Positions 1 to 64,000 of a stretch of DNA of 64,000 nt are shown piece after piece. The stretch covers positions 39,664 to 103,663 of the forward strand of contig NZ_JAHBZI010000002.1 in assembly GCF_019635515.1 (NCBI RefSeq), in the 5' to 3' direction. Numbering within the stretch: the stretch's first letter is position 1; each line of letters begins with the position of its first letter. The notes under the pieces are model-generated. The model was not told the DNA's origin. It did not search any database and saw nothing but the letters and a program-made list of their open reading frames with translations. The translations under genes and the position numbers were made by a program. Source of the DNA: Sphingomonas sp. (GTDB lineage: Bacteria > Pseudomonadota > Alphaproteobacteria > Sphingomonadales > Sphingomonadaceae).

Positions 1-627
1 GAAGTTCTCCGAGTTCTGGAGCGCGCGGCCGCCCGAGACGATCACCTTGGCGGCGGTCAGTTCCGGACGCGTCGATTCGGCGATCTCCGCCGAGACGAAC
101 TTTGAAATGCCGGTGTCGGCCGCACCTGAAACCGCTTCGACCGTGCCGCTGCCGCCGCTGGTGGCGGCCTTGGCAAAGGCGGTGCCGCGCACGGTGATCA
201 CCTTCTTCTGGTCGGAGCTCTGGACGGTGGCGATGGCGTTGCCGGCATAGATCGGCCGCGTGAAGGTGTCGGCGCTCTCGACCGAGAGGATGTCCGAGAT
301 CTGCATCACGTCGAGCAAGGCGGCGACGCGCGGGGCGATATTCTTGCCGTTGCTGGTCGCGGGGAACAGCACCGCGTCATGATCGGCCATCAGGCTGACG
401 ATCAGCGGCGCGGCGTTCTCGGCGAGTGCATGGCCCAGCGAGGTGTCATCGGCGAGATGGACCTTGCCGACGCCGGCGATCTTCGCGGCTTCGTCGGCAA
501 CGGCCTTGCAGCCGCTACCCGCGACGATGAGATGGACTTCACCCAGCTGCGAAGCGGCGGTGACGACGGCGAGGGTGGCGTCCTTGACGGAGGCGTTGTC
601 GTGCTCGACCCAGACCAAAGTCTTCAT
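1..627 (-). CDS. etfA: Electron transfer flavoprotein alpha subunit (runs off the window start)
   Basis: Not in the ORF track because it has no stop in the window. Read manually from ATG at 627: [33 protein letters not shown]...[18 protein letters not shown] overlap with the etfB stop. Confidence 0.93.
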
Positions 628-1391
628 TTCGCGACTCCCCCCCGTACAACTCCCAGAGCCTTGAGTTTCTCGACCAGCTCATCGACCGAGCCGACCTTGA
701 TGCCTGCCGAGCGCTTGGCCGGCTCGACGGTCTTGAGCGTCTTGAGACGCGGCGCGACATCGACACCGTAATCGGCGACGGTCTTCTTCGCGACCGGCTT
801 GGACTTGGCTTTCATGATGTTCGGCAGCGTCGCATAGCGCGGCTCGTTGAGGCGGAGATCGGTGGTGACGATCGCCGGTGCCTTGAGATCCACCGTTTCG
901 AGACCGCCATCGACTTCGCGGGTGACGACGACACGGTCGCCGCTCACCTCGACCTTCGAAGCGAAGGTGCCCTGCGGCCAACCGAGCAGCGCCGCAAGCA
1001 TCTGGCCGGTCTGATTCGAATCGTCGTCGATCGCCTGCTTGCCGAGGATCACCAGGCCCGGCTGCTCCTCGTCGCACACCGCCTTCAAGAGCTTGGCGAC
1101 GCCCAGCGGCTCGACCTCGTCATCGGTAGCGATCAGGGTCGCGCGGTCGGCGCCCATCGCGCGGGCGGTCAAGAGCACATCGGTCTCGGCCTTGGCCACG
1201 CCGATCGTCACGACCACCACTTCGCTGGCCGCGCCCTTTTCCTTCAGACGGATCGCCTCTTCCACCGCGATCTCGTCGAACGGGTTCATGCTCATCTTGA
1301 CGTTCGCCAGATCCACGCCCGTCCCATCCGCCTTCACACGCGGCTTCACATTGTAATCAAGCACCCGCTTGACCGGTACCAAGACCCTCAT
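624..1391 (-). CDS. etfB: Electron transfer flavoprotein beta subunit
   Basis: [44 protein letters not shown] and [10 protein letters not shown] motifs; adjacent to etfA. Confidence 0.96.
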
Positions 1392-1460
1392 GCCACTCTC
1401 CTATGCTTCGAACCGCTCCTGGGGAGGGAGGTTCGAGGCCGATTCCACGCAATCGCCTTA

Positions 1461-2660
1461 TCAGGCGGCCTGCTTGACCTCGGCCACAATCTTCTTCGCC
1501 GCGTCGCCGAGATCGTTTGCCGCCACGATCGGCAGGCCCGAATTGGCGAGAATATCCTTACCCTGCTGGACGTTGGTGCCTTCTAGGCGAACGACCAGCG
1601 GTACCGACAGGTTCACTTCCTTCGCCGCGGCGACGATGCCCTCGGCGATGATATCGCAGCGCATGATCCCGCCGAAGATGTTGACGAGGATGCCCTTCAC
1701 GTTCGGATCCTGGAGGATGATCTTGAACGCCGCAGTCACCTTCTCCTTGTTGGCGCCGCCGCCGACGTCGAGGAAGTTGGCCGGGAACATGCCGTTCAGT
1801 TTGATGATATCCATCGTCGCCATCGCCAGGCCGGCGCCATTGACCATGCAGCCGATATCGCCGTCGAGCTTGATGTACGCCAGGTCGTACTTCGAGGCTT
1901 CCAGCTCGGCCGGATCCTCCTCGGTCTCGTCGCGCAGCTCCATCAGATCCTTGTGGCGGAACATGGCGTTGCCGTCGAAGCCGACCTTGGCGTCGAGGAC
2001 GAGCAGGTTGCCCTGCTCGGTCAGCGCCAGCGGGTTGATCTCGATCTGCTCGGCGTCGGTCGCGAGGAACGCGGCGTAGAGCGACGAGGCGACCTTCGAC
2101 GCCTGCTTGGCGAGATCGCCTTTGAGACCCAGCGCGGCGGCGATCGAGCGGCCGTGATGCGGCATGAAGCCGGTCGCGGGATCGACCGAGAAGCTGTGGA
2201 TCTTCTCCGGGGTCGAATGCGCGACTTCTTCGATGTCCATGCCGCCTTCGGTCGAGACGACGAAGGCGATCTCGCTGCTGCCGCGATCGACGAGCAAGGC
2301 GAGGTAGAATTCCTTGGCGATGTCGGCGCCGTCGGTCACGTAGAGGCGGTTGACCTGCTTGCCGGCTTCGCCGGTCTGGATCGTCACCAGCGTGTTGCCG
2401 AGCATGTCGGTCGCGTGTGCGCGGACTTCGTCGAGCGAGAAAGCGAGGCGAACGCCGCCCTTCGCATCGGGACCGAGCTCCTTGAACTTGCCCTTGCCGC
2501 GACCACCGGCATGAATTTGCGACTTCACGACATAAAGCGGCCCAGGAAGCTGCTTCGCGGCCTCGACCGCTTCCTCGACTGTGAAGGCGGCATGACCCGC
2601 GGCGATCGGCGCGCCGTACTTGGCGAGCAATTCCTTGGCCTGATATTCGTGGATGTTCAT
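1461..2660 (-). CDS. sucC: Succinyl-CoA synthetase beta subunit
   Basis: Real start [12 protein letters not shown] at 2660 inside the 590-aa track ORF; [27 protein letters not shown] and [10 protein letters not shown] motifs. Confidence 0.96.
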
Positions 2661-2774
2661 GGGGTTTGCGAGTCCTCGCGCTTTCGAAGATCGGGAATGT
2701 CGCTCGCCTAAAGCACAGCGAACAGCGCGAATCCACCCCTTGGCTCTCGCAGGTGCAGCAAGCTGCGCTATATA

Positions 2775-3281
2775 GTGAGCATGAGCGTACTCGCAGGCAT
2801 CCTGCTCTTTCTGGCGACGATCCTCGCGATGGAGGGATTCGCCTATGTCATGCACCGTTGGGTGATGCACGGGCCAGGCTGGTTCCTCCACGCCAGCCAC
2901 CACCGGCCGCGAGCGGGAAACTGGGAGCTCAACGATCTCTACGCGGTGATTTTCGCGGTGCCGTCGATCGTCCTGCTCTATGGCGGGGTCCAGCTCGGCT
3001 GGTGGCCGGGCCTCATCTGGATCGGCGCTGGAATAGCGGGCTATGGCGCGATCTATTTCGGCTTCCATGACGTCATCGTCCATCAGCGCCTGCCGCACCG
3101 CTATGTCGCGCGATCGGCCTATATGAAGCGCATCGTCCAGGCGCACCGGCTGCACCACGCGGTGGAGAGCAAGCACGGCACGGTCAGCTTCGGCTTTCTC
3201 TGGGCACCGCCTGCCGAGGTTCTGAAGCAACAACTCAAGGTGCGCGGCGGCTTAACCAGAGTTAGCATCAAGCCGGATTGA
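2775..3281 (+). CDS. crtZ: Beta-carotene hydroxylase (fatty-acid hydroxylase/sterol desaturase family)
   Basis: [35 protein letters not shown] and AHRLHH histidine boxes. Start is GTG 2775 or ATG 2781. Confidence 0.88.
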
Positions 3282-3305
3282 CGTAGGCTGGGTGCGGGCA
3301 CACAT
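3278..3305 (+). promoter_or_regulatory. RpoH-like promoter upstream of msrB
   Basis: TTG-N18-CACACAT ending 10 bp before the msrB ATG; resembles the alphaproteobacterial sigma32 pattern TTG-N18-CCCATAT. Confidence 0.35.
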
Positions 3306-3314
3306 GCTTGTGCC

Positions 3315-3710
3315 ATGGAGCATCTGAACCTGTCCGAATCCGAGTGGCGCCAGCGGCTCACCCCCGAACAATATCATGTGCTGCGCGAAGCCGGCACCGA
3401 GCGCGCCTTTGCCGGGCGCTTCACCGATAACAAGGCGGACGGCGTCTATCTGTGCGCCGGGTGCAAGCTGGAACTGTTCGACAGTGCCGACAAGTTCGAT
3501 TCGGGATCGGGCTGGCCGAGCTTCACCAACCCGGTCGATCCGGCAAACGTGGTCGAGCATGCCGATACCAGCCACGGGATGCGCCGCGTCGAGGTGCGCT
3601 GCGCCAAATGCGACGGGCATCAAGGGCATGTCTTCCCCGATGGCCCGCCGCCGACCGGTCTGCGCTACTGCATCAATTCGGTGAGCATGGATTTCCGTTC
3701 ACGCGATTGA
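3315..3710 (+). CDS. msrB: Peptide-methionine (R)-S-oxide reductase
   Basis: [37 protein letters not shown]-like [10 protein letters not shown] and RYCINS motifs. Confidence 0.96.
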
Positions 3711-3784
3711 AACGGGCGGCGGGCTACCTCTGAGCTCTCCGCTCGCGCTTGTGGGCCGTAACATTAGGGCTTAATCCACCCGCC

Positions 3785-5950
3785 GTGGCCTCGAACCTTC
3801 CCGTCATCATCCGTAACACGCCCTGGTGGCGCGACCCCGCCAAATGGAAGCGGATCGGCTTCTGGGGCGCGATCGGCACCGCCGGCTTCGGCCTGCTCGC
3901 CTGCATCGCGATGTTGATCGCGGTGTTTTCTACGCGCTCGTCGCTGCCCAGCTTCGACGAGCTCAAATCCTCTCCCAACGGCCAGATGATCCGCGTCCAC
4001 GCCGCCGACGGCACCGTGCTGGTTTCGATGGGCCCGAGCTATGGCGAATGGATCAGCTACGATCAGATCCCGCAGGTGATGAAGGACGCGATCATCGCGG
4101 TCGAGGATCGCCGCTTCGAATCGCATTGGGGCGTCGATCTGTGGGGCCTGATGCGCGCGGTGAGCACCGGCATCGCCAATCGCGGGCAGGGCCGCCGCCT
4201 GCAGGGCGCGTCGACGCTGACCCAGCAGGTCGCGCGGACGATCTTCCTGTCGAACAAATATGATCTCGGCCGCAAGATCCGCGAAGGCGTGCTGGCGCTG
4301 GCGCTGGAGCGCAAATTCACCAAGAACGAGATCCTCGAACTCTATCTCAACAAGGTCTATTTCGGCGGCGGCGCTTATGGCATCGACGCCGCCAGCCGCA
4401 AATTCTTCGGCCATCCGGCCAATCAGCTGACGCTTGCCGAAGCCGCGGTCATCGCGGGGCTCGTCAAGGCGCCCTCGCATTATTCGCCCACCGCCGATGC
4501 CGAAGCCGCGGTCGGCCGTGCCAGCGTCGTGCTCGACGTCATGGCCGAGACCGGCAAGATCACCGCAGCGCAGGCCAAGGCAACCGATCCGCGCACCGTC
4601 AAGCTCGCACCTGAGCCCAAGCAGAACAGCGTCCGCTATTTCACCGACTGGGCGCTGCCCCAGCTCGAAGTGCTGATCGACGAGACGGACGCGCCATTGG
4701 AAGTATGGACGACGCTCGATCTCGGCATGCAACGCGCCGCCGACGACGCGATCCGCGCCAATGCCCCGGGCGGGGCGCAGGGCGCGCTGGTCAGCCTCGA
4801 CCGCGACGGTGCGGTGCGGGCGATGGTCGGCGGCAAGGATTATGTCGCCTCGATCTACAATCGCGCCACCCAGGCGACGCGCCAGCCGGGATCGGCGTTC
4901 AAGCTGTTCGTCTATCTGACCGCGCTCGAAGCCGGACACCGCCCCGACGACATGGTCGTCGACGAGCCGGTGACGATCAATGGCTGGACACCGCGCAACA
5001 GCTCGCGGCGCAACTCCGGCGAGATGACGCTGCGCAACGCCTTCGCCTATTCGATCAATACCATCGCCGCCAAGCTCGGCCAGGAATCGGGTTTCGGCGC
5101 CGTCGCCAACATGGCCCGGCGGTTCGGCATCACCACGCCGGTCGATACCCATCCGGCGATGGTGCTCGGCACTTCGGACGTCCGCCTGATCGACATGACC
5201 CGAGCCTTCGCCTCGGTCGGCAACAAGGGCGTGGCGGTGACGCCCTATGGCATCACGCGCGTCACCGCGAATGGCGCGGTAATCTATCAGCACGAGGTCG
5301 ACACCAGCAAGGTTCTGGTCGCGCCTTATGTGGCGGCGCAGATGACGGACTTGCTTCAGACCGCGGTCGCCACCGGCACTGCCAAGGCGGCGCAGATCGG
5401 CCGGCCAGTCGCTGGCAAGACCGGGACCACCAGCTCGAACAAGGACGGCTGGTTCATCGGCTTCTCCTCAGGGCTGACCACCGGCGTGTGGATGGGCCGC
5501 GACGACGCCAAGGTCGTGCCCGGCCTGCAGGGCGGCACCGCGCCGGCGCGCGCATTCTCGTCCTTCATGTCCAAGGCGGTCGCGCGCCGCCCGGTCGAGG
5601 GTTTCGAGACCCAGGTGACCCTGCCCGACTGGCAGATCGAGCCCGAGGACAACGCCTATTACGAGGCGCCCGATAACCGCCTGTTCGTCGATGAGGACGG
5701 CAATCCGCTCGAACAGCCCCCGGGCGCCGAGGGCGGCGCGCCGGAAGGCGGAAAGCTTGATCAGGACTGGCTCGACCGGATGACGGGCAATGACAAGGCC
5801 CCCCCGCCGCCGGCTCAGCCACAGCCCGCCCCAACCCGCGCCCCGCCGCCCCGTCAGCAAATCATTCCCGCCCCGTCAGGGGCACGCGAGGAACCGCCAC
5901 GCGGTGCTGCGACGGGTGGTGGCGGCGGTCAGGACCGTCCGACCCAGTGA
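3785..5950 (+). CDS. Class A penicillin-binding protein (PBP1A family transglycosylase/transpeptidase)
   Basis: EDRRF, GASTLTQQ, RKIRE, LELYLN transglycosylase motifs; SAFK, SIN and KTGT transpeptidase motifs; one N-terminal TM helix; Pro-rich tail. GTG start at 3785 is inferred. Confidence 0.92.
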   Translation: MASNLPVIIRNTPWWRDPAKWKRIGFWGAIGTAGFGLLACIAMLIAVFSTRSSLPSFDELKSSPNGQMIRVHAADGTVLVSMGPSYGEWISYDQIPQVMKDAIIAVEDRRFESHWGVDLWGLMRAVSTGIANRGQGRRLQGASTLTQQVARTIFLSNKYDLGRKIREGVLALALERKFTKNEILELYLNKVYFGGGAYGIDAASRKFFGHPANQLTLAEAAVIAGLVKAPSHYSPTADAEAAVGRASVVLDVMAETGKITAAQAKATDPRTVKLAPEPKQNSVRYFTDWALPQLEVLIDETDAPLEVWTTLDLGMQRAADDAIRANAPGGAQGALVSLDRDGAVRAMVGGKDYVASIYNRATQATRQPGSAFKLFVYLTALEAGHRPDDMVVDEPVTINGWTPRNSSRRNSGEMTLRNAFAYSINTIAAKLGQESGFGAVANMARRFGITTPVDTHPAMVLGTSDVRLIDMTRAFASVGNKGVAVTPYGITRVTANGAVIYQHEVDTSKVLVAPYVAAQMTDLLQTAVATGTAKAAQIGRPVAGKTGTTSSNKDGWFIGFSSGLTTGVWMGRDDAKVVPGLQGGTAPARAFSSFMSKAVARRPVEGFETQVTLPDWQIEPEDNAYYEAPDNRLFVDEDGNPLEQPPGAEGGAPEGGKLDQDWLDRMTGNDKAPPPPAQPQPAPTRAPPPRQQIIPAPSGAREEPPRGAATGGGGGQDRPTQ

Positions 5951-6600
5951 AGCGCCGCGCCGTGACGGCGTAGCCAGGCGCGCTGGGGGGCCGGATCGGT
6001 TTCGAACAATTGCTCGACCAGCCGGTGGAAAGCCGGCGAATGGTTCATATGCACGCGGTGCGCGACTTCGTGCGCGACGGTGGCGCGGCGCACCAGGCTC
6101 GGCGCGAGGATCAGCCGCCAGCTATAGCGGATCGCCCCCGAAAACGCGCAGCTTCCCCAGCGCCCGCGCGGATCGCCGACCCCGACCTTGGTGACGGTGA
6201 CGCCGGCGCGATCGGCATATTCGGCGGTTTCCTCGCTCAGGATTCGCAGCGCTTCGGCCCTGAACCACCGCTCGACGCGGCGCTCCAGCCCCTCGCGCGG
6301 ACCGCCGCACAGCAACCGGTCGCCATCGAGGCGGGGAATGCGCCCGGTCGTGGCCGGCCAGACGATCTCGATCTCGTCATCCTCGAGCGGCACCCGCGCG
6401 CCGGGAGCGAACGGCCGCGATTCCGGCAGCTTGGCGCGCTGGCTGGCGATCCACCCCGCCTGTTCCTCGGCCCAGGCCAGCCCTTTTCGCAGCGAAGCGC
6501 GCGCCGGCAAGGTGAGGCGCACCGCTCCCGATCGGGGATCGACCGCCAGCCGCATCCGCCGCGAGCGTGCGTTGCGGACGACTTCGACCTCCACGGTCAC
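5929..6600 (-). CDS. YgjP/SprT-like zinc metalloprotein (M48-like, DUF45 type)
   Basis: RWGSC and VAHEVAHRVHMNHSPAFH zinc motif. GTG start at 6600 overlaps the ycgN stop (GTGA). Confidence 0.85.
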   Translation of the reverse strand: MTVEVEVVRNARSRRMRLAVDPRSGAVRLTLPARASLRKGLAWAEEQAGWIASQRAKLPESRPFAPGARVPLEDDEIEIVWPATTGRIPRLDGDRLLCGGPREGLERRVERWFRAEALRILSEETAEYADRAGVTVTKVGVGDPRGRWGSCAFSGAIRYSWRLILAPSLVRRATVAHEVAHRVHMNHSPAFHRLVEQLFETDPAPQRAWLRRHGAALHWVGRS

Positions 6601-7034
6601 AATTCGCGATCCACCAGATGATGCTCGAAATCCCCGGCATCGTCCTCGCTGATCGTCCAGCCGCGGGTCGATTCGCCGGCGGCGTGGACCGCCTCGGGAT
6701 CGCCCGAGACCAGATAGTGCCAGGCAGGGAGTTGCTCGCCATTGGCGCGCAGGCGATAAGCGCAGGTGCTCGGCAGCCACTCGATGCCGTGGACGTTGCT
6801 GGCGTTGAGCCGCACGCATTCGGAGACATAGGCATGGCGATGCTTGTAATCGCTGCACCGGCCCATGCGCCGGTCGAGCAGGCGGCAGGCGACGTTGGTC
6901 GCGTGCAGCTCGCCGGTCTCCTCATCCTCGAGCTTGTGGACACAGCATTTGCCGCAGCCGTCGCACAAAGCCTCCCATTGCGCGCGGTCGAGCTTCTCCA
7001 GCGGCACATCTTCCCAGAAGCGCCCGCCGGTCAC
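6597..7034 (-). CDS. ycgN: YcgN family cysteine-cluster protein
   Basis: WEALCDGCGKCC, TNVAC, CSDY, WLPSTCAY and WHYLVSGD. GTG start at 7034 overlaps the SCO stop. Confidence 0.88.
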   Translation of the reverse strand: MTGGRFWEDVPLEKLDRAQWEALCDGCGKCCVHKLEDEETGELHATNVACRLLDRRMGRCSDYKHRHAYVSECVRLNASNVHGIEWLPSTCAYRLRANGEQLPAWHYLVSGDPEAVHAAGESTRGWTISEDDAGDFEHHLVDREL

Positions 7035-7627
7035 CGGACCCAATGCTTCACTTCATCCGCAATCGCGGCGGCATCCTTCTCCAGCGGCAACGACGTGATC
7101 GGCTTGCCCTCGCCGTCCATCAGATAGGCGATCTGGGTATGGCCGATCAGATAGCTGTCGCCGGCCGGCTCCTTGCGAAAAGCCACCGCATATTCCCTGG
7201 CCACGGCGCTGATCGCATCGAGGCTGCCGGTCAGCCCGGTGAAGCGCGGGTGGAACTGATCGACGAACTGCTTGAGCACCGGCGGCGTATCGCGTTCGGG
7301 ATCGACCGAGATGAAGATCGGCGCGACCTTGGCCGACAGCGCCGGATCGCTCTTGTCGAGCAGCTTCATCGCCTGGCCGAGCTTGAGCATGTCGGTCGGG
7401 CAGATATCGGGACAGAAGGTGTAACCGAAATAGACGATCCGCCATTTGCCGGCGAAGTCCCTGTCGCTGACGGACTTGCCGTTCTGGTCGGTCAGCTGGA
7501 ACGGCCCGCCGATCCGCGCCCCGGCCAGCGGCGGCTCCTGCGCGGGCATCGCGCCGCACGCGGACAGCGCAAGCAACGCTGCGGCTGCAACAGAGTGAAA
7601 TATCCTATTCATGGCGCCGCCAGCCAT
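7031..7627 (-). CDS. SCO1/SenC family copper chaperone (lipoprotein)
   Basis: YFGYTFCPDICP (CxxxC), FISVDPERD and the conserved His; LSAC lipobox. Start is 7627 or 7612. Confidence 0.9.
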   Translation of the reverse strand: MAGGAMNRIFHSVAAAALLALSACGAMPAQEPPLAGARIGGPFQLTDQNGKSVSDRDFAGKWRIVYFGYTFCPDICPTDMLKLGQAMKLLDKSDPALSAKVAPIFISVDPERDTPPVLKQFVDQFHPRFTGLTGSLDAISAVAREYAVAFRKEPAGDSYLIGHTQIAYLMDGEGKPITSLPLEKDAAAIADEVKHWVR

Positions 7628-7686
7628 GATCTGGTAGGAGCCGCCTTGCAAGTTTCGATGCCGGTAAAGGGTTGGGCAATTTTATC

Positions 7687-8295
7687 ATGATGGGTCGCGT
7701 GTTTGGCGCCGCAATGGCGGCAAGTTTTCTGGTGGTCGCGGTTCCGGCGGCGGCGCAGCAGATGTCGGACAGCTATGATTTCCTCGATGCCGTTCGCAAG
7801 AGCGAGGGCGGCAAGGTCGATGGCTTCCTGCGCGACAAGACCAAGCGGCTGGTCAATTCCAAGGACCGCACCACCGGCGAGGGTGCTCTGCATATCGCCG
7901 CGGCGCGGAGCGATGCGCTGTATCTGCGCGTGATCCTTCAGGACGACGACGCCAATCCAAACCTGCAGGACAAGCGCGGCAACACCGCATTGATCATCGC
8001 CGCGGGCCGCGGCTGGGAGCAGGGCGTCGAGATCCTGATCCGCTACAAGGCCAATGTGAATCTACCCAATCTCAGCGGCGAAACGCCCCTGATCCGCGCC
8101 GTGCAGGTGCATAATGTCGAAGTCGCCTCGGCCTTGCTCAAGGCCGGCGCCGATCCCGACCGGACCGACAATATCTCGGGCAAGTCGGCGCGCGATTATG
8201 CCCGCGAAGGCACGCGCTGGCCGGCGATGGTCAAGCTGCTGGCCGATGCGCCCAGGGCGAAAAGCGGGGCCGCCGCCGCCGGTCCGCGCCTCTAG
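7687..8295 (+). CDS. Exported ankyrin-repeat protein
   Basis: Signal peptide ending AAA-Q; repeats GEGALHIAA, GNTALIIAA and GETPLIRAV. Confidence 0.85.
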   Translation: MMGRVFGAAMAASFLVVAVPAAAQQMSDSYDFLDAVRKSEGGKVDGFLRDKTKRLVNSKDRTTGEGALHIAAARSDALYLRVILQDDDANPNLQDKRGNTALIIAAGRGWEQGVEILIRYKANVNLPNLSGETPLIRAVQVHNVEVASALLKAGADPDRTDNISGKSARDYAREGTRWPAMVKLLADAPRAKSGAAAAGPRL

Positions 8296-8774
8296 AAGAG
8301 CTGCTCGGCCTCCGGATCGAGCAAATTGATCACGCGCCGCGCCGCGCGCCGGGCAAAGGCAAGCGTGCATTTCTTGCGCGTGGAGGCGGCGAGCGGCACC
8401 GTTGCCGCCTCGCGCACCACTGCGGCGTCATAGCGGTCCGCGACGATGATCCCGGCGCGGGCGGGCAGGAGGCAATCCTGCTCGAACAGGCGCAGATCGA
8501 ACCCCTCGGGCACCGCCCAGAAGAACCGATCGCAATGCGCGAGATAATCGTTCCACTTGCAGTCGCCGAGCAGATCGGCGCGCGACACCTTGATCTCGAC
8601 GATGACAATGTTGCCGCGGGCGTCGATCGCCATCAGGTCGGCACGGCGTCCACCATCGAGCGGGACTTCGGCGATCGCCACGCAATCATGGGCGAGCAGC
8701 ATCCGCGTCACGCCGCGCGCGACATCGCCCGCCACCAAGGGAGCTTCAGACGTCAAAACAGCCGGGGAGGTCAT
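8292..8774 (-). CDS. mmcB: MmcB family DNA repair protein (PD-(D/E)xK nuclease-like)
   Basis: RRADLMA...VEIKVSRADLLGD.KW.DY...CDRFFWAVP; SOS box directly upstream. Confidence 0.85.
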   Translation of the reverse strand: MTSPAVLTSEAPLVAGDVARGVTRMLLAHDCVAIAEVPLDGGRRADLMAIDARGNIVIVEIKVSRADLLGDCKWNDYLAHCDRFFWAVPEGFDLRLFEQDCLLPARAGIIVADRYDAAVVREAATVPLAASTRKKCTLAFARRAARRVINLLDPEAEQLF

Positions 8775-8786
8775 CCCCGGCTGTTA

Positions 8787-8801
8787 GAACATTCTAGGAA
8801 C
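8787..8801. promoter_or_regulatory. Alphaproteobacterial LexA (SOS) box
   Basis: Exact GAAC-N7-GAAC (GAACATTCTAGGAAC) 13 bp upstream of the mmcB start. mmcB is known to be SOS-induced in Caulobacter. Confidence 0.85.
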
Positions 8802-8824
8802 GCAAGCTAGGGCCCGCGCGCGGA

Positions 8825-9460
8825 TTAGCGATAGAAGACGTGGTTGCCGATTGTGCCGACGCGCGCGCGCTTCCAGCCCGGACTCACATAACGCGCGTGG
8901 AAATAGAGCGCGTTCGATGCCGGCGAATCCCACAGATCCTTCTGCGCGACCTGTGCCACCGCCACGGCCTTGCGCCACTGGGCGTTGGCCGGCGGAGTCG
9001 GCAACTGGCCGCCACGAACGAACGAGAACTGGCCGCGCTGCTTGATCACCGAGCAGACCGAGCGCGGGAAACGGCCCGAAGTGGTGCGATTGAGAATCAC
9101 TTCGGCGACCGCGAGCTGGCCGGCAAGCGGCTCACCCTTCGACTCATAATAGACGCCAATGGCAAGGCAATTGAGCTCGCTGTCGAATTCAGCGGGCGCG
9201 TCCTGCGCTGCCACGGCTGCCGAAAGCGTCGCGAAATCATCATCTTCATCCGCTTCGGGAAGCGGCTGCACGATTTCCGCCGAGTGCGGAATCGCGGCCA
9301 CCGTCGCCTGCGGCGCGGGAACCGACTGTTGGTCCTGGAGGTTATTTACCTGACCCGGCACATCCTGAAGCAGGATCGGGTCGAGCGTGGCGGCATTTGC
9401 AATTGCGCCAGCGCAAAAAGTCACAGCCGCGATAACCGCGGCGCGTGGCAGAAACTTCAT
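8825..9460 (-). CDS. SleB/Hydrolase_2 family cell wall hydrolase
   Basis: CLAIGVYYESKGEPLAGQLAVAEVILNR, GQFSF, ALYFHA and IGNHVFY; signal peptide. Confidence 0.9.
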   Translation of the reverse strand: MKFLPRAAVIAAVTFCAGAIANAATLDPILLQDVPGQVNNLQDQQSVPAPQATVAAIPHSAEIVQPLPEADEDDDFATLSAAVAAQDAPAEFDSELNCLAIGVYYESKGEPLAGQLAVAEVILNRTTSGRFPRSVCSVIKQRGQFSFVRGGQLPTPPANAQWRKAVAVAQVAQKDLWDSPASNALYFHARYVSPGWKRARVGTIGNHVFYR

Positions 9461-9613
9461 TTTAAATCGTTATTATGCGGTTGGTGTGCGGAACGGCCTG
9501 TTCAAACTAACGACCGCCGGACTTCCCCCCGACTGCGTAACCGTTCGATCTCTCACCTCGACCGGCACAACGCGCTTCAAGTGCGTGCCCCATCTCTTCG
9601 CACCTGCACAATG

Positions 9614-9952
9614 TCAAGCCAGACCCATCGTTTCAGCGGCGAACCGTTCTGCCGACGGGATATCCAGTTCAATGACCCATAGATCGGAATCGCGCGATCG
9701 GCGCCGCTGCCAATAGTCGGTTGCGTCATGATCGTCGGTCAGCTCTGCCGGGCCTGAGGCGATCAGCGCCGGTTCCCCCCCCGCGCCGAGGCCACGTTCG
9801 AAGAATCGCGGATTCATGCCGCGCTCAATGGTTAACAGCAGGATCCCGCCGGCAGTGGCGTCGCCTTTGGCCAGCACCATCGCCGATCCGCCCGATTGCT
9901 CGGCGGCGCGAATCAACGCGCTCACCATGACGCCGCTGGCAAGCCGCGCCAT
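9614..9952 (-). CDS. DUF1491-type conserved alphaproteobacterial protein
   Basis: RLASGVMVSALIR...KGDATAG...RRRSRDSDLWVIE pattern. Confidence 0.75.
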   Translation of the reverse strand: MARLASGVMVSALIRAAEQSGGSAMVLAKGDATAGGILLLTIERGMNPRFFERGLGAGGEPALIASGPAELTDDHDATDYWQRRRSRDSDLWVIELDIPSAERFAAETMGLA

Positions 9953-10413
9953 CAGCCCGGCCGGTAACCGGGAAGGCCGGCCAGCGCGATCCGGCTGCGC
10001 ATGAACGTGCCCGTTCCGCGCGCCGCTTCCTCGCCCGACGCGTCGATCAGCCTCGCTTCTGCAACAAAAACGCGGCGCTGACCGCTGACCCAGCGACCCT
10101 CGGCCACAACCGGCCCCTCAATAAGAGGCTTGGTAAAGAGCAGATTGAACGCGGTGGTCAGCAGGAAGCGGTCGGTGACCAGGCTGTTCGCGGCGTAAAA
10201 GGCCGCATCGTCGAGCATCTTGAAATAGGCGGTGCCATGCGCCGCTCCCGCCGCATGGAAATAGCGGCTATCCACCTGGAAGCGGATACGCGCGACGCCA
10301 CCTTCGGGGATTTCGAGCACCGAATCGAACAGGCGATTGATCGGCGCGGCCGCATAGAGCGATTCGAGCGCGCGAAAATGCGCCTGCGCGCCGGTCGGAG
10401 CGGGATCAGGCAG
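9952..10413 (-). CDS. PaaI family (hotdog-fold) thioesterase
   Basis: HGTAYFKMLDDAAFYAANS motif. The frame extends 31 codons beyond the track start (10320) to a CTG at 10413, preceded by AGAGG and an in-frame TAG. Confidence 0.8.
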   Translation of the reverse strand: MPDPAPTGAQAHFRALESLYAAAPINRLFDSVLEIPEGGVARIRFQVDSRYFHAAGAAHGTAYFKMLDDAAFYAANSLVTDRFLLTTAFNLLFTKPLIEGPVVAEGRWVSGQRRVFVAEARLIDASGEEAARGTGTFMRSRIALAGLPGYRPG

Positions 10414-10873
10414 CGTCGCGCGCCTCTACGCCGGTGAGCAGCGCATAGAGCGCGTCGATCGAGCCCGCACCGCGCAGCTTGGCGGCAAAGGCGCGGTCGC
10501 GCAGCCGCCGTGATACGCACGCCAACGCCTTCAGATGCTCGGCTCCGGCATCTGTTGGCGAAAGCAGCATGAACACCAGATCCACCGGCATATCGTCGAC
10601 TGCGGCGAAATCGACCGGTTTGGGCAGCCGCGCGAAAAGCCCACAGACGCGCTTCAGCCCGTCGAGCTTGCCGTGCGGAATGGCGATACCGCCGCCAAAC
10701 CCGGTCGAGCCCAGCTTCTCGCGCTCGGCCAGCCGTGCGCTGACCTCGGCGGCGTCGAGACCGTGGGCACGCGCCGCTGCCGCGCCCAATTGCTGGAACA
10801 GCGCCTTTTTCGTGGCGGCGCCCATGCCGGCGGCCACCGCCTCCGGCACGAGCAGATCGCTAAGTTCAATCAT
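10406..10873 (-). CDS. ptsN: PTS IIA(Ntr)-like nitrogen regulatory protein
   Basis: REKLGSTGFGGGIAIPHGK (phospho-His), DLVFMLL and HLKALA. Confidence 0.92.
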   Translation of the reverse strand: MIELSDLLVPEAVAAGMGAATKKALFQQLGAAAARAHGLDAAEVSARLAEREKLGSTGFGGGIAIPHGKLDGLKRVCGLFARLPKPVDFAAVDDMPVDLVFMLLSPTDAGAEHLKALACVSRRLRDRAFAAKLRGAGSIDALYALLTGVEARDAA

Positions 10874-10893
10874 CTAGTGCTCGATACGAATCG

Positions 10894-11478
10894 TCAGGAC
10901 GCGCGATTGGGCTCGACCCAGCCGATCGTGCCATCGCCGCGGCGATAAACCATATTGTGCGCGCCGGTTCCGGTGTTCTTGAACAGCAACGCATTGGTGT
11001 TGCGCAGATCGAGCATCATCACCGCGTCCGACACCGACGCCTCCGGCACATCGACGCGCGTTTCGGCGATGATCAGCGGCGCTTCCGAAACCTCCTCAGC
11101 CTCCGCTTCTTCGCGGAACAGCGTGTAGCCCGCATTGTCATAGGCGCCGGTTTCGGCAAACGCGGCGACCGCGCCGGCCTGGCGATCCTTGAGGCGGCGC
11201 GTGTAGCGGCGCAGCTGCTTGTCGATCCGGTCGGCCGCGCCATCGAACGCGCCCTCGGCCTTCTGGCCGGTGTTCGAAGCCTTGAGCACCAGCCCCTGCA
11301 TCACATGCATCACGATATCGCTGGTGAAGCCGTGATCGTGCGGCCCCTTGCCGAAGGTCGCGTGCGCCGAGATCGCGCGCGAGAAATATTTATCGGCGAT
11401 AGCCTGCAGCCGATCAGTGACCTGCGTCTGCAATGCGCCGCCCGTTTCGACCTGGTGACCAGAAACCCGGATATCCAT
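10894..11478 (-). CDS. hpf: Ribosome hibernation promoting factor (long HPF/RaiA)
   Basis: MDIRVSGHQVETG, KQLRRY and C-terminal S30AE domain (MSVSDAVM-like...VYRRGDGTIGW). Confidence 0.92.
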   Translation of the reverse strand: MDIRVSGHQVETGGALQTQVTDRLQAIADKYFSRAISAHATFGKGPHDHGFTSDIVMHVMQGLVLKASNTGQKAEGAFDGAADRIDKQLRRYTRRLKDRQAGAVAAFAETGAYDNAGYTLFREEAEAEEVSEAPLIIAETRVDVPEASVSDAVMMLDLRNTNALLFKNTGTGAHNMVYRRGDGTIGWVEPNRAS

Positions 11479-11532
11479 TCAGTACCTCCGCCGTTAGCGA
11501 GGAGCGCGAGCTAGGGACGCATGCCTTGCCCG

Positions 11533-12225
11533 TCAACCGGACGCGGCATTGCCCCAGAGCGGCTCCTCCATCCCAGAGAGAAAGGCTGCGTGGCGCGCAA
11601 GTTCCGCGTCCGATGCAGCAAAAAGGCGGGCCGGGCGCACATGCACCCGAGTCGATGCTTCGGCAGGCGTCTCGCGCATCACCGGCGCATCGACCGCGAG
11701 GCCCAAAGTGATCTGCCGCCCGCCCGTCAGCTCGACATAAACCTGCGCCAGCAACTGCGCATCGAGCAGGGCGCCGTGCAGCGCGCGCTGGCTGAGATCG
11801 ATCCCATAACGGGAGCAGAGCGCATCGAGCGTGTGCTTGGCCCCCGGATGCTTGACCCGCGCGATGCCGAGCGTATCGACCATCCGCTCGAGCGAGACGT
11901 GCGGACGCCCGCATTGGCCGAGCTCACCATTGAGGAAACCAAAGTCGAACCCGGCATTGTGGGCGACCATCGGGCTGTCGCCGATGAACTCGAGCAGTTC
12001 CTCGACCACTTCATGGAAGCCCGGTTTGTCGGACAGGAAGCGGTCCGACAGGCCGTGGACGTTGAACGCCTCGATCGGCATCGGCCGGCCGGGATTCACA
12101 TAAGCGTGGAAAGTTCGCCCGGTCATCACCCGGTTGTGGAGTTCGACACAGCCTATCTCGACCAGCCGGTCGCCCCCCGAGAAGCTGAGCCCGGTGGTTT
12201 CAGTGTCGAACACGATTTCACGCAT
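11533..12225 (-). CDS. dnaQ: DNA polymerase III epsilon subunit
   Basis: MREIVFDTETTG, HNAGFD and HGALLDA DEDDh motifs; C-terminal GGRQ. Confidence 0.95.
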   Translation of the reverse strand: MREIVFDTETTGLSFSGGDRLVEIGCVELHNRVMTGRTFHAYVNPGRPMPIEAFNVHGLSDRFLSDKPGFHEVVEELLEFIGDSPMVAHNAGFDFGFLNGELGQCGRPHVSLERMVDTLGIARVKHPGAKHTLDALCSRYGIDLSQRALHGALLDAQLLAQVYVELTGGRQITLGLAVDAPVMRETPAEASTRVHVRPARLFAASDAELARHAAFLSGMEEPLWGNAASG

Positions 12226-12233
12226 GGATATGC

Positions 12234-12827
12234 TTATCCTCCTCGCGGCTCCGCGAGGCAAGCGATGACGTGCGCAACCTGCGCGCGCGTCTCGTCCAAA
12301 GCGAACCCGGTCTCTATGACGAAATCGGCGCGCACGCGTTTCTCGGCGTCGGGCAATTGCCTTGCGAGAATCGCTTCGAAGCGCGTCGCGGTCATGCCAG
12401 GGCGGGAGAGGACACGGGCCCGCTGGATTTCCGCGGGCGCCGAAACCACGGCGATCTTGTCGACCTCTTCCCAGCCACCGGCTTCGAAAAGCAGGGGAAT
12501 GTCGAGTACCACCAAGGGCGCGCCTTTGTTGGCGGCCAGAAACGCCGCCCGCGACCCGGCGACGGCGGGGTGGACGATCATCTCGAGTCGCCGGAACGCC
12601 TCGGGTTTGCCGATCACCCGCTCGCCAAGCGCCACGCGATTGACGCCTTCCGGTCCAGTGGTGCCGGGAAACTCCGCCTCGATGCGCGCGACCAGTGCTT
12701 CATCAGGGCCCTGCAACCGGTGCACCTCGGCATCGGCATCGAACACCGGCACGCCGGCCTCAGCGAACATTGTCGCCACCGTCGATTTGCCCATGCCGAT
12801 CGATCCGGTGAGGCCGAGCACAATCAT
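12234..12827 (-). CDS. coaE: Dephospho-CoA kinase
   Basis: GLTGSIGMGKST, DAD, VHP and LDIPLLFE. Confidence 0.95.
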   Translation of the reverse strand: MIVLGLTGSIGMGKSTVATMFAEAGVPVFDADAEVHRLQGPDEALVARIEAEFPGTTGPEGVNRVALGERVIGKPEAFRRLEMIVHPAVAGSRAAFLAANKGAPLVVLDIPLLFEAGGWEEVDKIAVVSAPAEIQRARVLSRPGMTATRFEAILARQLPDAEKRVRADFVIETGFALDETRAQVAHVIACLAEPRGG

Positions 12828-13627
12828 GCGGTAAGGATCGCCCGCAATTCCTCGTCGCGGTCGCGCGGCGGTTCCGCGCCGAAGAACAATTCGAACGCCA
12901 ATGCCGCCTGGCCGATCAGCATGTCGAGGCCATCGACGGTATCGAGCTCACGATCGCGCGCCTGGGCGAGCAGGTCGGTCTCGAGCGGGGCGTAGACGAT
13001 GTCATATACCACCGCTTCCTCGGGCAGCGGCGACAGGTCGATCTCGAGCGGCGGCTGACCGGCCATGCCCAGGGCACTGGCATTGACCACCAGCCCGGCC
13101 GCCGGCAGCGGCGAACCGAGCGGCACCGCATCGCCCTTAAGCCCGAAGCTCGACAGCAGCGCCGCCGCCTTGAGGACATTACGGTTCATCACCGTGACCC
13201 GCGCCACGCCCAGCTTGGACAAAGCGAACAGGATCGCCCGCGCCGCGCCACCGGCGCCGATCACCACCGCATGCTTGTCCTCGAGCTCAAGCCCGGCGAT
13301 CGGCGCATAAAAGCCGCCGGCATCGGTGTTGGTTCCGATCAGGGCATCGCCATCGCGCACCACGGTGTTGATGGCGCCGATCGACTCGCGCACCCCGCCG
13401 CGATCCTCGACCAGATCGAGCGCCGCCTGCTTGTGCGGGATGGTGATGTTGCACCCCCGCCAGTCCGGATCGGCCCGCCGCGACGCGAAATAGGCGGCGA
13501 GCGCATCTGGCGTCACATGCGTGGCGCGGTATTCAGCCTCGATGCCCAACGCTTTCAGCCAGAAGCCGTGGATCGCCGGTGATTTCGAATGGCTGATCGG
13601 ATCGCCGATCACTTCGGCATAGATCAT
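12824..13627 (-). CDS. aroE: Shikimate dehydrogenase
   Basis: [35 protein letters not shown] and MLIGQA; ATGA coupling to maf. Confidence 0.94.
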
Positions 13628-14220
13628 GACGGCAGAATCCCTCGCGTCCGGCAATAGTCGAGCACCGGCAGCAGCGGCATGCCGAGAATGGTGAAGTGGC
13701 TGCCATCGACCTTGCTGAACAGCTGGACACCCGGCCCCTCGATCCGGAAGCAGCCGACGCAACCACTGATCGCCGGCCACTCCCGGTCGAGATAGGAGTG
13801 GATGAAATCCTCGCTCAGCGTCCGGACATGCAGCTTGGCGCGATCGACGAAGCGCCACACCGGCTGGCCGCTTTCAGCGATCACCGCGGCGCTGAAGAGC
13901 TCATGCGTCGCCCCCGACATACGCCGGAGATGCTCGGCGGCTTGGTTGCGGCTCTCGGGCTTGTCAAGCAGGCTGCCATCGGCGAGCGCGACCAGCGAGT
14001 CGCTGCCCAACACCAGCGCACCCGGCGCCATCCGCGAGACCTTCAATGCCTTCAATTCGGCCAGCGCATCGGCAAGGTCGCGTGGGCTGGTACCACCCGC
14101 CAGCAGCGACCCCTTCGCCGACGCTTCATCGACCTGCGCCGCCATCGCCTCATAGGGCACACCGGCAGCATCGAGCATCGCCCGCCGCGAAGCGCTTTGC
14201 GAGGCGAGGATCAGCTTCAT
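13624..14220 (-). CDS. maf: Maf family nucleoside triphosphate pyrophosphatase
   Basis: [20 protein letters not shown] and ILGMPL. Confidence 0.92.
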
Positions 14221-15035
14221 TCGCCGCTCCTGAGCGCGCGCTCGTTGCAGAGCTGGATGATCGCCGCTGCGGTTTCCTCGATCGATCGCCGCGTCACGTC
14301 GATCACCGGCCAGCCATTATCGGCGAACATCCGCCGTGCGAAAGCGATTTCGCGCTGCACCGAATCCTGATCTACATAGCTGGTCTCGGTGGTCTGGTTG
14401 ATCGCCAGCAGACGATTGCGCCGGATCGCGACCAGCCGGTCGGCGCTGGTCGTCAACCCAACTACCAGCGGGTGCTTGAGGTTGTAGAGTTTTTCCGGCG
14501 GCGGCGATTCGACGACGATCGGTATATTGGCGGTCTTGAAGCCACGATTGGCGAGATAGATCGAGGTCGGCGTTTTCGACGACCGCGATACGCCCGCCAG
14601 CACGACATCGGCTTCTTCCCAATTCTCCCAGCCGATGCCGTCGTCATGGGCGATGGTGAACTGGATCGCATCGACTCGGGCGAAATAGGCCGCGTCGAGC
14701 GTGTGCTGCCGCCCCGGCCGCGCCTTGGCTTCCTGTCCGAGCAGGTTCGACAGCGCATGGTTGACCGGATCGAGCGGCGCGATCGCCGGCAGTCCCATCG
14801 CCCGGCAGCGGCTCTCCAGCGTTCGTCGCGTCTCGCTATTGACCAGAGTGAAGATCACCAGCCCGGGATTCTGCGCGATCTCGGCGAGGATCCGCTCGAG
14901 ATGCGCTTCGCTGCGTACCATCGGCCAGAAATGGCGCTGCGGCTCGACATCGTCGAACTGGGCGAGCGCCGCCTTGGCGATATTCTCCAGCGTCTCGCCG
15001 GTCGAATCGGAGAGAAGATGGAGGTGCAGCTTCAT
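14217..15035 (-). CDS. ppsR: Pyruvate,phosphate/water dikinase regulatory protein (DUF299 kinase/pyrophosphorylase)
   Basis: [30 protein letters not shown] and [12 protein letters not shown]. Start MKLHLH at 15035. Confidence 0.9.
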
Positions 15036-15344
15036 GCCGCTGTGGACCGATCGGGGGATAAACGCATGGACAGGCGCTAGCGCAACCGGGCGCACGAACC
15101 AAGTCAGCGGAGTCGTTCGATTCGCCTCGCGATTCGTCCACAACGGCATCCCCACCCCCGGTTCCGATCCACAGCCTGTGGAAATCGGGGAGTGTTTTCG
15201 CGAATCCGGGGGAGTCCGCGAGCCTCTGGGAGTCAAATTGTTGGCAAGTCGCGGACGAGCGCATAAGCCCCGGCTTCCACGCCTCTACATCCTACAACAA
15301 TCTCTAGATTCTCTTCTTTATAGTAATAGAAAGCGGCCCAATCC
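15036..15344. other. Probable chromosomal replication origin (oriC)
   Basis: Same DUF299-hemE intergenic position as Caulobacter Cori. DnaA-box-like 9-mers: TGTGGACCG 15041, GGGGATAAA 15054, TCGTCCACA 15134, CGATCCACA 15165, TGTGGAAAT 15177. AT-rich tract about 15285-15330. Seven GANTC sites in 15110-15311. Gene orientation diverges here and parABS lies 7-11 kb away. Confidence 0.85.
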
Positions 15345-16373
15345 GTGTCTGCTCCAGTCTCTTCCCCCAAGCCCTTGCTCGCGACGCTTCAGGGCCTTCG
15401 ACAGGAGATTCCGCCGGTCTGGCTGATGCGTCAGGCCGGGCGTTATCTGCCCGAATATCGTGCGCTCCGGGCCGAGAAGGGCGGATTCCTCGCTCTGGTC
15501 AACGATAGCGAGGCCGCCGCCGAGATCACTCTCCAGCCGATCCGCCGCTTCGGCATGGACGGCGCGATCCTGTTTTCCGATATCCTGATGGTACCCTTGG
15601 CGCTGGGGCAGGATCTCTGGTTCGAAACCGGCGAAGGCCCGCGTCTCGCGCCCAAACTGGTCGCGCGCGATGTTCTCGATGGCCTGGCCGCGAACATGGG
15701 CGCGCTCGATCCGGTTTACGAAACCGTGCGGCGGGTAAAGGCCGCGCTCGATCCCGCCGTCACCTTTCTGGGCTTTGCCGGGAGCCCATGGACGGTTGCC
15801 ACCTATATGATCGCGGGGCAGGGTAGCCGCGAGCAGGCCGAAGCGCGGCGGCTGGCCTATAACGACCCCCAACTGATGCAGGCGCTGGTCGATCGGATCA
15901 CTGATTGCACGATCATCTATCTGCAGAGGCAGATCGATGCCGGGGTCGAGGCGGTCCAGTTGTTCGACAGCTGGGCGGGCAGCCTGAGCCCAACGCAATT
16001 CGAGCAATGGGTGATCGCGCCCAACGCGAAGATCGCTGCAGCGTTCAAGGGCAAAGTGCCGGTGATCGGTTTTCCCAAGGGCGCGGGCGGCAAGCTCGCC
16101 GCCTATGCCCGCGAAACCGGCGTGGATGCGATCGGGCTGGACGAAACCGTCGATCCCGTCTGGGCCGATGCCGAATTGCCAACGGGCCTGCCGGTGCAGG
16201 GCAATCTCGACCCGCTGGCGCTGATCGCCGGCGGCGCGATCCTCGACAAGGCGGTCGACCACATCCGTGGCGCCTTTGCGGAGCGCCCGCACGTCTTCAA
16301 TCTCGGCCACGGCATCCAGCAGGATACGCCGATCGACCGTGTCGAGCATCTCCTCAAGCGGATTCGCGGGTGA
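15345..16373 (+). CDS. hemE: Uroporphyrinogen decarboxylase
   Basis: WLMRQAGRYLPEY, ILFSDIL, GFAGSPWT, QLFDSWA and FNLGHG. Confidence 0.96.
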   Translation: MSAPVSSPKPLLATLQGLRQEIPPVWLMRQAGRYLPEYRALRAEKGGFLALVNDSEAAAEITLQPIRRFGMDGAILFSDILMVPLALGQDLWFETGEGPRLAPKLVARDVLDGLAANMGALDPVYETVRRVKAALDPAVTFLGFAGSPWTVATYMIAGQGSREQAEARRLAYNDPQLMQALVDRITDCTIIYLQRQIDAGVEAVQLFDSWAGSLSPTQFEQWVIAPNAKIAAAFKGKVPVIGFPKGAGGKLAAYARETGVDAIGLDETVDPVWADAELPTGLPVQGNLDPLALIAGGAILDKAVDHIRGAFAERPHVFNLGHGIQQDTPIDRVEHLLKRIRG

Positions 16374-16825
16374 TGACGGGCTTCCTCGGCGGCGCCTATC
16401 TGTGGGTCAAGGCCGCACATATTATCTTCGTGATCTTCTGGATGGCCGGCCTGTTCCTGTTGCCGCGCTATCTGGTCCATCATCAGGAGGCGCTGGGAAG
16501 CCCGCAGGCGGCCGAATGGACGCGTCGTGAGGAATTGCTCCGCCGGATGATCCTCACCCCTTCCATCGTCATCGTATGGCTATTGGGGCTGGCCCTCGCG
16601 GCGGACCTTGGCCTGTTCGATGGCGGCGCGGGGCTCGGCTGGCTCCACGCAAAGCTGCTGGTCGTCTGCGCGCTCTCCGGCTATCATGGTTGGGCGGTCG
16701 GCTATTCGAAGAAGCTGGCGGTGGGGCAGGGCGGCATTGCGTCGCGCCGCTTGCGGATGCTTGGCGAGGTTCCGGCGCTGGCAGTGATCGCAATCGTGAT
16801 ACTGGCGGTCGTAAAGCCGTTCTGA
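16373..16825 (+). CDS. hemJ: Protoporphyrinogen IX oxidase HemJ (CopD-like membrane protein)
   Basis: WVKAAHIIFVIFWMAGLFLLPR, WLHAKL, and NEVP-like GEVP; TGATG coupling to hemE. Confidence 0.88.
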   Translation: MTGFLGGAYLWVKAAHIIFVIFWMAGLFLLPRYLVHHQEALGSPQAAEWTRREELLRRMILTPSIVIVWLLGLALAADLGLFDGGAGLGWLHAKLLVVCALSGYHGWAVGYSKKLAVGQGGIASRRLRMLGEVPALAVIAIVILAVVKPF

Positions 16826-16967
16826 CTTGGTTGACTTGAGCGCGGGGCGCTCCTAATTCGCGGGCGTGTACCGGGTCCCACCGGCGCATTCCTTCCAGCA
16901 TCGATTTGTCCCGCGCCCGTGCGCCGACCGACGCTCCTTCTCGCAAAACCAAATTCCGGACGCTCTC

Positions 16968-18224
16968 ATGCATCTCAAAGAACTCAAGAAAAAGGCGCCG
17001 GCGGAGCTGGTCAACATGGCCGAGGAGCTCGGCGTCGAAAGCGCCTCGACGCTCCGCAAGCAGGATCTGCTGTTCGCGATCCTCAAGATCCAGGCCGATA
17101 ATGGCGACCAGATCATGGGCGAAGGCACGATCGAAGTGCTGCCCGACGGGTTCGGCTTCCTGCGCAGCCCCCAGGCCAATTATCTCGCCGGCCCCGATGA
17201 CATCTATGTCTCGCCCAATCAGGTCCGCAAATTCGGCCTACGCACCGGCGACACCGTCGAAGGCGAGATTCGCGGGCCCAAGGACGGCGAGCGCTATTTC
17301 GCGCTGACCAAGCTGGTCTCGGTTAATTTCGACGATCCCGACGCGGTCCGCCACCGCGTCAACTTCGACAATCTCACCCCGCTCTACCCAGAGCAGAAGC
17401 TGACGCTCGATCCGCAGGATCCGACGATCAAGGACAAGTCTTCGCGCGTCATCGACATCGTCTCGCCGCAGGGTAAGGGCCAGCGCACGCTGATCGTTGC
17501 CCCGCCGCGCGTCGGCAAGACGGTGATGCTCCAGAACATCGCCAAGGCGATCACCGACAATCACCCCGAGGTGTTCCTGCTCGTCCTGCTGATCGACGAG
17601 CGCCCCGAGGAAGTCACTGACATGCAGCGCTCGGTGAAGGGCGAGGTTGTCTCCTCGACCTTCGACGAACCGGCAACCCGTCACGTGCAAGTCGCCGAGA
17701 TGGTGATCGAAAAGGCCAAGCGCCTGGTCGAGCACAAGAAGGATGTCGTGATCCTGCTCGATTCGATCACCCGTCTCGGCCGGGCCTACAACACCGTAGT
17801 GCCTTCTTCGGGCAAGGTTCTGACCGGCGGCGTCGACGCCAACGCGCTTCAGCGCCCCAAGCGTTTCTTCGGCGCCGCGCGCAACATTGAGGAGGGCGGT
17901 TCGCTCTCGATCATCGCGACCGCGCTGATCGATACCGGCAGCCGCATGGACGAAGTCATCTTCGAAGAGTTCAAGGGCACCGGTAACTCCGAAATCGTCC
18001 TCGACCGCAAGGTCGCCGACAAGCGCATCTTCCCGGCGCTGGATGTCGGCAAGTCGGGCACCCGCAAGGAAGAGCTGCTGGTCGATAAGACCAAGCTCTC
18101 CAAGATGTGGGTACTGCGCCGCATCCTCATGCAGATGGGCACGATCGACGCGATGGAGTTCTTGCTCGACAAGATGAAGGATTCGAAGACCAATGAGGAT
18201 TTCTTCGACAGCATGAATTCGTAA
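16968..18224 (+). CDS. rho: Transcription termination factor Rho
   Basis: MHLKELKKK start; [33 protein letters not shown] and KGTGNSE. Confidence 0.97.
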
Positions 18225-18253
18225 AGCCTTAGGCCGGCAGGCGGAAAGTCTGA

Positions 18254-18276
18254 GGGCGCGGGCTTTGCTCGCGCCC
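18254..18276 (+). terminator. GC-rich hairpin downstream of rho
   Basis: GGGCGCGGGC-TTT-GCTCGCGCCC, a 10-bp stem with one G-U pair. No clear U-tract, so terminator function is uncertain. Confidence 0.35.
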
Positions 18277-18298
18277 GGCTTCACGCTAGGGCGTCGCC

Positions 18299-18940
18299 AT
18301 GCACCTGAACTTCGCCGACGTCTTCAAGCCTTCGGGTCTCGCCAGCCTCGGCCAGATCATCCTCGGCGATCTCACCATGGCAGGTGACAACGTGGTGGTC
18401 ATGGGTTCGGTCGCGGCAGGCCTGCCCGAGAAGGACCGTCGCCGCGTGCTTCTACTCGGCGTCGGCATGGCGCTGGTCTTCCTGATCGGCTTCTCGTTGA
18501 TCGCGGTACAATTGCTCCACATTACCGGTCTGGTGCTGGCTGGCGGGCTTCTCCTCTTGTGGGTCGCGTTCAACATGTGGCGCGAGATTCGCGAGGCGGC
18601 GCATGGCAATGCCGATGCGACGGGCGACGTCGCCGTGGCCAAGATACCCAAGACCTTCCTCGCCGCGGCGATCCAGATCACCATCGCTGATCTTTCGATG
18701 AGCATCGACAATGTCCTGCTCGTCGCTTCGATCGCCCGCGATAACCCGGCTTTGCTGTTCATCGGGCTCAGCTTTTCGGTGCTGCTGATGGGTCTTGCCG
18801 CCAATTATGTCGCGCAGCTGATCCAGCGTTATCACTGGATCGCCTATATCGGATTGATCGTGATCCTGTGGGTTGCCGGGCGAATGATTTATGAGGGGGT
18901 CGTCGACAACAAGATCGGCATCCTCCATTTGTTAGTCTGA
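18299..18940 (+). CDS. TerC/YjbE family membrane protein (paralogue 1)
   Basis: DLTMAGDNVVV and IADLSMSIDNVLLVA motifs; multiple TM segments. Confidence 0.87.
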   Translation: MHLNFADVFKPSGLASLGQIILGDLTMAGDNVVVMGSVAAGLPEKDRRRVLLLGVGMALVFLIGFSLIAVQLLHITGLVLAGGLLLLWVAFNMWREIREAAHGNADATGDVAVAKIPKTFLAAAIQITIADLSMSIDNVLLVASIARDNPALLFIGLSFSVLLMGLAANYVAQLIQRYHWIAYIGLIVILWVAGRMIYEGVVDNKIGILHLLV

Positions 18941-18942
18941 CC

Positions 18943-19554
18943 ATGCTCGAATCGCTCCTCGCTCCCGACGCACTCTCCGCGCTTGGCGAAGTGATCGTCA
19001 TCGATCTGGTGCTTGCGGGCGACAATGCCGTGGTGGTGGGGGCGCTTGCGGCGGGGCTGCCAGCCAGGCAGCAGCGCCAGGTCATCCTCGTCGGCATTGC
19101 CGCGGCGTTGATCATGCGGATCGGCTTCGCACTGGTCGCCACGCAGCTGCTGCAGGTCATCGGCCTGCTCTTCGCGGGCGGGCTGCTACTGCTATGGGTC
19201 GCGTGGCGGATGTGGCGCGAGCTGCGCGAGGGCAACCAGCACGAGGAAATCACCACCCGCCCGCCCAAAAGCTTCCTCGCCGCCGCTTGGTCGGTGGCGC
19301 TAGCCGATGTCAGCATGAGCCTCGACAACGTCCTGGGAGTCGCCGGCGCCGCGCGCGAGCATCCCACCATCTTGATCTTCGGCCTGATCTTCTCGGTCGC
19401 GGTGATGGGCTTGGCGGCGAACCTGATCGCGCGCGTGATCGACCGCCACCGCTGGATCGGCTTTGTTGGCCTCGCGGTGATCGTCTGGGTGGCGGTACGG
19501 ATGGTCTATGAGGGTGTGGTCAACCACGAAACCGGGCTCGCGGTTCTCGTCTAG
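18943..19554 (+). CDS. TerC/YjbE family membrane protein (paralogue 2)
   Basis: DLVLAGDNAVVV and LADVSMSLDNVLGVAGAA. Confidence 0.9.
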   Translation: MLESLLAPDALSALGEVIVIDLVLAGDNAVVVGALAAGLPARQQRQVILVGIAAALIMRIGFALVATQLLQVIGLLFAGGLLLLWVAWRMWRELREGNQHEEITTRPPKSFLAAAWSVALADVSMSLDNVLGVAGAAREHPTILIFGLIFSVAVMGLAANLIARVIDRHRWIGFVGLAVIVWVAVRMVYEGVVNHETGLAVLV

Positions 19555-20246
19555 CCGAGAGTCTCCGCGAAGAATTCCGCTGTTCGTTGATCCGCGAGCT
19601 GTGCCGCCGCTTCCGAACGCCGTTTGCCGCTCTCGGTCGCGAAACCGTGATCCTCACCCGGATAGTCGAAGATCCGCACCTTCGGGTGATCGTCGAGCCC
19701 CTCGTGCATCTTTGCCTGGATATCCGGCGTCACGAAATGATCGGCGCCGGCGATGTGAAGCAGCACCGGGTTGGCAATGGCGTGTTTCTCGCCAAGCAGA
19801 TTGTCGATGCCCACCCCGTAATAGCCGACGCTCGCATCGGCATCGGTGCGCGCCGCGGTCATGAAGGCAAGCCTCCCGCCCAGGCAATAGCCGACCACGC
19901 CAACCTTGCGCGCGCCGCTTTCCGCGCGTGCCGCACGGATCGTCGCCTCGATATCGCGGACCCCGGCATCCTGGTTGAACTTACCCATCAGATCCAGGGC
20001 AGTCTGAAACTCCTTTGGCACGTCGGGATCGAGAGAGACGCCCGGTTCCAGCCGCCAGAACAGGTCGGGGGCGATCGCCAGATACCCCGCGGCGGCCCAG
20101 TCGTCGCATTTCCGGCGGATACCCGGGTTCACTCCAAAGATTTCCTGGATCACCACGATTGCCGCACGCGGCGCCTCCGCAGGCTCGGCGACATAGGCGT
20201 CGAAGCTGCCGCTGCCGTCGATGGTCGCGATCTTCATCATGCTCAT
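19551..20246 (-). CDS. Dienelactone hydrolase family protein
   Basis: VIQEIFGV, GYCLGG nucleophile elbow, YYG and HGF. Confidence 0.92.
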   Translation of the reverse strand: MSMMKIATIDGSGSFDAYVAEPAEAPRAAIVVIQEIFGVNPGIRRKCDDWAAAGYLAIAPDLFWRLEPGVSLDPDVPKEFQTALDLMGKFNQDAGVRDIEATIRAARAESGARKVGVVGYCLGGRLAFMTAARTDADASVGYYGVGIDNLLGEKHAIANPVLLHIAGADHFVTPDIQAKMHEGLDDHPKVRIFDYPGEDHGFATESGKRRSEAAAQLADQRTAEFFAETLG

Positions 20247-20348
20247 GACAGGGTCTTTCCGATGGGCGTTGTCAGGATGCCGCTTTCGCGGGCATAGATC
20301 GTGACTCGAACCCTAGCATTCGCGCGGCGACACGCAACGGAGAGCCCG

Positions 20349-20582
20349 ATGAAGATCAATGTCGAAGTCGATTGCACACCGGAAGAGGCGCGGCGTTTCA
20401 TGGGCCTGCCCGATCTGACGCCGGTGCATGACATCTATCTGAAGAAAATGCTCGAAGCCGTTGAGAATCAGACAAATCCTGAGGCATTCCAATCGCTTAT
20501 GCAAAGCTGGTCGCCAATGGGCGAGGCTGGCATGAATTTCTGGAAGGGTTTGTTCGAGGCTGGAGCCAAGCCGGGCAAGTGA
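20349..20582 (+). CDS. Small conserved protein (DUF6489-like)
   Basis: MKINVEVDCTPEEARRFMGLPDLTP pattern; GTGA coupling to mnmE. Confidence 0.75.
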   Translation: MKINVEVDCTPEEARRFMGLPDLTPVHDIYLKKMLEAVENQTNPEAFQSLMQSWSPMGEAGMNFWKGLFEAGAKPGK

Positions 20583-21871
20583 ACGACACGATCTTCGCGG
20601 TATCGAGCGGCGCGCCGCCGGCTGCGATTGCTATTTTGCGGATAAGCGGGGCGGGAGCGTTCGACGCGATCCACGCGCTCACGAGCGATGTCCCCAAGCC
20701 CCGGACGGCGGCATTACGCGCATTGCGGGACCCGGCGAGCGGCGAGCTGCTTGATCGCGCGCTGGTATTGATCTTCCCGGGCCCAGGCAGCGCGACTGGC
20801 GAGGATTTGGCCGAGCTTCATCTCCATGGCGGTCGCGCGGTGGTACGCGCCGTCGAATCTGCGCTTGCCAGCTTGGCCGGTCTTCGCGCCGCCGAGCCCG
20901 GCGAATTCACCCGCCGGGCCCTGACCAATGGACGCATCGATCTCAGCGAAGCCGAGGGGCTGGGGGATCTGTTGATGGCCGAAACCGAAGCGCAGCGCCG
21001 CGCCGCGATACGCTCGACCGAAGGCGCCGTCCGCCGTGAGGTCGAGGGATGGTCGACACACGCGCTGATGCTGTCGGCACAAGTCGAGGCGTTGCTCGAT
21101 CATGGCGATGAGGATGATGTCGCGACCGGTGCCGATCCGCTACCCGCGATCCAGGCGTCGGCATCGACGCTTGCCGACACCATCGACGCCGTGGCCGCGC
21201 GTCCACCGGTCGAACGTCTGCGTGACGGGCTGCGCGTCGTTCTTGCCGGGCCACCCAATGCCGGCAAATCGACTCTGCTCAACGCGCTCACCGGCCGCGA
21301 CGCTGCGATTGTCTCGCCAGTCGCGGGGACGACCCGCGACCGTATCGAAGCGCCGGTCGTGCGCGGCGGTGTCGCCTATCTGCTGACCGACACCGCAGGC
21401 ATTACCGCCAACCCTGGCGACGCGATCGAAGCGATCGGGGTGACTAGAGCGGAGGGTGCGCTTGCCGCAGCCGACATCCTGCTGTGGCTGGGCGACGAAG
21501 CGCCACCGGAGCATCCGGTCGCGCTCTGGATTCATGCGCGCGCCGACGAAGACGGAAGGGTATCAAATCCGGGCGCGGACCTCACCCTATCCGCCGCAAC
21601 GGGAGCGGGAATTGACATGCTGTGGGAGCGTCTCGCCGCATTGTCATCGGCTCTGCTTCCGCCGCCCGATCTCGTGGCACTTAGCGCCCGGCAGCGCGAC
21701 CTCTGCTTTGCGGCTTCGCGCGCGCTGCGATCAGGGGTGATCGAGACCGACCTGCTTCTTGTCGCCGAACATCTCCGTTCCGCGCTGCGCGCTTTCGATG
21801 CGATCAGCGGCAAGGCAGGCGTGGAAGCAATGCTCGATGCGTTGTTCGGGCGCTTTTGCATCGGAAAGTAG
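20579..21871 (+). CDS. mnmE: tRNA modification GTPase MnmE
   Basis: TGED.AELHLHGG, GEFTRRA..NG..DL.EAE, GPPNAGKSTLLN, GTTRD, DTAG and C-terminal FCIGK. Confidence 0.95.
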   Translation: MNDTIFAVSSGAPPAAIAILRISGAGAFDAIHALTSDVPKPRTAALRALRDPASGELLDRALVLIFPGPGSATGEDLAELHLHGGRAVVRAVESALASLAGLRAAEPGEFTRRALTNGRIDLSEAEGLGDLLMAETEAQRRAAIRSTEGAVRREVEGWSTHALMLSAQVEALLDHGDEDDVATGADPLPAIQASASTLADTIDAVAARPPVERLRDGLRVVLAGPPNAGKSTLLNALTGRDAAIVSPVAGTTRDRIEAPVVRGGVAYLLTDTAGITANPGDAIEAIGVTRAEGALAAADILLWLGDEAPPEHPVALWIHARADEDGRVSNPGADLTLSAATGAGIDMLWERLAALSSALLPPPDLVALSARQRDLCFAASRALRSGVIETDLLLVAEHLRSALRAFDAISGKAGVEAMLDALFGRFCIGK

Positions 21872-21889
21872 CTGTTCCACGTGGAACAG
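21872..21889. other. parS centromere site 1
   Basis: Perfect palindrome CTGTTCCACGTGGAACAG matching the parS consensus TGTTNCACGTGNAACA, between mnmE and mnmG. Confidence 0.9.
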
Positions 21890-21926
21890 TTTTGACGCAC
21901 GCGCCGCCAGCCATTAGCGCGAGCAC

Positions 21927-23759
21927 ATGCACTTCGATGTTATCGTCATCGGCGGGGGCCATGCCGGCACCGAGGCCGCAGCGGCGGCGGCGCGGCGCGG
22001 CGCGCGCACGGCATTGCTCAGCTTCGACCTGTCGAAGGTTGGCGCAATGTCATGCAACCCGGCGATCGGCGGGCTCGGAAAGGGCCATCTCGTCCGCGAA
22101 GTTGATGCGTTTGACGGCCTGATCGCCCGCGCGGCGGATGCCGCGGCGATCCATTATCGCATGCTCAACCGTTCCAAAGGCACCGCGGTTCAGGGGCCGC
22201 GGGTCCAGGCCGATCGCACGCGCTATGCTTCGGCGATTCAGTCGATGCTCGTGGCGCAGGACCATCTCACGCTGGTGCAAGGCGAGGCGGAATCGCTGAT
22301 AATTGAGAGCGGGCGCGTCGCCGGTGTGGTTCTTGGCGATGGCACCACCATACACGCCCGCGCCGTGGTCCTGGCCACCGGCACCTTTCTCGGCGGTCGC
22401 ATCTTCCGAGGCGAGGAGCGCGAGACCGGCGGCCGGGTAGGCGAGGCGGCCGCGACCCGCCTCGCCGAGCAACTCCGCGGGCTCTCCTTGCCGATGGCGC
22501 GCCTTAAAACCGGCACGCCGCCCCGGCTAGATGGCCGCACGATCGACTGGGCCGGCATCGAGGAGCAGCCTTCGGATGCCGACCCGTGGACGATGTCGCC
22601 GCTGACGGAGCGGCGCCTGCTCCCTCAGCTTCATTGCGGTATCACCCGCACCAATGCCGCGACTCATGACGCGATCCGCGCGGGACTGGATCGCTCGCCG
22701 CTGTTCAGCGGCGCCATCGACGCGCAGGGACCGCGCTACTGCCCGTCGATTGAGGACAAGATTCATCGCTTCGGTGATCGAGACGGCCATCAGATTTTCC
22801 TCGAGCCCGAGGGCTTGGACATGCATCTGATCTACCCCAACGGCATGTCGACCTCGCTTCCCGTCGATATTCAACAGGCGATGGTCCGCTCGATTGCAGG
22901 GCTTGAGCGGGCAGTGATCATCACGCCGGGCTATGCGGTGGAATATGATCATATCGATCCGCGTGCGCTCGACGTCCGCCTCGGCCTCCCGCAAATTCCC
23001 GGAATCTATTGCGCAGGGCAGATTAATGGAACCACCGGCTACGAGGAGGCAGCGGGGCAGGGGCTTGTCGCCGGGCTCAACGCCGCGGCATACGCCCGCG
23101 ACGATGCCCCGCTAATTCTCGATCGCGCTACCTCCTATCTGGCGGTGATGATCGACGATCTTGTGTTGCAGGGCGTTACCGAGCCATACCGCATGCTCAC
23201 TGCGCGCGCCGAATTCCGGCTCCGCCTCCGCGCCGATAATGCTGGGACGAGACTGGGTCCGACCGCCGCGGCCCTCGGCTGTCTCGGCCCAGAACGGCGC
23301 CATCGGTTGGAACAACGGACCGGTGAACGGACCCGTCTCGATAAAGCCTTCGCCACCATGTTGACCGCGAGCCAGCTCGCGGCAAGCGGCGCACCGGTTG
23401 GCCAGGACGGCGCGCGCCGTCCCGCTAGCGAGTGGCTCCGCTTCCCCGGGGTCGAGCTGGCGCATGTCGGGGTGGATTGGGACGGCGATATGGGTACACT
23501 GGCCGAGTTCGTTGAGGACGCGCGCTACGCGCCCTATCTGGAGCGCCAGGAGGCGGAGGTGGCGGCGCTGCGTGGCAATGACAATGTCCGCCTCAGCCCA
23601 GAGCTCGACTTTGCCGCAATCCCCGGCCTGTCCAACGAGATGGTCGAACGACTTTCCGCAGCGCGCCCAGAGACTCTCGGTGCCGCTTCGCGCATTCGCG
23701 GAATCACGCCAGCCGCGCTTTCAGCGATCCTGTTGCAGGCCAGAAAGCGCGCCGCATGA
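21927..23759 (+). CDS. mnmG: tRNA uridine-5-carboxymethylaminomethyl modification enzyme
   Basis: [40 protein letters not shown] and [16 protein letters not shown]. Confidence 0.97.
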
Positions 23760-24385
23760 CCGAGCAAGAGGCTCGCCAGTGGATCGGCGATCGCTTTGGC
23801 GTTTCACGTGAAACATCGTTGGAGCAGTTCGCGGCGATCCTGCGCGACGAGGCAACGCACCAGAACCTGATTTCCGCCGCGTCGTTCGATGAGCTATGGA
23901 ATCGGCATTTCGTCGATTCGGCGCAGTTGATCCCTATGGCCAGCGCCAGCGGCGCAGCGGATGGCGTTTGGCTCGATGTCGGGACCGGCGCCGGCATGCC
24001 CGGTCTGGTCGTTGCCCTGCTGATCGATCGGCCTGTGGTACTGGTCGAGCCGCGCGCCAAGCGCGCCGACTTTCTCTATCGCGCCGCGGCGTTGCTTGGA
24101 ATCGGCCGGCAGGTCACCACCCAGCATTGCTCGATCGAAAAGTACAAGCCAGCCAAACCTGCTGCGATCGTTAGCGCCCGGGCGGTGGCGGAACTGTCGC
24201 AACTGATTGCATCCACGCACCATTGCACCGATTCATCCACAATCTGGTTGCTTCCCAAGGGTCGCGCCGCGCAATCGGAGGTGGAAGCCGCCGCTGCGAA
24301 ATGGCAAGGTTCGTTCCACGTGGAACCAAGCATCACCAGTGCCGATTCCGGCATCGTGATTGCCCAAGGGGTGCGCCCGAGATGA
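23756..24385 (+). CDS. rsmG: 16S rRNA G527 N7-methyltransferase
   Basis: [22 protein letters not shown] and LPKG. Confidence 0.93.
23800..23815. other. parS centromere site 2 (within rsmG)
   Basis: CGTTTCACGTGAAACA; encodes VSRET in RsmG. Confidence 0.88.
24312..24327. other. parS centromere site 3 (within rsmG)
   Basis: CGTTCCACGTGGAACC; encodes FHVE in RsmG. Confidence 0.82.
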
Positions 24386-25164
24386 TTTGCATCGCAATCG
24401 CCAACCAGAAAGGCGGGGTCGGCAAGACCACGACGGCGATCAATGTCGGCACCGCGCTGGCGGCAACGGGCAAGCGCGTATTGCTTCTCGATCTCGATCC
24501 GCAAGGCAATGCCTCGACCGGGCTCGGCATTTCTCGCGCCGAGCGCGAGCATTCGACTTACGATCTTCTCGTTACCGATGCCAATCTGGAAGATGTCGCG
24601 ACGCCGACCAAGGTGCCTGGTCTCGACATCGTCCCCGCGACGCAGGACCTGTCGGGGGCCGAGATCGAGCTGATCGAGTTCGAAGCCCGCACGCACCGGC
24701 TTGATGCGGCGATCGGGCGTCACACCGCGCGGCGCTGGGACGTGGTGCTGATCGACTGCCCCCCCTCGCTCGGGCTGCTGACGATCAACGCGATGGTTGC
24801 CGCGCATGCCCTGCTCGTGCCGCTCCAGTGCGAGTTCTTCGCGCTGGAAGGCCTCAGCCAGCTGCTCAACACCGTCGAGCGGATCCGCAGCCGCTTTAAT
24901 CCCGGCCTGTCCATCCTTGGCGTCGCACTGACGATGTACGATCGCCGCAACCGGCTGACCGATCAGGTTTCGGACGATGTCCGCGCCGTGCTCGGCCGCG
25001 TCGTCTTTGATACCGTCATCCCGCGCAACGTCCGGCTGTCCGAGGCGCCGAGCCATGGCATGCCGGCGTTGATCTACGACCATCGCTGCGCCGGTTCGGA
25101 AGCTTATATCGCGCTCGCCCGCGAGGTGATCGAACGCCTGCCCAAGCTCAAGAAGGCCGCATGA
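24382..25164 (+). CDS. parA: Chromosome partitioning ATPase ParA/Soj
   Basis: IANQKGGVGKTTT, DLDPQGNAS, DCPPSLG and IPRNVRLSEAPSHG. Confidence 0.96.
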   Translation: MICIAIANQKGGVGKTTTAINVGTALAATGKRVLLLDLDPQGNASTGLGISRAEREHSTYDLLVTDANLEDVATPTKVPGLDIVPATQDLSGAEIELIEFEARTHRLDAAIGRHTARRWDVVLIDCPPSLGLLTINAMVAAHALLVPLQCEFFALEGLSQLLNTVERIRSRFNPGLSILGVALTMYDRRNRLTDQVSDDVRAVLGRVVFDTVIPRNVRLSEAPSHGMPALIYDHRCAGSEAYIALAREVIERLPKLKKAA

Positions 25165-26045
25165 CCGAAGCCACTCGCAAACCTCGCCCTGGCCTCGGCC
25201 GCGGGCTCTCCTCCCTTCTCGGCGACAATGTGCCCGAAGCGCCGATCACCGGCCCCGCCGAAGGGCCGAGTGCGGGCGGCCTGCGCATGCTGCCGGTCAG
25301 CGCGCTGAGCCCGCACCCCGATCAGCCGCGCCGCCATTTTGATGAGACCGCGCTGGAGGATCTGGCACTGTCGATTCAGGCACGCGGGTTGATCCAGCCG
25401 ATCGTCGTGCGGCCGATGGGGCATAACTATCAGATCGTCGCCGGTGAGCGCCGCTGGCGCGCGGCGCAGCGCGCGCGGCTTCATGAGGTTCCGGTCATCG
25501 TCCGCGAACTCGATGACGCCGAGACAATGGAAATCGCACTGGTCGAGAATATCCAGCGCCAGGACCTCAACGCGATCGAAGAGGCCGAAGCGTATCATCG
25601 GCTGATCGGCGAGTTCGGGCACACCCAGGAAGCGCTCGGCAAGCTCGTTCACAAATCGCGCAGCCATGTCGCTAACCTTATGAGATTGCTCGATCTTCCG
25701 GCAGGTGTCCGCGAAATGGTGGTAAGCGGGGCAATCGAGATGGGACATGCCCGCGCGCTGGTCGGCGCGCCCGATGCCGAGCGCCTTGCACGCCAGGTCG
25801 CCGACAAGGGCCTGTCGGTGCGTGAGACCGAAAGGCTCGCCCGCGCCAACAAGCCGTCGAAGCGCAAGGCGGATGCGACGGAACGCGATCCCGATATCGC
25901 GGCGCTCGAGCGGCATCTCGGCGACGTCCTCGGCCTTAACGTTCGCATCGCGCACGGGCCGAAAGGTGGTTCGCTGACGCTGGCCTATTCCACGCTCGAT
26001 CAGCTCGACATGATCTGCCAGCGCCTGACCGGCGAACGTATCTAG
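25161..26045 (+). CDS. parB: Chromosome partitioning protein ParB
   Basis: GLGRGL, QPRRHF, AGERRWRA, ENIQRQDL and HTH KSRSHVANLMRLL. Confidence 0.96.
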   Translation: MTEATRKPRPGLGRGLSSLLGDNVPEAPITGPAEGPSAGGLRMLPVSALSPHPDQPRRHFDETALEDLALSIQARGLIQPIVVRPMGHNYQIVAGERRWRAAQRARLHEVPVIVRELDDAETMEIALVENIQRQDLNAIEEAEAYHRLIGEFGHTQEALGKLVHKSRSHVANLMRLLDLPAGVREMVVSGAIEMGHARALVGAPDAERLARQVADKGLSVRETERLARANKPSKRKADATERDPDIAALERHLGDVLGLNVRIAHGPKGGSLTLAYSTLDQLDMICQRLTGERI

Positions 26046-27058
26046 CCACGCCCCCGCGCCGCGGCGCGGGCGACCGTCACCACCTCGGCCTCGGCCAATA
26101 GCTCGCCGACGCTTGCCGATCGCATGATCGCGCGCTCGGCCTCGCGCGCGCGGTCGATTGCCCGGGCGATCTGGGTGGCGTTCCAGCGGCGAAGGGCGCG
26201 GCCGGTCGCCGCCTTCTCGCGGAAAAAGACGCGATGCTTCTCCAGCACCGAATCGACATCGCCGCCCCTGTCCATGTCGATCCGCATCTCGGCCAATGCC
26301 TGCAGCCGTCGCACCAGTTGGCGCATCAGCGGCACACCGATGCCGTCGCCCAGTCGCGCCAGTTCGACTCCGATATCGGCGACGCGGCCATCGAGCGCGG
26401 CGCTGATCGCGTCGCTCAGATCGGCATCGCCCAGATCTGCGCCGATCGCATCGAGTGCCGCGCTGTCGGCGTCTCGCGGACGGTCGGGCGCCGCATCGAG
26501 ATACAGCGCCAGCTTCTCGACCTCGCGCGCGAGGATGGCGCGGTCGCCGCCGCATGCCGCCGCGAGCCGCTGGGGCACGTCGCCGGTAAGCCGCAGGCCG
26601 TGTTCGCGCGCGACGTTGGCGGCGAGCTTGGTCGCCTCGATACCCTCGGGCACATAGCAGCCATGCGACATTGCGGCAGGATCGGCGATTGCCAGTTTGA
26701 CCAGTTTTCCGCTCGCCTTGAGCCCCGGCCCGATCGCCACTACCGGATTGCCCGCCCGCTCGGCGGCAAGCAGGAGGGAGATCGCTTCCGTCGCGCTCTC
26801 TTCGGCGCCGAGCAGGCGGATGTAGCGCACGCCGCCGAACAGAGAGAGCGAGGCGGCTTCGTCGGCCAGCCGACCCGGCTGCTCACGCAACGCCTTCATA
26901 TCTAGGTCAATTCGCTCGACTTCGGGACCCAGTGCCCGCGCCAGTCGCTCGGCGAGGTCGGCGGCGCCAGCCTCATCGGGGCCGTGGAACAAATAGAGCC
27001 GCGTGTTCGCGCCAGGCTTGTCGACCGCGGCGCGGATCTGCGCCGCGCTGGCCTTCAT
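26042..27058 (-). CDS. holA: DNA polymerase III delta subunit
   Basis: LYLFHGPD, SLFGG, and E.EKLALY; sits in the conserved leuS-lptE-holA operon. Confidence 0.88.
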   Translation of the reverse strand: MKASAAQIRAAVDKPGANTRLYLFHGPDEAGAADLAERLARALGPEVERIDLDMKALREQPGRLADEAASLSLFGGVRYIRLLGAEESATEAISLLLAAERAGNPVVAIGPGLKASGKLVKLAIADPAAMSHGCYVPEGIEATKLAANVAREHGLRLTGDVPQRLAAACGGDRAILAREVEKLALYLDAAPDRPRDADSAALDAIGADLGDADLSDAISAALDGRVADIGVELARLGDGIGVPLMRQLVRRLQALAEMRIDMDRGGDVDSVLEKHRVFFREKAATGRALRRWNATQIARAIDRAREAERAIMRSASVGELLAEAEVVTVARAAARGRG

Positions 27059-27564
27059 TGAGTCCGGCCGGCGACGCCAGCCTGAGCAAATCGCGCCACG
27101 CGGGCGACGATCTGGTCGGCGACGATCCCCGAAAGCCGCTCAAGCGCGCTGTTTTCGGCGGCGATGGTGGCATATTCACTGCCGACCACGTCGATGCCGG
27201 CATCGGAGCCAGCGGTGGCATCGAGGACCACCGAACCATTGCTCAGGTCGATCAATTGATAACGCGCGCGCAGCGTCCGCCGCTCGCGGGCGACCGAATC
27301 GTCGCGGCGCACACCCAGGCCGGCGATCTGATCATCGAGTTTGACTTCGAGCCGGTAGCGCGCGGCGCCGGTGCGGCTGGCGTCGAACCTGTCCTTGAGC
27401 GCGTTGGCGACAAGCCAGCCCGATTTTCCCTCGATCGGCGCGACTTCCACCGCGGCAAGCATGGATTGCACCGGACCATCGGCACCGCCGCCATAGAGCG
27501 GCCGCAGCCCGCCACAGCCGGAAAGCGCCAACACGAGCGCGGCGAGAAGCGCGACGCGCTTCAC
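27055..27564 (-). CDS. lptE: LPS assembly lipoprotein LptE
   Basis: LSGC lipobox, G.RPLY and position between leuS and holA. Confidence 0.85.
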
Positions 27565-30053
27565 AGGACGATGTTCACCAGACGGTCGGGCACGACGATC
27601 ACCTTTTTCGGCACATTGCCTTCGAGCAGGCGAACGATCTTGTCGGAGGCAAGTGCCGCCGCCTCGATAATATCCTTCGCCGCACCCTTGGGCATTACCA
27701 GCGTATCACGCAGCTTGCCATTCACCTGCACGGCAATCGTCACTTCGTCGTCGATCAGCAGGCCGGGATCGACTTCGGGCCAGGCGGCGTCGGCGATCAG
27801 CCCCTCTCCGCCGATCTTGGCCCAGGCTTCCTCGGCGAGATGCGGAATCATCGGGCTGACCAGCCGGATCAGCGTGCGTGCGGCATCGTCGCGATCCGCA
27901 GAGGGGCCGGCTTTCTCGATCGCGCCGACCAAAGTAAACAGCTTGGCGACCGCCTTGTTGAAATGCAGCACCTCGATATCGTCGGCCACGCCCTTGATCG
28001 TGCGATGCAGCAGCTTGCGCAGCTCCTTGTCTTCGCCGCCCTGTGAGGCCTCGAACTCGGTGACGCGCCACACGCGCTGGACGAAGCGCCACGCGCCTTC
28101 GATGCCATTCTCCGACCATTCGAGATCGCGTTCGGGCGGCGAATCGGAAAGCATGAACCAGCGCACCGCGTCGGCGCCGTATTGATCGACGATCGGCTCG
28201 GGATCGACGGTGTTCTTCTTCGACTTCGACATCTTCTCGATGCGGCCGATCGTCACCGTCTCGCCGGTGCCCACGACCTTGCCGTTCTCCACCTCCTCGG
28301 GCGCCAGCCAGCGCCCGTCGGGGGCCTTGTAGGTCTCGTGCGTCACCATCCCTTGGGTGAACAGCCCCGCGAACGGCTCGGACACGTCGAGCTTGCCGAG
28401 ATACGCCAGCGCCCGCGTGAAGAAGCGCGCGTAGAGCAGATGCAGGATCGCATGCTCGACCCCGCCGATATATTGCCCCACCGGCAGCCAGCTCTCCGCC
28501 ACCGCCTTGTCGAACGGCTTGTCGCCGGGCTGGCTGGCGAAGCGGATGAAATACCAGGACGAATCGACGAACGTATCGAGCGTGTCGGTCTCGCGCCGCG
28601 CCGGCTTGCCGCAGCTCGGGCAATCGACATGCTTCCAAGTCGGATGGCGGTCGAGCGGATTGCCGGGAATGTCGAAGCTGACATCCTCGGGCAAGGTGAT
28701 CGGCAGCGATTCGCGCGGGGCGCCGACCACGCCGCAGGCCTCGCAATGGATGATCGGGATCGGCGTGCCCCAGTAACGCTGGCGCGACACGCCCCAGTCG
28801 CGCAGCCGCCACACGGTCTGGCCCTTGCCCCAACCGCCATCCTCGGCGCGCTGGATCACCGCGCGCTTGGCATCGGCAACGTCCATCCCGTCGAGGAAAT
28901 GGGAGTTCACCAGGGTGCCCGGCCCGGTATAGGCCTCGCCATCGGTGAAATCGGGATCGGTCTTGTCGCCTTCGGAGACAACGCGGCGGATCGGCAGCTT
29001 GTATTTGCTCGCGAATTCGAAATCGCGCTGGTCGTGCGCGGGCACGCCGAACACCGCGCCGGTGCCATAGTCCATCAGTACGAAATTGGCGATGTAGACC
29101 GGAAATTCCCATGCCGAATCAAAGGGATGCACCGCACGGATACCGGTATCGAAACCGAGCTTCTCCTGCGTCTCCAGTTCGGCCGCGGTGGTTCCGCCCT
29201 GCTTGCACAGCTCGATGAACGCGCGCGCCTCGGCCGAATCCGCCGCCAGCTTCTGCGCGATCGGATGATCCGCGGCGACGGCGACGAAGCTCGATCCGAA
29301 GATCGTATCGGGCCGCGTCGTGAAGACCTCGACTTCGCCGCCGTCCGTCAACGCAAAGCGGAACTGCAGCCCCTCGGATTTGCCGATCCAGTTCTCCTGC
29401 ATCAGCTTGACCTTGTCGGGCCAATGCTCGAGCCCCTGTACGCCGCTCAGCAATTCGTCGGCGAATTGCGTGATCTTCAGGAACCACTGGCTCAATTTGC
29501 GCCGCTCGATCAGCGCGCCCGAACGCCAGCCGCGCCCGTCGATCACCTGCTCATTGGCGAGCACGGTCATGTCGACCGGATCCCAGTTTACCGCCGATTC
29601 CTTGCGATAGACCAGTCCAGCCTCGAGGAAATCGAGGAACAGGGCCTGTTCGTGCCCATAATATTCGGGCTCGCAGGTGGCGATCTCGCGCGTCCAATCG
29701 AGCGCGAAGCCGAGCCGCTTGAGCTGCGCCTTCATCGTCGCGATGTTCTGGCGGGTCCAGTTGCCCGGATGGACCTTCTTTTCCATCGCGGCATTCTCGG
29801 CCGGCATGCCGAACGCGTCCCAGCCCATCGGGTGGAGCACCTCGTGCCCGGTCATCCGCCGGAAACGTGCGAGCACGTCGCCCATCGTATAGTTGCGGAC
29901 ATGCCCCATATGGATGCGCCCCGAAGGATAGGGGAACATCTCGAGCACATAGCTTTTGGGCTTGGGCGATGTGTCGCGCGCGGCAAAGGTGCGCAGGTCG
30001 TCCCATACCTTCTGCCAATGGGCGTCGGCCTTCAGCGCGTTGAAACGCGACAC
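27561..30053 (-). CDS. leuS: Leucine--tRNA ligase
   Basis: [13 protein letters not shown] (HIGH), [16 protein letters not shown] and KMSKSK. GTG start at 30053 follows an AAGGA Shine-Dalgarno; 30077 is an alternative. Confidence 0.97.
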
Positions 30054-30193
30054 GGAGCGATTTCCTTCGGTATCCACCGCGCCGCACTAGGTGAGGGCAC
30101 GGGTGGGGATCAAGCCCCGCGACCTTGCTTCAGCTTCGGCTTCGCCGAATTGGCACCGCTTCCACGTTGATGGACCAAACCAGATCGACAGGC

Positions 30194-30625
30194 TCAGTTG
30201 GCGATGGCGGCCCGGCGCAAGTCACGAGCACGCGTGAGGATGATGTCCTCAAGCTTCTGCACCGTCGCGGCCTGCACCGGAGCGGCGACCCAGGCGCCGC
30301 TGGTATTGACTTCGCGAAGGGCCGCCACGCGCAGCGCGTCGGCGCGGAGATCCTGATCGAGGATCGTCACGGTCACCTTCATCCGCTCGGTCGGCGTATT
30401 GGGGTTCACATACCAGTCGGTGACGATGACGCCACCGTTCGAATCGGTCTGGAGCAGCGGCATGAAGCTCAGCGTGTCGAGGCTGGCGCGCCACAGATAG
30501 GAATTCACGCCGATCGTGGTGACCTGGCTGGCGGCGAGGTCAGCCTTGGGACGGTCTTTATGGCCGCACGCGGCAATCGAAAGAGCAAGCGATCCGAGGA
30601 TCGCAGCGCGCAACAGGCGGTTCAT
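30194..30625 (-). CDS. DUF3576-type lipoprotein
   Basis: IAAC lipobox; IGVNSYLWRASLDTLSFMPL..TDS.GGVIVTDWY pattern. Confidence 0.8.
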   Translation of the reverse strand: MNRLLRAAILGSLALSIAACGHKDRPKADLAASQVTTIGVNSYLWRASLDTLSFMPLLQTDSNGGVIVTDWYVNPNTPTERMKVTVTILDQDLRADALRVAALREVNTSGAWVAAPVQAATVQKLEDIILTRARDLRRAAIAN

Positions 30626-30804
30626 CGACACATTCCTAAAGGCCAAGATGATAATCGGAGAGCATCTATAGTGCTGCTTGTGGCGGTAGCAAGGCGGGAC
30701 GCGCGGACACGAATCTGTGTGTGTGGAGCAACAGTCGCGAGAAATTTGTGTCACCGGTGGAACCAGGGTTCCGAATCATGGTACGGACGCCTAGATACAA
30801 AGGG

Positions 30805-31536
30805 ATGAAGATGCGTCTGAAACGCTGGATGACGGGACTCGGGATCGGGGCGCTTTGCGCCGCCGTCACCGTTGTCACGCCCGGCTTACAGGCGCAGGGG
30901 CGCGCGGATCGCAGCGATGCGGGCCGTCCGCCGGTTTCGATCCGCAGCGGAATCGGCACTTTCACGCCGGCGGCGGCGGATCCCAAGCTGGCCGCATTGC
31001 TCGCCCGATCGGGCCTGCCCAACAGCGGCTTCCGCTTCACCCCGTCCGATTCGCGCCTTGGCTCCAGTCGCGCCGTCACGGTCGCTGTCCGGGCTCGCAC
31101 GACTCGCGGCAGTCCGGCCAGCGTGACGCAGGCGGCGGTTGCGACCACGCCGTCGCTCAGCCTTGCTCCCGTCGCCTATAATCTCGGCGTTTCGGTCGGT
31201 TGGAAGCGATTCGCGCTTTCGGGCGATATCGCCAAGGTCGATCTCGTCACCAAGCCCGGCGGCGGCGAGCTTGCCGATCTCGGCATCAGCTATACCGGCA
31301 AGCGCGCCAGCGGCCGCATCCGCGCGACCAGCGAGCGCAATCTGACCGACGCGCCGGTGCTGGCGGGCGAGAAGCCCAGCTATGGCTTCGATCTCGGCGG
31401 CTCCTATTCGGTGACTCGCAACCTCGCGGTGACTGCGGGCGTCCGCTACAAGAGCGAAGATCAGCGCCTGCCACGCCTCACTGATAACCGTCGTGACAGC
31501 CAGGCGGTCTATGTGGGCACCGCTTTCCGCTTCTGA
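30805..31536 (+). CDS. Exported protein, probable outer-membrane beta-barrel
   Basis: Signal peptide; alternating beta-strand segments (YNLGVSVGW, DLGISY, FDLGGSYSV); C-terminal VYVGTAFRF ending in Phe. Confidence 0.65.
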   Translation: MKMRLKRWMTGLGIGALCAAVTVVTPGLQAQGRADRSDAGRPPVSIRSGIGTFTPAAADPKLAALLARSGLPNSGFRFTPSDSRLGSSRAVTVAVRARTTRGSPASVTQAAVATTPSLSLAPVAYNLGVSVGWKRFALSGDIAKVDLVTKPGGGELADLGISYTGKRASGRIRATSERNLTDAPVLAGEKPSYGFDLGGSYSVTRNLAVTAGVRYKSEDQRLPRLTDNRRDSQAVYVGTAFRF

Positions 31537-31547
31537 TCCGCCGCGCT

Positions 31548-32063
31548 TTAGCGTTGCGACCAGGCGTCGATCGCGGCCCAGCCATAAGTCCCGAGCTGCC
31601 TGAGCCCGCGGGCTCTGCGCGCGTCCATGCCCCCCAGCGCGATCACCGGCACATCGAGACCGCGAATCATCAGCCCAAGCCTGACCCTGCCGAGCGTGCG
31701 CGCGCCGGGATGCGACCGCGTCGCGAAGACCGGCGAGACGAACAGCAATTGCGCACCGGCGCGAATCGCGGCGATCGCTTCACGCCGCGAATGCGCCGCC
31801 GCAGTGAAGGTGGCGATCCGCTGATTGTGCCCGCCTCCGGGGCCGGCGCGGACCACAAGCAACCGGCGGCGGCGTGCGATATGCGCTACCTTCGAGAAGA
31901 TACGGCGCCGCGCTTCCGGCGCGGTTGCGTGGTGCCGGAAAATCACCCCTGCGCCGACGGGCAGTCGCTCCAGTGCATCCCATAGCGCATCGCCCATCCG
32001 CTCATCGGTCATCAGCCAGAGCCTGGGGAGCGCGAGAGACAAGTTGGGGTGGCGGCGCGGCAT
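31548..32063 (-). CDS. Thiamine phosphate synthase-like (TenI/ThiE family) protein
   Basis: LWLMTDER, AAHSRRE, SPVFATRSHP and VIALGGM. Confidence 0.8.
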   Translation of the reverse strand: MPRRHPNLSLALPRLWLMTDERMGDALWDALERLPVGAGVIFRHHATAPEARRRIFSKVAHIARRRRLLVVRAGPGGGHNQRIATFTAAAHSRREAIAAIRAGAQLLFVSPVFATRSHPGARTLGRVRLGLMIRGLDVPVIALGGMDARRARGLRQLGTYGWAAIDAWSQR

Positions 32064-32085
32064 CGCCGTGCCTATAGCGCGCGCC

Positions 32086-32751
32086 ATGCCCTTAGACGAC
32101 GCCCAAGCGCGCCTCGCCCAGGTTCAGGACCGCATTGCCCGCGCCGCGCGCCTCGCCGGTCGCAAGCCGGAGGCGGTGACGCTGATCGCGATTTCCAAGA
32201 CCCACGACGCCGCTGCGATTCGCCCGTTGATAGCGGCCGGCCAGCGCGTTTTCGGCGAGAACCGGGTTCAGGAGGCGCAGGGCAAATGGCCAGCGCTCCT
32301 TGCCGAGACGCCGGGCATCCGGCTCCATCTCGTTGGCCAGCTCCAGTCGAACAAGGCCGAAGACGCGGTGGCGCTGTTCGACGCGATCCATTCGGTCGAT
32401 CGCCCCTCCCTGGTGACCGCGCTGGCGGCGGCGATGGACAAGGTCGGCAAGCGCCCGGCCTGCTTCCTCCAGGTCAATATCGGCGCCGAGGAGCAGAAGG
32501 GGGGGGGCGCGATCGACGCGCTCCCGGACTTGCTGACGCAGGCGCGCATTACGGGTCTGCCGGTGGCGGGGCTGATGTGCGTACCGCCGCTCAATGTCGA
32601 TGCCGCCCCCTATTTCGCGTTGCTCGCCAAGATCGCCCGCGATCACGGCGTGGATGGGCTCAGCATGGGGATGTCTGGAGATTACGAGGCGGCGGCGATG
32701 ATCGGCGCCACCCATGTCCGCGTCGGCACCGCTTTGTTCGGCGCTCGCTAG
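32086..32751 (+). CDS. yggS: PLP homeostasis protein YggS
   Basis: LIAISKT, FGENRVQE, HLVGQLQSNK, LSMGMSGD and VRVGTALFG. Confidence 0.95.
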   Translation: MPLDDAQARLAQVQDRIARAARLAGRKPEAVTLIAISKTHDAAAIRPLIAAGQRVFGENRVQEAQGKWPALLAETPGIRLHLVGQLQSNKAEDAVALFDAIHSVDRPSLVTALAAAMDKVGKRPACFLQVNIGAEEQKGGGAIDALPDLLTQARITGLPVAGLMCVPPLNVDAAPYFALLAKIARDHGVDGLSMGMSGDYEAAAMIGATHVRVGTALFGAR

Positions 32752-33414
32752 ATGAAGTTCGACGCGATTTTGTTCGATTTCGATGGGGTGCTGATCGAGA
32801 GCGAATATGCCGGCAACAAGCATATCGCCGATTTCCTCACTGCGGCGGGCCACCCGACCAGCCCCGAGCAATCGATGGCCAATTTCATGGGCTATTCGGG
32901 CGCCGAATTCCGCCGCCGGCTCCGGGAATGGATCGGCGGCGAATTGCCCGAGCATTGGGATCGCGAGCGCCTCGCCGAAGACGATCGCGCCATGGCCGAG
33001 GGCATCGCCGAAGTCGCCGGCGCAACCGCCTTCGTCCGCGGCCTGCCCGCCGATTTGCCCAAGGCGGTGGTCTCGTCGAGCTCGACTCGCTGGCTCCATC
33101 GGCATCTTGCGCACCTCGGCCTGACGGATGTGTTCGGCAGCCATGTTTACTCCGGGGCCGAGCATGTCGAGCATGGCAAACCCGCCCCCGATCTCTATCT
33201 CTTCGCCGCTGCGCAACTCGGCGTGCCGATCTCCGCTTGCGCTGTCCTCGAGGATTCGCCGGTAGGCGCGGAGGGCGCCGTCGCCTCGGGCGCAACGGTC
33301 ATCGGCCTGTGCGCCGGTAGCCATTGCGCGCCCGGCCACGCCGATCGGCTGCGCGCCCTCGGCGTCCAGCATATCGCCCATGATTTCGATGCCGTCGCCC
33401 GGCTGATCTCCTAG
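32752..33414 (+). CDS. HAD family phosphatase
   Basis: FDFDGVLIESE, SSS, GKPAPD and EDSPVG. Confidence 0.9.
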   Translation: MKFDAILFDFDGVLIESEYAGNKHIADFLTAAGHPTSPEQSMANFMGYSGAEFRRRLREWIGGELPEHWDRERLAEDDRAMAEGIAEVAGATAFVRGLPADLPKAVVSSSSTRWLHRHLAHLGLTDVFGSHVYSGAEHVEHGKPAPDLYLFAAAQLGVPISACAVLEDSPVGAEGAVASGATVIGLCAGSHCAPGHADRLRALGVQHIAHDFDAVARLIS

Positions 33415-34457
33415 AGTTGGTGCCCGGTCCGGTCGCGCTTGGTGGCGAGATAGCGCTCGTTATGCGGATTTGGCGGCAGCTGATGCGCCACCCGCTCGAT
33501 CACCGTCACCCCCGCCGCTTCCAGCGCCGCGACCTTGTCCGGATTGTTGGTCAGCAGCCGCACCGCGCGTTGCCCCAGCAGCCGCAGCATCCGCGCCGCG
33601 ACCGCGAAGTTGCGTGCATCGACCGCGAACCCCAAGCGGGTATTGGCATCGACCGTGTCGAACCCCTGGTCCTGGAGCGCATAGGCACGCAGCTTGTTAA
33701 TCAGCCCGATCCCGCGCCCCTCTTGGCGCAGATACAGCAAAATACCCCAGCCCGATGCTTGGATCTCGCGAATCGCGGCATGGAGCTGCGGCCCGCAGTC
33801 GCATTTGAGACTGCCGAGCACGTCGCCGGTCAGGCACTCGCTATGCAGGCGCACCAAAGGCGGCTGGCCATTGGGCGCACCGATCAGCAGCGCCACATGC
33901 TCGCCCGGCATCTCGTCGGTGCGGAACGCGACGATCTCCGCATCCTCGGCGCCGGCTACCGGCAGGTGCGCGCGGGCGACGATCCGCAGTCGCTCGGCGT
34001 CCTCATGCGCGTCGATATCGGCGGGTGTGATTCGCTCTTCGTCACCAGCCGGTCGGACAAAGAATGCCGGAAGCAATCCGGCGACACGCGCCAGCCGCAA
34101 CGCCCCCTTGGCGGCGTCCGGCGCATCGATCGCGATGGCACGAAACGGCCCCTTGAGCGGCGTCGCCAGATCGAGTTGCGGATCCGCCAGCGCCGTCGCG
34201 GTGTCGAAGTCGAGCCAGGGCACTCGTCCGATCAGTACCGGAGCATCGGGCACCGCCGCTTCGAGTTGGTTGGCAAGCTTGAGCGTCGCGGCGCGCCCTG
34301 CGGAGATTAGCAAACCTGCCTGGCCCGCAGGATCGAAGCTCCGCAACCGCCCGGCATCGGCGGTCTCGACCGCGAGCAGCGCCAGTTCGCCGATCGCAAC
34401 CGGCCAGCCGCGCCGCAATGCGTCGATCGCGCGAGCCACGGCGCGCGCGTCGCTCAA
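33411..34457 (-). CDS. ribA: GTP cyclohydrolase II with N-terminal extension
   Basis: VRLHSECLTGD..GS.KCDCG, QEGRGIGL and LLTNNPDK. TTG start overlaps the xth stop. Confidence 0.9.
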   Translation of the reverse strand: MSDARAVARAIDALRRGWPVAIGELALLAVETADAGRLRSFDPAGQAGLLISAGRAATLKLANQLEAAVPDAPVLIGRVPWLDFDTATALADPQLDLATPLKGPFRAIAIDAPDAAKGALRLARVAGLLPAFFVRPAGDEERITPADIDAHEDAERLRIVARAHLPVAGAEDAEIVAFRTDEMPGEHVALLIGAPNGQPPLVRLHSECLTGDVLGSLKCDCGPQLHAAIREIQASGWGILLYLRQEGRGIGLINKLRAYALQDQGFDTVDANTRLGFAVDARNFAVAARMLRLLGQRAVRLLTNNPDKVAALEAAGVTVIERVAHQLPPNPHNERYLATKRDRTGHQL

Positions 34458-35236
34458 AAGGCGAACTCGGTGATGAGCGGCACATGGTCCGATGGCTTGA
34501 GCCACGAGCGGCACGGCTCGCATACCTTGTGGCTGACCGCCTTGTCGGCGACTTCGCGGCTCGCCCACATATGATCGAGCCGCCGCCCGCGATCGCTCGC
34601 CAGCCAGTCCCTGGCGCGGTAGCTCCACCACGTCCAGTTGCGCTCCGGCGCCGGGATGAAATGCCGCCCGATATCGATCCAGTCATGCGCGGCCATCAGC
34701 CGCCCAAGCGCCTCGACCTCGATCGGGGTATGGCTGACCACATCGAGCAATTGCTTGTGGCTCCAGACGTCGCTTTCCAGCGGGGCGATGTTGAAATCGC
34801 CGGTCAGGATCGTCGGAACCGTGAGTTCCCTGGCCCATTCGGTCATCCGCTCGACGAAATCGAGCTTCTGCCCGAATTTCGGATTCACTTCGCGATCGGG
34901 CACATCGCCGCCCGCCGGCACATAGACATTCTCGAGCCGCACCCCGTTGGGCAAGCGGACCCCGACATGCCGGGCTTCCTGATTGGCCTGCCAATCGAAG
35001 CGGTCATCCTCGACCACCGGCACACGCGACAGGATCGCGACGCCGTGATGCATCTTCTGGCCATGCTTGATGACATGATCATAGCCAAGCGCGCGGAACG
35101 GCTTCTCCGGAAAGTCGCCGTCAATCACCTTGGTTTCCTGCAGGCACAGAATGTCGGGCGATTCCTCGCGAAGGAATTTCTCGACGATCTCGATCCGAAA
35201 ACGGACCGAATTGATGTTCCACGAAGCGATCTTCAT
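34454..35236 (-). CDS. xth: Exodeoxyribonuclease III
   Basis: SWNINSVR, LQETK, GDFNIAP, WSYR, RLDH and SDH. Confidence 0.93.
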   Translation of the reverse strand: MKIASWNINSVRFRIEIVEKFLREESPDILCLQETKVIDGDFPEKPFRALGYDHVIKHGQKMHHGVAILSRVPVVEDDRFDWQANQEARHVGVRLPNGVRLENVYVPAGGDVPDREVNPKFGQKLDFVERMTEWARELTVPTILTGDFNIAPLESDVWSHKQLLDVVSHTPIEVEALGRLMAAHDWIDIGRHFIPAPERNWTWWSYRARDWLASDRGRRLDHMWASREVADKAVSHKVCEPCRSWLKPSDHVPLITEFAF

Positions 35237-35267
35237 CGCGAGCGATGTAAGGCGGTATCGCAGATAC

Positions 35268-35388
35268 GGAAAGGCCCCCGCTCCGGGGGCAATGGAGCGG
35301 GGGCCGACCTAGCGTTCGTCACGCAGGCAGGATGTTGAGTTCGCCCGGGCAACAGGGGGAAAATCCCGGTTCAAGCCCCACATCCGCG
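35268..35388 (-). ncRNA. Candidate small RNA with C-rich loop and intrinsic terminator
   Basis: Nested stem GGAUGU/ACAUCC plus CCGGG/CCCGG with apical UUUUCCCCCU, a small hairpin, then the terminator. Boundaries are approximate. Confidence 0.5.
35270..35305 (-). terminator. Intrinsic terminator between lolA/sRNA and xth
   Basis: Perfect 12-bp stem GGCCCCCGCTCC/GGAGCGGGGGCC (35273-35305) followed by UUU on the minus strand. Confidence 0.7.
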
Positions 35389-35459
35389 CGGTTTTTCTAG
35401 GACCGCGAACCTGTCGCCAACATGAACGGCATTAAGAATCGCTCGCAGTTCGTCGCAGA

Positions 35460-36071
35460 TCAGCGCGCTCTCGGCCCCTTGGGCCGCGGATCGTTCCAGC
35501 GGAACTGACTATCGGGCACGGCGGCGTTGAAGCGCTGGTTCGACAGGCGGATAGTGGTGCGGTTGCTCTGCGCGTCGAGCGCTACCCAACCCTGGAGCAT
35601 CAATCCCGAGGGCGCCGCGGCGTTTTTCTGGAAGATCATCGTGATCCGGCCATATTCGGGATGCGCGCTATCGTGGACCTCGATCGAGACGACTCGGGGA
35701 TCGCCGGTCGGCTTCAATTTGGCGAATTTGGTGATGTCGCGCTTGGGATTGAGCAGCACCGCCAGCGGCGAATTGCCGATCGGCCAGCGATCGACCTGCT
35801 TGACCTGATAATCGATGAAATAGAGGCTGGAGCCGTCCGCCACGATCAGCTGCGGCACGCCCTTCTGATACTGGAAACGAATCTTGCCCGGGCGCTTCAG
35901 CGTCATCGTGCCGGTCAGCGTGCGGCCGTTGCGGTCGGTCTGGGCGAAATCGGCGGTCATGCTGGAGACACCCTGCAGGTGCTGCTGGACCTGGGCCATT
36001 TCGGGTTCGGCGGCCGAGATCAGCACCGGGGCGGCAATAGCGAGGCTGAAGGCGAGGGGTCGTGCAAACAC
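35460..36071 (-). CDS. lolA: Outer-membrane lipoprotein carrier protein LolA
   Basis: ADFAQ, LKRPGKIRF.Y, IVADG and SPL..LL; directly downstream of ftsK as is typical. Confidence 0.85.
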   Translation of the reverse strand: MFARPLAFSLAIAAPVLISAAEPEMAQVQQHLQGVSSMTADFAQTDRNGRTLTGTMTLKRPGKIRFQYQKGVPQLIVADGSSLYFIDYQVKQVDRWPIGNSPLAVLLNPKRDITKFAKLKPTGDPRVVSIEVHDSAHPEYGRITMIFQKNAAAPSGLMLQGWVALDAQSNRTTIRLSNQRFNAAVPDSQFRWNDPRPKGPRAR

Positions 36072-36156
36072 GCAAAATCTCCAAATGCTCTTGGGGAGAG
36101 CCGCTAGGCGCGGCGGCTTGAATGCCCCCTGAACCCCCGGGGCGGCTGATTCGATC

Positions 36157-38460
<2,304 letters not shown>

Positions 38461-38605
38461 CCGCCCAGCCTCCAGTTTTTCAGGGGTGCGGCCGATTCAT
38501 CGCGCCTGACGAGTCCGGCGTCAAGATGGTCCTGTTTTGTACCGGCTTCACAACTGTCACCCCGGACTCGTTTTGGTGCTTACCCCTTTGTGCCAATTAT
38601 CTGCT

Positions 38606-38684
38606 GTTCCCCTGCGAAAGCAGGGGTCCAGAGTTACAAGCGATGCCGCTCGGGGCTCCTGGGCTCCTGCTTTCGCAGGAGCAC
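38606..38684. repeat. REP-like inverted pair (miniature palindromic element)
   Basis: GTTCCCCTGCGAAAGCAGGGGTCCAG (38606-38631) and its near-inverse CTGGGCTCCTGCTTTCGCAGGAGCAC (38659-38684). Each arm is a GAAA/TTTC-loop hairpin. Confidence 0.7.
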
Positions 38685-38824
38685 GCGTTCACGCGCGTCT
38701 GATGGAGGAGCTTGAGCCGCTTGCTGCCTGTCAGGCCGAGAGTTGGGCACCGGACAAGTCCGGGGTGACAATGGCAGTGAGCGCAAGGCTGGCACCCCCC
38801 GACATCTATGCTAGTGCCGATTCC

Positions 38825-40054
38825 ATGGCCAAGGCAGCAACACGCGCGGACATTCTCATCCTCGGCGGCGGGCTGGTCGGCAGCGCGCTGGCGGTTGCGC
38901 TCGATGCGCACGGCCTGACCTCGATCGTCATCGACCCCGCCGATGCCGCGACGATCACCGCCGCGAGCTTCGACGGCCGCGCTTCGGCGATCGCGTCGGC
39001 GCCGATGCGGATGTTCGAGGCGACGGGCGTGGCGGACCGGCTGGCGGGCAAGGGCTGCCCGATCGACGGCATCCGCGTCAGCGACGGCCTCGCCCCCGGC
39101 AAGCTCGATTTCGCGCCCGATGAGGGTGATGGCCCGCTTGGGACGATGTTCGAGAATCGCCAGTTGCGCACCGCCTTGCTCGCGGCGGCGATGGCGGCGC
39201 CGGGCGTCGATCTGCGGATGCGGACCCGGGCGGTCTCGGTCGATCGCGGCGCCCTTGGCGTGACCGCGGTGCTCGATTCGGGCGCGACGGTGACGGCGCC
39301 GTTGCTGGTCGCCGCTGAAGGGCGCAATTCGCCGACGCGCGAGGCGGCGGGGCTGAAGACCGCGCGCTGGAGCTATGATCACGCGGCGATGGTGGCGACG
39401 CTCGGGCATGAGCGTTCTCATGAGAATATCGCCTTCGAGATCTTCTACCCCCAGGGCCCGTTCGCGATTCTTCCCCTGCTCGACGACGAGAACGGCCATC
39501 GCTCGGCGGTGGTGTGGACGGTCAAGGCCAGCGACGCCGCGGGGATGATGAAAATCTCCGACCGCGCCTATCTCGCCGAAGCCGAGAAGCGCATGGGCGG
39601 GTTTCTCGGCAAGCTCGGGCCGCTGACCCGGCGTTTCAGCCACCCGCTCGGCTTCCATCATGCTGCCTGGATCACCGATCACCGGCTGGCCCTGGTCGGC
39701 GACGCCGCGCACGGCATCCATCCGATCGCCGGGCAGGGCGTCAATGTCGGCTTCCGCGATGTCGCGACTCTGGTCGAAGTGCTGGTCGATGGCAAAAGGC
39801 TGGGGCTCGATCTCGGCGATCCGCAATTGCTGGCGCGCTATCAGCGCTGGCGCGGGCTCGACACCTTCATGGTCGCCGCCGCCACCGACGGGCTGACCCG
39901 GCTGTTCGGGATTCCCGGCAAGACGCCGGCGGCGATCCGCCGTTTCGGGCTTTCGGCGGTCGACAGGATGCCGCCCTTGAAACGCTGGTTCATGGGCGAG
40001 GCGCGCGGCGAATCGGGCGACGTGCCTAAACTGCTGCAGGGCGAGATGGTTTGA
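38825..40054 (+). CDS. UbiH/UbiL-type FAD-dependent ubiquinone biosynthesis hydroxylase (core copy)
   Basis: ILGGGLVG, DGRASAI, AAEGRNSPTR and GDAAHGIHPIAGQGVNVG.RD. The exact Ubi subfamily cannot be determined by eye. Confidence 0.85.
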   Translation: MAKAATRADILILGGGLVGSALAVALDAHGLTSIVIDPADAATITAASFDGRASAIASAPMRMFEATGVADRLAGKGCPIDGIRVSDGLAPGKLDFAPDEGDGPLGTMFENRQLRTALLAAAMAAPGVDLRMRTRAVSVDRGALGVTAVLDSGATVTAPLLVAAEGRNSPTREAAGLKTARWSYDHAAMVATLGHERSHENIAFEIFYPQGPFAILPLLDDENGHRSAVVWTVKASDAAGMMKISDRAYLAEAEKRMGGFLGKLGPLTRRFSHPLGFHHAAWITDHRLALVGDAAHGIHPIAGQGVNVGFRDVATLVEVLVDGKRLGLDLGDPQLLARYQRWRGLDTFMVAAATDGLTRLFGIPGKTPAAIRRFGLSAVDRMPPLKRWFMGEARGESGDVPKLLQGEMV

Positions 40055-40350
40055 CGCCGTCTCCCGGGTCTATGCTGGTTCTGGCGGCGATCATTCCCGG
40101 CGCTTTCGGTTTCATCGTCGAGGGTCTGGTCGCGCGTCGCATCGAGCGGGCGTACCCGGATATCGTCGCAGGTTTCGATCGCCGCCGCACGCCGACAGGT
40201 CGGCAGATTTCGCGATTCGTCTGGACGGGGGAGCATCGCCGGCTTGGCGATGGACGGCTCAGCCGGCTGATTTTATGGGTACGCGGCGCGAGGGCAGGCG
40301 CCGCCGTCCTGGCGCTTGCGGGAATATTGCTGATCTGGAGCGGGCGCTGA
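40051..40350 (+). CDS. Small hypothetical membrane protein
   Basis: Two hydrophobic segments; TTG start overlaps the upstream stop; fills the gap between genes. No family recognised. Confidence 0.5.
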   Translation: MTPSPGSMLVLAAIIPGAFGFIVEGLVARRIERAYPDIVAGFDRRRTPTGRQISRFVWTGEHRRLGDGRLSRLILWVRGARAGAAVLALAGILLIWSGR

Positions 40351-40959
40351 CTATTGCAGCGTCCCGTCTTCGTCGCCGTGGCGACCGTAGAATTGCATCA
40401 GCTGGACGATCAGCTCGGCGCGGTCGCTTAGCGAGTCGGCTTCGAGCAACGCCTGTTTCGATGCCGGATCGAACGGGGCGATCTGGGCGATGCCGTTGAC
40501 CAGCGATTCGTCGTCGAGCCGCGTCACCGATTCCCAATCGACGGCATAGCCGAGGCCATCGGCGAAGCGGCGCGACTCCATCTCGAGGCTGGCGCGGGCG
40601 ACCGAGGCGAGAATCTCGCTTTCGCCGACCGCTTCCAGCTCGGCCTCGACCTGGCGGAAGGGGGTGATGACGTCGAGTTCGCGGAGGATCGTGAAGCGGG
40701 CGAGCCCTTCGAGGACGATATCGAAGCGGCCGTCGTCGAGCGCCTCGACTTCGGCGATGCGGCCGACGCAGCCGATCTCGAACAGCCCGGGCGGCTCCTC
40801 GAGATCGCGCGGCTGGATCATGCCGATGCGGCGGTCACGGACCAGCGAATCGGAGATCATCGCGCGGTATCTGGGCTCGAAGATGTGGAGCGGCAGATGC
40901 ATCCGCGGGAACAGCAGCGCCCCGCTGAGCGGAAAGATCGAGAGCCGCGTGACGGTCAC
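40351..40959 (-). CDS. Lon protease N-terminal (substrate-binding) domain protein
   Basis: IFPLSGALLFP.MHLPLHIFEPRY..M and KQALLEA. Confidence 0.88.
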   Translation of the reverse strand: MTVTRLSIFPLSGALLFPRMHLPLHIFEPRYRAMISDSLVRDRRIGMIQPRDLEEPPGLFEIGCVGRIAEVEALDDGRFDIVLEGLARFTILRELDVITPFRQVEAELEAVGESEILASVARASLEMESRRFADGLGYAVDWESVTRLDDESLVNGIAQIAPFDPASKQALLEADSLSDRAELIVQLMQFYGRHGDEDGTLQ

Positions 40960-41861
40960 CCGAACAGGATCGCCGAGAGCTTGCGGCGTTGGGCCGAGAC
41001 CCAGGGATCCTCGAGGCCGGCGGCTTCGAACAATTTGAGCAGGCGGGCGCGAGCGGCGCCTTCATTCCATTCGCGGTCCTCGGCGATCATCGCCAGCAGC
41101 GTCGCGGCGGCGGCGTCGCGATCGCCCGTCGCCATCTGGCCGCCGGCGAGCTCGTAGCGCGCTTCCATATCGCCGGTCGCGGCCTGGGCGGCGAGGCCGG
41201 ACAGATCCTCGACCGGTGTGGCCTCCTGCGCGAGGCTGACCGCGGCGCGGGCGCGCTCGATTTCGGGCGACTTGCTGGCGTCGTCGGGCAGATCGGCGAG
41301 CGCCAGCTCGGCCTCGCCGGTGCGGCCCAGCGCCAGCAATGCCCGGGCGCGACCGGCGGTGATCGCGGGATGGCCGGGCGCCATTTCCGCGATCTGCTCG
41401 AACACAGACAAGGCGCGTTCGGCCTCGCCCTCGCCGAGCAATTGCTCGCCCATCGCGATCAGCGGCTCCAACTCGGCCTCCTGCGCGGCTTCCTCGCTCG
41501 GCACGGGCATCTGGCGGAGGATCTGATCGAGCATCGTCCGCAGCTGCGCTTCGGTGCGCGCGGTCGAAAGGTCGGCGACGAGCTGGCCCTGGAACATCGC
41601 ATAGACGGTGGGGATCGAGCGCACCTGGAACTGGGCGGCGATGAACTGATTCGCATCGACATCGATCTTGGCGAGCTTGACGCCCTTGGTCGCGTAATCC
41701 TCCGCGACCTTTTCGAGCACCGGGGCGAGCTGCTTGCAGGGGCCGCACCATTCGGCCCAGAAATCGAGGATCATCAGCGACGTCATCGAGGGTTCGACGA
41801 CGTCGCGGCGGAAGGCTTCGACAGCCTCCTTCTCTTGCGGGGTCATTCCAAGCGTGGCCAT
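40956..41861 (-). CDS. cnoX: Thioredoxin-TPR chaperedoxin (CnoX/YbbN)
   Basis: DFWAEWCGPCKQL, QVRSIPTV, TPR region and C-terminal RRKLS..LF. Confidence 0.88.
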   Translation of the reverse strand: MATLGMTPQEKEAVEAFRRDVVEPSMTSLMILDFWAEWCGPCKQLAPVLEKVAEDYATKGVKLAKIDVDANQFIAAQFQVRSIPTVYAMFQGQLVADLSTARTEAQLRTMLDQILRQMPVPSEEAAQEAELEPLIAMGEQLLGEGEAERALSVFEQIAEMAPGHPAITAGRARALLALGRTGEAELALADLPDDASKSPEIERARAAVSLAQEATPVEDLSGLAAQAATGDMEARYELAGGQMATGDRDAAAATLLAMIAEDREWNEGAARARLLKLFEAAGLEDPWVSAQRRKLSAILFG

Positions 41862-41893
41862 GATACGCTCCAACGGATGCGGGTTTGCGGCCT

Positions 41894-41922
41894 ATGTGGG
41901 CGCTCGGGCTGCGCCCGCCAAG
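41894..41922 (-). promoter_or_regulatory. RpoH-like promoter of cnoX
   Basis: Minus strand CTTG-N18-CCCACAT. cnoX/ybbN is a heat-shock gene in other proteobacteria. Confidence 0.5.
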
Positions 41923-42041
41923 CATTTTCGCCAAGCGCTTCGGGTGTGTCGCCAAGGGGGTTGCGCTGCACCATCGGCGCTGCTAGTGGCCGCGCCTCAC
42001 CCGCCCGGTTCGTGCTTGTAGCGACTGGGACAGACGCCAGA

Positions 42042-42116
<75 letters not shown>

Positions 42117-42180
42117 GCGACTTCCAGAACATCGGAAATCCGCCAAAAACCGTCTCCTCGACGGTCGGATTCGCGCGATT

Positions 42181-42283
42181 TCTACACAGAGCGTCTACAC
42201 AATGATGCCGGTGATCGTCCTGCAAAGCCCCCTAAATGCTCGAAAAAGGCGGGCGGTGACGTCTACACAAACCGTCTACACAA
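42181..42283 (+). repeat. Two pairs of TCTACACA direct repeats (putative integrase arm-type sites)
   Basis: TCTACACA at 42181, 42194, 42262 and 42275: 13-bp spacing within each pair and 81 bp between pairs. Three copies extend to GTCTACACAA. Confidence 0.7.
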
Positions 42284-42407
42284 TCGACGTCCGGGCATCG
42301 GTTTCCCTATCGTGGCCCCGCTAATGCAATTAACTTGCAATAGTAAATGATAGGGTGCCCGTGGGATTATGATCCAACACACCGGTTGCGTAGGCGTCAG
42401 GGCCGAA

Positions 42408-43091
42408 TCAGGGTATCACCGGCGCATAGCGGGCGGTTGCCGTGTCACATTCCGGAAGGCGGTTTCGCACCGCTACCGCTTCCGGGTCGGTGCGACCGGT
42501 GAGTCGTTCGCGAAGCGTCCTGACGTCGCACTGGAAGCCGTAGTCGTCCAAGGCGGCGTTGAACGCCTCGGTGCCATAGCCGAAGATGGCCGCGGTCTCT
42601 GCGTGCGCCATGTCGAACGTCTCGCCTTCAATGGTGAACGCACCGGGGGTATCGGTATCGATCCACTCGACGCCTGGCCTGAATCCCGTCATCTCGTATC
42701 CGCCATCCGCGGGACGGACGATGCCATCTGCCGGACCCTTCACGATCACCGTGGCAATCCGGCCGATATGGCCGGCGCGGACGTGGAAGCCGGCCTGGAT
42801 GCGGTCGAGCGGCATGATCGCCAGGCAATCGAACACGACGAGCGTCTGGCCGCCGAGCGCGATCGATCGGCCTCTGCACCCGGCGCGGTCGCGTCCGACG
42901 GGAAGGACCAATGTTTCCAGAGAGCCCGCGCGCGCGAGGGTCGGCACATCGACTGTCGGCAAAAGCAGTTTGCCGGGCTGCCCGGTTTCGTCGCCGGGAT
43001 TTGGCACGCTACCGTAAGAATCCTGTGCGACGACGGCATAGATGCCGGGAGCGACACCGAACCCCCCGCCGGTTGATCGAAAGTGCGTCAT
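42408..43091 (-). CDS. Hypothetical protein (227 aa), no family recognised
   Basis: Open frame with protein-like composition from ATG 43091 (MTHFRSTGG...); the track extends it to 43229. Confidence 0.6.
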   Translation of the reverse strand: MTHFRSTGGGFGVAPGIYAVVAQDSYGSVPNPGDETGQPGKLLLPTVDVPTLARAGSLETLVLPVGRDRAGCRGRSIALGGQTLVVFDCLAIMPLDRIQAGFHVRAGHIGRIATVIVKGPADGIVRPADGGYEMTGFRPGVEWIDTDTPGAFTIEGETFDMAHAETAAIFGYGTEAFNAALDDYGFQCDVRTLRERLTGRTDPEAVAVRNRLPECDTATARYAPVIP

Positions 43092-43148
43092 GTCGTTCCG
43101 CCTTGCGGATGGATGTTCTCGCTCTGGGCGAAAACGTTCCCGCACATC

Positions 43149-43162
43149 TTGATCAACCTCAA
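43149..43162. promoter_or_regulatory. Fnr/FixK-type box upstream of the orphan gene
   Basis: TTGATCAACCTCAA, one mismatch from TTGAT-N4-ATCAA, centred about 65 bp upstream of ATG 43091. Confidence 0.7.
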
Positions 43163-43233
43163 TTCGGGCATCCGTCACCGATGGTGCGGCTCGCGAGGCC
43201 TTCAACGACAGAGTCGGCCCCGGTACCACCCAG

Positions 43234-43305
43234 TCATGAGTCGAGCGCGAGGGTCCGCCGGTGCGCGCGGGCGGACAAGGCGGCGGCCTGGTCGAAGCTG
43301 ATCAT
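43234..43305 (-). pseudogene. Probable 5' stub of moeA (molybdopterin molybdotransferase)
   Basis: ATG 23 bp after the moaB stop reads MISFDQAAAL, resembling alphaproteobacterial MoeA N-termini (MISFDEA..L), then stops after 23 codons. Confidence 0.4.
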
Positions 43306-43327
43306 GGCGTTCCGAATTGCTCCGCGC

Positions 43328-43864
43328 TTACGCGCACAGATGCCAGAGGCGGGGGACGTGGCTCGCCAGCGAGCAGGGCCGGTGCCGACTGTCGAGCTCG
43401 AACCGCAGCACATGATCCCACGCGTCGCAGCACCCGCCCGTCGATCCGGGCAGGCAGAAGATGAAGGTGTCGTCGATCTGACCGGCAAGCGCGCGAGATT
43501 GCAGGGTGGAGGCGCCGACGGTGGCGAGGCTCACCTGGTGGAAGACCACCGCAAAGCCATCCATCTCGCGGCGGAGCAGGGGCCTGACCGCCTCGGGGGT
43601 CACGTCGCGCGGCGAGAAACCGGTTCCTCCGGTCGTCAGGATGACGTCGATCCCGGGATCGCCGCTCCACGCGCGAATGCTTCTCCGGATCGAGCGGATG
43701 TCGTCGGGGATTATCTCGCGCCTGGCGAGCCCGTGACCCGCAGCCTCCACCCGCGTCGCCAGCGCGGCGCCCGATCTGTCGGTCGCGAGCGTGCGCGTGT
43801 CGGAGACCGTCAGGATCGCGAGCCGCAGCGGATGAAAGGTCAGCGTATCGTCAATTCCGGCCAT
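43328..43864 (-). CDS. moaB: Molybdenum cofactor biosynthesis protein B
   Basis: AILTVSDTR...DRSG, ILTTGGTGFSPRDVTPEA, QSRA, FCLPGS and LDSRHRPC. Confidence 0.92.
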   Translation of the reverse strand: MAGIDDTLTFHPLRLAILTVSDTRTLATDRSGAALATRVEAAGHGLARREIIPDDIRSIRRSIRAWSGDPGIDVILTTGGTGFSPRDVTPEAVRPLLRREMDGFAVVFHQVSLATVGASTLQSRALAGQIDDTFIFCLPGSTGGCCDAWDHVLRFELDSRHRPCSLASHVPRLWHLCA

Positions 43865-43909
43865 GCATGCCTCCGGGGAAGCAATGTGCAGGTTTCGTCC
43901 CTGCCCGAA

Positions 43910-43923
43910 TTGACCTGCCGCAA
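43910..43923. promoter_or_regulatory. Crp/Fnr-family box 1 in the moaB/narK divergent region
   Basis: TTGACCTGCCGCAA (TTG-N8-CAA), centred about 52 bp upstream of the moaB ATG. Confidence 0.6.
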
Positions 43924-43937
43924 TGCCGCGCGCGCCT

Positions 43938-43955
43938 CTTTGTCCTGCAACAAAG
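43938..43955. promoter_or_regulatory. Crp/Fnr-family box 2 (NnrR-like flanks) in the moaB/narK region
   Basis: CTTTG-TCCTGCAA-CAAAG inverted repeat with TTG-N8-CAA spacing. Confidence 0.5.
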
Positions 43956-44093
43956 AAAGCGGGGTCGAAGCCTCGTACCGACAGGAAATAGGGTCGTCGG
44001 TTGTTGGAAGGCAAGCGGCTGAAGGTACTTGCCCGGACAGTTCGGACTCGTCCGGGAAGCACGCCTTCATCGGCACTACGGCAGGGAGAAGGG

Positions 44094-46817
44094 ATGTCCG
44101 TTCCGGCTACCGATCAGCCCGTACCCGGCGCGGATCGGGTGCTGTGGACGAGCACCGTCGCCTTCACGGTCTGCTTCGCGGTCTGGACGATCTTCTCGAT
44201 CATCGGGTTGGGCGTGAAAGATCGCCTCGGGCTCTCCGAAACCGAGTTCGGGCTTCTCGTCGGCGCGCCGATCCTCACGGGCTCGGTCGCGCGCGTGCTT
44301 CTCGGGATCTGGGCCGATCAGCTCGGCGGACGGCGCGTCTTCGCGGGAGTGATGGCGCTCGCCGCGGTCGCCACCTTCCTCACTTCCTTCGCCCATAGCT
44401 ACGGCCAGCTGCTCGTGGCGGCGTTCGGCGTCGGCCTTGCGGGCGGCGCCTTCTCGGTGGGCGTGACCTATGTCTCGAAATTCTATCCGCCCGAAAAGCA
44501 GGGGATGGCGCTCGGCATCTTCGGTGCCGGCAATGTGGGGTCGGCGGTCACCAAGCTGCTGGCGCCGTTCGTGATGATCGCGATGGGATGGCAGGCGGTC
44601 GCGCAGATCTGGGCGGGCGCGCTGCTCGTTATGGCCGTGCTGTTCCTGCTGCTCACGCGCGAGGATCCGGAGAGCATCGCGCGCCGCCGCGAGGGCCGCC
44701 GGGCGGCGCCGATGGGCAGCCAGCTCGCCGAGCTCAGGAACATCCAGGTCTGGCGATTCGCGCTCTATTACTTCTTCGTCTTCGGCGCCTTCGTGGCGCT
44801 CGCCTTGTGGCTGCCGCGCTATCTGATGGGAGTCTACGGGCTCGACGTCGAGACGGCCGGCATGCTCGCGGCATTCTTCTCGGTGCCGGCGAGCATATTC
44901 CGCATCTATGGCGGCAAGCTTTCCGACCGCTACGGCGCGCGTTCGGTCCTGTACGTGACGCTCGGCGTCTCGCTGCTCTGCCTGTTCATGCTTTCCTATC
45001 CGCCAACGACCTATATCATCCAGGGCGTCCGCGGGCCGATCTCCTTCCACACCGAGATGGGGCTGGTTCCCTTCCTCGTCACGATCTTCGTGCTCGGCTT
45101 CTTCATGAGCCTCGGCAAGGCGGCGGTATTCAAGCATATCCCGGCTTACTATCCCAGCCATGTCGGCGCGGTTGGCGGGCTCGTCGGCATGATCGGCGGG
45201 CTGGGTGGCTTCGTCCTGCCGCTCGCTTTCGGGGCGCTCAACGACCTGACCGGCATCTGGACGAGCTGCTTCGTATTGCTGTTCGCGCTGGTCGGCGTGT
45301 CGCTCGCCTGGATGCATTTCGCGATCCGGCACATGGAGCGCACTGCCGCGCGCCAAGGCATGCAGGCCGAGATGCCCGAGCTTCCCGAGATGCAGGGATT
45401 GGGCGAGGCGGGGGTCACCGTGCCGCCGCGGCGCGCCGGGCCGATCGCCGACTGGCGGCCCGAGGATCCGGCGTTCTGGGAAGCCGGGGGCCGCGCGGTG
45501 GCGCGGCGCAACCTGTGGATCTCGACCTATTGCCTGCTGCTTTCCTTCGCGATCTGGATGGTATGGAGCGTCGTCGTCGCGCGGCTGCCGGGGATCGGCT
45601 TCGCCTTCACCACCGATCAGTTGTTCTGGCTCGCGGCGGTGCCCGGCCTGTCGGGCGCGACGTTGCGCATCTTCTACGCCTTCCTGGTGCCGATCTTCGG
45701 CGGGCGGCTATGGACGACCTTGTCGACCGCATCGCTGCTGATTCCGGCGTTCGGGATCGGCTATGCCGTGCAGAACCCCGACACGCCGTATCTGATCTTC
45801 CTGGTGCTGGCGCTGCTCTGCGGGCTCGGCGGGGGCAATTTCGCGTCCTCGGTCGCCAATATCAGCTTCTTCTTCCCCAAGGCCGAGAAGGGCAATGCGC
45901 TGGCGATCAATTCGGGGCTGGGCAATCTCGGCGTCAGCGCGATGCAGTTCCTCGTGCCCGTCGCGGTGACGATGAGCCTGTTCGGCGCGCTGGGCGGGCA
46001 GGCGCAGACGCTGGCCGACGGCGGCTCGATCTGGCTGCAGAACGCGGGCTTCCTGTGGGTGCCGCCGATCATCGTGGGGACGCTCGCCGCCTGGTTCGGG
46101 ATGAACGACATCCTCAGCGCGAAATCGTCCTTCGCGGATCAGGCGGCGATCTTCGGGCGCAGCCACACCTGGATCATGTGCTGGCTCTATACCGGCACTT
46201 TCGGCACCTTCATCGGCATGTCGGCGGGCTTTCCGCTGCTCTCCAAGCTGGTGTTCCCGCAGGTGGACGCGCTGCGCTACGCCTTTCTCGGTCCGCTGAT
46301 CGGCGCTCTATCGCGTGCGGGAAGCGGATGGATCGCCGACCGGGTGGGCGGCGCCAGGGTCACCTTCTGGGTCTTCGTCGCGCAGATCGGCGCGACCGCC
46401 GGCATGATCTGGTTCCTTCAGTCGGGGAGCTTCCCGGGCTTCTTCGCGATGGTGCTGCTGCTGTTCTTCGTCAGCGGGGTCGGCAATTCCTCCACCTTCC
46501 AGATGGTCCCCGGAATCATGCGCAGCACGATCGACCGGGCGATGGCCGAGCACGGCGCGGAGGAGCGGCGGATCCAGGCCGAGCGCGAATCGGCGGCGGT
46601 GATCGGCTTCACCTCGGCGATCGCGGCGTTCGGCGCCTTCTACATTCCCAAGGCCTATGGCTCGTCAATCGAGCTGGCGGGCAGCGCCACCCCCGCGCTG
46701 TGGGGCTTCCTGGTCTTCTACCTGAGCTGCGCGGCGCTGACCTGGGCGGCGTACAGCGGGCCGCGCGGCCTGTTGCGCGGCGCGACCGGCGCCAAGCCTT
46801 CCCCCCTTCCGGCCTGA
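44094..46817 (+). CDS. narK: Fused NarK1-NarK2 nitrate/nitrite transporter (907 aa)
   Basis: Two MFS modules, each with nitrate signature motifs (ALGIFGAGNVG / GNALAINSGLGNLG; GGGNFAS). Linker with PIADWRPEDPAFWE. Confidence 0.93.
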   Translation: MSVPATDQPVPGADRVLWTSTVAFTVCFAVWTIFSIIGLGVKDRLGLSETEFGLLVGAPILTGSVARVLLGIWADQLGGRRVFAGVMALAAVATFLTSFAHSYGQLLVAAFGVGLAGGAFSVGVTYVSKFYPPEKQGMALGIFGAGNVGSAVTKLLAPFVMIAMGWQAVAQIWAGALLVMAVLFLLLTREDPESIARRREGRRAAPMGSQLAELRNIQVWRFALYYFFVFGAFVALALWLPRYLMGVYGLDVETAGMLAAFFSVPASIFRIYGGKLSDRYGARSVLYVTLGVSLLCLFMLSYPPTTYIIQGVRGPISFHTEMGLVPFLVTIFVLGFFMSLGKAAVFKHIPAYYPSHVGAVGGLVGMIGGLGGFVLPLAFGALNDLTGIWTSCFVLLFALVGVSLAWMHFAIRHMERTAARQGMQAEMPELPEMQGLGEAGVTVPPRRAGPIADWRPEDPAFWEAGGRAVARRNLWISTYCLLLSFAIWMVWSVVVARLPGIGFAFTTDQLFWLAAVPGLSGATLRIFYAFLVPIFGGRLWTTLSTASLLIPAFGIGYAVQNPDTPYLIFLVLALLCGLGGGNFASSVANISFFFPKAEKGNALAINSGLGNLGVSAMQFLVPVAVTMSLFGALGGQAQTLADGGSIWLQNAGFLWVPPIIVGTLAAWFGMNDILSAKSSFADQAAIFGRSHTWIMCWLYTGTFGTFIGMSAGFPLLSKLVFPQVDALRYAFLGPLIGALSRAGSGWIADRVGGARVTFWVFVAQIGATAGMIWFLQSGSFPGFFAMVLLLFFVSGVGNSSTFQMVPGIMRSTIDRAMAEHGAEERRIQAERESAAVIGFTSAIAAFGAFYIPKAYGSSIELAGSATPALWGFLVFYLSCAALTWAAYSGPRGLLRGATGAKPSPLPA

Positions 46818-46832
46818 CAAAAGGAATTACGG

Positions 46833-49800
46833 ATGAGCCATTTCCTCGATCGCCTCACCTATTTCCGCCGGGCGCGGGATACCTTTTCGGACGGGCACGG
46901 CATCACCACCAACGAGAGCCGCGACTGGGAGGACGCCTATCGCAAGCGCTGGGCAGCGGACAAGATCGTGCGCTCGACCCACGGCGTGAACTGCACGGGC
47001 TCCTGCTCGTGGAAGATCTACGTCAAGGGCGGGATCGTCACCTGGGAGACGCAGCAGACCGATTATCCGCGCACCCGTCCCGATCTGCCCAATCACGAGC
47101 CGCGCGGTTGCCCGCGCGGCGCGAGCTATAGCTGGTATCTCTATTCGGGCACGCGCATCAAATATCCGCTCGTCCGCGCCCGGCTGGTCCGCCACTGGCG
47201 CGAGGCGCGCAAGACGATGACGCCCGTCGCGGCGTGGAAGGCGATCGTCCAGGATGCGGATAAACGGCGCGACTGGGTCGCCAAGCGCGGGCGCGGCGGC
47301 TTCGTCCGGGTCGGCTGGGACGAAGTGACCGAGCTGATCGCCGCGGCGAACGCCTATACGATCAAGGAGCATGGCCCCGACCGGATCGCCGGCTTCTCGC
47401 CGATCCCGGCGATGTCGATGATCTCCTATGCGGCGGGCAGCCGTTACCTGTCGCTGATCGGCGGCAATCTGCTCAGCTTCTACGACTGGTATTGCGACCT
47501 GCCGCCCTCGTCTCCGCAGACCTGGGGCGAGCAGACCGACGTGCCCGAGAGCGCCGACTGGTACAATGCCGGCTTCCTGCTCGTCTGGGGTTCGAACATC
47601 CCGATGACGCGCGCGCCCGACGCGCATTTCTATTCGGAGGTCCGCTACCGCGGCGCCAAGAGCGTGGTGATCGCGCCGGACTTCAACGAGGCGGCGAAAT
47701 TCTCCGACCTGTGGCTGCATCCCAAGCAGGGGACCGACGCCGCGCTCGCGCTGGCGCTGGGCCATGTCGTGCTGCGCGAGTTCCATGTCGACCGGCAGGC
47801 GGAGTATTTCGCCGACTATACGCGCAAATATTCGGACTTCCCGCTGCTGGTGACGCTGGTCGAGCAGGACGGCCGGCTGGTGCCCGGCCGGATGCTGCGC
47901 ACCGCCGACCTGCCGGGAGGGCTGGGCGAGACCAACAATCCCGACTGGAAGGCCGTCGCCTATGACGAGCTGTCGGGCGATCTGGTCGCGCCGATTGGCT
48001 CGGTCGGTTTCCGCTGGGGCGAGCAGGGCAAGTGGAACCTCGAGGAGAAGGACGGCGCGGGGCGCGACGTGAAGCTGCGCACGACGCTCGCGGGCCATGA
48101 GGATGCGATCGAGCCGGTCGCTTTCCCCTATTTCGGCGGCACCGCGCCGCACGACTTCGTCGCCACCGGGCATGACGAAGTGCTGATGCGCAATGTGCCG
48201 GTGAAGGCGATCGCGACCGCCGACGGCGGCAGCGTCAAGGTCGCGACCGTGTTCGACCTGTTCTGCGCCAATTACGGCGTCGATCGCGGCTTCGGCGGCG
48301 GCAACGTCGCCGCGAGCTATGACGACGACGTGCCCTTCACCCCCGCCTGGGCGGAGAAGGTGACCGGCGTTCCCCGCCAGGCGATCATCCAGGTCGCGCG
48401 CGAGTTCGCCGACACCGCCGAAAAGACCAGGGGCCGCTCGATGGTGATCCTGGGGGCCGGGCTCAACCACTGGTATCACATGGACATGAGCTATCGCGGG
48501 ATCATCTCGCTGCTCGTGATGTGCGGCTGCATCGGCCAGTCAGGGGGCGGCTGGTCGCATTATGTCGGCCAGGAGAAGCTCCGGCCGCAGACCGGATGGA
48601 CGCCGCTCGCCTTCGCGCTCGATTGGACGCGTCCGCCGCGCCAGATGAACGGCACGAGCTTCTTCTACGCGCACACCGACCAGTGGCGCTACGAGACGCT
48701 CAAGATGTCCGAGATCCTGTCGCCGGTCGCGCCGGAGGGAGACTGGTCCGGAAGCGTGATCGACTTCAACGTCCGCGCCGAGCGGATGGGCTGGCTGCCC
48801 TCGGCGCCGCAGCTCGAAAGCAACCCGATCGAGCTTGGCCGCCACATCAGGGATACCGGCGCCGATCCCGCCACGGTGGTCGCCGACGGGATGCGCTCGG
48901 GCGAGCTGCGCCCCGCCAACCTCGATCCCGACAACCCGGTCAACTGGCCGCGCAATATGTTCTTCTGGCGCTCGAACGTGCTGGGCGCGAGCGGCAAGGG
49001 GCACGAATATTTTCTCAAGCATCTCGTTGGCTCGATGCACGGGGTCGTCGGCTCCGACGAGGATCGCGCGCGGATCGAGAAGCCGCAGGACGTGGTGTGG
49101 CGCGACGAGGCGCCGGTGGGGAAGCTCGACCTGATGGTCAATATCGACTTCCGCATGTCGACCACGAGCATCTATTCCGACATCGTGCTGCCGACCGCGA
49201 CCTGGTACGAGAAGCACGACCTCAACACCTCGGACATGCACCCCTTCATCCATCCGCTGTCGGCGGCGGTCGATCCGGCCTGGGAAGCGCAGAGCGACTG
49301 GAACATCTTCCGCGCGATCGCCAAGAAATTCTCCGACGTCGCGCCCGAAGTGCTCGGCGTCGAGCACGATGTGGTGATGACGCCGATCCAGCACGACACG
49401 CCGGGCGAGCTCGCCCAGCCCTATGAGCCCAGGGACTGGCTCAAGGGCGAATGCGATCCGGTGCCGGGCAGGACCATGCCCAACGTCACGCTGGTCGAGC
49501 GCAACTATCCCGAGACCTTCGCGCGCTTCACCTCGATGGGGCCGCTGCTCGAGAAGCTCGGCAACGGCGGCAAGGGCATCGGCTGGGACGCCAGGCACGA
49601 GGTCGGCCTGCTCGGTGACCTCAACGGGCGCGTGCTCGACGGCCCGACGGCGGGCCGGCCGAAGATCGACACCGACATCGACGCCTGCGAGACGATCCTG
49701 ATGCTCGCGCCCGAGACCAACGGCGAAGTCGCGCTCAAAGCGTGGGCGGCGCTGGGCAAGGCGACCGGGCGCGACCACCGCCATCTCGCGGAGGGCAAGG

Positions 49801-50615
49801 AGGAGGAGAAGATCCGCTTCCGCGACGTCACCGCGCAGCCGCGCAAGATCATCTCCTCGCCGACCTGGTCCGGGTTGGAGAGCGAGAAGGTCTGCTACAA
49901 TGCCGGCTACACCAACGTCCACGAGCTGATTCCGTGGCGGACGCTCACCGGCCGACAGTCGCTCTATCAGGACCATCACTGGATGCGCGCGTTCGGCGAG
50001 GGCTTCGTCACCTGGCGCCCTCCGATCGACACCAAGACGGTGCTGCAGGTGATCGGGAAGCTGCCCAACGGCAACAAGGAGATCCTGCTCAACATCCTGA
50101 CCCCGCACCAGAAATGGGGCATCCACTCGACCTATACCGAGAATTTGATCCTGCTCAGCCTCAACCGCGGCGGGCCCACGGTGTGGGTCAGCGAGGACGA
50201 TGCGACGGCGGCGGGCATCGAGGACAATGACTGGATCGAGGTGTTCAACGTCAACGGCGCGCTGACAGCGCGCGCGATCGTCTCGCAGCGCATCATGCCC
50301 GGCTCGGCGATCATGTACCACGCCCAGGAGAAACTGGTGAACACGGTCGGCTCCGAGATCACCGGCCAGCGCGGCGGCATCCACAATTCGGTGACGCGGA
50401 TCAACATGAAGCCGACCCACATGATCGGCGGCTACGCCCATCTCGCCTACGGCTTCAACTATTACGGGACGGTGGGCGCCAATCGCGACGAGTTCGTGAT
50501 CGTGCGCAAGATGAGCGAGATCAACTGGTTCGACAAGCGTGCCGACGAAGGCGCCAATGTCGAGGGCGGCACCGCCGATTGGGGCACCGGCGTCAAGGCG
50601 GAGGCAGCGGAATGA
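46833..50615 (+). CDS. narG: Respiratory nitrate reductase alpha subunit
   Basis: STHGVNCTGSCSW FS0 motif, NHEPRGCPRGASYSWY, FYDWYCDLPP, TPHQKWGIHSTY and YYGTVGANRD. Confidence 0.98.
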   Translation: MSHFLDRLTYFRRARDTFSDGHGITTNESRDWEDAYRKRWAADKIVRSTHGVNCTGSCSWKIYVKGGIVTWETQQTDYPRTRPDLPNHEPRGCPRGASYSWYLYSGTRIKYPLVRARLVRHWREARKTMTPVAAWKAIVQDADKRRDWVAKRGRGGFVRVGWDEVTELIAAANAYTIKEHGPDRIAGFSPIPAMSMISYAAGSRYLSLIGGNLLSFYDWYCDLPPSSPQTWGEQTDVPESADWYNAGFLLVWGSNIPMTRAPDAHFYSEVRYRGAKSVVIAPDFNEAAKFSDLWLHPKQGTDAALALALGHVVLREFHVDRQAEYFADYTRKYSDFPLLVTLVEQDGRLVPGRMLRTADLPGGLGETNNPDWKAVAYDELSGDLVAPIGSVGFRWGEQGKWNLEEKDGAGRDVKLRTTLAGHEDAIEPVAFPYFGGTAPHDFVATGHDEVLMRNVPVKAIATADGGSVKVATVFDLFCANYGVDRGFGGGNVAASYDDDVPFTPAWAEKVTGVPRQAIIQVAREFADTAEKTRGRSMVILGAGLNHWYHMDMSYRGIISLLVMCGCIGQSGGGWSHYVGQEKLRPQTGWTPLAFALDWTRPPRQMNGTSFFYAHTDQWRYETLKMSEILSPVAPEGDWSGSVIDFNVRAERMGWLPSAPQLESNPIELGRHIRDTGADPATVVADGMRSGELRPANLDPDNPVNWPRNMFFWRSNVLGASGKGHEYFLKHLVGSMHGVVGSDEDRARIEKPQDVVWRDEAPVGKLDLMVNIDFRMSTTSIYSDIVLPTATWYEKHDLNTSDMHPFIHPLSAAVDPAWEAQSDWNIFRAIAKKFSDVAPEVLGVEHDVVMTPIQHDTPGELAQPYEPRDWLKGECDPVPGRTMPNVTLVERNYPETFARFTSMGPLLEKLGNGGKGIGWDARHEVGLLGDLNGRVLDGPTAGRPKIDTDIDACETILMLAPETNGEVALKAWAALGKATGRDHRHLAEGKEEEKIRFRDVTAQPRKIISSPTWSGLESEKVCYNAGYTNVHELIPWRTLTGRQSLYQDHHWMRAFGEGFVTWRPPIDTKTVLQVIGKLPNGNKEILLNILTPHQKWGIHSTYTENLILLSLNRGGPTVWVSEDDATAAGIEDNDWIEVFNVNGALTARAIVSQRIMPGSAIMYHAQEKLVNTVGSEITGQRGGIHNSVTRINMKPTHMIGGYAHLAYGFNYYGTVGANRDEFVIVRKMSEINWFDKRADEGANVEGGTADWGTGVKAEAAE

Positions 50616-52138
50616 AGATACGCGCGCAGATCGCGATGGTGCTCAACCTCGACAAGTGCATCGGCTGCCACACCTGCTCGATCACCTGCAAGAACGTGTG
50701 GACCAACCGCGAGGGCATGGAATATGTCTGGTTCAACAACGTCGAGACCAAGCCGGGCATAGGCTATCCCAAGGACTGGGAGAACCAGGAGCGCTGGAAG
50801 GGCGGCTGGGTGCGCCGCAAGAACGGCAGGATCGTGCCCAGGCAGGGCGCGAAATGGCGGATCCTTTCGAAGATCTTCGCCAATCCGCATCTTCCCGAGA
50901 TCGACGATTTCTACGAGCCCTATACCTTTGAATATGAGTGGCTCCAGGCCGCGCCCGAATTGCAGGCGCAGCCCACCGCGCGGCCGCGCTCGCTGGTGAC
51001 CGGCGAATTGCTCAACAAGATCGAATGGTCGGGCAATTGGGAGGATATGCTCGGCGGCGAGTTCGAGAAGCGCAGCCACGATTACAATTTCGAAGGGGTC
51101 GAGAAGGAGATCTACGGCCAGTTCGAAAAGACGTTCATGATGTACCTGCCGCGGCTGTGCGAGCATTGCCTCAACCCGGCGTGCCTGGCCTCGTGCCCCT
51201 CGGGCGCGATCTACAAGCGCGCCGAGGACGGCATCGTCCTGATCGATCAGGAGAAGTGCCGCGGCTGGCGGATGTGCGTTTCGGGCTGCCCGTACAAGAA
51301 GATCTACTACAACTGGTCGACGGGGAAGTCGGAGAAGTGCATCTTCTGCTATCCGCGGATCGAGACCGGGCAGCCGACGGTCTGCTCCGAGACCTGCGTC
51401 GGCCGCATCCGCTATCTCGGCGTGGTGCTCTACGATGCCGATCGCATCGAGGAGGCCGCCTCGGTGGAGGACCCCAAGGATCTCTACGAAGCGCAGTTGA
51501 GCGTGTTCCTCGATCCCCATGACGTGGCGGTGCAGGAGCAGGCGCGGCGCGACGGGGTACCCGAGCAGTGGCTGGAGGCGGCGACGCGCTCGCCGGTCTA
51601 CAAGATGGCTATGGAGTGGAAGGTCGCCTTCCCGCTCCACCCCGAATACCGCACGTTGCCGATGGTCTGGTACGTGCCGCCGCTGTCGCCGATCCAGTCG
51701 GCGGCGGAGGCGGGCAAGATTTCGGCCAAGGACGGCATGCCCGACGTCCGCTCGCTGCGCATCCCGCTGCGCTACCTCGCCAATCTGCTCACCGGGGGCG
51801 ACGAGGCGCCGATCGCCGCCGCGCTGGAGCGGATGCTGGCGATGCGCGCCTATATGCGCGCCAAATCGGTCGAAGGGCGGATCGACGCGGCGATTCCCGA
51901 GCGCGTCGGCCTCAAGCGCGCGCAGATGGAGGAGATGTACCGGATCATGGCGCTCGCCGCCTATGAGGACCGCTACGTCATCCCGACCGCGCACCGCGAG
52001 TTCGACGAGGACGCCTATGTGCTGCGCGGTTCGTCGGGCTTCGCCTTCCGCGAGAACACCAACGGCGCGACCAAGGTCAATCTGTTCGGCGGCGCCAAGC
52101 GCACGCCGCGCAAGCCGATGATGGATATCCCGACATGA
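50612..52138 (+). CDS. narH: Respiratory nitrate reductase beta subunit
   Basis: MKIRAQIAMVLNLDKCIGCHTCS, CEHCLNPAC, CRGWRMCVSGC and CIFCYPR..C...CVGRIRY. Confidence 0.98.
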   Translation: MKIRAQIAMVLNLDKCIGCHTCSITCKNVWTNREGMEYVWFNNVETKPGIGYPKDWENQERWKGGWVRRKNGRIVPRQGAKWRILSKIFANPHLPEIDDFYEPYTFEYEWLQAAPELQAQPTARPRSLVTGELLNKIEWSGNWEDMLGGEFEKRSHDYNFEGVEKEIYGQFEKTFMMYLPRLCEHCLNPACLASCPSGAIYKRAEDGIVLIDQEKCRGWRMCVSGCPYKKIYYNWSTGKSEKCIFCYPRIETGQPTVCSETCVGRIRYLGVVLYDADRIEEAASVEDPKDLYEAQLSVFLDPHDVAVQEQARRDGVPEQWLEAATRSPVYKMAMEWKVAFPLHPEYRTLPMVWYVPPLSPIQSAAEAGKISAKDGMPDVRSLRIPLRYLANLLTGGDEAPIAAALERMLAMRAYMRAKSVEGRIDAAIPERVGLKRAQMEEMYRIMALAAYEDRYVIPTAHREFDEDAYVLRGSSGFAFRENTNGATKVNLFGGAKRTPRKPMMDIPT

Positions 52139-52848
52139 GGACGCACGCGATGCAGCGCACCCTGCGCGCGCTGGCGCTGCTCCTCGGCTATCCGTCGGCC
52201 GAGCTCCAGGCGCATGCGGGGGAAATCCGCGGCGCGCTGGCCGGGGAAGGCGCGCTGCCGCATGCAGTCCTGGCGGGAATGGAGCCGCTGCTCGGCCGGC
52301 TCGAATCATGGGATCTGCTCGACCTGCAGGCCGACTATAGCGAGCTGTTCGACCGCGCCCGCTCGCTTTCGCTCCATCTGTTCGAGCACGTCCATGGCGA
52401 CAATCGCGAGCGCGGGCAGGCGATGATCGATCTCGGGCAGCAATATGTCGACAGCGGCTTCTTCCTCGACGGCGGCGAGTTGCCCGATTTCCTGCCGGTG
52501 TTCCTCGAATTCGTCTCGTGCCTGCCGCTCGCCGAGGGGCGCGAGATGCTCGCGCAGCCGGCGCACGTCTATGCGGCGATCGCCGAGCGGATGGACAAGC
52601 GCAAGACGCCCTATGCGGTGGTCTTCCATGCGCTCGTCGCGCTGACCGGCGGGCGGCCCGACCAGGAGGCGCTCGACGAGCTGCGCGAACGCGAGCCCGA
52701 AGAGGATCCCGTGCGGCTGGATCAGGAATGGGAAGAGGCGCCGGTGACGTTCAATGCCACTGCGGCACATGAAATGGGCGGACCCACCGGCGTCGTCGCC
52801 AAGATCAGGGCGGCGAACCGCGCGGAAGCAAAGGAGACAGGCCGATGA
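52135..52848 (+). CDS. narJ: Nitrate reductase molybdenum cofactor assembly chaperone
   Basis: SLHLFEHVHGD.RERGQAM and ELPDFLPVFLEF. Confidence 0.95.
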   Translation: MRTHAMQRTLRALALLLGYPSAELQAHAGEIRGALAGEGALPHAVLAGMEPLLGRLESWDLLDLQADYSELFDRARSLSLHLFEHVHGDNRERGQAMIDLGQQYVDSGFFLDGGELPDFLPVFLEFVSCLPLAEGREMLAQPAHVYAAIAERMDKRKTPYAVVFHALVALTGGRPDQEALDELREREPEEDPVRLDQEWEEAPVTFNATAAHEMGGPTGVVAKIRAANRAEAKETGR

Positions 52849-53639
52849 ACGGCTTCATCAATCAGCTGGCGTTCGGCTGGTATCCGTATCTGGCGGTCAC
52901 CGTGCTCGTCGTCGGCAGCATCCTGCGCTTCGACGCCAGCCAATATAGCTGGCGGGCGCAGTCGAGCCAGTTCCTGCGCCGCAAGCAGATGATGATCGGC
53001 TCGAACCTGTTCCATATGGGCGTGCTCGTGCTGCTGTTCGGCCATTTCGTCGGGTTGCTGACTCCGGTGACGGTGATCGACCGGCTGGGCATCGGGCACG
53101 AGTTCAAGCAGGTGGCGGCGCTCGTCGTCGGCGGCATCGCCGGCGTGGCGGCGTTCATCGGCTGCTCGCTGCTGCTCCACCGCCGCCTGTTCGACCCGCG
53201 CATCCGGCGCAGCTCGTCCTGGGGCGACATCGCCGTGCTGGTGCTGATCTGGTGCCAGCTCTCGCTCGGCATCCTCACCACCTGGTGGACGATGCAGCAT
53301 ATGGACGGCAGCGAGATGCTGCGTTTCATGCGCTGGGCCAACGGCATCCTGACGCTCAATCCCGGCGCGCCGGAGAGCATCCAGGATGTGGCCTTGGTCT
53401 ACAAGCTCCACATCATCCTGGGGCTCACCCTGTTCCTGATCACGCCGTTCACGCGGCTGGTGCATATCTGGAGCGCGCCGATCTGGTTCCTGCTGCGTCC
53501 GGGCTTCCAGATCGTGCGGTCGCGCCGTCCGCTCGGGGCGAGCCATTCGCCGATGCGCGGGCCCGCGGGTGTCGCGCCGAGCTATGGTGGCACCACGGTG
53601 CTGCGCCAGCAGGCCGAGGAGGGGCAGGCGGGGGCATGA
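52845..53639 (+). CDS. narI: Respiratory nitrate reductase gamma subunit (cytochrome b)
   Basis: YPYLA, W.AQSSQFL, FHMG...GH, H..LG..LF...PFTRLVH heme ligands; C-terminal extension. Confidence 0.95.
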   Translation: MNGFINQLAFGWYPYLAVTVLVVGSILRFDASQYSWRAQSSQFLRRKQMMIGSNLFHMGVLVLLFGHFVGLLTPVTVIDRLGIGHEFKQVAALVVGGIAGVAAFIGCSLLLHRRLFDPRIRRSSSWGDIAVLVLIWCQLSLGILTTWWTMQHMDGSEMLRFMRWANGILTLNPGAPESIQDVALVYKLHIILGLTLFLITPFTRLVHIWSAPIWFLLRPGFQIVRSRRPLGASHSPMRGPAGVAPSYGGTTVLRQQAEEGQAGA

Positions 53640-54544
53640 GCCGGCGCCTCGACGTCATCAACCTCGGCGATCCGGAGCAGCGTCGCCGCGCTCCGGCGAT
53701 GCCGAGCACGTGCGAGAGCCATGGCTGCGGCGGGCCCGAGCCGATGCTGCCCCCGCCGCCGAGCTTCGGCGAGGTCAGGGTGAACGGCGTCGAGATCGCG
53801 CCCGAGGCGATCGCGCGCGAGATCCAGCACCATCCCGCGCCCGATGCCGAGAGTGCCTGGATCGAGGCCGCGCGCGCGCTGGCGGTGCGCGAACTGCTGC
53901 TCCAGGAGGCCCGGCGGCTGGGGATCGAGGCGGAGCCCGAGACGGACGAGGCGGGGCGCGTCGAGGCGGACGATGACGCGCTGGTCCGCCGGTTGCTCGA
54001 GGAAGAAGTCGAGCCGGAACGCGCGGGCGAGGCGGAGTGCTGGCGCTATTACGGCGCCAACGAAGCTCGCTTCCGCACCCCCGAATTGTTCGAGGCCGGC
54101 CATATCCTGATCGAGCCCGAAGGCGAGGGCGCGGACGCCTGGGAGGCCGCCGAGGCGCGCGCGCGGGAGATCGCGCACGCGGTGGCGGACGATCCCGCCG
54201 CCTTCGCCGCGGCCGCGCGCGCGCATTCGGGCTGCGCGTCGGCGCAGCAGGACGGCTCGCTGGGCCAGATCCGGCGCGGCGAGCTCGTGCCCGCGGTCCA
54301 GGCGGGCCTCGAGACGCTGGCCGAAGGTGCCACCGGCCGCGAGCCGGTGCGCTCGCGTTTCGGATGGCACGTTCTCAGGCTCCAGCGGCGCATCTCCGGC
54401 CGCACGCTCCCGTTCGATATCGTCCGGCCGAAGATCGCCGACATGCTGGAGGCGCGAAGCTGGTCGGTGGCCGCCGCCCGCTATGTCGCCGCGCTCGCCG
54501 CGCGCGGCGAAGTCGAAGGCGTGCGGATCGAGGGGGCGGGCTGA
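53636..54544 (+). CDS. PpiC/NifM-like peptidyl-prolyl isomerase of the nar operon
   Basis: EAGHILI, F...AR.HS.C.SA..DGSLG and VRSRFGWHV rotamase motifs; ATGA coupling to narI. Confidence 0.88.
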   Translation: MSRRLDVINLGDPEQRRRAPAMPSTCESHGCGGPEPMLPPPPSFGEVRVNGVEIAPEAIAREIQHHPAPDAESAWIEAARALAVRELLLQEARRLGIEAEPETDEAGRVEADDDALVRRLLEEEVEPERAGEAECWRYYGANEARFRTPELFEAGHILIEPEGEGADAWEAAEARAREIAHAVADDPAAFAAAARAHSGCASAQQDGSLGQIRRGELVPAVQAGLETLAEGATGREPVRSRFGWHVLRLQRRISGRTLPFDIVRPKIADMLEARSWSVAAARYVAALAARGEVEGVRIEGAG

Positions 54545-54855
54545 TGATGCTGGGCGACCTGCTCGCGGCGGCGCGCGATTCCGCAGGCGGGTTCCTGCGG
54601 TGGCTGCACGGCTCGGACCCGGAGCTTGCCGAGCAGGTGGCGGCGGCTGCGGCGCGCGAGGGTCTTGCGCCGGGATCCTATGTCCGTGCCGCGGTCGCCG
54701 ATTTCGCGCGCTTCGCGAGTGAGGAGGATTGGGCTAGTTTGACCTCGGCGATGCGCGACGATGTCGATCCGGGCACGATATGCCTGCTGGCGATGGTCCA
54801 CTGGCGCCTGACCGCGCCCGGCTGCGCCGCGCACGCGGGAAGCAATATTGGCTGA
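54544..54855 (+). CDS. Hypothetical protein (103 aa), translationally coupled to the PPIase
   Basis: TGATG overlap and GC-rich coding bias; 3' part of track ORF 54037-54855. Confidence 0.7.
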   Translation: MMLGDLLAAARDSAGGFLRWLHGSDPELAEQVAAAAAREGLAPGSYVRAAVADFARFASEEDWASLTSAMRDDVDPGTICLLAMVHWRLTAPGCAAHAGSNIG

Positions 54856-54867
54856 GAGGAGTGCGCG

Positions 54868-55077
54868 ATGCGCGACGATGACCGACTGCCGGCGAGCGAC
54901 GCGCCCCTCAACCCGGCGCTCAAGAGCGGGATCGAGACGAGCGTCGATACCGAACGCACCACCCCCGCGCCGATCGAGACCGCGTCAGCGAAGGAAGGCG
55001 AGGGCGAAGGCTGGCCGGTGATCTGGCTGGTCGTGGTCGTCTCGTGCGTCGCGCTGACGGTCTATCTCCTGCTCTGA
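54868..55077 (+). CDS. Small membrane protein (69 aa) with a C-terminal TM helix
   Basis: GAGGAG Shine-Dalgarno; acidic N-terminus; hydrophobic C-terminus WPVIWLVVVVSCVALTVYLLL. Confidence 0.65.
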   Translation: MRDDDRLPASDAPLNPALKSGIETSVDTERTTPAPIETASAKEGEGEGWPVIWLVVVVSCVALTVYLLL

Positions 55078-55086
55078 CGCGCTGAA

Positions 55087-55100
55087 TTGATCCATCGCAT
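55087..55100 (+). promoter_or_regulatory. Fnr/FixK-type box upstream of ubiM
   Basis: TTGATCCATCGCAT, centred about 52 bp upstream of ATG 55146, the same distance as the moaB box. Confidence 0.55.
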
Positions 55101-55145
55101 ATCGGATCGAGGGCGCGCATCCGAGCGTCGAACCGAGGAGCGGAG

Positions 55146-56312
55146 ATGCAGGACGACATCATCATCGTCGGCGCGGGGCCGGCCGGGCTGAGCCTTGCCA
55201 ACTCGCTGGCGGGGCACGGCCTCTCCATCGCCCTGGTCGAGCGCCAATCGCTGGAGCAGCTGGAGGCCCCGGAGTTCGACGGCCGCGAGATCGCGCTCAC
55301 CCATCGCTCGGTCGGTATCCTCAATGGGCTTTCGGTCTGGCCCGAACTCGCTGCCGAAGCCGCACCCATGCGCGAGGCGCGGGTATTGAACGGTGCATCT
55401 CCCTTCGCCCTGACCTTTGATTCCGGCCAGGCGATCGAAGGGCTGTTGGGATGGCTCGTGCCGAACCACGCGATCCGCCGCGCGCTCTATCGGGCCGTGC
55501 TATCGCGACCCGATGTGCGGATTGTGACCGGGGCCGAGGCGGCTGCGGTCCACACCCGCGCATCGGGCGCCGAGTTGCGGCTGCGCGATGGGCGCTCGCT
55601 TCGCGGCCGCCTGCTCGTCGCCGCCGATTCGAGGATGTCGGCGGTCCGCGACATGCTGGGCATTTCCGCGCATATTCGCCGCACCGGCCGCGCGATGCTG
55701 GTATGCCGCATGGAGCATGACGGCGATCATGCGCGAACCGCGACCGAATGGTTCGATCACGGCCAGACGCTGGCGCTCCTGCCGCTGAACGGGCGTATGT
55801 CGTCGGCGGTGATCACGCTGCCGTCGCACGAGGCCGAGCGGCTGATGGCGCTCGGCACCGAAGCGTTCGAGGCCGAGATGGAGCGCCGCTTCGCCCATCG
55901 CATGGGCCGGATGCGGCTCGCCAGCTCGCGGCATCTCTATCCGCTGACCATCACCTGGTCGCGCCATTTCGCGGCGACACGCGCGGCGCTGGTCGGCGAT
56001 GCCGCGGTGGGGATGCATCCGGTGACCGCGCACGGCTTCAATCTCGGGCTGCTTGGCCAGCACGGGCTCGCGCGGCAGGTGCTCCGCGCGGCGCGGCGCG
56101 GAGGCGATCCCGGCGCCGAGGGCCCGCTTAAGCGCTACGAGGCGCTCCACCGGCTCGCCTGCCGTCCGCTCTACGACGCGACCAACGCGCTGGTGGCGCT
56201 CTACACCCGCGAAAGTCCCGTCGCGCGCCTGGCCCGGCCCGCCGTGCTGAGGCTGGGACAACGGTTGCCGCTGGCGCGGCGGGGGATCGGCGCGCTGCTC
56301 GCCCAGCGTTAG
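55146..56312 (+). CDS. ubiM: UbiM-like FAD-dependent ubiquinone hydroxylase
   Basis: IVGAGPAGL, PEFDGREIALTHRS, AADSR.S..R, TATEWFDHGQTLALLPL and GDAAVGMHPVTAHGFNLGL, typical of the UbiM clade as I recall it. Confidence 0.78.
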   Translation: MQDDIIIVGAGPAGLSLANSLAGHGLSIALVERQSLEQLEAPEFDGREIALTHRSVGILNGLSVWPELAAEAAPMREARVLNGASPFALTFDSGQAIEGLLGWLVPNHAIRRALYRAVLSRPDVRIVTGAEAAAVHTRASGAELRLRDGRSLRGRLLVAADSRMSAVRDMLGISAHIRRTGRAMLVCRMEHDGDHARTATEWFDHGQTLALLPLNGRMSSAVITLPSHEAERLMALGTEAFEAEMERRFAHRMGRMRLASSRHLYPLTITWSRHFAATRAALVGDAAVGMHPVTAHGFNLGLLGQHGLARQVLRAARRGGDPGAEGPLKRYEALHRLACRPLYDATNALVALYTRESPVARLARPAVLRLGQRLPLARRGIGALLAQR

Positions 56313-56329
56313 GCGGCGAGCGGCAGCGC

Positions 56330-57544
56330 TTAGGCTGCCAGCCTGAGCTCGAGCCTGCCCCAGATTTCGGTGAGAGCGTTGACGAGATCGCGCATCATGG
56401 GTTCGTCATGCGCGGGTCCGGGCGTGAAGCGCAGCCGCTCGGTGCCGCGGGGCACGGTGGGGTAGTTGATCGGCTGGACGTAGACGCCATATTCGGCGAG
56501 CAGCACATCGCTGATCTTCTTGGCCTTGACCGGATCGCCGACCATCAGCGGGACGATGTGCGTGGTCGAGGCGAGGACGGGGAGACCGGCCTCCGCCATC
56601 ATCGCCTTGAGCTTGGCGGCGGCGGCGTGCTGGCCGTCGCGCTCGGCGGTCGAGCCCTTGAGGTGCTTGACCGACGCCAGCGCGCCGGCGACCAGCACCG
56701 GCGACAGGCTGGTGGTGAAGATGAAGCCCGGCGCGTAAGAGCGGATCACGTCGATGATCATCTGGTCGGCGGCGATATAGCCGCCCATCACTCCGAACGC
56801 CTTGCCGAGCGTGCCTTCGAGGATGGTGATGCGGTGGGCGACTTCGTCGCGCTCGGTGATGCCGCCGCCGCGCGGGCCGTACATGCCGACGGCATGGACC
56901 TCGTCGCAATAGGTCAGCGCGTTGTACTTGTCGGCGAGGTCGCAGATCCCGGCGATCGGGGCGATGTCGGCATCCATCGAATAGACGCTCTCGAACGCGA
57001 TCAGCTTGGGCAGCGCGGGGTCGTCGGCGGCCAGCAGCTCCTCGAGATGGGCGAGATCGTTGTGGCGGAACACGCGCTTCTCGCAGCCCGAATTGCGGAT
57101 GCCGGCGATCATCGAGGCGTGGTTCAGCTCGTCCGAATAGACGATGCAGCCGGGCAGGATTTTGGCCAGCGTCGCCAGCGTCGCTTCGTTCGAGACATAG
57201 CCCGAGGTGAACAACAGCGCGTTTTCCTTGCCGTGGAGATCGGCCAGCTCGCGCTCCAGCTCGATATGGTAATGGGTGTTGCCGCCGATGTTGCGCGTGC
57301 CGCCAGAGCCGGCGCCGACGTCGTGCAGCGCCTCCTCCATCGCCGCGATCACCTTGGGATGCTGGCCCATCGCCAGATAGTCGTTCGAGCACCACACCGT
57401 GATCGGCTTCGGTCCGTTATGCCCCGCGAAACACCGCGCATTGGGAAACATCCCCTTGTTACGCAATATGTCGATGAACACACGGTACCGTCCCTCCGCA
57501 TGCAACCGGTCAATAGCGCCGGCGAAAATCTGCTCGTAATCCAA
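56330..57544 (-). CDS. hemA: 5-aminolevulinate synthase
   Basis: [49 protein letters not shown] and INYPTVP.GTERLR. TTG start (MDYEQIF). Confidence 0.95.
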
Positions 57545-57710
57545 CGCTCGTCCCCACCCGGATTGCTGATGGGAGGCTTTTATCGAGTGCATTGGCGGCC
57601 GGGTATCCGGTCGTTCCCCTCCGGTGTGTCCCCTAGGTCGGTCACCCGAATTTTCGCTCGCCCCGCCGCCGCCTATCGGACAACCCTCTCGAATTCCGAA
57701 GGGGGATACA

Positions 57711-59984
57711 ATGCACTCCAGGAAGTTGTGGCTGTGGCTGGGGGCGATATTTGTGCTCTCGTTCGCGGTCCTCGGCCTTATCGGCCGGGAAATCTATGTG
57801 AAGGCGCCGCCGGTGCCCGAGACGGTGGTCACCACGCAGGGCGACATCGTCTACACCAAGGACCAGATCCAGTCCGGCCGCGAAGCCTGGCAGACGCTGG
57901 GCGGCATGCAGCTCGGCTCGGTCTGGGGCCATGGCGGCTATGTCGCGCCGGATTGGGGCGCCGACTGGCTCCACCGCGAAGCGCTCGCGCTGCTCGACAT
58001 CTGGGCGCAGAAGGAGAAGGCCAAGCCCTTCGCCCAGCTCGGTGCGGAAGAGCAGGCATCACTCCGGGAGCGGCTCAAGACCGAGCTTCGCACAAACAGC
58101 TACGATGCCAAGACCGGCGCGATCACCGTGTCGGCGGAGCGCGCGCAGGCGATGGCGCAGGTCGGGGATCATTATGCCCGGCTGTTCAGCAGTGATCCCC
58201 GGCTTACGCACCTGCGCGAGCAATATGCGATTCCCGAGCGTTCGCTCGTCCGCGCACGCGACCGTACCGATATCGGCGCCTTCTTCTTCTGGACCGCCTG
58301 GACCAGCGTGACGCAGCGGCCGGACGATACGATCAGCTACACCAACAACTGGCCGCACGAGCCGCTGGTCGGCAACACGCCTTCGGCCTCGCTTGGCATG
58401 TGGTCGATCGCGAGCGTGCTGTTCCTGATCGCCGGGGTGGGCTGGCTGACCTGGCATCAGGCGCGCCGCGGCGAGGACGAGCATGCCGAGGCGCCGGCGG
58501 CCGATCCGCTGCTCGGCATGACGCCGACGCCGTCGATGAAGGCGTCGCTCAAATATTTCTACACCGCGCTCGCCTTGTTCCTGACGCAGGTGCTGCTGGG
58601 CGCGATCACCGCCCATTACGCAGTGGAGGGCCACGACTTCTACGGCATCGCGATATCCGACGTCATCCCCTATGCCCTGACCCGTACCTGGCACACGCAA
58701 CTAGGCATATTCTGGATCGCCACCGCGTGGCTGGCGACCGGGCTGTACGTCGCGCCGATGCTCTCGGGCCACGAGCCCAAATTCCAGCGGTTTGGCGTCA
58801 ACCTGCTCTGGGTGGCGCTGCTCGTCGTCGTCGTCGGATCGTTCGCGGGCGAATGGTTCGCGATCCAGCAGAAGCTCGGGCACGGCGCCAATTTCTGGTT
58901 CGGCCACATGGGCTACGAGTTCGTCGATCTGGGCCGCTTCTGGGCGATCCTGCTGTTCGCTGGGCTGATGATCTGGTTGACCCTGGTCGGCCGGGCATTG
59001 TGGCCGGCGCTCAAGACCCCGACCGAGAGCCGCGGGCTGATCGGCATGGTGTTCGTCTCGACGATCTGCATCGGCCTGTTCTTCGGTGCGGCGCTGACCT
59101 GGGGGCGGCACAGCCCGCTGTCGATGATCGAGTATTTCCGCTGGTGGGTGGTCCATCTGTGGGTCGAGGGCTTCTTCGAGGTCTTCGCCACGGCGGTGAT
59201 TGCGCTCATCTTCGCGGGGCTCGGTCTGGTGCGCGCCCGGGCGGCGAACACCGCGGTGGTCTTCTCGACCGCGGTGTTCCTGACCGGCGGCATCCTCGGC
59301 ACGCTCCACCACCTCTATTTCTCCGGCACCACGACTCCGATCATCGCCTGGGGCGCGATGTTCTCGGCGCTCGAAGTCGTGCCGCTGGCGCTGTTGGGGG
59401 TGGAGGCGTTCCACAACTATCGCATGACCAAGGCCGCGCCCTGGGTGCAGACCTACAAATGGCCGATCCTGTTCTTCGTGGCGGTGTCGTTCTGGAACCT
59501 GGTCGGCGCCGGCATCCTCGGCTTCGCGATCAATCCGCCGATCTCGCTCTACTATGTTCAGGGCCTCAACCTGACGGCGAGCCACGGCCATGCCGCGCTG
59601 TTCGGGGTCTATGGCATGCTCGGCATCGGGCTGATGCTGTTCTGCCTGCGCACCACCTTCCGCGGTGCCAACTGGTCGGACGCGCTGCTCAAGCCCGTGT
59701 TCTGGACGCTCAATCTCGGGCTCGCCGGCATGGTGTTCCTGAGTCTCGTGCCCGCCGGGCTGTACCAGGCGTATCACAGCGTCACCAACAGCTTCTGGTA
59801 CGCGCGCTCGCCGGAGATCGTCCACAGCCGCGTCATGGAGACCCTGGTATGGATGCGCGTGCCCGGCGACATCGTGTTCGGCACCGGCGCGATCGTGCTG
59901 GCGCTGTTCATGGCGCGGCTGCTCTTCGCGCGGCGCGGGCCGCGCGGCGTCTATGCCGAGCCGGAGCTGGTGCCCGCCGAATAA
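57711..59984 (+). CDS. norB: Quinol-dependent nitric oxide reductase (qNor, single subunit)
   Basis: [38 protein letters not shown] and [11 protein letters not shown]; 757 aa with N-terminal periplasmic domain. Confidence 0.95.
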
Positions 59985-59994
59985 GGTCCCCCTC

Positions 59995-60028
59995 GGGCCG
60001 GTCTCGCATGCGAGACCGGCCCATTTTT
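59995..60028 (+). terminator. Intrinsic terminator after norB
   Basis: Perfect 28-bp palindrome GGGCCGGTCTCGCATGCGAGACCGGCCC followed by ATTTTT. Confidence 0.8.
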
Positions 60029-60049
60029 CGAATTTCAGGAAAGTCCACG

Positions 60050-61249
60050 ATGAAACCCGACAGCGAAATCCACGCGCGGCTGATGCGCCTCCCGCCGGTC
60101 TTGCGCGGCGGGTTTCGTCCCTTCTTCCTCGGCGGTGCACTATGGGCGCTCGCGGTGGTCGCCTTGTGGGTGTGCGTCCTGTCGGGCGGCGTCACGTTGC
60201 CCACCGCCTTCGATCCGCTTGCCTGGCACCGCCACGAGATGCTGTTCGGCTATCTGGGCGCGGTCGTCGCGGGCTTTCTGCTGACCGCGATCCCCAACTG
60301 GACCGGGCGCACGCCGATCGCCGGGGCGCCGCTGGCCGGGCTGTTCGCCCTCTGGGTCGCCGGCAGGCTGGCGGTGTTCTTCTCCGCTGCCGCCGGGCCC
60401 GCGGTCGCGCTGGTCCTCGATACCGGCTTCCTCGCCGTCATGGCGCTCATCGCCGCGCGCGAGGTCATCGCCGCGAAGAACCGGAATTTTCCGATCGTCG
60501 CGGCGGTCGGCTTGTTCGCTGCGGCCAATGCGCTCGATCACATGGAAGCGCTCGGCGTCCCTGTCCCGGCGGGACTCGGCTGGCGCTGCGGATTCGCGAT
60601 CGTCCTGCTGCTCGTGTCGCTGATCGGCGGGCGGATCATCCCCGCCTTCACGCGCAACTGGCTGGTCAAGCAAGGGCGCGAGCGGGGGCTTCCCGTCCAG
60701 ACGAACCGCTTCGACATCGCCACCTTGCTGACGACCGCGCTCGCACTGTTCGCCTGGGCGGCCTCGCCCGACAGCAGCGCGAGCGGCGGGTTGCTGATCG
60801 CCGCCGGCCTGCTGCAGACGATCCGGCTCGCGCGCTGGTCGGGCTTGCGGACGTGGCGCGAGCCGATCGTGCTCATCCTGCACATTTCCTATGCGTGGCT
60901 GCCGCTCGGGCTGCTGGTGCTCGGCGGCAGCGCCTTCGTCTGGTGCATCCCGGTCTCGGCCGCGACGCATGCGCTGAGCGCCGGAGCGATGGCGTCGATG
61001 ACGCTGGCGGTGATGACGCGGGCGTCGCTCGGCCATACCGGCCGCGAGCTCCGCGCCGATGGCTGGACGCAGGCGATCTATGCGCTCGTCACCGCCGGCG
61101 CGGCGCTGCGCTTCGCGGCGCCGATGCTCCCCGTCGATTATATGCCCGGGATCGCCGCCGCCGGGGCGCTGTGGGGCGCGGCGTTCCTGCTGTTCGTGCT
61201 CGCTTACGGGCCGAAGCTGCTCGGGCCGCGGCCCGACGGCATGCCCTGA
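60050..61249 (+). CDS. nnrS: NnrS family heme-copper membrane protein (NO tolerance)
   Basis: GFRPFFLGG, WHRHEMLFGY..AVVAGFLLTAIPNWTG, GGRIIPAFTRN, LHISY.W and GHTGR.L. 3' part of track ORF 58400-61249. Confidence 0.93.
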   Translation: MKPDSEIHARLMRLPPVLRGGFRPFFLGGALWALAVVALWVCVLSGGVTLPTAFDPLAWHRHEMLFGYLGAVVAGFLLTAIPNWTGRTPIAGAPLAGLFALWVAGRLAVFFSAAAGPAVALVLDTGFLAVMALIAAREVIAAKNRNFPIVAAVGLFAAANALDHMEALGVPVPAGLGWRCGFAIVLLLVSLIGGRIIPAFTRNWLVKQGRERGLPVQTNRFDIATLLTTALALFAWAASPDSSASGGLLIAAGLLQTIRLARWSGLRTWREPIVLILHISYAWLPLGLLVLGGSAFVWCIPVSAATHALSAGAMASMTLAVMTRASLGHTGRELRADGWTQAIYALVTAGAALRFAAPMLPVDYMPGIAAAGALWGAAFLLFVLAYGPKLLGPRPDGMP

Positions 61250-61363
61250 TCGCGGCCTCCGGGAAGCGGCTCCGGGATACTCCCTAGGGTCAACATCCCA
61301 ATTTGCCGCGGCGGCCCGGGAGTGCATCCCGAAGCGGGGACTCAGAAAGCCGAGGACAGGCAT

Positions 61364-61615
61364 ATGCTTAAGACCGAACCAGCGCTCACGTCGCGCGACG
61401 TTGCGGCCGTATGGCCGACCGCGACCCTGATGGCGCCGCTTCCGGTCATCGATTTCGGCACCGCGCGGCCGCGCCCGCCGCGCGATGGCGCGCCACGGCG
61501 TGACGCCGTCGCCGCGCCTCGTGCCTGGTGGCGCCTGTCGGCGCTGTTGCGGCTGCGCGTGCTCGGGCCGCAACCGGCGGGGGCGGGGCTGTGCCATGAA
61601 CGTTATCGAGTTTGA
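61364..61615 (+). CDS. Small hypothetical protein (83 aa)
   Basis: GAGGA Shine-Dalgarno before ATG 61364; overlaps the nfu start by 20 bp. No family recognised. Confidence 0.4.
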   Translation: MLKTEPALTSRDVAAVWPTATLMAPLPVIDFGTARPRPPRDGAPRRDAVAAPRAWWRLSALLRLRVLGPQPAGAGLCHERYRV

Positions 61616-62219
61616 GGCGACGCCCAATCCCGACGCCCTGCGCATCCTGCCGGGGATTCCCCTCGCGCCCGCGCAGCCACGCCAGTTCACCAGCCAGAAT
61701 GCCGCCGCTGACCCGCTCGCGACCGCGCTGCTGGCGATCGACGGCGTCGTGCGCATTCTGATCGGCGCGGACTTCGTGACCGTGGTGCGCGAGAATGCCG
61801 GCTGGGCCTGGGAAAGGTTGCGGCCCCAGATCGCGCTCGCTTTGTCGGATGTCGTCAACGGGGGTCTTGCGCTCGCGCCACCGCCCGAGCCGGCGGATCG
61901 CGCGCCGCTGGGCGAGATCGGGCAGCAGATCGAAGAGGTGCTCGACCGGTGGGTCCGGCCGCTATTGGCGGCGGACGGTGGCGAAGCGGTGCTCGTGCGC
62001 TTCGATCCGGTCGACGGGACCGCCTGGGTCCGCTTGGACGGCGCGTGCGGCGGCTGTCCGTCTGGCAGCATCACGCTCAAGCGCAGCATCGAGCAGACGA
62101 TCCGTCGCTGGGTTCCGGAAGTGGCGCGGGTGCTGGCTGCGGAAAGCGAGGCGCCGCGCGACGAAGATCCCAAGGCGCGCTTCCGCCGCTGGATCGCCGA
62201 GAAATGGGGAAAGGGCTAG
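61596..62219 (+). CDS. Nfu/NifU-like Fe-S cluster carrier (Nfu_N + NifU C-terminal CxxC domain)
   Basis: E.TPNPDAL, GADFVTV, VRP....DGG and GACGGCPSG.ITLK. Confidence 0.88.
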   Translation: MNVIEFEATPNPDALRILPGIPLAPAQPRQFTSQNAAADPLATALLAIDGVVRILIGADFVTVVRENAGWAWERLRPQIALALSDVVNGGLALAPPPEPADRAPLGEIGQQIEEVLDRWVRPLLAADGGEAVLVRFDPVDGTAWVRLDGACGGCPSGSITLKRSIEQTIRRWVPEVARVLAAESEAPRDEDPKARFRRWIAEKWGKG

Positions 62220-62827
62220 GCCAGCCGCGCGATCATCACCATCCGCACGAGTTCCGACAGCGTGCGCGCGTCGGTCTTGGTCATCACGTTCGCGCGATAG
62301 ACCTCCACGGTGCGTGCGCTGATCTCGAGGTCGTACGCGATCACCTTGTTCGCCTTGCCCTCGATCAATCCTTCCATCACCTCGCGCTCGCGCCCGGAGA
62401 GCGTCGCGAGGCGCCGGCGGATCTCGTCGCGTTCCAGCTCGATCTCGCCGCGGCTCTGCTGCCGGGCGAGCGCGGTGCGCACCGCCATCAGGATGGCTTC
62501 GTCGCTGAACGGCTTCTCGATGAAGTCGGAGACCCCGGCATGGAGGGCCTGGATCGCCATCGGCACGTCGGCATGGCCGGTGATCATGATCACGGGATCG
62601 GTCACGCCCATCGACTTCAGCTTGGCGACGAGCTCCATGCCGCTCATTTCGGGCATCCGCACGTCGGTGATTATGCAGCCATGCTCCATGACCGGCACCG
62701 CCTTGAGGAACGGCGCTGCCGATTCGTAGGTGCGCGTCGCTATCTCCGAGCATCCGAGCAGGAAGGAGAGCGAGCCGCGGACGCCCTCGTCGTCGTCGAC
62801 AATATGAACCACCGGCTCATTCGGCAT
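62216..62827 (-). CDS. fixJ: Response regulator FixJ
   Basis: [34 protein letters not shown] and Lux[25 protein letters not shown]. Confidence 0.93.
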
Positions 62828-64000
62828 CGCTGAGTTCCTCCTTGCTGACGCTGGGAACGGTGAAGCTGAAGACGGCGCCGCCGCCTTCATTCGCTCCCGC
62901 CCAGATCTTTCCGCCATGCGCTTCCACGATCGTGCGGCAGATGGAAAGCCCCACGCCCATGCCGGTGCGCTTGGTGGTGACGAAAGGCTGGAAGAGCTGA
63001 TCGGCGACGTCGGGCCGAATTCCCGGGCCGGTGTCGGCCACGGTCACCATCGCCATCCCCGCATCGTCCGTCGCAACGTTGATCGAAAGCTCGCGCCGCT
63101 CCGATCCGGTCATCGCGTCGATCGCGTTGCGGATCAGGTTCAATATCACCTGCTGGATCTGGACCTTGTCGACGAGCACCAGGTCGATTTTTGGCTGCAG
63201 ATCGATGCGGGCGCGCACGCCATATTCCTTGGCGCCGACCAGCGCGAGTGCGCTCGCCTCTTCCAGCAGCTTGGGCAGGCTCTCCAGCCGGCGCTCGGTC
63301 TCGCCGCGCGAGACGAAGTCGCGCAGGCGGCGGATGATCTCGCCGGCGCGCAGCGCTTCGCTCGCGGCGCGCTCGACCGCGTCGGCGACCTTGTCTTGCG
63401 GCACCTGCTCGCGCTTGAGCAGCATCCTGCTGCCCGACAGATAGTTGCCGATCGCGCTCAGCGGCTGGTTGAGTTCGTGCGCGAGCGCGGAGGCCATCTC
63501 ACCGAGCGCGGTGAGCCGCGACACATGGACCAGCTCGCTCTGAAGCTCTTGCAGGCGCGTCTCGGTCTGCTGACGCTCAGTCAGGTCGCGCACGAAGCCG
63601 GTGAAGAAACGGCCCTCGGTGAGCTCCATCTCGCCCACGGCGAGCTCCATCGGGAAGGTCGAGCCGTCCTTGCGCTCGCCGACGACGACGCGGCCGACGC
63701 CGATGATGCGCCGCTCGCCGGTCTGGTAGTAGCGCTCGAGATAGCCGTCATGCGCCTCGCGATAGGGAGAGGGCATGAGCATGCTGACGTTGCGCCCGGT
63801 GACTTCTTCGGAGGTCCAGCCGAACTGGCGCTCGGCGGTGTCGCTGAAATCGCGGATCAGTCCGTCCTCATCGATGACGATCATCGCATCGGGGACGGTC
63901 TGGAGGATCGAGGTCAGGTGCGCCTCACGCCGCTCGAGTTCGCGTGCGATTGCCGCCTCGTCGCTCCGCGCGCGCTTCAGCCAGGCGCCGCCGACGGCGA
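62817..64000 (-). CDS. fixL: Heme-PAS oxygen sensor histidine kinase FixL (5' end outside the window)
   Basis: [30 protein letters not shown] (heme His), [17 protein letters not shown] and [10 protein letters not shown]. The frame stays open to the window end. Confidence 0.94.

Follow-up and report, generated by a model that had tools for sequence, protein, structure and literature searches.

Sphingomonads are usually regarded as strict aerobes. Elsewhere, gene clusters for respiration at low oxygen are well known: the FixLJ-FixK and FnrL clusters of rhizobia and Rhodobacter (fixNOQP-fixGHIS, hemN) combine a heme-PAS FixL and FixJ with Crp/Fnr regulators and TTG-N8-CAA boxes, and display a divergent fnr-cco arrangement with hemN beside fnr. 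In Thermus thermophilus, the NCE is a nar cluster that is confined to certain strains and brings regulators of its own; it has been described as capable of making a facultative nitrate respirer out of an aerobe through horizontal transfer, and is reported to move by conjugation. Among sphingomonads, the regulon of Sphingopyxis granuli TFA comprises narUGHJI with ftrB, norB-nnrS, ccoNOQPGHIS, nrdZ and two fnr genes (PMC4741004, PMC6472365, PMC7713065). Anoxia induces nar, norB-nnrS, cco and an O2-independent ribonucleotide reductase in TFA, which respires nitrate to nitrite only (PMC6472365, PMC4741004). The nar genes of TFA are strain-specific within its genus.

The locus described here is an accessory block of 37.5 kb (C2:81,781-119,321) on a Sphingomonas-type chromosome. 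It resembles the TFA system in belonging to a sphingomonad and in its predicted combination of nitrate reduction to nitrite only, qNor and NnrS against NO, a cbb3 oxidase, an O2-independent ribonucleotide reductase and Fnr-type control. Whereas the TFA genes are scattered over the chromosome, here they form a single block beside a tRNA that also includes FixLJ, hemN, hemA, ubiM, nfu and moaB. Among the other families of the order that were aligned, NarG is only ~66-71% identical. With the rhizobial and Rhodobacter clusters the block shares a heme-PAS FixL with FixJ, Crp/Fnr regulators, TTG-N8-CAA boxes and the divergent fnr-cco arrangement with hemN beside fnr; in contrast to these, it also contains Nar, qNor, NrdJ and cofactor genes and has no link to nitrogen fixation. 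Unlike the Thermus NCE, the block retains no transfer or integration genes.

The block is flanked by tRNA-Gly(GCC), the sole GCC isoacceptor in the genome, on one side and by a DUF72 gene on the other. It starts 1 nt after the tRNA and ends 15.7 kb past the end of the window (the whole stretch of 64,000 nt that was analysed), which covers its first 22 kb. Positions beyond 64,000 are given as virtual coordinates that continue the window numbering, the block ending at virtual 79,658. The original prediction had correctly placed the start right after the tRNA and had put the length at more than 21 kb, the real extent being 37.5 kb. The features of the window part are:

42042-42116, + strand: tRNA-Gly(GCC) (ARAGORN, Rfam)
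42117-42293, + strand: orphan attL arm region of a DUF6538-integrase island family, the 177 nt 3' of the tRNA
42408-43091, - strand: orphan 227-aa ORF with no family match (Pfam, NCBIfam)
43328-43873, - strand: moaB, molybdenum cofactor biosynthesis, divergent from narK
43874-44093, unstranded: moaB-narK divergent promoter region, with TTG-N8-CAA boxes at 43910, 43940 and 44001
44094-46817, + strand: narK, fused two-domain nitrate/nitrite transporter
46833-50615, + strand: narG, membrane-bound respiratory nitrate reductase
50579-52138, + strand: narH
52135-52848, + strand: narJ
52845-53639, + strand: narI
53636-54544, + strand: PpiC-type PPIase
53636-55077, + strand: the PPIase together with two short conserved ORFs of 103 and 69 aa, which accompany nar in relatives
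55146-56312, + strand: ubiM, UbiM-type flavin hydroxylase of ubiquinone biosynthesis (NF006593, 510 bits, above cut-off)
56330-57592, - strand: hemA, 5-aminolevulinate synthase
57711-59984, + strand: qNor, quinol-dependent nitric oxide reductase
60011-61249, + strand: nnrS (PF05940, E 2.7e-112)
61485-62219, + strand: Nfu/NifU-type Fe-S carrier, likely start at 61593
62216-62917, - strand: fixJ response regulator (Response_reg and GerE)
62817-64000 and past the window to virtual 64466, - strand: fixL, heme-PAS histidine kinase (HisKA and HATPase_c)

All genes named in the original prediction are present, each with a Pfam or NCBIfam profile match, and the PF05940 match vindicates the frame it chose for nnrS. 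The frames of NarG, NarH, NarJ, NarI and the NarK transporter are all open, giving a complete Nar operon. A second moaB lies on C1 (51% identity). UbiM is an O2-dependent hydroxylase, which we counted against the anoxic role in our preferred explanation. The 227-aa ORF is 55% identical to a counterpart at the edge of a homologous cluster in GCA_000464255.2; a 'Hint-domain' identity considered for it finds no support in Pfam or NCBIfam. Likewise, a 90-nt 'tRNA-Pro' called by ARAGORN at 54195-54284 falls within the PPIase gene, has no Rfam support and was rejected. A search for riboswitches with Rfam over the window and its extension recovered the tRNA alone. As to the replicon type of contig C2, neither DnaA nor an RPA initiator was found on it, and its GC skew is ambiguous.

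Beyond the window, fixL is followed by a response regulator, a 161-aa ORF, an FnrN-type regulator, nrdJ and hemN, and then by a second Crp/Fnr regulator, ccoNOQP-GHIS, a 77-aa ORF and finally the DUF72 gene. The expectation that a fixK-type regulator and hemN would lie downstream is borne out by this extension. The cbb3 oxidase cluster is complete, with ccoN, O, Q and P and the maturation genes ccoG, H, I and S, and is the only cbb3 copy in the genome. Between the second Crp gene and ccoN, the 199-aa orfX looks like an antisense artefact and was set aside.

The FixL PAS domain aligns with the heme domain of Bradyrhizobium FixL in the PDB (E 1e-47 to 1e-50), and its proximal histidine is conserved ('AHDGYLERY' aligned to 'RHDSYISRY'). 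By these domain criteria FixL/FixJ qualifies as an oxygen sensor, with heme binding predicted. The first Crp protein, of the FnrN type, carries CFGCPVRDLAIC, and the second lacks the Cys cluster. The block contains 8 TTG-N8-CAA boxes where 4.3 would be expected (P = 0.07), a count that is reached in 9% of equally long genome segments; for the window alone the figures are 7 observed and 6.5 expected. The repetition of these boxes, which had attracted attention earlier, is not a significant enrichment; it is their placement that is telling, as 7/8 fall in non-coding DNA, which makes up ~7% of the block. These lie upstream of the 227-aa ORF (the TTGATCAACCTCAA box at 43149-43162), in the moaB-narK gap and ahead of both nrdJ and the second Crp gene.

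Drawing on the gene families and the precedent of S. granuli TFA, we propose that a whole low-oxygen regulon has been collected in one place. Two O2 sensors, the heme-PAS FixL with FixJ and the FnrN-type Fe-S regulator, would activate the TTG-N8-CAA promoters. NarK and NarGHJI would then allow nitrate to be respired to nitrite, while the cbb3 oxidase would consume traces of O2, and NrdJ and HemN would substitute for the O2-requiring steps of deoxyribonucleotide and heme synthesis. Cofactors may be topped up by MoaB, HemA, UbiM and Nfu, and the NO arising from Nar chemistry would be removed by qNor and NnrS. Accessory cofactor genes do, as had been anticipated, accompany Nar and qNor in the block. 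Denitrification is incomplete: nirK, predicted to lie downstream, was not found by tblastn with a relative's protein, nirS has no PF02239 match, and the only TIGR04244 match for nosZ is a 23-bit fragment. The pathway is hence expected to stop at nitrite, with some N2O.

The same genes could be read differently, with the block serving mainly microaerobic growth through cbb3 and FixLJ, together with detoxification of NO and nitrite, and with Nar balancing redox without supporting growth. The lack of nir and nos genes, the O2 requirement of UbiM and the classic microoxic character of the cbb3 oxidase and FixLJ are consistent with this, and in TFA anoxic growth on nitrate is poor and accompanied by heavy nitrosative stress (PMC6472365). 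We nevertheless consider it unlikely. The narK-narGHJI set is complete with its maturation helpers and is 94-95% identical to homologues in other genomes, and so is under purifying selection; NrdJ and HemN are O2-independent enzymes needed for true anoxic growth; and the homologous Nar of TFA supports growth (PMC4741004).

Comparison of the slot between the tRNA and DUF72 indicates that the block is an insertion. In five close relatives (L001, L011, G030, G110 and G010) tRNA-Gly is followed after 0.6-1.6 kb by DUF72, so the presence/absence comparison proposed at the outset yields five almost empty slots, and in G030, G110 and G010 at least 19 kb of backbone is collinear across the slot. The short slot of the relatives holds small native genes (DUF2147-like and GntR-type), both missing from the genome with the block; replacement consequently fits better than five clean deletions, although separate loss in each relative is conceivable. 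The nearest relatives are only ~82-83% identical in FtsK, implying that the insertion could be old. The composition of the block is backbone-like: GC is 0.674 in the block and 0.655-0.660 in the backbone, and the tetranucleotide distance lies at the 91st percentile, with the true outliers of the genome 2-3x further from the genome mean. By the comparative hallmarks of genomic islands, the block is thus absent from the corresponding site in relatives and does not differ in composition. Composition is uninformative on foreign origin, since the probable donors are themselves members of this genus.

The modules of the block sit in different contexts in relatives. G035, G110 and G217 have only the nar module in common with it, and G030 and G018 only the cco module, which in G030 is itself located in non-shared DNA; the stretch qNor-nnrS-nfu-fixJL-Crp is common to S. 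psychrotolerans. This distribution of the nar, qNor-fixLJ and cco modules indicates that the block is a mosaic. The hemA gene has a different history: positions 56358-57517 are 100% identical over 1,160 bp to a second hemA (C2:528,571-529,730), from which we infer a native gene that was recently converted or duplicated. The block thus has a native paralogue where an imported heme supply of its own had been postulated. As for nar, its rarity in the genus, which had been expected, is confirmed by the occurrence of narG in 13/401 species (~3%).

These data also bear on the possibility that the cluster is ancestral and vertically inherited, that the relatives have lost it, and that its position at a tRNA with an island scar is coincidental. 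Backbone-like GC and tetranucleotides, the native hemA copy, the occurrence of cbb3 in 20/23 genera of the order and the fact that the best homologues of every block module are Sphingomonas proteins would all accord with descent. Such an origin is unlikely in view of the native genes in the five short slots, the non-shared setting of the G030 cco cluster and the rarity of narG, whose two identity classes (86-92% and ~70%) do not track FtsK identity. An insertion assembled from modules circulating separately within Sphingomonas, plus the native hemA paralogue, accounts better for the block.

The insertion point is an island hotspot. The arm region contains two pairs of TCTACACA repeats (42181-42203 and 42262-42284); 42117-42293 aligns with the attL regions of intact elements, and the similarity stops at ~42293, right after the last arm repeat. 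The TCTACACA array occurs at this one site in the genome, and a reversed-pattern control for the arm motif gave 0 matches in 401 genomes. In two Sphingomonas species, intact islands of 22.5 kb (G380) and 13.6 kb (G120) occupy the same trx-tRNA-Gly site, each with an integrase and an 18-nt attR, and the slot of G010 holds a 29-nt att scar. The att core of the family corresponds to the last 18 nt of tRNA-Gly(GCC). In metagenome contigs, where such islands are found at tRNA-Lys and tRNA-Arg, the TCTACACA array again follows tRNA 3' ends, with a DUF6538/Phage_integrase gene directly next to it. These comparisons indicate that integrases of this genus genuinely use the 3' end of tRNA-Gly for attachment. 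The block shares with these islands the attachment tRNA beside the same thioredoxin gene and a homologous attL with two TCTACACA-N5-TCTACACAAT pairs. In the intact members, however, the arms lead straight into the integrase gene, an 18-nt attR (TCCCTTCGCCCGCTCCAG) is present and the cargo is unrelated to respiration; here there is neither integrase nor attR, and 37 kb of respiratory genes fill the interior.

On both points the original prediction was not upheld. HMM and tblastn searches found no integrase within 160 kb of the block: PF00589 has no match closer than C2:287 kb, PF20172 has none on C2, and tblastn with the genome's own integrases returned only noise inside the block. Copies of the tRNA 3' end (15-45 nt, with mismatches) were sought genome-wide and not found; within C2:81,790-125,000, allowing up to 6 mismatches over 28 nt gave nothing, and the 18-nt core is not represented by even a 10-mer. 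Immediately ahead of the DUF72 start codon, a weak gapped alignment pairs 19/24 positions with the tRNA 3' end (P ~0.006 per window) and might represent an attR in decay; five windows in the block itself outscore it, and it is partly native promoter sequence common to L001. Lacking an integrase gene and a far-end attR, the block appears to be fixed now and no longer a movable kit.

A cluster in GCA_000464255.2 (AUOO02000005.1), matched by identical JGI/ENA metagenome contigs (L121-L129), has nearly the same gene set. The order 227-aa ORF, narK-GHJI, PPIase, two small ORFs, ubiM, qNor, nnrS, nfu, fixJL, response regulator, Crp and nrdJ is the same in both (identities: NarG 94%, NarH 95%, NarK 87%, qNor 87%). 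The cco cluster lies there with hemA and OmpW at the opposite end, amounting to a circular permutation of the block order. This cluster additionally carries mobA, nnrU, nirK, a further nnrS and a cupredoxin gene, lacks hemA between ubiM and qNor as well as an adjacent hemN, and shows neither tRNA nor arm repeats at its ccoS junction.

This permutation is what a circular intermediate cut elsewhere would leave, and might be taken to mean that the block is one self-contained mobile kit, transferred in a single event and still excising from tRNA-Gly, perhaps with an integrase acting in trans. The retained attL arm region and the intact islands at the same tRNA would suit such an element, as would the one DUF6538-type integrase elsewhere in the genome, at a tRNA-Glu locus on C1. 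That locus lacks TCTACACA arms, pointing to a probably different specificity. Rearrangement is common in any case, the gene order of S. psychrotolerans being different again, and circles need not be invoked. With neither integrase, attR nor transfer genes in the block, with unrelated cargo of 13-23 kb in the intact family members and with its modules found separately in relatives, we regard a mobile kit of this kind as very improbable. 'Self-provisioning' remains a plausible description, while 'mobile' is unsupported; acquisition in one transfer remains conjecture given the separate modules and the native hemA. Somewhat less remote, and still improbable, is that the block was, or with an integrase in trans still is, cargo of a DUF6538-integrase island.

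Taken together, we consider it probable that the block is a fixed, composite supercluster for low-oxygen and nitrate-to-nitrite respiration, of mosaic origin and inserted at a DUF6538 island hotspot, with integrase and attR gone. Of the old island, the attL arm region alone would survive; that the block was the cargo of this decayed island and that it overwrote the island's interior appear about equally plausible.

None of the individual parts of the block is new. The genome shows respiration, sensing, O2-independent biosynthesis and NO defence gathered in one accessory segment at an island hotspot, and the predicted phenotype is anoxic growth by reduction of nitrate to nitrite with release of N2O. 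The block offers a compact target for deletion or transplant work in laboratory Sphingomonas strains. The island family as defined here (DUF6538 integrase, TCTACACA arm pairs, 18-nt tRNA core) may help to annotate alphaproteobacterial islands. If the block was indeed island cargo, the DUF6538 family would be able to carry Nar, cbb3, FixLJ/Fnr, NrdJ, HemN and qNor between Sphingomonas species via tRNA-Gly, which would account for the patchy distribution of nar over 3% of the species sampled.

The low-oxygen and nitrate-respiration genes of this Sphingomonas genome (two contigs, 3.54 Mb) form a block of 37.5 kb between tRNA-Gly(GCC) and a DUF72 gene (contig C2:81,781-119,321), which runs past the end of the window (C2:39,664-103,663) and was followed there in the genome's own downstream sequence, L081. 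The tRNA is the single GCC isoacceptor among 51 tRNAs in the genome. Gene identities were checked with Pfam and NCBIfam profiles, which recovered every gene named downstream of tRNA-Gly in the original prediction, and the gene set was then extended.

In the window:
42042-42116, tRNA-Gly(GCC), found by ARAGORN and Rfam
minus strand, moaB
narK, fused two-domain
narG, narH, narJ and narI
PpiC-type PPIase
ubiM, scoring above the equivalog cut-off
minus strand, hemA (5-aminolevulinate synthase)
qNor, with cytochrome c-like domain and COX1
NnrS, E = 2.7e-112 in the correct frame
Nfu_N+NifU protein
fixJ and fixL

After fixL, in order (L081):
single-domain response regulator, then a 161-aa ORF
Crp/Fnr regulator with FnrN-type Cys cluster (CFGCPVRDLAIC)
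nrdJ, class II ribonucleotide reductase
hemN, radical-SAM
second Crp/Fnr regulator, lacking the Cys cluster
ccoNOQP-ccoGHIS
beyond the block, the DUF72 gene and then a CoA-transferase gene

Against the FixL heme-domain structures of Bradyrhizobium and Sinorhizobium, the PAS domain of FixL aligns at E-values of 1e-45 to 1e-50, with the proximal histidine motif kept. The genome has a single copy of each of the cco, hemN, nar, qNor and nnrS genes. The sequence past the window supplied the Crp/Fnr regulators and hemN that had been looked for there alongside nirK; no nirK, nirS or nosZ was found in the genome. A 90-nt tRNA-Pro(CGG) reported by ARAGORN inside the PPIase gene (54195-54284) has no Rfam match and is therefore probably a false positive. 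Behind the nar PPIase, at 54544-55077, come two small ORFs, one of 103 aa and one of 69 aa whose product has a C-terminal membrane helix. Both are kept after nar in two other genomes of the genus (G110, G217) and in GCA_000464255.2, and they could encode Nar accessory proteins not yet characterised. An orphan 227-aa protein (42408-43091, minus strand) has no family match, and its homologue, 55% identical, borders the nar cluster of GCA_000464255.2; the gene travels with nar. Between the second Crp gene and ccoN, the plus strand carries a predicted membrane ORF of about 100 aa (L081 7794-8100; C2:110,794-111,100), with a TTG-N8-CAA box about 75 bp upstream.

Comparison with relatives shows that the block is an insertion at the tRNA-Gly slot. 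The thioredoxin-tRNA-Gly adjacency is kept across Sphingomonadales. Thioredoxin similarity picks out L001 and L011 as the two nearest species representatives, and in these the tRNA is followed after 0.65-0.8 kb by the DUF72 gene; in the three same-genus genomes closest by FtsK (G010, 83%; G110, 82%; G030, 82%) the distance is 0.6-1.6 kb, with a collinear backbone of at least 19 kb across the slot. Similarity of the relatives to this genome ends 1-9 nt past the tRNA and restarts 15 nt before the DUF72 start codon; their slots contain small native genes (DUF2147-like, GntR-type), both of which are absent here. L001 (CALRJR020000108.1) is labelled as a Prosthecochloris vibrioformis MAG and carries a sphingomonad thioredoxin-tRNA-Gly-DUF72 locus with 74-91% identity to this genome; its bin is probably contaminated or mislabelled.

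Past the tRNA lies a repeat array, in which TCTACACA occurs in four copies, as two pairs with 13-bp spacing, 65-168 nt after tRNA-Gly; this 8-mer has just six copies genome-wide. When metagenome contigs were scanned for this pair pattern, 10 matched; in five of them the array lies 60-110 nt past a tRNA 3' end (tRNA-Lys, tRNA-Arg, tRNA-Gly-GCC), and one of the five is a sphingomonad contig in which the same thioredoxin gene is present. Five contigs extend far enough to show the gene after the array, and in each it encodes a DUF6538 + Phage_int_SAM_5 + Phage_integrase protein. Positions 42117-42293 align with the metagenome attL regions through both repeats and spacers, and diverge directly past the last repeat. 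The array was found in 5 of 400 other species of the genus, and a reversed-pattern control gave none. In two genomes of the genus, G380 and G120, the same thioredoxin-tRNA-Gly site is occupied by an intact island with arms and integrase, and an 18-nt core, TCCCTTCGCCCGCTCCAG, recurs 22,493 nt and 13,579 nt downstream, respectively; unlike the present block, these islands carry no respiration genes. The proposal of an island at a tRNA attachment site is borne out. In G010 the tRNA 3' end recurs about 92 nt past the tRNA as a perfect 29-nt direct repeat, enclosing a 92-nt insert (L140, G010:C45), which is the att scar of a lost integrative element; as it has no TCTACACA arms, it probably derives from a different element. 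The only DUF6538-type integrase of the genome studied here is a 711-aa open frame on the other contig (C1:1,463,976-1,466,150), which begins about 90 nt past tRNA-Glu, has no TCTACACA arms and marks another island of this family in the broad sense.

The further proposal of a mobile kit acquired in one transfer is not supported. No tyrosine recombinase was found within 160 kb of the block, and no att core copy, even as a 10-mer, in or after it, so that the search for a downstream integrase and attR came up empty on both counts. Just before the DUF72 start codon there is a 19/24 gapped att match, a score reached by 0.6% of random windows, but five windows inside the block outscore it, and the match consists in part of promoter sequence that L001 also has. 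Non-coding DNA in the block totals only about 2.8 kb, which leaves no space for hidden mobility genes. Nothing in the sequence indicates present mobility. The GC content of the block is 0.674 versus 0.655-0.660, and its tetranucleotide distance lies at the 91st percentile, the true outliers of the genome being 2-3 times further from the genome mean. The strongest of these, C1:975-1,085 kb, holds an RPA-type plasmid replication initiator (C1:1,002,388) and a tyrosine integrase (C1:975,988), and is probably an integrated plasmid or ICE.

Judged by its counterparts, the block is a mosaic and not one unit. Among the 401 species sampled in the genus, 13 have narG. The NarG identities form two classes (86-92% and about 70%) that are out of step with FtsK identity, which points to two or more independent nar lineages in Sphingomonas. 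G035, G110 and G217 share only narK-narGHJI-PPIase, in other contexts (G110 and G217 also the two small ORFs), and other families have narK-GHJI alone in common with the block. Of 37 genomes sampled in the genus, 8 have ccoN, and across the order the gene is present in 20 of 23 genera; G030 and G018 share ccoNOQPGHIS alone, the G030 copy being embedded in DNA with no counterpart here. The nearest whole counterpart, in GCA_000464255.2 and identical metagenome contigs (NarG 94%, NarH 95%, qNor 87%), has the order OmpW-hemA-ccoNOQPGHIS-ORF229-nnrS-mobA-narK-narGHJI-PPIase-two small ORFs-ubiM-qNor-nnrS-nnrU-x-nfu-fixJ-fixL-RR-x-Crp-nirK-x-cupredoxin-nrdJ. Relative to this order the present block is circularly permuted, with the cut between ccoS and the 227-aa ORF. 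As S. psychrotolerans shows further rearrangements (hemN-nrdJ-cupredoxin-qNor-nnrS-nfu-fixJ-fixL-RR-x-Crp-nirK), we draw no conclusion about a circular intermediate from the permutation.

Unlike the present block, the GCA_000464255.2 cluster has no hemA between ubiM and qNor. Over 1,184 bp the in-block hemA has 99.75% identity to a second hemA at C2:528.5 kb, rising to 100% over 1,160 bp (window 56358-57517 and C2:528,571-529,730); the promoters, the flanks and the first ~12 codons of the two differ. The pattern resembles the outcome of recent gene conversion or duplication between two ALAS paralogues that are regulated differently. It shows that the hemA part of the gene set is home-made. "Self-provisioning" is a fair description of the gene set.

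The repeated TTG-N8-CAA boxes of the original prediction are supported by their positions and not by their number: 8 are observed against 4.3 expected (P = 0.07), a count reached by 9% of equal-sized windows, and 7 of the 8 fall in the ~7% of the block that is non-coding. The moaB-narK gap has three of them and the gap between the FnrN-type gene and nrdJ has two; a single box precedes the 227-aa ORF, and another stands 34 bp ahead of the second Crp gene, within the divergent cco promoter region. These positions match Fnr/FixK-type control, the count by itself being no proof. S. granuli TFA responds to anoxia with nar, norB-nnrS, cco and an O2-independent ribonucleotide reductase, and its nitrate reduction stops at nitrite (PMC4741004, PMC6472365, PMC7713065). 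From the gene families and this precedent we infer that a drop in O2 would be sensed by the FixL heme and the FnrN Fe-S cluster, and that Crp/Fnr-family activators would switch on narK-narGHJI, cbb3, nrdJ and hemN. Nar would conserve energy by passing electrons from quinol to nitrate, qNor and NnrS would deal with NO, and MoaB, HemA, UbiM and Nfu would back the cofactor demand.

Taken as a whole, the block is a composite supercluster of accessory genes, now fixed, in a hotspot for DUF6538-integrase islands.
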